A stretch of 64,000 nt of DNA from NCBI RefSeq assembly GCF_000143415.4, contig NW_003314369.1:310001-374000 (forward strand), written 5' to 3'. Made by a program: the position numbers and the translations under genes. The notes beneath the pieces were generated by a model. That model was not told where the DNA came from, searched no databases, and saw only the letters and a program-made list of their open reading frames with translations. Shown piece by piece: positions 1 through 64,000 of the stretch; positions within the stretch are counted from its first letter, which is position 1, and the number at the start of each line of letters is the position of its first letter. This DNA comes from Selaginella moellendorffii (taxonomy: Eukaryota; Plantae; Lycopodiophyta).

Positions 1-325
1 TATAGCAGTCCCTAAGGCTTCCTACCACACAAATCCCTGTAGCATGCCGGATAGCCAATCGACTCAAAGCTTATTCCGTGCTGTTGCAAGGATCTAGCTA
101 GGGCTTGAGATAATCTCCTAGAGCATCAACGCTGGCTAGCAGCCATTTGCAGTTTCCTCCCCAATGATCCAATTGGCCAAGGGAATCCACCTTCCATGCA
201 CGAGACAGCAGAGACCGGTGCCCCGAACTTCGGGTAATCTCTATCCCAGACCAAGAATGCGGACTCGACTCACATTGTCGCTCGGCTCGGCGTCCTCCAT
301 GAACTCGAGGGCAAGCTCGCCGTCA
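1..325 (-). pseudogene. Decayed older CRN-like paralog fragment downstream of copy 1 (continues beyond window start)
   Basis: Inverted copy of 26700-27032. The minus strand encodes broken pieces such as VSCMEGGFP, LANWII and LASVDALGDYLK, resembling ISCMKASHSGFP, LAAWIT and LASIEALADYVK of the intact gene. Confidence 0.6.
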
Positions 326-535
326 CGCGGCCCGTACTATAAACCCCGTATCCAGATCGATCCGGACAATCACGTGATCATTGGTACGTGCCGTACCGTT
401 GGTCCCAATGACGGAACGAATCAATCAATCCCTTGGTGTGGAGGACACAAAGACGCTATCCAACAATTTCATTTCATATATTGCCCTTGTCATCGACGAA
501 AGCGTTCCATGAGTAATCTGTCTCCGCCAACAAAA

Positions 536-2776
536 CTACAGATAAGTCAGCGGAAGCATGCGTCTCACAATGCGCTGCTCCCCATCGGTCATGTGGAGCA
601 AGTATTCAGCGCTCCCAACTTTCAACACATCTAGCAGTTTGTCGGCAGTGGCTTGGGTGAGAAACGGAAACAACTCGGAAGATAGCCCATACACGACTAT
701 GGTCCGGTTGGCAGCACCTTCAACAACGATACGATGCTCAGGGGAGCCGAGCTGTAAAATGATACCGAGCATAAAGTTCACTCCACCAACACCAGCCTCG
801 AGCTTTCCAACCGCTCTCCTCATCTTTGTGGAGTTGTTGCTTTCCCAGCGCTTCGCCTGAATCCCAATTGGACCGCCAGTGCTTGGGACAATGTTGTCCA
901 CGGCTTCCTGTCCAGGCTTGCACGTCAGCGCTCGAATGTGCTGCAGGCACTCGTTGATCAGGCCGCGCTCCAAGTTCCTATAAGTTGGCGAGAAGCCGTT
1001 GAAGTTGAGCCCCGCATCAAGGTCCACTGTGCCGGCTAGACCGTGAGGAACTTTTCCCAGCAGTTTTGACAGGAATGCTCCCAGCTTTATCTCTCCCGTG
1101 AACGTGGCATCGCCCGTGTCCCTGCGACACGCTAGCATCGCCAGTAGCAGCAGTAACCTGGTGACAATTTCCCCGCGGGGGCCCCCTGTTACCACTCCTT
1201 CCTTGCACATCTTGGAGAGCTCGCCGAGGACTTCGTTTAGTGTCACCTCCTGAAGCAAAAACCCTGCTGCGGCCGCCGCAAGAACAGGTTCTGCGGCATT
1301 CGAGACATGAAGCCGTCGCCGGTCGTCAGAAATCCAGCAAGCTGTCATCATGTGAGAAGCCACACTCGTCTCCGCTGCTTCGGACCATGACGCAACATCC
1401 AGGCCGATGGTACAGCCGAGAATAGCAATCACGGTTGCATCTGTTACTCCGCCAGAACAGTTGAGCTTGTCCACTGCAAGTAAACGTAAGCCCTTGAAAG
1501 TGTACCCTTTGTCCATAAAAGCTCGCCACAGGGGTCTTCCTAGGCGGAAGACGCTTTCTGGGGATCCGGACGAGAGATCCCCAGGCACAGCAGCAGTGGC
1601 CGTTAGCCAAAACGGCTTGAACAGTTTATAGTCTCGAGCCCGCACCTTTCTGGTGGGATCCATCGCCTTGGATGGCACGAAGTCCAATAGTCGCGAATTG
1701 GTACCAAGTACTAGAGCCCACAGACCAAACTCTGCTTTACCCAGGACCCGCCTCAGCAGTGTAAATGCCGTATCCATGCCACCCTCCAGTTCCAGCTCCG
1801 CCAGCTCGCTAGCCTCGTCAAAACAAAACAGGACCTTGAGGCGTTGATCCGGTCGTTGCGCAATACCATCGAAAGCAATACCATCCAAAGGCAAGTCTCG
1901 GAGAGCAGTCTTTAATGCTTCCCCAACAGCATTGTATGTGTGAGACTCTCTACTGAGGTACTCTGTCGTGCGTCTTTCAAACGTCCTGGGCAAAGCAGCA
2001 GCCTTTGCAGCTGCAGATGCTTCAAGACGCAATGTACAGGCTTGGAGTCGACTTGCTATGTCGTTCGCTACAGGAAAGCCACGGGTGGGATCCGTCTGGT
2101 CGAGGATCCAGCAATGAGGATCGCCACCTCCTTTGACATAATCCGCGAGAGCCTCAATGCTGGCGAGCAAAAGCGCAGCCATCCGCAGTACTGTTAGCTG
2201 CTTGCCTTGAGTAATCCATGCAGCCAAGTGTGGAGTCTGGCCGGGAAATCCGGAGTGGCTGGCCTTCATGCACGAAATGTAGATGATGTACAAGCCCTTC
2301 CGGTGGAGCTCAAAAGCCAGCCTTGACTTACCCCAGCCGCTACTCTGCACAATAGCAAACAACGGTGCCATGTAAGCGTTGCCGAGCGCCCAAGTCCAAT
2401 AATCCCTCTTGATTTTGGACCAAAGCTCTTCCAGTACGTCCTCGTCCTCAAGAGGATACTCGAAGAAGGCTGCTCGCGCTGCGTCCTGGCCAGCCACCTC
2501 GTCGACTGCTACTGCGCCTCTCATGTCAGTCGTGTTATCGTCACTTTGGTCGCCCTCCTCAATGGATTCCACAACAGCCATGAACTCCTCCTTATCACAA
2601 CATTCTGCCAGCCGATGTCGCTCGGGCCACACCAGCATGGCCGCGGTGGTGGCATATTCGCCGTATACAAATCGCTTCACCCACCTAGAAACACCGTGTG
2701 GGCTCCGGAAGTCTTCCGCAACTGGCAAGGTGAAACCCTGTGCAGCCTCGAAGATCTGCCTCGTTCGCCTCCCCAT
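536..2776 (-). CDS. Crinkler(CRN/CR)-like effector-family protein, copy 1: P-loop NTPase + C-terminal PD-(D/E)xK-type (REase-fold) nuclease, 746 aa, intronless, intact
   Basis: Single 746-aa ORF. Walker A variant AIVQSSGWGKSRL (nt ~2321-2350), Walker B VLFCFDEA (~1811-1830), sensor-like LVLGTN, GRPLW motif. C-terminal GPRGEIVTRLLLL helix and PGQEAVD..IGIQAK (D..QxK) nuclease-like motif (~851-909). GC- and CpG-rich relative to the flanks. Family assignment is by motif recognition only. Confidence 0.8.
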   Translation of the reverse strand: MGRRTRQIFEAAQGFTLPVAEDFRSPHGVSRWVKRFVYGEYATTAAMLVWPERHRLAECCDKEEFMAVVESIEEGDQSDDNTTDMRGAVAVDEVAGQDAARAAFFEYPLEDEDVLEELWSKIKRDYWTWALGNAYMAPLFAIVQSSGWGKSRLAFELHRKGLYIIYISCMKASHSGFPGQTPHLAAWITQGKQLTVLRMAALLLASIEALADYVKGGGDPHCWILDQTDPTRGFPVANDIASRLQACTLRLEASAAAKAAALPRTFERRTTEYLSRESHTYNAVGEALKTALRDLPLDGIAFDGIAQRPDQRLKVLFCFDEASELAELELEGGMDTAFTLLRRVLGKAEFGLWALVLGTNSRLLDFVPSKAMDPTRKVRARDYKLFKPFWLTATAAVPGDLSSGSPESVFRLGRPLWRAFMDKGYTFKGLRLLAVDKLNCSGGVTDATVIAILGCTIGLDVASWSEAAETSVASHMMTACWISDDRRRLHVSNAAEPVLAAAAAGFLLQEVTLNEVLGELSKMCKEGVVTGGPRGEIVTRLLLLLAMLACRRDTGDATFTGEIKLGAFLSKLLGKVPHGLAGTVDLDAGLNFNGFSPTYRNLERGLINECLQHIRALTCKPGQEAVDNIVPSTGGPIGIQAKRWESNNSTKMRRAVGKLEAGVGGVNFMLGIILQLGSPEHRIVVEGAANRTIVVYGLSSELFPFLTQATADKLLDVLKVGSAEYLLHMTDGEQRIVRRMLPLTYL

Positions 2777-3144
2777 AGTCCCTTTTTAGGGTACTTGGAA
2801 ATACTTTTAATGTCTCTTTAAAGCCTTACATTCAAACTACATTTTTAGAATGTTTTTTAAAATGTTTTCATAAACTTTTGTGGCAGTAGCCAACGCTCAT
2901 ACACAATTTGCAACTTTATTTTTCCCATATCCATTGCAGCCTAAAACAGCAAAGCCAGTCCCCTATTGCTTAAGCAAACCACATTGACCGTAGATATTCT
3001 GATGTTCTCTCAAGACACGTGGATGTCTTCTAGGCAGTAGAATTCTCGCAAATAGAAAGAAATTTTGATCTAGCAATTTGCAGCCAGCATTTTGTGTTAG
3101 TGATGTCCATTTTCATTTTAAAATGTGGTAACATCTGGGATGGT

Positions 3145-3947
3145 AGTGAATATACCTAGAATATATTGGATATTCTAGAATATTTTACCATCTAATGGTT
3201 GTTATTCATTTAGATTAATCTTGTATTTATAATTTATAAAATTTCTTAAACCCTTTCTAGTATATTCTTTTTTATTCTATCATCTAATGGTTGATATGCA
3301 ATAAGATTAATCTTGTGTTTATAAATTACAAACATGTTTATAATTTGATTAATTAGATTAATAATTAAGAATAACACTACTATTAAGCAAACCAAACATT
3401 GCTCCATGCAACACATAGCAATTTTTTCTTAATCTAGAAGAATGTAAAAATATGGTCAAAAAAGAACATAATCAGAAAACCTTACACGATCTAGACGAGA
3501 GATTTTGAGCTTGGCAGCTGCCACTGAAACCCACTACTGCTGTGAATTAGAAACCTTGTTGTGCAAGAAATCTGAGGTATCCCAAATCAGAAATATAGAT
3601 CCTTATATTTTTATTTACAATGTTCAAGGATGCTAATATGCTGCATGTAAGATGCAGCAAATGATGTTTGAAAAGAAAAATATTCAGCTTAATTAATACT
3701 TACTATTTCATGCTACTTCGTTTGCTTAATAGTTGTGTATTAACTATTATTAATTCAATTGACAAATAGAAGTTAATAATGATAAAATGTTTTAATTTAT
3801 AAACACAGGATTAAAATATACCATTAGATAGTAGAATAAACTAGAATATACTTAGAAGTGTTTACAAATTATAAATATACAAGATTATCTAAATGAATAT
3901 TAACAGAATATCCCAGAATTTCCAAGCATATTCTAAGCACATCCACT
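3145..3947. mobile_element. AT-rich foldback / MULE-like non-autonomous element with ~240-bp imperfect inverted arms
   Basis: 3145-3395 aligns to the reverse complement of 3715-3947. Shared blocks include tattcatttagat, aatcttgta, tatattct, atctaatggt, tgtgtttataaatta and actattaagcaaac. No TSD identified. Confidence 0.55.
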
Positions 3948-3966
3948 TAACTAAAACACACTATAA

Positions 3967-4798
3967 TTTCAGTCTCTCTCCACCTAGCTAGCAATGATAT
4001 GGCATGATTACATGGCACTTCTCTCTTTCCATTTCCAATCACTTTAACTTAGACCAAAGTCTCTTTCAGAGGACAGAGAAGGGAGAAAAGAGGGTTCTTT
4101 TCCTTTGCATCCAATGTCAACCAGTGTGTATGTATCTCTTTGCTTTGCTTATCAGGATTGGTAGACTTTGGGATACCCTCTTCTCTAGGGGGTTTTAGAT
4201 TCTTCTCTGGAGTGTAATTGATGGTTGACCCAAGCTGCAGCAGTAGGAGCAGCTAGATTGGAAGTGCTCTTTTTTTTTGCTCTCAAGAGGTAGCAATAAT
4301 GATCATATGGAGGTTTCTATAAGTTTGTGAAGCTTAGTGGTACTGTTAGCTTTGACATTATGGAATATGGGCATGCTCCTCATCTTTGCACAGCCTGGAG
4401 CTCATAACTATTGCTACATAGTCTTCTCCTTTTGGATCATCCTTAGTTTTATTTTTCCAATGGATGCCTTGCAAGCTTGTAAGCATGCTCTTAGGGATCC
4501 ATCGAAACTTCACAAGTGGATGGATGATGATCCTTGCTCAGCTTTGTCATCATGGAGAGGAATCAAATGTGGTGGAGATAACCATGTTGTTGTCTCATTG
4601 TTCAAGTTCTTTTCTTTCTCTGTGAAGAACAAACAATGGAATTTTTTTTTTCCAAACTCTAGGACATCAAAGAAAGTGCCAGTCAAAAGCCAAGAAAGAC
4701 CACAGTCGTTGGACGGACAAATGCAGACAGGAGTGGAAAGAGAGAAGTGCCATGAAATCATGCCACATCATTGCCAGCTAGGTGGAGAGAGACTGAAA
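3967..4798. mobile_element. Pack-type TIR element (65-bp TIRs) carrying a host gene fragment
   Basis: 3967-4031 equals the reverse complement of 4734-4798 with 3 mismatches in 65 bp. The interior holds an LRR N-cap fragment. No clear TSD. Confidence 0.7.
4460..4590 (+). pseudogene. Captured fragment of a plant LRR receptor-like kinase/protein: LRR N-terminal cap (LRRNT_2-like)
   Basis: MDALQACKHALRDPSKLHKWMDDDPCSALSSWRGIKCGGDNHVV matches the plant cap pattern ALxxxKxxLxDP..LxxW...DPC...WxGVxC. No LRRs or kinase follow. Confidence 0.75.
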
Positions 4799-5114
4799 CA
4801 GGATGGTACAATATATATCACCATAAAAAACAGAACAATATCTGTTCAGTTAATGAAACTCTACCCTAATAAGAATAGTGGTTGTTGGTTATTTTGTGTC
4901 AGTTTTGATTTATCTGTAACATTAGAATCATCTAGGTTCTTGGAGTATCTGTATTCATTGTGTTCTTCTATTAATATTTTTTTTAATGAAAAATAAATGT
5001 TCAATTTGATTAATAGTTTATGCTTTGTTATAATTGTAATATTGTAAATATAGATGAAAATATTATGATTTACCAAGCAAGTAAATATTTGATGGATACA
5101 AACCTTAAATATTC

Positions 5115-5655
5115 ATTTTTAGCATGTGCAACTTTTGGCACTCATGCCATCCTATTACATGTTTCAGCCCAAACCTCAAAAGAAGAAAATGTTAAGCTCG
5201 CCACTACTTTTATTTGTTCCATAGCTAAAATTCTACTTGCACTCAAATGACATAATAATACATGTTTTTTAGGTTTTTTCTTGCCTATCTAAGAGTATAT
5301 AACCACTAGGAACAGAAAGGTTCTATCTACCTCCATACTCCTAAAAGTGGCTAGGATAAATAAGAAAATATATATGAAGGCAATTGTATGTTATAATGGT
5401 ATAAAAAATTAGTAAAAAAATAAAACTTATAGAGTTTTATTTACTAAAATCAATTATATTTTGGCAAAATATTTTGTAAGTAGTTTAGAAATATCACAAA
5501 ACTAGTTTAGAAAGTAATCAAATGCTTATATATAAATTATGAGGTACTTTTAGGGTACTTTTCATTATTTTTTTATTACTTTCATATACTAATATAATGT
5601 ACAATCGTTATGAACTAATGCTAGGCTTTAAGAAAATCATTAATCTTTCATTATT
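5115..5655 (-). repeat. Diverged homolog of the upstream region shared with CRN copies 2 and 3
   Basis: Reverse complement matches 23670-23955 and ~62830-63110 (e.g. tttgagtgcaagta..agctatggaacaaa; ctaatgctaggctttaag), interrupted by AT-rich DNA at ~5345-5610. Confidence 0.65.
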
Positions 5656-6549
5656 AAGAGTGCCCCCCCTTTTTTAATCGGTGGTATTTGGGTTAAACAT
5701 CCTTAAATTTAAATAGTACTGGGTTAGTGCAAGCCACAAATTTTTCCTTTCCAATTTGCTAGTTTACCTCGTCTATCTGATCACCATTGCTTTGGTTTTA
5801 GTTAACTTTGGTTTTAGTTAAGTGCCCTCACTAAAGTTCCTGCTTATTGTACTAGTTTTTACTTGGTTTTAGCTACTCACTACATGAGACATGTAACCAA
5901 ACATAAGTAGCAAGTCTTTAGATTCCTAACATCCCTTAGTATAATAAAACTTGATCATGGGTCAAAGCCTTTGTAATCTTTTGAATTTGGACTTTCTAAG
6001 ATGTCACCCAACCTAGTGCTATTCAAACCCAAGAACGCTTAACCCCAAGTATCCCAAGACCCTTAATCAATTAGAAAAGGGGGTGCACTCTTATTCATAG
6101 GCCCTTTCCCTTTATATTTAAACTCTATAGATCGTCTTTTAAATCATTCTTTTTGATTGTTAATAGCCCCTAAGAAGGAGTAAAGACTAATGAGCCCCAA
6201 AGTAATTAAGTGGGGCACCACTCCACATGAATTAAGAGCCTTATAATTGATTTCCCTTCTAGAAGTGGGAGTTACTCTTGAGCATTTCCTTTGGTGGCCT
6301 TTTTGGCACCACCCAACTCCATGCTCACTCCCACCCAAGGCCCTTAACCCCTAATCTCAACCTTAAGTCAATTTGGAAGTATAACTGAAGAGTTATTTCA
6401 AAATTGGTTCTTGGACCTCACTATCCCTATTATACTTTTGGAACCCCCTGCAACCCCTTTGGCCTCGAACTTGGTTTCAAACTTGATTTTAGACTTGATT
6501 TTGGACTCGATCTTGGACTCAACCTTAGACTTGATCTTGGAATCCAAGA

Positions 6550-7794
6550 CCATTTACATCATAATCCCATCTTTGAAAGACTAAGCCATCTGTCCATGAA
6601 TGGTCATCCTTTGACCACAGCTTAGCACCCTTAAGATGCCTAAAGACATAGGGAACACCCTCCCCCAATACCCCTTCATTTGTCCCCATCAAGTCCTTCT
6701 TCATCCATAGTAGTGCTCATAAACACTACCACTAAGTCAAGGCTTATAGGCCCAACCACTAAGTCCCACTGTCCTTTGGGACTTCCTCACCATGTGACAA
6801 TAACTACACTAGAGGATTACTTTTCTTCCTTTCCATAATCTAGGATTTTAAAACAACGTTTTGGAACATTATAGCTTTACGTAAGCTCTATGGGTACTCT
6901 CCCCATCTTTCACTTTTAAGTGCTTTAGCAATAGAGCTAAAGCGAGGTTCCATTGAGCCATGCCAGGGATCTAAGTAGGTAGTGCCACTTATACTAGAAG
7001 CATTGACCATTCAATCTCTTGTGGGTGCTAAAGCTAGCTTTTGAACATTTCACCAAGCTACCCCACTTATCAGTCTGTATTCACTTTAGTTTGGGACTTG
7101 AATTTAGTCTTGAACTCAGATTTGGTCTCGGTCTCGGTCTTGTCTCAATCTCCATCTCAGATTCCATATCAAACTCCATCTCAGGTCTATCTCGAACTCT
7201 ATATCATGTCCATCTCGGACTCCACCTTGGGTCCATCTCGGACTCCATTTTAGATCCATCTTGGACTCCATCTTGTATTCATCTTAGACTCCATCTTGGA
7301 TCTATCTCAGACTCCATCTCGAACTCCATCTTGGTCCATCTCAGACTCCTTTTTGGGTCCATTTCGGGTTTATCTCAGACTCCATCTTGAACTCCATCTT
7401 AGTCTATCTCGGACTCCATCTTGGGTCCATCTCGGGTCTATTTCAAACTCCATCTTAAGTCCATTTCGGACTCTATCTTGGATTCTATCTTGGGTCCATC
7501 TCGAACTCCATCTTGGGTTCATCTTGGACTCTATCTTGGGTCCATTTTAAACTCCATCTTAACATTTCCATGTATTATGTATTGGTCTTTTTATATCCCT
7601 TTTCTAAAAACTCGCTTATTGCTTATTTCGTGTTTGTTCCTTGACTATTTCATTGAGAATTTCACTCCCGCTCTTAACTTTTCAAGTTAGAGATTTTAGT
7701 CCAAATGTGTTATGCTTGTTTGAATTCTACTTCGGCCACTACCATGTAGCACCCTTTTGGCTCCACTTTGGGGCTTAGGGATTTATGTCTCATA
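6550..7794 (-). mobile_element. Family-B LTR fragment (minus orientation)
   Basis: Contains the family-B 12-bp tandem array (ggactccatctt) and ends tgtctcata, the reverse complement of the TGTGAGACA LTR start. Confidence 0.7.
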
Positions 7795-10450
7795 GAAGAA
7801 TCATTAATGATCGATATAATTTAAATTTAAATTCAATAAGGAATCAACAACTTCCATATCGATCACTAACTCTTTCTTTTGCATAGTTAGTACAATTTAT
7901 AACTAAATCACTTTTCAAGAAAATATTAAAGCTCAACCCCTACTAAACAATTTTGTCTAGAACATAACTAACCCGACTTACCACTCAGTTAGTTTGAACA
8001 TTAACATAGTTACTAAATAAAAAATGAACGAATGCTAATGATACAAAGGTAATATTAAACTATCAACACTATCTTCATTTAGACTAATGAAACAAAATGT
8101 TAATATCCAATAAACTCAACTAATCACTAACCATTTGTATCACTATAGATAGAAAATCCAACTTCCTCAATATGCTTATGGAGTAACATTTTGCCTCATT
8201 CCAATCTCAACATTAACAATGTTAACATCAAAGCATCACTTCAATGTTTTTAACACCAAAACAAAACTAGAAAAAAGCAAGAGTGAATCTTTAATAACCA
8301 AATCAATTAAAGGTTGAAGATACTTGATTCAATATTCAAGACCAAACCTTCAACAATATTCAACTATAGATAATATATCATTAAGGAGTGATTCACTATG
8401 TCTAATACTCAATAAAATCCAACATCATGGAATAAATACAACCAAATAATATCAATAAAGATGGATTAAAAATCTAATATAAAGAAACTATATAAGTTTA
8501 ACAATATGATCCTCTACAACACCATCCTGTAAAACAAACCTATCACCACTAAATCATCATGAAGTGAAGCAAATATCATCAACCCTTGACAAAGTTTACA
8601 AGCAATCATTAGTTGCAATACAACCAATAATCACTCTTTAACTTGCTGCATAAAACCCAAATACCAAATTCACATCATTAACTTATATATTTTTTTAAGA
8701 GAAAAGTAATAAAACAACATAAAAGATCATAGATAAGTATGGATAAAATAACTACTCAAATCCAATTAAACCACAATAAGTTCATTAACACATATAGCCA
8801 ATAGCTCTAAACATGACCGAAGAGGTTAGCGATATATAATTAACACTCAACTAAAACTAAAGTGAAGGCTATGAGATGGATTTATGTAGGGATACAACCT
8901 CCTAATAAATAAGGCTAATTTTTAAGACTCAATCAACTTCCTCTTATTTATAATTTCATATAGGTTCACCTTAGCATAAATTCTTATGACCCAACAATAT
9001 GCTTAAGCGTCTAACAACATGCCCATATAACTAGCATCCAACACTAACATCTATTATGCTAATGAATATTTAAAATTTGATCATAAAATTCTTCAATCAC
9101 TTTCAAGATTCAATATAAAGCTAAAACACTAACAAGAAAAATGCCATAAAAGTTTAAAATTTAAAGAAATCTCTTCATCACTCAATATAATAATGCCACC
9201 TTCATTAATATAACTGCTAGTAATGTCAATGCTTTAACCACACCTTTACCATCCAGTGAGGTTTTAGAAAGTTGTAGCATTCATTTGCTATAGCTTATTG
9301 GTGAATTCATTAGTATTTGGAATAAATTATTAGGCAAATCATTAAAGAACCAAGGTACCAACATAATAGATCTATTTCGAGAATCTAGTCAAAGTTATTA
9401 TAATGTTACTTTATATAAGTAAATTAGGGTTCCAAGGATCTGTAGTGACAATATATCTAAATTTCATCCTATGATCACATGCACTATAAGTATGGCATTT
9501 ATATTGCATTTTGTTGAATTTAATTGGCACTTAATACTCATATAAACCTTTGAAAGAATAATGTGGGTTAACTCATAGTGTTGCTCAAGTGATAATCAAG
9601 TCATTGTGATATTTATATCATATCTATATGATCATGAGTGATGTGTTTATAGTCAAACAAAGTAGTTAATAATAAAGCTAAGGGATAAATGGGGATAAAA
9701 TAGCCACTAAAAGCTCTTTTATAAAGTAATTACCCAGGATGCACTATATATAGTATTAGAGCAAATGGCACAGGTTCAATTTTGTAGTGCATATGATCAT
9801 GGGATGAAATTTGTATATACTTTCATTGTGAATCCTTATAACCTTAGGGGATAAATAGGGATAAAATAACCACTAAAGGCTTTGTCATTAAGTAATTTCT
9901 CCTTTTGTAATTAGGTTAACGGGAGAGAAATAAAGTGTATTATACTTAATAAAATCTTACAACCGACTTGCATTGTAATTAGGATTANNNNNNNNNNNNN
10001 NNNNNNNNNNNNNNNNNNNNNNNNNNNNNNNNNNNNNNNNNNNNNNNNNNNNNNNNNNNNNNNNNNNNNNNNNNNNNNNNNNNNNNNCTACTTAAACTAA
10101 TAGATTAATCCTTACAATCTTTATTACATCAACTCATAATCCTGTCTAAAAAGGATCCACTAGTTCTAGGACGAATAACTACTATTCACCACTCATAATA
10201 AACCCAGGGGAAATTTACTTTTACCCACGATAATATGGAAAACCATTGATAGGCTAACCTTAAGTTGCTAATATGCCTCACTCACAAACTCAAGTGCAAA
10301 CTTGTATAAATTGTACATCTTAAATCCATTTTATGAGCCCAAGTAAAAGCTCAAATAATATAGCACGAAAAAGGAACCAAAATCCTTACCTATGGAACAT
10401 ATGAGAAGCTATAGGAACCAAATGTGAGCCCACTTGCGTATGCAACAAGA
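7795..10450 (-). mobile_element. Old degenerate internal region of family-A LTR element
   Basis: Reverse complement matches parts of 54700-57920 (e.g. tcttgttgcatacgca, atatcgatcatt, caagtatctt, gtgattcactcttgcttttttcta). Confidence 0.55.
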
Positions 10451-11394
10451 GAAAAAAATGACTCCCGAAAGTATTGCCCAAAGAGCGAAAGGATAAAAGT
10501 ATAGAGTGACATTAGAACTGTTTTAGAGCATCTAACATCTCAATGCTAATACTAACATACAAAATGGAGCCAAATAGAGTTTGGTACTATTTCAGCAGAC
10601 AGGTGACTTCATGTAGCACATGTGAGTATAAGATAAAATTTAAATATATTATCACTATGGATTTTTGGAACTTTGAGGGATAAATAAGGATAAAATAGCC
10701 ATTAAGGTCTTTCTTATCAAACAAGAGTTGGATTAAAGGGAGAGAAATAGAGTGTGTTACATGTGGTATCAAAACAAATAGCATGGGTTCAATTTGAATT
10801 GATTAGTGGTTACTTAAAGTATAATATACCCTTGAGCAAAATATACCTTTAAAATTAAAATCATATGTATTGAGTATATCTTCTGTCTTATAGAGGATTC
10901 ATGAACGAAGGTATCCACTATGGGTCTCCAATATGAATGGATGACTAGTTGACTCATATAGAATAATTGATTTATACAATAGAAAATTAATAGATTTAAT
11001 ATAGAAATGGAGGTGTTGATTCCCTTTAGCATCCCACCCATCCACCACCCCCACAAACCCACACATTTTATAAATAGCCAATAGGATCAAATGGGACTAA
11101 CACATGGGGAATAATAGTAAGAGGGTTTTGATAGATATATTAAAGCTATCACTTAGCAAATAGTGAGGGACCAAGCTCAGTATAGTAGAGGTTTTTGTCA
11201 ACCTAGTGCAAAAAAGAGCAAAAGAGAACTAACAAACTAGGGAAAATATGGTTTGCTAAATAAACATTTAAAGAATTCATTCTTTATGCTTATTTGGCTA
11301 AATATAAATGTTAAGTCTAGTTAATTAACATTTGAGTAAAAAGGATGTTTAGCACTATTAACTTCTTACTATCATGGAAGTAAAAGAAGAATAT

Positions 11395-14300
11395 TGTGAG
11401 ACACAAATCCCTAACCTTGAAAGTGGAGCTGAAAAGGGTGCCATATGGTAATAGTTGAAGTGGAAGTTCAACAAGTATAATATATTTGGACCAAAAGCCT
11501 CAACTTGGAAAGTTAAGAGTGGGAGTGAAACTCCAAAAAAAGTGTTTGAGGAATGAGAACAAAGCAATTAATGAATGAGTTTTTAAAAAGGGACACAAGA
11601 AGGATTAACATATGGCAAGTGTTATGACATATGGAACTGTCGAGAACAAGCCTAAAAAGGAGTTTGAGATGGAGTCCAAGAACGAATCCAAGATGGAGTC
11701 CAAGAAGAACTCTGAGATAGAGTTCAAAAAGGAGTCTGAGATAGAGACTGAGACTAGGACTGAGACCAAATCCAAGTTTGAGTCTGAATCTAAGTCCAAG
11801 TCTGAGTTTGAGTCTGAGTCTGAGTTTGAGTCTGAGGGTGAAAACCCAAAGTGATTGTCTCCTAAACCATGGGGGGTTTGGTGAGCTTCAAAAGGATATG
11901 AAGGGGGAGGATTAGTGGAACTAATTTGGCTAAGAAAAACTAGTGTGACCAAGGAAGGTTATACCTATGTGGTGGGTGATAATATAATTATTGAGGAGTT
12001 CAAAGCTAAAATGAACATGAATGGATAAATGGGGTAATTTGGTCAAGTGTTCAAGAACCTACTCTAGCTCCCCAAAGGAGATTAAATGGTTAATGCTCCC
12101 AATCCAAATGTGGGTGGCACTATCTATTTGGATACCTAGTGTGGCTCATCAAAACCTTGTTCTAGCCACATGGCTAGGGCACCTAAGGGCGGGGTTCCAT
12201 ATGTCCCTTTGGGGGGAGTTTTTCAAAAGGGGAAACTTTTAACCCCTTATTCCATGCACCCCACTAGTGACATGGCAATGGAATTAGGGGAAGGGGGAAC
12301 CCAGTATCCCCCCCAAAAAATTTCTCTTGGTGCTTGAAACCCAGTAGAACAAGTCAATAAAATAGTGTCATGTATAAAAATAGTAATCATTACTTAAAAA
12401 AGGAAAAATGAATTTAGTTGAGTTGGCAAAAATACATAGCATTTTAAGAGTGGGGTACATGTTACCCTTAAAATGTAGAAGGGGAGAGTTATTTTTTTTC
12501 TAGGGTGGAGAAATTTCTAGGGTGGGGACGCATGGAACCTTGCCCTAGGGGTGGGAGGGTGGGGAGGATACCCACGAGGCTCATGTAAAGCCATAGTATT
12601 TCAAAAGGTCATCCCAAGTCCAAAATATGGAAAAGAAAGAGGGGGCAATCCCCCTGGTGTAGTGATTAAGGGATAGGATTATATGATGAGGAAGTCCCCA
12701 AGGTTAATGGAACTTAATGGTTAGGCTTTCGAGCCTTGATACAGTGGCAGTGTTAGCAAATACAACCGTGGATGAAGAGGGATTTGGTGGGAACTAAAAA
12801 AGGGATATTGGGGAAAGGTATTCCCCATGTCTCCAAGCATTCTAAGGATGTTAAGGCATGGTTTTAGAATGACCAGTTATAGACAGATGGCTTAGTCTTT
12901 GAGAAATGGGAATATAGCACAAATGGTCTTGCACTACTAATGAGACAAGGGTAAATGAATATGGCTTTAATGTTAAATGGACATGGTTGATATGTTAGTG
13001 GTACCTTTAGGGTGTCTATTGTGGGATTGAACATATAGAGCACTTAGGCCAAATACAAAGGCTAAGTGACATAAATGCTATTCATGAGGCTAATAGGTCC
13101 TAAATCGAGAATAGGACTTATAATGGTTGTAAGAAACTCCTTCAAGTGGTTAAAGGTGTGGTTAAGTGACTAAATAGAATGAAAAATTTAGTCACTTACA
13201 ACTTAATATCGAAGTTGTTCTTTAATATGACTTTTATTGGTGGTCAAATGTATCACCATTTGTATTGGCATTGGAAGGTCCTAGGAATGGGCCTATTCTC
13301 AAGGAGTATCCTATCAAAAAGGCATGACTCTTCACTTTAGTTTATACATGAATATATTGGCAATATAGTGGATAAAAATGTGCTAATAAGGGAATAACTT
13401 TGGGATTTTAAGATCAGTAAGAGGTTTTTCTTAGAGAGTTGAGGATATGATCTATATAAACATTTGATTTAGCAAATTGGTTAATATGGTTATAGTAAAC
13501 AACTACAATTAAGATCATGAGAATGATGGAAACTCTTAAACGATAAAGGAGTTATATAATTATTTTCATATAATTGAGGATGGTGTTTAAGAATTTGAAA
13601 CTAGAGTTAGTGATCATAGCAAGTCAATCACAAATGAGGATATATGTCCTTGAAATGGTAGTTAAGACTATCTTTAATAAATGTTGGAAAAACTTAAGGA
13701 ATTAGAGGGTGTACTTAAGGATGAGCTAATGTTTTCATCATATGGAAAGATAATTCTAAAGGGTGAAAATAGCCCATGTAACACTTGTAAAGACAATCTT
13801 TGTGAATAAGATGTGAATACAAGAAGTTGTATTCAAGCGTGGTGGCACCTCAAAAGTAGCCAAGAGGTTAAGACTTTATAAGATGTCAGATGAACAAAGT
13901 CCAAAACCTTAGTAGAGTCAAGGAATGGTCCCAATGGATTGGAGGAGTCCCATTTGGATGGAAATGTGTTATACTTTATGAAGGATTAGGAGGATTATAA
14001 GATCTAAATATGATAATAGTGGGTATCTCATTAATGGCAAAATATATCATACTAAAGTTGTGGAAAAGTGTTCATGAAAGAAAACAACTTTGATGAGGAG
14101 TTATATGTAAATATTATGTTACAATGCTAACTAATAGTTGGCATAAGAAATGATTACTACTATCTTGGCAAAGACTTAAACACAAGTGGGAAGTGTTGTA
14201 AGAGTAACCTCAAACCCTTTACCAAAAGAATCCTAATGAAAATGAGTTAGGCATAGCTTAATCTAGAATGCATGCAATTCGAGTGTGTTAACCTAAATAA

Positions 14301-14685
14301 TGATGGAGATGTGGAAGCATCAGCGATGAGTTGTAGGATTTGATGATTATGAGGTAACTAAGTAAAAAGTGTGACATAATTGATTAGAATAGAGGAAGTT
14401 AACTTCTTCAGATTTTTTATTGGGATAAAAAGTTTAGATATATCCTTTGGGGGGTAAATTATTTATGTTACAATATAGTGAGTCAATGTCGTAAAAGGAA
14501 ATACTTATTATCAAAGAAGTTATCATTGGGACACTTAAACACTCTAAAACATTAAGAAGTGGTGTTTGACATCATGAGGGCATTAAATAATGCTCAAGGG
14601 ATCAAGTCGTTAGTGAATAATGGATAGAATTCGTTATCTACTATTCAAGGTTGTATAGACGGAAGAAGTCCATTTATCCACATTT
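11395..14685 (+). mobile_element. Family-B element: 5' LTR 11395-13200 plus truncated internal region
   Basis: TGTGAGACAC start, 12-bp/6-bp tandem arrays, ends gtcacttaca, followed by a degenerate PBS. Internal DNA is homologous to 43361-44940. Confidence 0.7.
12187..12545. mobile_element. Tourist/PIF-Harbinger-like MITE inserted in a family-B LTR
   Basis: TIR gggcggggttccatatgtccc versus the reverse complement of ggggacgcatggaaccttgccc. 3-bp flanks taa/tag. Absent from other family-B LTR copies, which read cacc(t/c)aagggtg. Confidence 0.65.
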
Positions 14686-14785
14686 NNNNNNNNNNNNNNN
14701 NNNNNNNNNNNNNNNNNNNNNNNNNNNNNNNNNNNNNNNNNNNNNNNNNNNNNNNNNNNNNNNNNNNNNNNNNNNNNNNNNNNNN

Positions 14786-16780
14786 CGAAAGAATTTGTCA
14801 CGAGTTCTTTCAGATATTCTTTCCTTACTACCACAATAGTAGAAGGTCAGTATTATTGGTCCCTTTTTTAGTCTTCGCCTAAGTTAGTTGAGAAACTTGT
14901 CTTCACATGTGCACTTGACTAAATTAACATAAGGATGGAATTCCTAAATGCTATTAGTCAAGTATATTTGACCTAGTTAAAGAAATTTATTCATTGACTT
15001 ACATTTGCTAGCATTGGGAACCCCTGTGATATTGAGCTTGGTCCCTTAATATTTGATAGATAATAACTTACTGTGTCTAGCAAACACCATTGCTATTATG
15101 CACCTTATGTTAGTTCCATTTAGTCCTAATTGCTATTTAGTGAAAGTGTCTAGATTTACTAATTTGCCATATCTATAGAATGTAAAGATTGTCTTGAACA
15201 CAATGGTGTTGGTCCCGTGTCAAAATTCACAATCTAATGCCATTCCATATTTAGTAAGTTTGGAGTTAATTCTAGAGACTAATGTGAGACACAAATCCCT
15301 AAGCCCCAAAATGGAGCAAAAAAGGTGCCATATAGTAGTGGTCAAAGTGGAAGTTCAACAAACGTAACATGTTTGGACCAAAGCTCTAACTTGAAAAGTT
15401 GAGAGCGGGAGTGGAACTCCGAACAAAGTGCTCGAAGAATGAGAACAAAATAATCAGTGAATAAGTCTCTAAAAAGGAACACAAGAAGGACTGACACGTG
15501 ACAAGTGTCGTGACACATGGAACTGTTGGGATTGAGTCTAAGATAGAGTCTGATAAGGAGTCCAAGAACAAATCCGAGATGGAGTCTAAGAAGGAATCCA
15601 AGATGGAGTCCAAGAAGGAATCCAAGATGGAGTCCAAGAAGGAATTTGAGATGGAGTCCAAGAAAGACTCTGAGATGGAGTCCAAGAAGGAGTCCAAAAT
15701 GGAGATTGAAACTAAAACCGAGACCAAGACCGTTGGAAAGTCAAAAGTGGGACTAGAACTCCAAACAAAGCACTCGAGGAATGAGCATGAAGCAATCGGT
15801 GAATGAGTCTTTAAAAAGGGACACAAGAAGGATTGATATATGGCAAGTGTTATGACACATGGAAGTGTCATGAACAAATTCAAGATGGAGTCTAATATAA
15901 ACTAAAGATGGAGTTTAATATAAACCAGAGATGGAGTCTGATATGGACCCAAGATGGACTTGAGATGGAGTCTGAGATAGACTTAAGATGGTGTTTGAGG
16001 TTAAGTCAAAGACTGGGTCCGAGGTCGAGTCCGAGGTCGAGTCCGAGGTCAAGGACAAGACCAAGACTAAGACTGAGACTAAGACCAAGACCGAGACCAA
16101 GATCAAGACTGAGTCTGAGTTTGAGTTTAAATTTGAGGGTGCAAGCCCAAAGCAATCGTTTCCCAAACTTTGGGGGATTTAATCAGCTCTAAAAGTATAG
16201 TAGGGGGGAGGACTTCAGTGGAGTTAGTTTGGCCAGAAAGAGTTAGTGTGATCAAGGAAGGTTATACTCACATAGTGGGTGATGATATAACTATTAAAAA
16301 GTCCAAGGATAGAGTAAACATGGACAAATAAGTGGGGTAACTTAGTGAAATGTTCAAAAGCCTGTTTTAGCTCCTTTAGGGGATTAAATGGTTGATGCTC
16401 CCAATCTAAGTGTGGGTGGCACTACCTACTTGGATACCTAGCATGGGTCATTGAAACTTCATTTTAACTATATAGCTAGGGTACCCAAGGGTGAAAGGTG
16501 GGGAGAGTATTCATAAGTCTCATGTAAGGCTATGGTATTTCAAAATGTTATCCCAAAGTCCTGAACTATGGAAAGGAAGAAGAGTAATCCTTAGTGTAAT
16601 AGATTGATATGTTAGTGGTACCTTCAGGGTGTCTATTGCGGGATTGAACACATGGACCACTTGGCCCAAGTGCAATGGCTGAGTGGCATAGGTGTCATTG
16701 ATCAGGCTAATATGCCCTAAGTTAGGAATGGGACTTAAGGAGGTTGTGAGTGAGACTCTTCCAAGTGGTCAAAAGTGTGT
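14786..16780 (+). mobile_element. Family-A LTR 5' half (14786-15282) interrupted by a family-B LTR (from 15283)
   Basis: Homology to 53535-54038, then TGTGAGAC directly after agagactaa. The same junction occurs at 29574/29575. Confidence 0.7.
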
Positions 16781-16937
16781 GTAAAGAACTAACTCCTTGA
16801 GGTGTCGTAAGCTAAAGAAACCCCGAAAGCATAACCGAAATGATAAAGAATTCATTAGATGGGACTGAGTCTGAGATCAAGTCCAAGACCGACTTTAAGA
16901 CCAAGTTCGAGATAGAGTCCAGGATCGAGTCTAAGGC

Positions 16938-17756
16938 NNNNNNNNNNNNNNNNNNNNNNNNNNNNNNNNNNNNNNNNNNNNNNNNNNNNNNNNNNNNNNN
17001 NNNNNNNNNNNNNNNNNNNNNNNNNNNNNNNNNNNNNNNNNNNNNNNNNNNNNNNNNNNNNNNNNNNNNNNNNNNNNNNNNNNNNNNNNNNNNNNNNNNN
17101 NNNNNNNNNNNNNNNNNNNNNNNNNNNNNNNNNNNNNNNNNNNNNNNNNNNNNNNNNNNNNNNNNNNNNNNNNNNNNNNNNNNNNNNNNNNNNNNNNNNN
17201 NNNNNNNNNNNNNNNNNNNNNNNNNNNNNNNNNNNNNNNNNNNNNNNNNNNNNNNNNNNNNNNNNNNNNNNNNNNNNNNNNNNNNNNNNNNNNNNNNNNN
17301 NNNNNNNNNNNNNNNNNNNNNNNNNNNNNNNNNNNNNNNNNNNNNNNNNNNNNNNNNNNNNNNNNNNNNNNNNNNNNNNNNNNNNNNNNNNNNNNNNNNN
17401 NNNNNNNNNNNNNNNNNNNNNNNNNNNNNNNNNNNNNNNNNNNNNNNNNNNNNNNNNNNNNNNNNNNNNNNNNNNNNNNNNNNNNNNNNNNNNNNNNNNN
17501 NNNNNNNNNNNNNNNNNNNNNNNNNNNNNNNNNNNNNNNNNNNNNNNNNNNNNNNNNNNNNNNNNNNNNNNNNNNNNNNNNNNNNNNNNNNNNNNNNNNN
17601 NNNNNNNNNNNNNNNNNNNNNNNNNNNNNNNNNNNNNNNNNNNNNNNNNNNNNNNNNNNNNNNNNNNNNNNNNNNNNNNNNNNNNNNNNNNNNNNNNNNN
17701 NNNNNNNNNNNNNNNNNNNNNNNNNNNNNNNNNNNNNNNNNNNNNNNNNNNNNNNN
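16938..17756. other. Assembly gap (others of ~100 N at ~9988, ~14686, ~19181, ~22538)
   Basis: Runs of N. Confidence 0.99.
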
Positions 17757-18114
17757 ATAGTAGGGATAGTGAGGTCTAGGAATCAGTCTTGAAAGAACTT
17801 TCAATGGGTGCTTTCAAACTGACTTGAGGTTGAGACTGGGGTCGAGGGGCCTTGAGTGGGAGTGAGCATGGACTCGAGTGGTGCCAGAGGGGCCACCCAA
17901 GGAACTGCTCAAGAGCAACTCCCACTCCCGAAAGGGAAACCAACTGCAATGCTCTCAGCTTATGTGGAGTGGTGCCCCACTTGAGTACCTTGTGGCTCAT
18001 TAGTCCTTGCCCTTCCTAGGGGCTTGGGCCTTCCCTTTGGGATGGAAGTGGGGGGGTAAAGGTACCCATACCGGGCCATTAGGCCACGGTAAATATATAG
18101 GTAATATGGTAGAT

Positions 18115-21100
18115 AGAAAGGGGTTAATAAAGGAATGATTTTGGGATCTTGAGAATAGTAGAAAGTTTTCTTCAAAGGGTTAAGGATGTGATCTATATAA
18201 ACATTTCATTTAGCAAACTGGCTAATGTGATTATGGTAAACAACTACAATTGGGATCATAGGAATAATGGAAACTCCTAGACAATAAAGGAGTCATAAGA
18301 TTATCCTTATATAGTTGAAAATAGTATTCAAAAAATTAAGACTGAAGTTAGTGACTATAAGAGGTCAAATACAGATGAGGATATATATCCTTGAAATGGT
18401 AGCTAAAGCTACATCTAAGAGATACTGGAACAACCCAAGGAGTTAAAAATGTACTTAAAGGATGAATTGATATTTTCATTATAAGGAAAGATAGTTTTAA
18501 GGGGTAAAGGTAATTTATATGGAATAAAGAATAATAAGTGTTAGAGTAACACTTGTAAAGATGGTCTTTGTGAGTAGGACATGAATACAAGAAATTGTAT
18601 TTTAGTGAGCTGACATCTTAAAAGTAGTTATAAGGCTAGGACTTTACGAGTTGTCGGATTAGCAAAGTCCCAAAGCTGGATGACTTAGTGGAGTCAAGGA
18701 ATGGTCTTAAAAACTTAGTGAAAGCTTTTGGATTGAGGTGGGTTATATCCTACAAAGGACTGGGAGGATCATGAGATCCAAGTATGAGAATAGTGGGTAT
18801 CTCATTAATGGCAAAATACCTATACTAAAATTGTGGGGAAAGGTGTTTACAGAAGAAAACAACTTTCGCAAAGGGTTGCGTGTGAACACTATATTGCAAT
18901 GCTAACTAATAATTGGCATAAGAAATGACTATTATGATTTTTGCAAGACTTAGATATAAGTGGGAAGTGTCGTGAGGGTAGGTTCATAGAGCCAATGGTG
19001 TAGAGACACTAAATGTTTCAAGGGATGACGCCTTGAAATCAAATTGGTTGGTTTATAAGAACCCTTTGCCAAAGGAATCTTAATAGAAATGAGATTGGCA
19101 TAGCCTAAGCTAAAATATATGCCATTCAAGTGTGTGGACCCAAATAATGATGGAGGTGTGAAAGCACTAATAATGAATTANNNNNNNNNNNNNNNNNNNN
19201 NNNNNNNNNNNNNNNNNNNNNNNNNNNNNNNNNNNNNNNNNNNNNNNNNNNNNNNNNNNNNNNNNNNNNNNNNNNNNNNNGTAAAAGAAAATACTTATTA
19301 TCAAAAAAGTTCATCATTAGGACACCAAAACACTGTTAAACACCTAAGAAGTGGTGTTTAGTATCATGAGGGCATTAGATTAAGCCCCAAAGACTAATTC
19401 CCTAAAGAATAATGGGTAAGAGATGCTTTCTAATGTTTAAAGTAGTGGAAAGCTAGAGACTAGAGAAATTTATCTATCCAAAATTGGACAAAGCCAAAAA
19501 GGATTTTAGCTTGACTAGTGAGGGGAACACAAAGGCCCATGAATAACAACATTAATCCTAGTGTGTGGAATTATAAGGTGAGTATATCTAGATTAAAGAA
19601 CCACTCTTTAGACCATTGGGTAGGTTCATCTTTCAAAATACTTGTTAAGGCATAATAGAAAGTGCAAAGTTTTCTTCCTAGCTTAGAAGAAGAATAACCG
19701 AAGGGAATATGTAAGGCCGAAAGTAAGTAATAAAGGAATAAAACTAAACTATAGGAATCAAAAGGTATATCCAAGGGTGCTTATATAAATTAGGTGTGAA
19801 TAATTAAGTGGATGCTCGAAAATGTTGCTATTGGTAATTGTGGTGCCATAAAAAGTCTAAAATGTAGAATTGCACATGTTAGATTTTATAGCAATTAGAA
19901 AGCTTGCATAAAGATAAGCTTTGGCAAGCCAAAGGACAATGTCCCTTCAAGGTTCCTAAAGACAATTCTAGCTAGTTTAGTACCTAGAAAGACAAATGTA
20001 AATGGTTCATAGGAATGCGTGAAATCAAAGTGGTACAGCAAAAATATGGTATTGAAGTTTGCTATGAGGTGAAGCTATCAAAATTGAGATACTCATTTTT
20101 CGGTGGTCATGAACTCTTAGTAAGGAGACTGGCTTGGGGACACCTTTAAGTGGAGGATGCCTCAGAGTCATGATTCATAGTTAAATTACTTAGTGTGAAA
20201 GTTAAGTATATCTAAACACCCTGATGCAAGTGGCACCAAGAACATAGTGAATGAAATAGAGACACTCAATCTCAATTGCTATGAACCTTGGTCAGAAGGG
20301 TTAGCTTAGGTGCACCGCCAAAAGTGGGGGATGCCCCCGGGGTCATGGTCAACAACTTAAAGGTCTAAAAGACATAATATGGCAAACTTGTTAAAGTGTT
20401 AATGTGAGATTACTAGGTGATTTTATAACTAAACAAAGATAAAATCCTTTTCAAAGTAGGAAATAAAGTTTCTAGTTCAAAGTGTTAATTTGAATTATTA
20501 GTAATGGTGTGACTTAATCAATGTGACTAAGTGGAAAAGACACATAAGGGAAATGGGCTATAGCAATGCAATGGTATTATAAGTCCAAGAAATTAGTATT
20601 TAGAGAAGAACTTATGAGTTGGTTGCAAAGTTGGGCAATAAATAAAGCATACAGCAAAAAATGCTAAAGAGACTTACTAAGAATGGACACCTCTTGAACT
20701 TAGCAAATCAAAGCCTTTCCTATGAAATTGAAAAAAATACCTCAAAGACGGAGATAATGATCCTATATTATTTAGTGCAAACAATTAAAGGATAGAAGCA
20801 AATAACTAATGGCCAAAAATCGGCCATAGGAAGTTCTAAATGTATAGTAGGGATAGTGTGTAGATCAAGTCAACCAATCTAAAGCACAATTTAACTTTTA
20901 TTTGGTGCTTGTCTTTGTTCTACACCTGGTTTGGGTCTAAGCCCAAGTTCCACACTATATTAGTTGGTAGAGTATTTATATCCTTACATTATGCCACGGT
21001 ATGCTGAAATAGTGTCAGACTTCATTTAGCTTCATTTTGCATGCTAGTCTTAGCATTGGGATGCTGGAAGTTTTAGGACTATTCTAACGTTACTCTATAC

Positions 21101-22370
21101 TCTTGTCCGTTCACTACTTAGGTTGTTTAAGAATCATTCCATGCTTCAGTTCCTTCACTTCTTAGTTGCAAGTTTAGAAGTTGGGTTTCGTCCCTTCATT
21201 TAGTGGCCCAAGGCCCTGAAACTTAGGTTCCACTCCATTGTTCTTAGACACATGGCATGTGACACATGGAGGGTTAGGTTAACATGCTAGTCTTGGCATT
21301 GGGATGTTGGGAGTTCCTCTCCCGCTCTCAATTTTTCAAGTTGGAGTTTTTAATCCATATGTGTTATACTCATTTGGCTTCCGCCTCAGCCACTACCACA
21401 TGGCACCCTTTTGGCTCCTCTTTAGGCCCTAGGGATTTTATGTTTCACACTCTAGTGCAAGTGGTACTAAGGATGTGGTGAATGAAATAGGGACAACCAA
21501 TCTCAATTGCAATGGACCATTAGTTAAAAGGGTTGCCTTGGGCGCACCACCAAGTGTGAGGGATGCACCTAAGGTCGTGGTCAACAAATTAAAGGTCTAA
21601 TAGACCTAATATCTATTGATAAACTCATTAAAATGTCTATGTGGGGGCACTAAGTTTGATAATCAACAATAAGTTCCTTGGTGGGTTAAAGAATGATATT
21701 CTCAATTTAAAGTAGTAATTTGAACAAATGGTACAATATGACTTAGTCAAGGTGACCAAGTGATAAATAATGCAATAGTATGGTGAGTCCAAGAAAGTAA
21801 TCTCTAAGAAAGATATATAGAAAGGGCCATGAATAAAGCCCATAATAGAAAATACTAAAGAGATTTACTAAAGGTGAACACCCTTTTGGGTTTGCCAAAG
21901 TAGAGCCTTTGCTATGGATATTCCAATGATGGAAATAGTAATTCTATGTTACTTGCTGCAACAATCAAAGAATAGAAGCAAAAGTTTAATGGCCAAAAAT
22001 AGGTTATAAAAATTATTGAAAGAAATCCAAATAATAAGTTAAGTGTGGAATATTTATGTGGTGGATGCTAACAAATTGTGGGAAAAAAAATATATTTTCA
22101 AGGATGGGATTCCTAAATACTCCTATTGGTGAAGATGAAAACTCCAAAAAATGGAGTGGAAAAATAGCCAAATGATAGAGTAAGTATCCCTAACATAAAT
22201 TATGGATAAATGGAATTTGTGGCATGAAAAAAAAAAGAGGATGATAGTGCCCTTAAATACAAAACTTCTTAAAATAGAAAGTGGAGTTTGCACAACATCA
22301 AAAGCACTAAGGAAATTGATTTGAGAAGTTAATATCAATTCTAAAGTATAATGGTTATGTTGATAAAGCC
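18115..22370 (+). mobile_element. Mosaic of family-B internal DNA, a family-A LTR 3' half (~20830-21280) and a minus-strand family-B LTR end (~21310-21449)
   Basis: Homologous to 31520-33360, 48770-49225, 53070-53505 and 60755-61400. Confidence 0.6.
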
Positions 22371-22807
22371 TAAGACTACTCTGGAAATTTTAGTCGCTTA
22401 CAAATATTTAAAAAAACTTGCTAATAAGTAACTTCTGATACCTACAATCATATTTATGACATATTATTAGTCCATGCTCCTATTTTTTTGCTCCTTTCAT
22501 TGTTGGGTCCTCAAGAGTTTGGTTTTATCACTTTATTNNNNNNNNNNNNNNNNNNNNNNNNNNNNNNNNNNNNNNNNNNNNNNNNNNNNNNNNNNNNNNN
22601 NNNNNNNNNNNNNNNNNNNNNNNNNNNNNNNNNNNNNCTTCTCTCTAGACTCAGGAGATGGTTTACATTCATGAATTACATACAAGGAAGCATAAGTTGG
22701 ATTTGGGAGTCACTAGCCTATACATTGTGATGAACTTTCTTTTGATTGTATGATTCAATTGAGCTATTAAGAAATTTCTATAACAGTGACAACCATAAAG
22801 ACAGCCA

Positions 22808-23646
22808 CAGGGATAACCACTGAAGCTAAACAGATCAGCTTTGCATGGCTAATTGTTATCAGGTAATTACGTTTCATGACACTTGGCAGATTAAATCCAT
22901 GCCAATTGGAGGCAGACCATTGGCAAATGTACATGATCCAGTGGTCTAGGATGTTGTTCATTGGTTGATTAGGTGAGAAGGATGTAGCATGACAAATTGT
23001 TGGACAAGCTGAAAGTCCTGGGCTAGATTTGGGAACCATCTTGGGAGAGGCCCCAAGTCGTCATCTGGATTTTGGTAGCAGAATGGAATTACAGGCAGCT
23101 CTCAGGGTTGCGATGGCAAGAATGTGAAAATCTGAATAACCCAGAGTATGATTGAGAGAATGACCACCTGAAGCTTCAAGAGTGGTTGTAGAAATTGAAG
23201 CGTTGTGGGGATACTAAGAATGTGGACAAGGTGCCATTCGCCTCAATCTTTCTCAAAGATCTGGCATTGGAGTGGTTTCATAACTTGAAACCCAGAATCT
23301 TTCCAGACTGGGAGCAATTCAAAACAATGATCAAAACTTTGTGATCTTTGTTATGACTGTCAGCATCAAACTCTCTAAGCTTTTTAACACCTTGTGATTG
23401 CAAGCTCGGTATGAGGTGGTGGGTGTTAGTCAGTGTTATGGAGCAGCATTGCCATCAACCATGGCTGGAGATGTGCTCAAACAAAGCAGCTATGGTAGCA
23501 GGACTCTTTGGTGGATGATCTCATGTTTGACGTACTTTGGCATGGATTTAATCTGCTAAGTGTTCATGAAACGTTTTTTACTTGAATTGCCTGTAAAAAC
23601 TTTGGCCATGCAAAGCTGATCTATTTAAACTTGGTGGTTGTCCCTG
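22808..23646. mobile_element. Element with ~100-bp inverted repeats enclosing a retrotransposon gag-like fragment
   Basis: 22808-22902 pairs with the reverse complement of 23540-23646. Interior ~23200-23331 (+) reads DKVPFASIFLKDLALEWFHNLKPRIFPDWEQFKTMI, a Retrotrans_gag-like pattern. Confidence 0.55.
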
Positions 23647-23982
23647 ATTCGAACACATGGAAATCTCTACTAACCATGAAAGATCAGTGATTTGCTTAAA
23701 GCCTAGCATTAGCTCAAGTACGCTTGCTTTTTTATCCTCTTTGTAGCCACTTCTGGCCTGTTCCCAGTGGTCTTATGCTTCCAGATGGGAGCAAACAGGC
23801 CAAAACATGTATTATTATTGTTTGAGTGCAAGTAAAATCACAGCTATGGAACAAACGAAAGTGGTGGTAGGTTTAACATTTTCTTCTGTTGAGGTTTGGG
23901 CTGAAGTATGTAATAGGATGGTGTGAGTGTCAGAATTTTCACATGCTAAAATTTGAATGTTCACTGCCACTCTTCTTATTCT

Positions 23983-24094
23983 TATATATACATATATATA
24001 TATATACATATATATATACATATACATATATATATACATATACATATATATATATACATATACATATATATATATACATATACATATATATACA
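23983..24094. repeat. (TA)n/(TATACA)n compound microsatellite
   Basis: Directly visible. The paralogous site at ~63166-63178 has only a short TA run. Confidence 0.95.
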
Positions 24095-24103
24095 TTCAAA
24101 TTC

Positions 24104-24138
24104 AAACCCTAAACCCTAAACCCTAAACCCTAAACCCT
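24104..24138. repeat. Interstitial plant-type telomeric repeat (AAACCCT)x5
   Basis: Five perfect AAACCCT units preceded by ttcaaattc, joining the gene 5' region at ccctag. Confidence 0.95.
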
Positions 24139-24243
24139 AGCCTCTGGAGACGATGCGGACTCCAAAGCTTTTGTTGGATCACGTTGAATGCGCCTTCCGG
24201 ATCCCAGGCACTTATCCACCGAGGGTTAGGGTTGCTCAACACC

Positions 24244-48769: not shown

Positions 48770-50608
48770 GGGTTTCTAAATGTATAGTAGGGATAGTGGG
48801 TAGGTCGAGTATTATCAACCAATCTAAAGCACAATTTAGCTCATGTTTGGTGCTTGTCTTTATTCTGATCCGGTTTGGGTCTAAGCCCAAGTTCCACACC
48901 ATGCTAGCTAGTAGAGTACCTATATCCTCGCATTATGCCACGGTATGTTAAAATAGTGTCAAATTTCATTTAGCTCCGTTTTGCATGCTAGTCTTGGCAT
49001 TGGGATGCTGGAAGCTTTAGGACTATTCCAATGTTACTCTATACTCTTGTCCATTCACTGCTTAGGTTGCTTAAGAGTCATTTCATGCTTCAATTCCTTC
49101 GCTCCTTAGTTGCAAGCTTAGAAGTTGGGTTTCATCCTTTTGTTTAGTGGCCCAAGGCTCTGAAACTCAAGTTCCACTCCACTGTCCTTAGACATGTGAC
49201 ATGTGGCATATGGAGGGTTAGGTTGCACTTTGTGGTTATCTTATAGTAAATCACTATAGAATAAAGGTAAAAATCATATGCACTACATTTAATATTAGAG
49301 AATGAATCTTAGCGAGTACTATCCAATGAGATTGGGCAACTAGTCTCATTGCATATGCAAATATGAAAATGATGATCTGAGTGGGTATATGTTTGGGTGT
49401 TATAACTTCGCATTCATTCTTTAGGTATAGATTTTGATTATCTTTTTGTACTACGTTGTATGAGCTTTTGCTTAGGCTCATAGAATGGATGTTAGATGTT
49501 TCGTTTGCACGAGTTTGTGTTTGGGCTTGTGAGTGAGGCACATTAGTAACTCAAGGTTACACTTTGAGTTGGTAGGATTAATATTAGCCTATCAATGGTT
49601 CCATGAATTTTTCCATGTTAAAATAAACTTTACTTGAGTTTGCTATGAATAGCAAATAGGCTGGTCTGTAGCTATTTAGCATAGCACTAGTGGATCCTTC
49701 TTATGCATGATTATAAGTGGATCAATCAAGATTGTAGGGATTAGTCTATTGGTTCAATTAGTCATTGCCGTGCTCTCTTATAAACTCTTCTTAGATTGGA
49801 CTAAAAGCAGTGCAAATACAAGTTTAAGGTTTAGTTAAAATAAGATCGAAAAGAGGAAGGGACAAAGGATCAAACACATAAATCATATTTCTCTTTGGAG
49901 AGATGATTTAGAAACAAAGTGTGATTTCATTACTTGTATTCATATTATGCAATCAAAAGTCCCTACTTTAATGCATATTGGTTATAATAATCTTATAAAT
50001 GGTGAGTCGTGAGATAGATAGTAGTGAAGCACTAAACCATTTTGTCTAAGTTTGTTATTCAAGTCATTATGATATATCCATGTGGGGGGTTCTAATTATA
50101 TAGTATGAATAATAGGTAGGTTGACCAATCTGAGGCATACTTTAGCTCCCGCTTGCATGTTTGTCTTTGTTCTATATTCAGCTTGAGTCTAAGCCCAAGT
50201 TCCACACCATATTAGCTGGTGGAGTACCTATATCCTTGCATTAAGCCACTAATATGCTAAAATAACCCCATATTTTATTTGGCTCCATTTTGCATATTGG
50301 TCTTAGCATTGGGATGCTAAAAGCTCTAGAACTATTCTAACGTCATTCCATGCTTCTGTCCCTTTGCTCCTTGGGTTAAATACTCAAAAGTCATTTCATG
50401 CATTAGTTTCTTTGCTCATTGGCTGCAAGCTTGGGAATTGGGCTCCATCCCTTCGTTCAATGGCCCAAAACCCTAAAACTCGGGTTACACTCTGTTATCC
50501 CTAAATATGTGGCATGTGATATATGGCACATGGAGGGCTAAGTTCCACTTCGTGATTATCCTATAATTAATCATCATAGGATAAAGGGTAAAAACCATGT
50601 GCGCTACA
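48770..50608 (+). mobile_element. Family-A fragments (LTR 3' half + start of internal region + second LTR 3' half)
   Basis: Homologous to 54110-55430 and 54110-54645; ends gcgctaca at ~50608. Confidence 0.65.
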
Positions 50609-51745
50609 AGCATACAAAGGCATATGAGTAACAATGTTAATCCTAATGTGTGAGATTACAATGTGAGCATATTCAAATTGAAAAACCACTTCCTAGACCA
50701 TTGAGTAGGCTCATCCCTAAAAATACTTGCTAAAGCATGGTAAAAAATGCAAAATTACCCTTCTAGCATAGAGGGGAATAACCAAAAAGAATATATAAGG
50801 CCAAGAGCAAATGGTAAATGGATAGAACTAAAATATAGGATTCAAAGAGCATAGCCAAAGGTGGTTATACAAGTTGGGAGTGGAAAATCAAATGGGTGCT
50901 TGAAGGTGTTATTATTGGCAATTGTGGTATTATAAAGAGTTTAAAGTATAAAATTGCCTATGTTAAAATATATATAAATTATAAAGATTGCAAAAGGCAA
51001 AACTTTAGGGATAGAGTCCCTTTAATATTCCCAAAGACAATTTTGGGTAAATTAGTACCTATAGTATAAATGGTTTATAAGAATACACAAAATTAAAATG
51101 GCACAGCAAAAGTGTGGCTTTTAAGTTTGCCATGACACGATGCTATCAAGGTTAGGGAAATAGTTCTCAAGTGTTCAAAGAGATAACTTTAAATGAAAAT
51201 CAATGGTTGAGCATTTCCATGCTTATGCATAAAACCATGTTATGCTAGTCAAGCAACTTGCTAAGCGAGATTAGTAAGTCAGAAGAACAAAAAAAACCCT
51301 TGTTAAAGGTTTTGACTTAAAAAAGGGTGGCCCATAGGGCCAAGCATGGAGGAGGAGTCCATACATAATCATAGACTAATTAACTAACTTGTAAGGTGAG
51401 AGGACTTAGAAGTTTGGAGGAATTAAATTCTTAAACTATAATCCGTAAGTATAATTTAGTGCACCGGCATGGAGAGTCACATTAGGCATTTTAGGTGATA
51501 TTCTCTATAAATACATATACAAAAGTTGGATTTGAGTCCTAATGCTTTAGTGCTTGGGTTTAAGTCCCAACCTACTAGGACGTGGTGATATTTTGGAATA
51601 TGAGGACATTCATTTTTCAATGGTCATGGACTCTTAATAAGGAGGCTAGCTTGGACACACTGCCAAATAAGGGATATCCCAAAGTTATGATGCACAATTA
51701 AAGTGTTTAGTGTGAAAGTTCGATATATATAACTTGAACACTCTA

Positions 51746-53209
51746 TATAAGCGACTAATTTTTCCATGCTACTTTAGTCACTTAACCACACCTTTGACCA
51801 CTTGGAGGAGTCTCATTCATAACCTTCATAAATCCAATTTAGAACTTGGGGCTTGCTAGCCCCGAGAATGGCATCCATACCACTTAACCTTTGCACTTAA
51901 TCTAAGTGTTCCACATGTCCAATCCCATGACTGACACCCAAAGGTACCACTGACATATCAGCCTGTTACGTTAAGACCATGTCTATTCACCTTTGTCACA
52001 TTTATGATCTAATACCACCTACATCACAGTCCCATTAGGTCATCTGTCTATGAGTGGTCATCCCAAATCCACTCTTTAGCATCCTTAAGATGCCCATAGA
52101 CATGGGGAATAGTCTTCCCCAATATCCCTTTTTCGGTCCCCACCAAGTCCCTTTCTGTCAATGGCTGTGTTCGCCAACACTACCATTGCATCAAGGCACA
52201 CAGGTCCAACCACTAAGTCCCCTTGTTCTCTGGGACTTCCTCACCATATGACTGGATCTTTGGTCACTACACTAGAGGATTGCTCCTCTTCCTTTCCACC
52301 ATCCAAGACTCTAAAACAATATTTCGGAACATCATGGCCCTACACGAGCTTCATAAGTACTCTCCTCACCTTCCACCTTTGGGTGCTTTAGCCATGGGGC
52401 TAAAGTGAGGTTCCATTGAGCCATGCCAGGTATCCAAGTAAGTAGTGCCACCCATGTTTGGACTAAGAGTATCGACCATTTGATCTCCCGGGAGAACTAA
52501 AGTTGGCTCTTGAACAATTCACCAAGTTACCCTGCTTATCAATCTGTATTCACTCTAGCCTTGGACTTCCCAATGGTTATCTCATTACCCAACACCTAGG
52601 CATACCCTTCCTGGGCCAAACTGGCTCCATTGGGTCCAACCCCCACACTCTCCCTACTATACTTTTGGAGGAACCCCCTGGAGCCCCCCCCCCCCCTCCC
52701 CCCCCAAGGGGGACGATCACTTTGGGATTTCACCTAAAAGCCTGTATTAGTATTTGGACTCGGACTCGATCTTGGGTTTAGACTCGGACTCGCTCTCAAT
52801 CTTGGTCTCGGTCTCAGTTCCATCTTGGGTCCATCTCGGCATCTCGAACTCCATCTCGAGTCCATCTCAAACTCCATTTGAACTCCATTTTGGACTCCAT
52901 CTTGGGTCCATCTCGGACTCCATCTTGGACTCCATCGTGGGTCCATCTCAGATTCCATCTCAAGTCTATCTCAGACTCAAACCATGTGTCATGTTTTGAT
53001 CCTTTTGTGTCCCTTTTTTAGAGACTCCTTTATTGCTTGCTTTGTGCTCATTCCTCAAGCACTTCGTTGGGAGTTCCTCTCACACTCTCGACATTTTGAC
53101 TTGGAGCTTTTAGTCCATATGTGTTACACTCATTTGGCTTCCGCCTCAACCACTACCACGTGGCACCTTTTTGGCTCCTCTTTGGGGCCTAGGGATTTTA
53201 TGTTTCACA
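51746..53209 (-). mobile_element. Family-B solo LTR with perfect TSD
   Basis: Flanked by CTCTA at 51741-51745 and 53210-53214. Reverse complement of the family-B LTR. Confidence 0.85.
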
Positions 53210-53509
53210 CTCTAGTGCATGTGGTACTGAGGATGTGGTGAATGAAACAGGGACAACCAATCTCGGTTGCAATGGACCATTAGCTAAAAGAGTTGCCTTG
53301 GGCGCACCACCAAGTGTGGGGGATGCCCCCAGGGTCATGGTCAACAAATTAAAGGTCTAATAGACCTAGTATCTATTGGTAAACTTATTAAAATGTCTAT
53401 GTGGGAACACTAGATGATTCTATAGTTGATATTCAAAAATAAGTTTTTTGGTGGGTTAAAGAATGGTATTCCTAGTTTAAAGTAGTAATTTGAATATATG
53501 GTATAGTGT

Positions 53510-56500
53510 TGTCGCGAATGTGACTTCGGGTATCGAAAGTTACCTGTCGACTAGTCCTTACAGACACTCTTACCTTACTGCCACGATGGCAGGAGGTCGG
53601 TATTGCTGGACCCGTTATTAATCTCCGCCTAAGCTAGTTGAGAAACTGGTCATCACATGTGCACTTAGACCGGAAAGGCACTAAGGAAGGAAATCCTAAG
53701 TTGTCATTTAGTCAAGCAGACTTGACACGGTGATGAGAAACTCATGATGTTGGCTTGCACTTGCTAGTGTTAGGAACCCCCGCGATATTGAGCTTGGTCC
53801 CTCAACATCGCTAGATGATAACTTACCGTGTCTGCCAAACACCCTCGCTATCATGCCCTTTGTGTTAGTCTCATTTCGGTCCCAAATGCTATTTATGGAA
53901 AGTGTTTAGATTTGCTCATTTGGCATATTTATGGAATGTAGAGATTGTCCTGAACATAATGGTGTTCGTCCCATGTCCAAATTCGCAATCTAGGGACATT
54001 CCATATTTAGTAAGTTTCGAGCTTGTCCCAGAGACTAACTCCTGATACTAAGGGAGGCTTGGGGTGAAAGCCCAAAGCGTGTGTTCCTTAAGGGGGGGGG
54101 GGCTATAGGGGATTCCAAATGTATAGTAGGGATAGTGGGTAGGTCGGGCATGGCCGACCAACCTGAGGCATAGTCTAGCTCCCATTTGGGTGCCTGTCCT
54201 TGTTCTGCGTCTGGCTTGGGTCTAAGCCCAAGTTCCATTCTATGCTAGCTGGTGGAGTACCCATGTCCTCGTGTTAGGCCACCAGTATGCCGAAATAGCG
54301 CCAGACTCCGTTTGGCTCCGTTTTGCATGCTGGTCTTGGCATTGGGATGGTGGTTGCTCCAAGACTGTTCCAAGTCGCTCCGGGCTCCTGCCCCTTCGCT
54401 CCTTGGACTTCATGCTCGGGAGTTGCTCCGTGGTTCGGTTCTGTCACTCCTTGGCTCCATGCTTGGGAGTTTGGCACCATTCTTTTGTTCAGTGGCCCAA
54501 GGCCCTGAACCTCAGGTTCCTATGGACATGTGGCATGGACACGTGGCATCTGTCATGTGGCACAAAGAGGGTTTAGGTTCCGCTTCGTGGTGTTATCCTA
54601 TGGTAAATCACCATAGGATAAAGGGTCAAAACCACGTGCGCTACATTTGGTATCAGAGGATGAGTCTCAGCGAGTACTATTCAATGAGATTGGGCAACTA
54701 ATCTTGTTGCATACGCAGAGATGAAAACGATGATCCGAGTGGGTACACGTTTGGGTGCAAAGGCTTTGCAATTGTTCCTTGGGTATAGATTTGGTTACCT
54801 TGTTGTACCATATTCTGTGAGCTTGAGCTTGGGCTCACAAGAGGGATTGAGTTGTTCCGTATGCACGAGTTTGAACTTGGGCTCGTGTGTGAGGCACATT
54901 AGCAACTCGAGGTTACACTTTGAGTTGGTAGGACTAATGTTAGCCTATCGGTGGTTCCATAAGTTGTTCCATGTACCATGGGAAAAAGTAAACCTTCCCT
55001 GGGTTTGCTATGAGTGGCAAATAGGCTGGTCCGTAGCTGTTTAGCATGGCACTAGTGGATCCTTCCTAGGCATGGTTACAAGTGGATCAATCAAGACTGT
55101 AGGGATAAGTCTATTGATTTCAAGTAATTGTTGCTGTGCTCTCTCATAAACTTTTCTTGGATTGGACTGAAGGCAGTGCGAAAGCAAGCTTGAGGTTAAG
55201 TCAAAGATGAGACCGAAAAGAGAGTTATCAAGGACAAAGGATCAAACACGTAAATCATGTTCTCTTCTTGGAGAGATGATTTGCAATGAGGTGTGACTCA
55301 TTGCTCGTGTTCACATTATGTAATCAAGAGTCCCTACCTTGATGCATGTTGGAAATAATGATCTTACAAGTGGTGAGTCATGGGATGGATAGCGGTGAAG
55401 CGTTATACCATTTTGTCTAGGCTTGCTATTGGAAGACTTGGGTTGCAATGCTCAATTCTTTTCCGGGGAACCTTGCTATTGCTCCTTGAGTAGCTTGGTG
55501 TTGGATTAGTGTTGAGTTTGGTCGGATAGAGAGTGGCATAAGCTTGTCCATGTTGTGAACAAATGTTAGTGGTGTTAGGTGTTGTAAATCTCTATTGGTG
55601 GAGTATGGCATTTATGTTGTATTTTGTCGAATTGAGTTGACACTTGATACTCACATAAACCTTTGAAATAATGATATTGGCATTGCTCGTGGTGTTGCTC
55701 AAATGATGATCAAGTCATTGTGATTTCTATATCATATCTATGTGATAATGAGTGATGTGCTTACGAAGTTGCTTGATTAAACGATGATCAACCCCAAAGT
55801 GGTTGATGGTGAAGCTAGTCTACTTGCATGAAGTAGCATTGTAGTAACTTTAATTGAATTCTCAATGGTGATTCATTATGCTAAGCTTAAGTTGGTACGT
55901 TGTTTCCTTGAGGGTTTGCCCATAAGGTGTTGGAAAGGGTTATAGCATTTATTTGCTATAGCTTGTTGGTTTATTCGTTAACACTTAGAGTAGATTGTTA
56001 GATGGAAAAGGTGTGTAGTTAAGGCATTGACATCACTAGCACTCATGTTAGTAGAAGTGGCATTGTTATTTTAAGTGATGAGGAATTTTCCTTAGAGCTT
56101 GATTTTTCATGTCATTTTTCTTGTTAGTGTTTTAGCTTCACATTGATCTTGAAGATGGTTGAAGAAGAGTGTTAGTGCAATATGGATGTCCGAAGATATG
56201 GTCTTCGTGATCAAGCCTTGGATGTTCATTTTGCATTTTGCGAATGTCGGTGTTGGATATTGGAAAAATGGGCAAAGATGTTCGATGCTTAAGCATACTA
56301 TGGGTCATGAGAATTGGTGTTGAAGTGAACTTATGTGAAGTTGTTAATAGAAGGAAGTTGGTTAAGTCTTGAAAGTTTGTATTCCTGGACTGGGAGTCAT
56401 TCTTTCTCTAGGATGGAAAGATTTTCCATAAATTTTCTTAGACTTTTCCAATGGCTGATCTATTATCACTTTGCTCGAAAACCATTCCGTTTTTGTAAAG

Positions 56501-59500
56501 CCAGTACAAACTAGTGAAGGGGTTAGAATTGACTTTGGTTGGCTTAGATCCTAGTAAGTAGTTTGTATGATGCGGCCTAAAAGGGATGCTGACTTTTGGA
56601 GTTAAGGCAATTAAGTTGAATAGAGTTTAGAGTTGATGTAGAAGAGTGGCCGTTGCACTTTTCTAAGAAAGGTGACCCTTGTGCCTTTCTTCTGTAGTGT
56701 TATGCTTGGTGGCAAGTTGCACCTTGCATTTCGTTAAACTCTATGAGAGTAGTGAACTCTCACTGATCTTGACTTAATCTTGGTAGCCTTGCACCTTAGC
56801 TAAGGATGGTGATGTCCAACTTAGTTATTTGTAGTTGAGATGTTGGTACCCATACTATAACTTTGTCTAAATGGAGGTTGTGTGCCAACATGAGTCCATC
56901 TCATGGTCTTCACTTAAGTTTCGACTTAGTATTGATTATGTGTAGCTAACCTCTTCAAGGCATGCCCAAAGCTATTAGCTAAATGCATTGGTGAGCTTAT
57001 CGCGGTTGAGTTAGATTCAAGTAGTCATTTAGTTCGTGCTTGTCCATGAACCTTTATCTCGTACCTGGGGATATTAGACAAGTATATAACTCGAATGCAT
57101 GAGTTTAATGTTTGGGTCTTGTGAAGGCAAGTTGAAAGAGTGATTGTTAGTTACTTTGCGACTAGTGATTGCTTATATTACTTTGTCAAAGACTGTTAAC
57201 ACTTGCTTCACTCGATGATGATTTAATGGTGATGGGTTTGCTTTACCGGATGGTATTGCGAAGGATCGTGTCGTTAGACTTACATGGGTTTTCCATGTTG
57301 GCAAATCGACTCTACTTCTATCGATATCATTTGGTTGTGTTTATTTTGTGGTGTTGGATTTCATTGAGTCTTGGACATGGTGATTCACTCCTTGATGAAG
57401 TGTTATCTGTAACTGAGTATTGTTGAAGGATTGGTCTCGGATACTGAGTTAAGTATCTTCGACCTTGGTTAGCTTAGTTGTTAGAGAGTTTTGAGTGGTG
57501 ATTCACTCTTGCTTTTTTCTAACTTTGTTTTGGTGTTGATGGCATTGAAGTGATGCCTAGTCGTTGACATTATTGGTGTTGAGATTTAAGTGAGATGAGA
57601 TGTCTCTCTTTAGGATTGATATTGAGTTTCATTAGTCTCGATGAAAATAGTGTTGATGATTTGGCTATGGCTTTGTGTTATTGGCATTTGTTCAATTGCT
57701 AGTTAGCAACTGTGTTGACGTTCAAACAAACTGAGTAGCAAGTTTGAGTTAGTTGTGTTCTAGACGAGATTATTTAGTGAGCTTTGGCTTTTCCTTGAAA
57801 AGTGATTCAGTCATGGACTATGCTAACTCTATAAGTGGAAGAGTTAGTGATCGATATTGGAATGTTTGAATCCTGCTTGGATTTGAGTTGGAATATATCG
57901 ATCATTGATGATTCATCTTATGTTTGTTATGAAGTGAGTTACGTCTTACTATAAATGGATTTATGGAGGATCGTTTGGTGATCACTTGTTGAGCATAGCT
58001 TTGTTATGCTTAGCTTTTGGATTGATGCAACCATGCTCTTCATTAGCTTTGGCATTATGAAGTTTAGCTTATGGATGTGTTGAGGAGGATATTGTGGGTT
58101 GTACCATGGTTTCTTCTTTACCATTGAAATTAATTCATGCAAAACTTGTGATCATTGTTATGCAAGACTTGGCTATAGGCTTCTTCGAGCTTTTGGTTCC
58201 TTGAGCTTTCATGCTTGTGGTCCATTCGTTAGAAGTTGTTGGGGAAGGCATTTTAGCTCATTAGCTTCGATATTGAAGTTGGCTCTTGCATCTGGTGATC
58301 ATTAGTGATGATTAACTATCATCTTAGATAGTTAATTATCCTTGTCAAAGAGTTTTGTTTAGTTATTGTTGATATAGACTGAGTTGCTATTCTTCGGGAT
58401 GGTAGATTCTTTCTTCAATGATGATTATGCATCTCTTTCTTGATGGGATGATTAATGATCTTTCATAATAGTTAATTATTCTCTTTGATGGTTTTTGGCT
58501 TTTTGCAATACCACATGTTCTTTGTGGTTTGTTCTGGATTGGTCTCTTGGGTTTGAGACGTCAGTAGGATGTGGCTGACACTTGCTTAGGCAACTTGAGT
58601 TCCTTGGTGTTGTTGGCTGGGATCTATTTGGATTAGCTAGTGTGATAGTTGGCATAAACGAGTGTTTGTTGGTTTTGCCACATTCATTCTATTATGTTGA
58701 TTTTTGCTCGAGTTAGTTCTGATAGATTGGGATGTTATTTCCTTCGGGTGATACATTCGTGAGCATTTTGCTTGCCAGTTAATGATACTTTATGTTCTTT
58801 GAGTTGTCTTTGGTAAGTTGTTTTGGTATTTTGTCTGCAATCTTTGATAGTTAAGTTTTATCATTGAGTTTCCTTGATAATATACTTGTTATTGAACTTT
58901 GTTGGATGGTCCATCCTATGTTTCCAAAAATGATGATCTTGGTGGTTCCTATCTACTATAATACTAGTTTATTGGATGATAACTTACTTGGAATACTTTT
59001 GTGTTCTAATCTAATATTTAATCATTGGTAATTAAGTCTCTAAGATATCATTGTCTATGACTTTGATATTGTCCATCTATTGATCTTTGAGTTTGGGCCA
59101 GTATAGGCAGACTGGCTTCGGCACTTCGTGTGCATGGTGAAATCTCTAGTCATGGGGTAGCTACTGTCGACTGGTCACATAACCCCCCTCTTTGTCGATG
59201 TTCCTTATTCCGTTAAAAGGGCATGACCGTGTAAACAACTCTAACTGCCTGTTTATAGTAGTTTATCTAAACCTTACCGACGGGTTTGGTTTCTTTGCTC
59301 AGGAGGGTTGAGGCCTCTAGCTTCTCTCTCTATGCCACCTGCGAGCAGGGGCGTATCACACTTTTGTAAGCTGGGTGACTCCCAGAGCAACAAGGGTGGC
59401 TAACTCCGTTGGTCCTTTCCTTGTCAGCGACAACCAAAAGGTGTCTGAGTTGGTAGCGCATCCGCGTTAGACAAAGAGGTTACCCCTAACTCATTTAAGT

Positions 59501-60754
59501 TGGTGCATTTCTCACATAGTGTGAGTACCGTGAACTTTTTCTGGAGTTGTTTCCTTGGCGGTATTCTAGACTTGAGTATGCATCAACGAGGATGTCGATC
59601 TTCCCTAGGGGGGGAGAGTGTCGCGAATGTGATTTCGGGTATCGAAAGTTACCTGTCGACTAGTCCTTACGGACACTCTTACCTTACTACCACAATGGCA
59701 GGAGGTCGGTATTGCTGGACCCGTTATTAATCTCCGCCTAAGCTAGTTGAGAAACTGGTCATCACATGTGCACTTAGACCGGAAAGGCACTAAGGAAGGA
59801 AATCCTAAGTTGTCATTTAGTCAAGCAGACTTGACACGGTGATGAGAAACTCATGATGTTGACTTGCACTTGCTAGTGTTAGGAACCCCCGCGATATTGA
59901 GCTTGGTCCCTCAACATCGCTAGATGATAACTTACCGTGTCTGCCAAACACCCTCGCTATCATGCCCTTTGTGTTAGTCTCATTTCGGTCCCAAATGCTA
60001 TTTATGGAAAGTGTTTAGATTTGCTCATTTGGCATATTTATGGAATGTAGAGATTGTCCTGAACATAATGGTGTTCGTCCCATGTCCAAATTCGCAATCT
60101 AGGGACATTCCATATTTAGTAAGTTTCGAGCTTGTCCCAGAGACTAACTCCTGATACTAAGGGAGGCTTGGGGTGAAAGCCCAAAGCGTGTGTTCCTTAA
60201 GGGGGGGGGGGCTATAGGGGGTTCCAAATGTATAGTAGGGATAGTGGGTAGATCGGGCATGGCTGACCAACCTGAGGCATAGTCTAGCTCCCGCTTGCAT
60301 GCCTGTCCTTGTTCTGCGTCCGACTTGGGTCTAAGCCCAAGTTCCATTCCATGCTAGCTGGTGGAGTACCCATGTCCTCGCGTTAGACCACCGGTATGCC
60401 AAAATAGCGCCAGACTCTGTTTGGCTCCGTTTTGCATGCTGGTCTTGGCATTGGGATGGTGGTTGCTCCAGGACTGTTCCAAGTCACTCCGGGCTCCTGC
60501 CCCTTCGCTCCTTGGGCTTCATGCTCGAGAGTTGCTCCGTGGTTCGGTTCTGTGACTCCTCGGCTCCATGCTTGGGAGTTTGGCACCGTTCCTTTGTTCA
60601 GTGGCCCAAGGCCCTGAACCTCAGGTTCTTGTGGACACGTGGCATGGACACGTGGCATCCGTCACGTGGCACAAAGAGGGTTTAGGTTCTGCTTCGTGGT
60701 GTTATCCTATGGTAAATCACCATAGGATAAAGGGTCAAAACCATGTGCGCTACA
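53510..60754 (+). mobile_element. Full-length family-A non-autonomous (LARD-like) LTR retroelement
   Basis: LTRs 53510-54645 and 59619-60754 (1136 bp each, TG..CA, about 35 differences by eye). TSD AGTGT at 53505-53509 and 60755-60759. PBS TGGTATCAGAG at 54648. PPT agggggggagag at 59607-59618. No long internal ORF. Confidence 0.93.
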
Positions 60755-61825
60755 AGTGTGACTTAGTTAAGGTGACAAAGTGAAAAACAATACAATAGTA
60801 TGGTGAGTCCAAGAAAGTAATCTCTAAAAAAGACATATAAAAAGGGCTATAGATAAAGCCCATAATAGAAAATGCTAAAGAAATTTACTAGAGGTGAACA
60901 CCCCTTTGGGTTTGGCAAAGTAGAGCCTTTGCTATGAATGCTCCAAGGATGGAAATAATAATCCTATGTTACTTGGTGTAACAATCAAAGGATAAAAGCA
61001 AAAGTTTAGTAGCCAAGAATAGATTATAGAAATTATTGAAAGGAATCCAAATAATAAATTTAAGTATGGAATATTTATGTGGTGGATGCTAACAAATTGT
61101 GGGAAAGAAAATATATTTCTAAGGATGGGATTCCTAAATACTCCTATTGGCGAAGATGAAAACTCCAAAAAATGGAGTGGCAAAATAGCCAAATGATAGA
61201 AATGATATCCCTAACACAAATTATGGATAAATGGAATTTGTGGCATGAAATAAAAAAGAAAATGATAGTGCCCTTAAGTACAAAACTTCTTAAGATAGAA
61301 AAATAGAGTTTACACAACATCAAAAGCACCAAGGAAATTGATTTGAAAAATTAATATCAATTCTATAGTATAATGGTTATGATGATAAAGCCTAAGACTA
61401 CTCTGGAAAATTTAGTCACTTACAAATATCTAAAAAGACTTGTTAATAGGTAACTTTTGATATCTACAATCATATTTATGACATATTATTAGTCCATGCT
61501 CTTATTTTTTTGTTCTTTGTTTGTTTGGGTCCTCAAGAGTTTGGTTTTATCACTTTATTTAACAGTTTAAAGCCTTGAAACTTGGGATTTAATTTGCTGC
61601 TTTTAGCATATATGTTCAAAAGTTAAGTTCCATTACATTAAAACCATATATGCTCCTTCTCTCTAGACTCAGGAGATGGTTTACATTCATGAATTAAGTA
61701 CAAGGAAGCATAAGTTGGATTTGGGAGTCACTAGCCTATACATTGTGATGGACTTTCTTTTGATTGTATGATTCAATTGAGCTATTAAGAAATTTCTATA
61801 ACAGTGACAACCATAAAGACACCCA

Positions 61826-62806
61826 CAGGGATAACCACTGAAGCTAAACAGATCAGCTTTGCATGGCTAATTGTTATCAGGTAATTACGTTTCATGACAC
61901 TTAGCAGATTAAATCCATGCCAATAATTGGAGGCAGACCATTGGCAAATGTACATGATCCAGTGGTCTAGGATGTTGTTCATTGGTTGATTAGGTGAGAA
62001 GGATTGGTTCCAGGATTTGAATCTAGAGCTTCCAATGTAGCATGACAAATTGTTGGACAAGCTGAAAGTCCTGGGCTAGATTTGGGAACCATCTTGGGAG
62101 AGGCCCCAAGTCGTCATCTGGATTTTGGTGGCAGAATGGAATTACAGGCAGCTGTCAGGGTTGCAATGGCAAGAATGTGAAAATCTGAATAACCCAGAGT
62201 ATGATTGAGAGAATGACCACCTGAAGCTTCAAGAGTGGTTGTAGAAATTGAAGCATTGTGGGGATACTAAGAATGTGGACAAGGTGCCATTCGCCTCAAT
62301 CTTTCTCAAAGATCTGGCATTGGAGTGGTTTCATAACTTGGAACCCAGAATCTTTCCAGACTGGGAGCAGTTCAAAACAATGATCACAGACACATTCACG
62401 GTTTAGAATTTCCCTTCAACAAACTTTGTGATCTTTGTTATGACTGTCAACGTCAAACTCTCTAAGCTTTTTAACACCTTGTGGTTGCAAGCTCGGTATG
62501 AGGTGGTGGGTGTTAGTCAATGTTATGGAGCAGCATTGCCATCAACCATGGCTGGAGATGTGCTCAAACAAAGCAGCTATGGTAGCAGACCTTGGTGGGA
62601 GAGTACATTTCTGTGGATATGGACTCAATCTCAAACAATGAGGAGATCTTGGCTTGAGAAGCTAGAGGAATGTCTTCCAGATCAGACTCTTTGACGGATG
62701 ATCTCATTACTTTGACATGGATTTAATCTGCCAAGTGTTCATGAAACGTTTTTTAAAAACTTTGGCCATGCAAAGCTGATATATTTAAACTTGGTGGTTG
62801 TCCCTG
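61826..62806. mobile_element. Paralog of the inverted-repeat element with gag-like fragment, upstream of copy 3
   Basis: Arms 61826-61920 and 62716-62806. Interior ~62250-62400 reads DKVPFASIFLKDLALEWFHNLEPRIFPDWEQFKTMITDTF. Confidence 0.55.
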
Positions 62807-63433
62807 ATTCGAGCACATGGAAATCTCTACTAACCATGAAAGATTTGCTTGGCCTAGCATTAGCTCAAGTACACTTGCTCTTTTATCCTCTTTGTAGCCA
62901 CTTCTGGCCTGTTCCCAGTGGTCTTATGCTTCCAGATGGGAGCAAACAAACCCCCAAAACATGTATTATTATTGTTTGAGTGCAAGTAAAATCACAGCTA
63001 TGGAACAAACGAAAGTGGTGGTAGGCTTAACATTTCTTCTGTTTAGGTTTGAGCTGAAGTATGTAATAGGATGGTGTGAGTGTCAGAAGTTTCACATGCT
63101 AAAATTTGAACGTTCACTGCCACAAAATCTCATTATCATAAACTTCCCTTTTGTTGGACTCTTCTTATATATATATACACCTTTATCACCTACAATCAAG
63201 CAGTGTTGTATTTCCACCCTAAAAAGGGCCGGGCCACTGCTACTGGGAGTGACGCGCATTTCCTTGTCCTCCTGCCACTGGGGAACCCTAGCCCCGACCC
63301 AGAAAGAAGAGAGCTTCAGAGACGCCCTAGCCACTGGAGACGATGCGGACTCCAAAGCTTTTGTTGGATCACGTTGAATGCGCCTTCCGGATCCCAGGCA
63401 CTTATCCACCGAGGGTTAGGGTTGCTCAACACC

Positions 63434-64000
63434 ATGGGGAGACGAACGAGGCAGATCTTCGAGGCTGCACAGGGTTTCACCTTGCCAGTTGCGGAAGACT
63501 TCCGGAGCCAACGCGGTGTTTGTAGGTGGGTGAATCGATTTGTATTCGGCGAAGATGCCGCCGCCGCGGCCTTGCGGGTGGGAGCTTGGCCCGAGCGACA
63601 TCGACTGGCAGAATGTAGAGATAAGGAGGAGTTCATGGCTGTTGTGGAATCCATTGAGGAGAGCGACCAAAGTGACGATGACACGACTGACATGAGAGGC
63701 GCAGTAGCAGTTGAAAAGGTGGCTGGCCAGGACGCAGCGCGAGCAGCCTTCTTCGAGTATCCTCTTGAGGACGAGGACGTACTGGAAGAGCTTTGGTCCA
63801 AAATCAAAAGGGATTATTGGACCTGGGCGCTCGGCAACGCTTACGTGGCACCGTTGTTTGCTATTGTGCAGAGTAGCGGCTGGGGTAAGTCAAGGCTGGC
63901 TTTTGAGCTCCACCGGAAGGGCTTGTACATCATCTACATTTCGTGCATGAAGGCCAGCCACTCCGGATTTCCCGGCCGGACTCCACACTTAGCTGCATGG
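63434..64000 (+). CDS. CRN-like NTPase-nuclease gene, copy 3 (5' part; runs off the window)
   Basis: ATG at 63434, MGRRTRQIFEAAQG...AIVQSSGWGKSRL..., no stop to the window end. The frame is also open upstream back to 63110. Confidence 0.8.
   Translation, partial: MGRRTRQIFEAAQGFTLPVAEDFRSQRGVCRWVNRFVFGEDAAAAALRVGAWPERHRLAECRDKEEFMAVVESIEESDQSDDDTTDMRGAVAVEKVAGQDAARAAFFEYPLEDEDVLEELWSKIKRDYWTWALGNAYVAPLFAIVQSSGWGKSRLAFELHRKGLYIIYISCMKASHSGFPGRTPHLAAW

Follow-up and report, generated by a model that had tools for sequence, protein, structure and literature searches.

A 64,000-nucleotide stretch of the Selaginella moellendorffii genome (GL377673.1:310001-374000, hereafter the window) carries three near-identical genes. 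With moderate confidence, which applies jointly to both parts of the reading, we take them to have arisen recently, by local duplication of a single member of a large eukaryotic protein family, and explain this family as an old resident one of predicted ATP-driven nucleases, its members being host genes that duplicate locally. A first-pass annotation had described a birth-and-death cluster of Crinkler-like NTPase-nuclease genes in a land-plant genome; what it observed is confirmed in part, and its interpretation is partly supported. The genome is indeed that of a land plant, and tblastn and HMM scans of the window located the three copies with the following surroundings:

1-535, minus strand: sequence downstream of copy 1, included in the duplicated unit, GC/CpG-rich (CpG o/e 0.99)
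536-2776, minus strand: copy 1, intact intronless ORF of 746 aa (model SELMODRAFT_428878; 100% match to P0001)
4337-4996, plus strand: decayed plant LRR-receptor fragment (LRRNT_2; Pfam E 4.9e-05; GC 0.37, CpG o/e 0.13)
21732-24243, plus strand: upstream flank of copy 2, common to copies 2 and 3 only (89-91% identity)
24244-26478, plus strand: copy 2, interrupted (bypassed by splicing in the database model P0004)
26479-27011, plus strand: downstream spacer of copy 2, belonging to the duplicated unit
27012-27340, plus strand: old remnant of a divergent paralogue (family-profile positions ~295-421, in more than one frame), its end abutted by a TE
35910-40424, minus strand: degenerate Ty3/gypsy chromovirus-type internal region (gag, protease, RT, integrase, chromodomain)
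60751-63433, plus strand: upstream flank of copy 3, the counterpart of 21732-24243
63434-64000, plus strand: first 189 codons of copy 3 (P0003), the remainder lying beyond the window

On the scaffold, copy 3, cut by the window end, is an intact single-exon ORF of 743 aa. Copy 2 is 97.7% identical to copy 1 in DNA and 95.8% in protein; it is interrupted by a single premature stop, carries two indels of 6 and 12 bp, both in frame, but no frameshift, and has one substitution at a near-invariant family position, the glycine beside the catalytic Glu. Copy 1 possesses all near-invariant family residues except for one conservative change, and the key residues are all retained in copies 1 and 3. Every motif quoted in the annotation was located in copy 1: QSSGWGKS (aa 144-151), FCFDEA (317-322), GRPLW (413-417) and E536..D627..Q640-x-K642. 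The genes are GC/CpG-rich, as had been stated, with a GC of 0.55 and a CpG o/e of 0.81-0.85 versus 0.40 and 0.36 in the remaining window, a composition similar to that of neighbouring host genes and unlike that of the CpG-depleted TEs around them. The surroundings are TE-rich as described, with many repeat copies and the Ty3/gypsy element, whose reading frame is broken into at least nine ORF pieces. Two older remnants had been claimed for the window, but it holds only one (27012-27340; ~100-150 codons, ~50% identity); the same remnant also stands downstream of copies 1 and 3, outside the window. With two copies intact, one interrupted and old remnants beside them, the cluster shows birth and death.

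Five N runs occur in the window (9988-10087, 14686-14785, 16938-17756, 19181-19280 and 22538-22637), none of them in or beside a copy ORF. At three of the five (14686-14785, 19181-19280 and 22538-22637) the two flanks match a second repeat copy collinearly, which supports continuity there. Two ORFs (16812-17804 and 16840-17760) were rejected as artefacts of the 819-N run at 16938-17756. From 22638 the sequence is gap-free through copy 3 to a plant O-fucosyltransferase (O-FucT) gene 10 kb beyond the window, so that a single gap-free stretch carries copy 2, copy 3, the gypsy element and the O-FucT gene.

The copies are clustered, not dispersed, and arose by local segmental duplication, both inverted and tandem, probably not by transposition. 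Positions 1-535 match 26479-27032 in inverted orientation (96% identity), and the CpG-poor flank at 21732-24243, which is shared with copy 3, includes the gap at 22538-22637, a TA-rich microsatellite and a telomere-like array. Flank homology between copies is 3.1 kb at its shortest and exceeds 5 kb at its longest, its extent differing pair by pair, and neither terminal inverted repeats, a common 3' end nor discrete element ends were found at the window copies.

These flanks also bear on a possible, though less probable, explanation, namely that a selfish CR-effector-like mobile element, still amplifying in the Selaginella genome, carries these genes as its payload, the ATPase-nuclease serving the element and not the host, e.g., in its spread or by harming element-free cells. 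The genes are intronless, multi-copy and situated in transposon-rich DNA, the family occurs patchily, in a lycophyte, a fern, fungi and protist-like contigs, paralogues show erosion of the nuclease site, and the literature (PMC5289972, PMC11342252) traces NTPase-REase pairs to transposons and describes mobile CR-effector-like elements. Homology among the copies breaks off sharply 3 bp upstream of the ATG, two different contexts lying beyond this point, which could also be the boundary of a mobile unit. A eukaryotic relative (L004) sits between inverted repeats of ~0.5 kb; these repeats, however, abut gag/protease ORFs and are probably the LTRs of a neighbouring retroelement. Apart from the missing termini, the pairwise differences between flanks and the clustering, this explanation is opposed by the CpG content of the genes, which is not depleted, in contrast to every surrounding TE, and by the lycophyte-fern clades described below, which fit long vertical retention.

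At E<=1e-3 the family matches 1220 representative proteins, a number that falls to 428 at E<=1e-10. No matching model was found in Pfam, NCBIfam or PADLOC (including its defence models), faint Pfam matches being restricted to nine of 128 relatives (eight AAA_22 or AAA_16, one generic AAA), and we found no paper naming these genes. The AlphaFold2 model of copy 1 (pLDDT 86.8, pTM 0.84) and the alignments divide the protein into four regions:

2387-2776, minus strand: variable helical N-terminal region, aa 1-130 (all helices, low model confidence, pLDDT 43-78)
1577-2386, minus strand: P-loop ATPase core, aa 131-400 (from alignment column shares, the AlphaFold2 model and Foldseek)
1193-1576, minus strand: helical lid and winged helix, aa 401-528 (from the secondary structure of the model and alignment column shares)
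677-1192, minus strand: predicted PD-(D/E)xK domain, aa 529-700 (E536, D627, Q640, K642; AlphaFold2 model)

The N-terminal region is hydrophilic and has an alignment occupancy of 0.52. The ATPase core combines Walker A (144-151), Walker B (317-322) and T359 with a helical insert of ~125 aa, and is followed by the family's most conserved block (aa 401-528, occupancy 0.97), in which the G-R-P-L-W of the lid precedes three helices and a beta-hairpin (K437, E496-P497). The top Foldseek matches are all AAA+/STAND ATPases (ORC/Cdc6, CED-4, MuB, PAB2304, MalT, Avs3 and plant NLRs), those to ORC/Cdc6, CED-4 and MuB being weak (E 0.014-0.03, probability up to 0.98, the value for MuB 8xvb_A). Weak but consistent, these matches to the model support an AAA+/STAND-like ATPase at aa 131-400. 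Conservation was read from two independent sets (alignment A3 and set A5; 169 relatives in total), and in both K150, D320/E321, T359, G413-R414-P415, K437, E496-P497, G532/G535/E536, D627, Q640 and K642 are near-invariant, across relatives only ~25% identical. The near-invariance of Walker A, Walker B and sensor residues, together with the weak AAA+ fold matches, bears out the NTPase reading of the annotation.

The annotation had further expected AlphaFold and Foldseek to reveal a REase fold; here the ATPase half of the expectation was recovered, if weakly, and neither whole-protein Foldseek nor profile searches gave a significant match to a solved nuclease. We infer a REase fold at aa 529-700 from the conserved E..D..QxK tetrad and from the order of secondary structure elements in the model. 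These elements (helix 534-554, strands 616-618, 628-630 and 637-642, helix 649-661, strand 670-675; pLDDT >90) follow an alpha-beta-beta-beta-alpha-beta order, with the Glu located in the first helix, the Asp opening strand two and QxK in strand three. The tetrad is kept in 99/103 (E536), 92/93 (D627), 76/91 (Q640) and 80/91 (K642) sequences of alignment A3, and in 62/62, 58/58, 52/58 and 54/58, respectively, of set A5. The missing nuclease match and the tetrad substitutions tolerated by several paralogues would also be expected if the C-terminal domain were not a nuclease, its E..D..QxK serving DNA binding or interdomain contact in a protein that acts as an ATPase switch or scaffold. We consider this unlikely, since order, spacing and secondary-structure placement of the tetrad match the PD-(D/E)xK core exactly and each position is kept in 83-100% of the 169 relatives.

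Divergence among the copies is low (dS 0.034-0.042), and with few substitutions the whole-gene dN/dS is ~0.5. By region it amounts to 0.16-0.44 for the helical lid/winged helix, ~0.25-0.55 for the ATPase and nuclease-like domains and ~0.6-1.1 for the N-terminus, where aa 1-130 hold 19 of the 50 residues variable among four near-identical copies. One or two of the four positions of the predicted catalytic tetrad are substituted in P0002, and likewise in each of the four sister-subfamily members; together with the glycine change in copy 2, this suggests that part of the clade can do without the predicted nuclease activity or is under selection against it. A more doubtful proposal holds the genes to be relics without function, duplicated not long ago in a family that is dying out, with frames still open for lack of time. 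The low dS, the whole-gene ratio, the copy already interrupted and the altered nuclease sites of close paralogues suit this proposal, as does the fact that we saw no RefSeq XP accessions for the window genes, whereas subfamily C has such accessions. Against it, copy 1, copy 3 and P0002 are still open 2.2-kb ORFs, dN/dS in the enzymatic domains (0.2-0.55) lies below the value of ~1 in the N-terminus, copies 1 and 3 retain the catalytic and near-invariant residues of relatives only ~25% identical, and the CpG of the genes has been retained.

The family looks old and resident in plants rather than newly imported. In Selaginella it comprises at least seven divergent subfamilies on many scaffolds, which interleave with fern genes in two lycophyte+fern clades (98% and 100% bootstrap support); the window subfamily clusters with fern and other Selaginella genes (98%). 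In the fern, tandem pairs of family genes are located on 157-Mb chromosomes. Among the matches listed, the closest relative outside Selaginella is a fern protein (~30% identity, 201 bits), which indicates that a close donor is absent. The horizontal origin raised in the annotation, i.e. recent acquisition from a fungus or oomycete, or else a contaminant misassembled into a plant scaffold, could draw on named relatives in the fungi Calcarisporiella and Paraglomus (early-diverging) and Ascosphaera, on gene GC well above that of the flanks, and on the lack of a seed-plant protein among the named relatives (~35 of 150 listed carry an organism assignment), but it is largely refuted and very improbable in view of the distant fern match, the placement and depth of the Selaginella subfamilies, the gap-free linkage to the O-FucT gene and the host-like GC and CpG.

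The comparison with Crinklers holds for the order of modules. CR effectors contain a C-terminal NTPase+HTH+REase module (Zhang et al. 2016, summarised in PMC5289972), and, according to the latter source, CR proteins are also reported in land plants and in free-living eukaryotes, where some of them carry helical or DNA-binding headers and presumably work inside the cell. The Selaginella proteins resemble them in having a P-loop NTPase, (winged) helix-turn-helix and REase-like domain in that order, a likeness at the level of module descriptions, and in being encoded by multi-copy, fast-turnover genes in transposon-rich DNA. Unlike CR effectors, they have no Ubl header or LxLFLAK-type N-terminus; Crinkler-type N-terminal Pfam models matched none of 129 family members, and Phytophthora CRN effectors were not among the matches of any search. 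Tribolium Medea1 (CR-NTPase8 + CR-REase7; PMC11342252) is likewise a headerless ATPase + REase protein of a free-living eukaryote, encoded by a selfish or conflict-type locus. However, the CR-REase7 signature (PMC11342252), in which the catalytic Glu is followed three residues later by a His and the first core strand bears a Glu, is absent here, where Ala/Thr occupies the His position and the first-strand Glu is not conserved, and discrete element ends were not found at the window copies. The label Crinkler-like stands for the module order but not for the header or the CR-REase7 signature.

The best structural matches, though weak (E>=0.014), are ORC/Cdc6-MuB-STAND ATPases (including STAND defence proteins armed with nucleases, such as Avs3, and plant NLRs), with which the family shares Walker A/B and sensor residues, a G-x-P-like lid motif and a winged helix after the ATPase; the clustered birth-and-death genomics also recall plant NLR loci. 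It differs from this group in the ~125-aa insert in the core, in lacking LRR, TPR and WD sensor repeats and in the C-terminal position of its predicted nuclease. The pairing of an AAA+ ATPase with a PD-(D/E)xK nuclease (here predicted) is also reminiscent of Tn7-type TnsC/TnsA and MuB, but both domains are fused in one eukaryotic protein, and no transposase or terminal repeats were detected. TnsA and TnsC are absent from the search matches, and no prokaryotic relatives were found, tblastn against plasmids and phages included.

Returning to the old resident family that we favour, its members would combine a fast-evolving helical N-terminus, an AAA+/STAND-like ATPase, a G-R-P lid, a winged helix and a C-terminal PD-(D/E)xK-type nuclease, a plan like the NTPase+HTH+REase part of Crinkler-type proteins in which no delivery header was detected. 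By analogy with ORC/Cdc6, MuB and STAND proteins, the ATPase probably oligomerises; ATP binding and hydrolysis may gate DNA binding via the winged helix, and DNA binding may in turn license cleavage by the nuclease. In Selaginella, segments would be duplicated locally as inverted and tandem copies, some of which turn into pseudogenes or lose residues of the nuclease site, a turnover that would amount to birth and death of host genes rather than transposition. The protein itself may act within the cell as a DNA endonuclease switched by ATP, of a type that serves conflict or defence.

The clustering of Crinkler-like genes described in the first-pass annotation is real and beyond chance. Copy 1 (536-2776, minus strand) is an intact ORF of 746 aa with 100% identity to Selaginella moellendorffii SELMODRAFT_428878; copy 2 (24244-26478, plus strand; DNA identity 97.7%) has one premature stop, two in-frame indels, no frameshifts and a substitution at one near-invariant position of the family; and copy 3, which starts at 63434 on the plus strand and runs past the window end, is on the scaffold an intact single-exon gene of 743 aa. 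The genes were taken as single ORFs, and the spliced database models of copies 1 and 2 (P0001 and P0004) served as look-up keys only. The window corresponds to GL377673.1:310001-374000 in assembly GCA_000143415.2. Two older remnants had been reported, but the window holds one (27012-27340, about 50% identity, in more than one frame); the same remnant also lies 3' of copies 1 and 3, just beyond the window, and it was therefore duplicated along with the gene. The 0.5-kb spacer between gene and remnant (1-535; 26479-27011) is GC-rich, with a CpG o/e of 0.99 after copy 1 and of 0.59 in the downstream flank of copy 2 (over 26479-27340, remnant included). An antisense ORF in this spacer (164-634 of the window in the copy 1 flank; 111-159 aa) was judged spurious on account of its shifting bounds and of a protein identity below that of the DNA. 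The other features around the copies are the following.

4337-4996, plus strand: probable decayed fragment of an LRR-receptor gene, beside copy 1 (LRRNT_2, E 4.9e-05; GC 0.37, CpG o/e 0.13)
35910-40424, minus strand: degenerate interior of a Ty3/gypsy chromovirus-type retrotransposon (gag, protease, RT, integrase, chromodomain; at least nine ORF pieces)
7143-7560, 15530-15704, 29825-29968, 33861-34354, 42121-42313, 47541-47701, 52840-52960: 12/23-bp tandem array, unit GAGATGGAGTCC
16168-17738 of L002 (scaffold DNA that includes sequence past the window end), 6-8 kb beyond the window end: 468-aa P-loop gene between copy 3 and an O-fucosyltransferase gene, with faint AAA_16 and ORC-CDC6-like matches

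The GAGATGGAGTCC array belongs to a single family of repeated elements and is present in seven or more of its copies; the family fills much of the window at a mutual identity of 66-88%. The 468-aa P-loop gene was ruled out as a member of the gene family, being unrelated by hhalign.

The assembly is interrupted by five N runs (9988-10087, 14686-14785, 16938-17756, 19181-19280 and 22538-22637), all of them in repeat DNA between copies 1 and 2, and none touches a gene copy. At three of the five, the sequence on both sides is collinear with a further copy of that repeat, in which the intervals matching the gaps measure 65, 160 and 96 bp; two ORFs of more than 300 aa were called across the 819-N run and are artefacts. 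Starting at 22638, no gap occurs in the rest of the window or in the next 12 kb of scaffold, so that one unbroken stretch carries copies 2 and 3 together with the gypsy element and a plant O-fucosyltransferase gene (PF10250), which disposes of contamination, named at the outset as a possible undoing of the plant origin.

The three copies share a unit that begins 3 bp before the ATG and extends for at least 3.1 kb. Copy 1 faces copy 2 head to head, in inverted orientation, at a distance of 21 kb, and copy 3 follows copy 2 in tandem, 37 kb away. Upstream, there are two unrelated contexts: about 2.5 kb are common to copies 2 and 3 (89-91% identity), and copy 1 shares 180 bp not with these but with P0002, a near-identical paralogue on GL377649.1. 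The homology of copy 1 to copies 2 and 3 ends exactly 3 bp before the ATG (2777-2779; 24241-24243; 63431-63433), a sharp edge that could reflect a transposable-element insertion, the edge of a conversion tract or the end of a unit. The extent of the shared flanks differs from one copy pair to another, with no common discrete ends, and a search for inverted repeats flanking copy 2, such as would bound a cut-and-paste DNA transposon, found none; the copies are therefore the product of local segmental duplication and later transposable-element insertions, not of transposition. A second cluster on GL377649.1 (607634-629847) contains at least two copies, P0002 and a gene model of 814 aa, arranged tail to tail, and has 7 kb in common with the downstream region of copy 3 at 93% identity; it may be the other haplotype or a paralogous locus.

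Several small features lie upstream of the genes. The plant telomere-type repeat AAACCCT is present as five tandem units at 24104-24138, 106-140 bp upstream of the copy 2 start codon, the sole such site in the window and one reached in 0 of 100 shuffles, and telobox-like CCCTAA/AGGGTT motifs lie at most 25 bp from the ATG of every copy; these may represent a promoter element or the trace of a rearrangement. A TATACA-type TA-rich microsatellite occupies 23983-24095 (about 150-260 bp upstream of copy 2), and the upstream flank common to copies 2 and 3 contains a MITE-like pair of 45-nt inverted repeats (22808-22852 and 23602-23646, 749 bp apart).

The gene copies differ in composition from the rest of the window (GC 0.55 and CpG o/e 0.81-0.85 vs 0.40 and 0.36) and are similar in CpG o/e to adjacent host genes (0.72-1.04). 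Pairwise dS between the copies is 0.034-0.042 and dN/dS is 0.46-0.57. Broken down by domain, the ratio is 0.6-1.1 over residues 1-130, where 19 of the 50 variable sites lie, against about 0.25-0.55 for the ATPase and nuclease-like parts and 0.16-0.44 for the helical lid and winged helix.

Scans of the protein, its two halves and its relatives with Pfam, NCBIfam and PADLOC returned nothing or only faint AAA matches (AAA_16, AAA_22 or AAA of Pfam in 9 of 128 relatives), and sequence and profile searches of the PDB gave no significant match. An exhaustive HMMER search with a profile of Selaginella sequences collected 1220 cluster representatives at E<=1e-3, of which 428 reach E<=1e-10. With an alignment of 105 relatives, AlphaFold2 produced a model with pLDDT 86.8 and pTM 0.84 (a model from six sequences, pLDDT 37.5, was discarded), in which the following parts are seen, numbered as in the copy 1 protein.

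aa 1-130: N-terminal region, all-helical, of low confidence and variable
aa 131-400: P-loop core, in which a helical insertion of about 125 aa separates strand 2 from the strand bearing Walker B
following the core: helical lid, carrying G413-R-P-L-W
about aa 427-492: winged-helix pattern of three helices and a hairpin
aa 529-700: mixed alpha/beta domain, followed by terminal helices

Foldseek searches of the PDB with the whole chain matched AAA+/STAND ATPases only (E 0.014-0.1, probability up to 0.98), including ORC1/Cdc6, CED-4, MuB, PAB2304, MalT, BrxC, Avs3, NLRC4, ZAR1 and SAMD9; matches to the ORC/Cdc6, CED-4 and MuB types are weak (E 0.014-0.03, probability 0.9-0.98, TM-score to the target 0.3-0.45), and among viral structures only generic P-loop matches were obtained. 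The motifs of AAA+/STAND ATPases are present, namely a Walker A of the form GxxGK[ST], a Walker B of the form hhhhDE and a polar sensor after strand 4. Near-invariant columns were replicated in a second, non-overlapping set of 64 relatives: the Walker A lysine (K150) is conserved in 95/95 sequences and 58/58 of the replication set, the Walker B Asp-Glu (D320/E321) in 100/101 and 63/63, and Thr359 in 102/103 and 64/64, and the Gly-Arg-Pro of the lid, Lys437 and Glu496-Pro497 are near-invariant in both sets as well. Unlike NLR and other STAND receptors, which end in a C-terminal repeat sensor (LRR, WD40 or TPR), the window protein has no repeat domains by Pfam or in the model. One relative in Selaginella, P0028 (SELMODRAFT_419024), has in its gene model an F-box domain (residues 138-173) ahead of the C-terminal part of the family, which may reflect either a genuine fusion or a chimeric model.

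In the C-terminal domain, conserved residues follow the PD-(D/E)xK pattern E...D...(E/Q)xK: in the first and the replication set, respectively, Glu536 is kept in 99/103 and 62/62 sequences, Asp627 in 92/93 and 58/58, Gln640 in 76/91 and 52/58, and Lys642 in 80/91 and 54/58. In the model, Glu536 lies on the first helix of the domain, Asp627 opens strand 628-630 and Gln-x-Lys is on strand 637-642, after which a helix and a strand follow; the alpha-beta-beta-beta-alpha-beta order is present in the part with pLDDT>90, as read from secondary structure. As this placement is the canonical PD-(D/E)xK arrangement, we infer from topology and motif that aa 529-700 probably adopt the nuclease fold. No nuclease was matched by PDB sequence or profile searches, by Pfam with the domain alone or by whole-chain Foldseek, which the ATPase dominated. 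An AAA+/STAND-like NTPase joined to a PD-(D/E)xK fold had been expected of structure modelling; the ATPase appeared, with weak matches, as did the topology and motif of a restriction endonuclease, and a match of the C-terminal domain to a known nuclease did not. Every predicted catalytic residue is retained in copies 1 and 3. Of the four positions predicted for the nuclease site, P0002 (96% identical) and each of the four sister-subfamily members have substitutions at one or two, with the ATPase motifs intact; outside the clade of the window and sister subfamilies these positions are almost never substituted. Such altered sites would fit a costly nuclease activity that was repeatedly lost or repurposed.

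Crinkler-RHS-type (CR) effectors carry a Ubl header with an LxLFLAK-type motif, whereas residues 1-130 of the window protein are all-helical in the model and have no Pfam match. Pfam, which we take to include a Crinkler N-terminal model, found no Crinkler-type header in 129 proteins (the window protein and the N-termini of 128 relatives). Alternative CR headers are reported to be helical, Myb-like or of other types, and the helical, variable N-terminus neither establishes nor excludes membership by this measure. According to the review PMC5289972, which reports Zhang et al. 2016, NTPase+HTH+REase is the commonest C-terminal plan in CR effectors, and the window protein matches it in model and motifs, the REase part by motif and topology. 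The clade of CR-REase7, CifB and Medea1, as characterised in PMC11342252, is marked by a His at the third residue beyond the catalytic Glu and by a Glu in the first strand of the core; in contrast, the His position is occupied by Ala in 60/103 sequences and by Thr in the window protein, and strand 616-618 has no conserved Glu in the window family. The Crinkler likeness proposed initially is thus right for the C-terminal module architecture, and actual membership is no more than putative, with no Crinkler-type header detected in the 129 proteins and the CR-REase7 signature, the one clade signature compared, absent.

Selaginella has at least seven subfamilies with a mutual identity of 25-56%, one of them with 14 listed members plus RefSeq isoforms. 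Relatives in the fern Adiantum capillus-veneris include two neighbouring genes (GOP47_0019032 and GOP47_0019033) on a chromosome of 157 Mb, those named in fungi include Calcarisporiella thermophila, Paraglomus occultum and Ascosphaera apis, the EukProt transcriptome GILK01 is also represented, and further relatives lie on eukaryote-type contigs beside split MCM, Piwi or kinase genes or retroelements. Word-based protein searches, whether started from the alignment or from the fern protein, contributed hardly any further named relatives, neither the locus tags nor GILK01 turned up in a literature search, and tblastn against plasmids and phages found no prokaryotic relative at BLAST sensitivity. 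The named relatives suggest absence from seed plants. In a neighbour-joining tree (492 columns, 100 bootstraps), the window subfamily forms a clade (98%) with its sister subfamily and with one further gene each from a fern and from Selaginella, and a second clade unites lycophyte and fern genes (100%). In both, one Selaginella gene is nearer to a fern gene than to other Selaginella genes, and the simplest reading of these sequences is that several paralogues predate the lycophyte/fern split. The horizontal origin entertained in the first-pass annotation, and with it a recent transfer into Selaginella, is not supported, as the Selaginella genes interleave with fern genes in both clades.

On balance we lean towards an old, resident, clustered gene family under birth-and-death evolution whose products are ATP-gated nucleases serving conflict or defence. 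The main rival, a selfish CR-like element, appears unlikely to us; the review PMC5289972, reporting Zhang et al. 2016, derives the NTPase-REase pairs of CR effectors from prokaryotic transposon proteins. A relative on contig L004 is flanked by long inverted repeats, but these are probably the LTRs of an adjoining retroelement and were not counted toward mobility. More speculative still, and in our judgement improbable as a whole, is that non-seed vascular plants (lycophytes and ferns) keep an ancient arm of innate immunity or cell death without NLR-type LRR sensors, in which a STAND-like ATPase is fused directly to an executioner of the restriction-endonuclease type. The fast-evolving N-terminus would then serve in sensing or as an adaptor, the paralogues whose nuclease sites are altered would be regulators or decoys, the system would have been lost from seed plants, and the family would be a eukaryotic counterpart of the nuclease-armed bacterial STAND defence proteins.

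CR proteins have been reported in land plants before (Zhang et al. 2016, as given in PMC5289972), and the enzyme activities described here are predictions. If the family of ATP-gated nucleases is what it appears to be, Selaginella and ferns possess a large, ATP-switched nuclease family that is missing from the protein-family libraries searched and that has the module plan of the Crinkler effectors of pathogens and of bacterial STAND-nuclease defence. It would be resident, vertically inherited and clustered in these plants, which would correct the view that such genes entered the plant recently from microbes. Its natural series of paralogues, with predicted active sites intact or altered, would offer a tractable plant system for how a host tames toxin-like nuclease modules.
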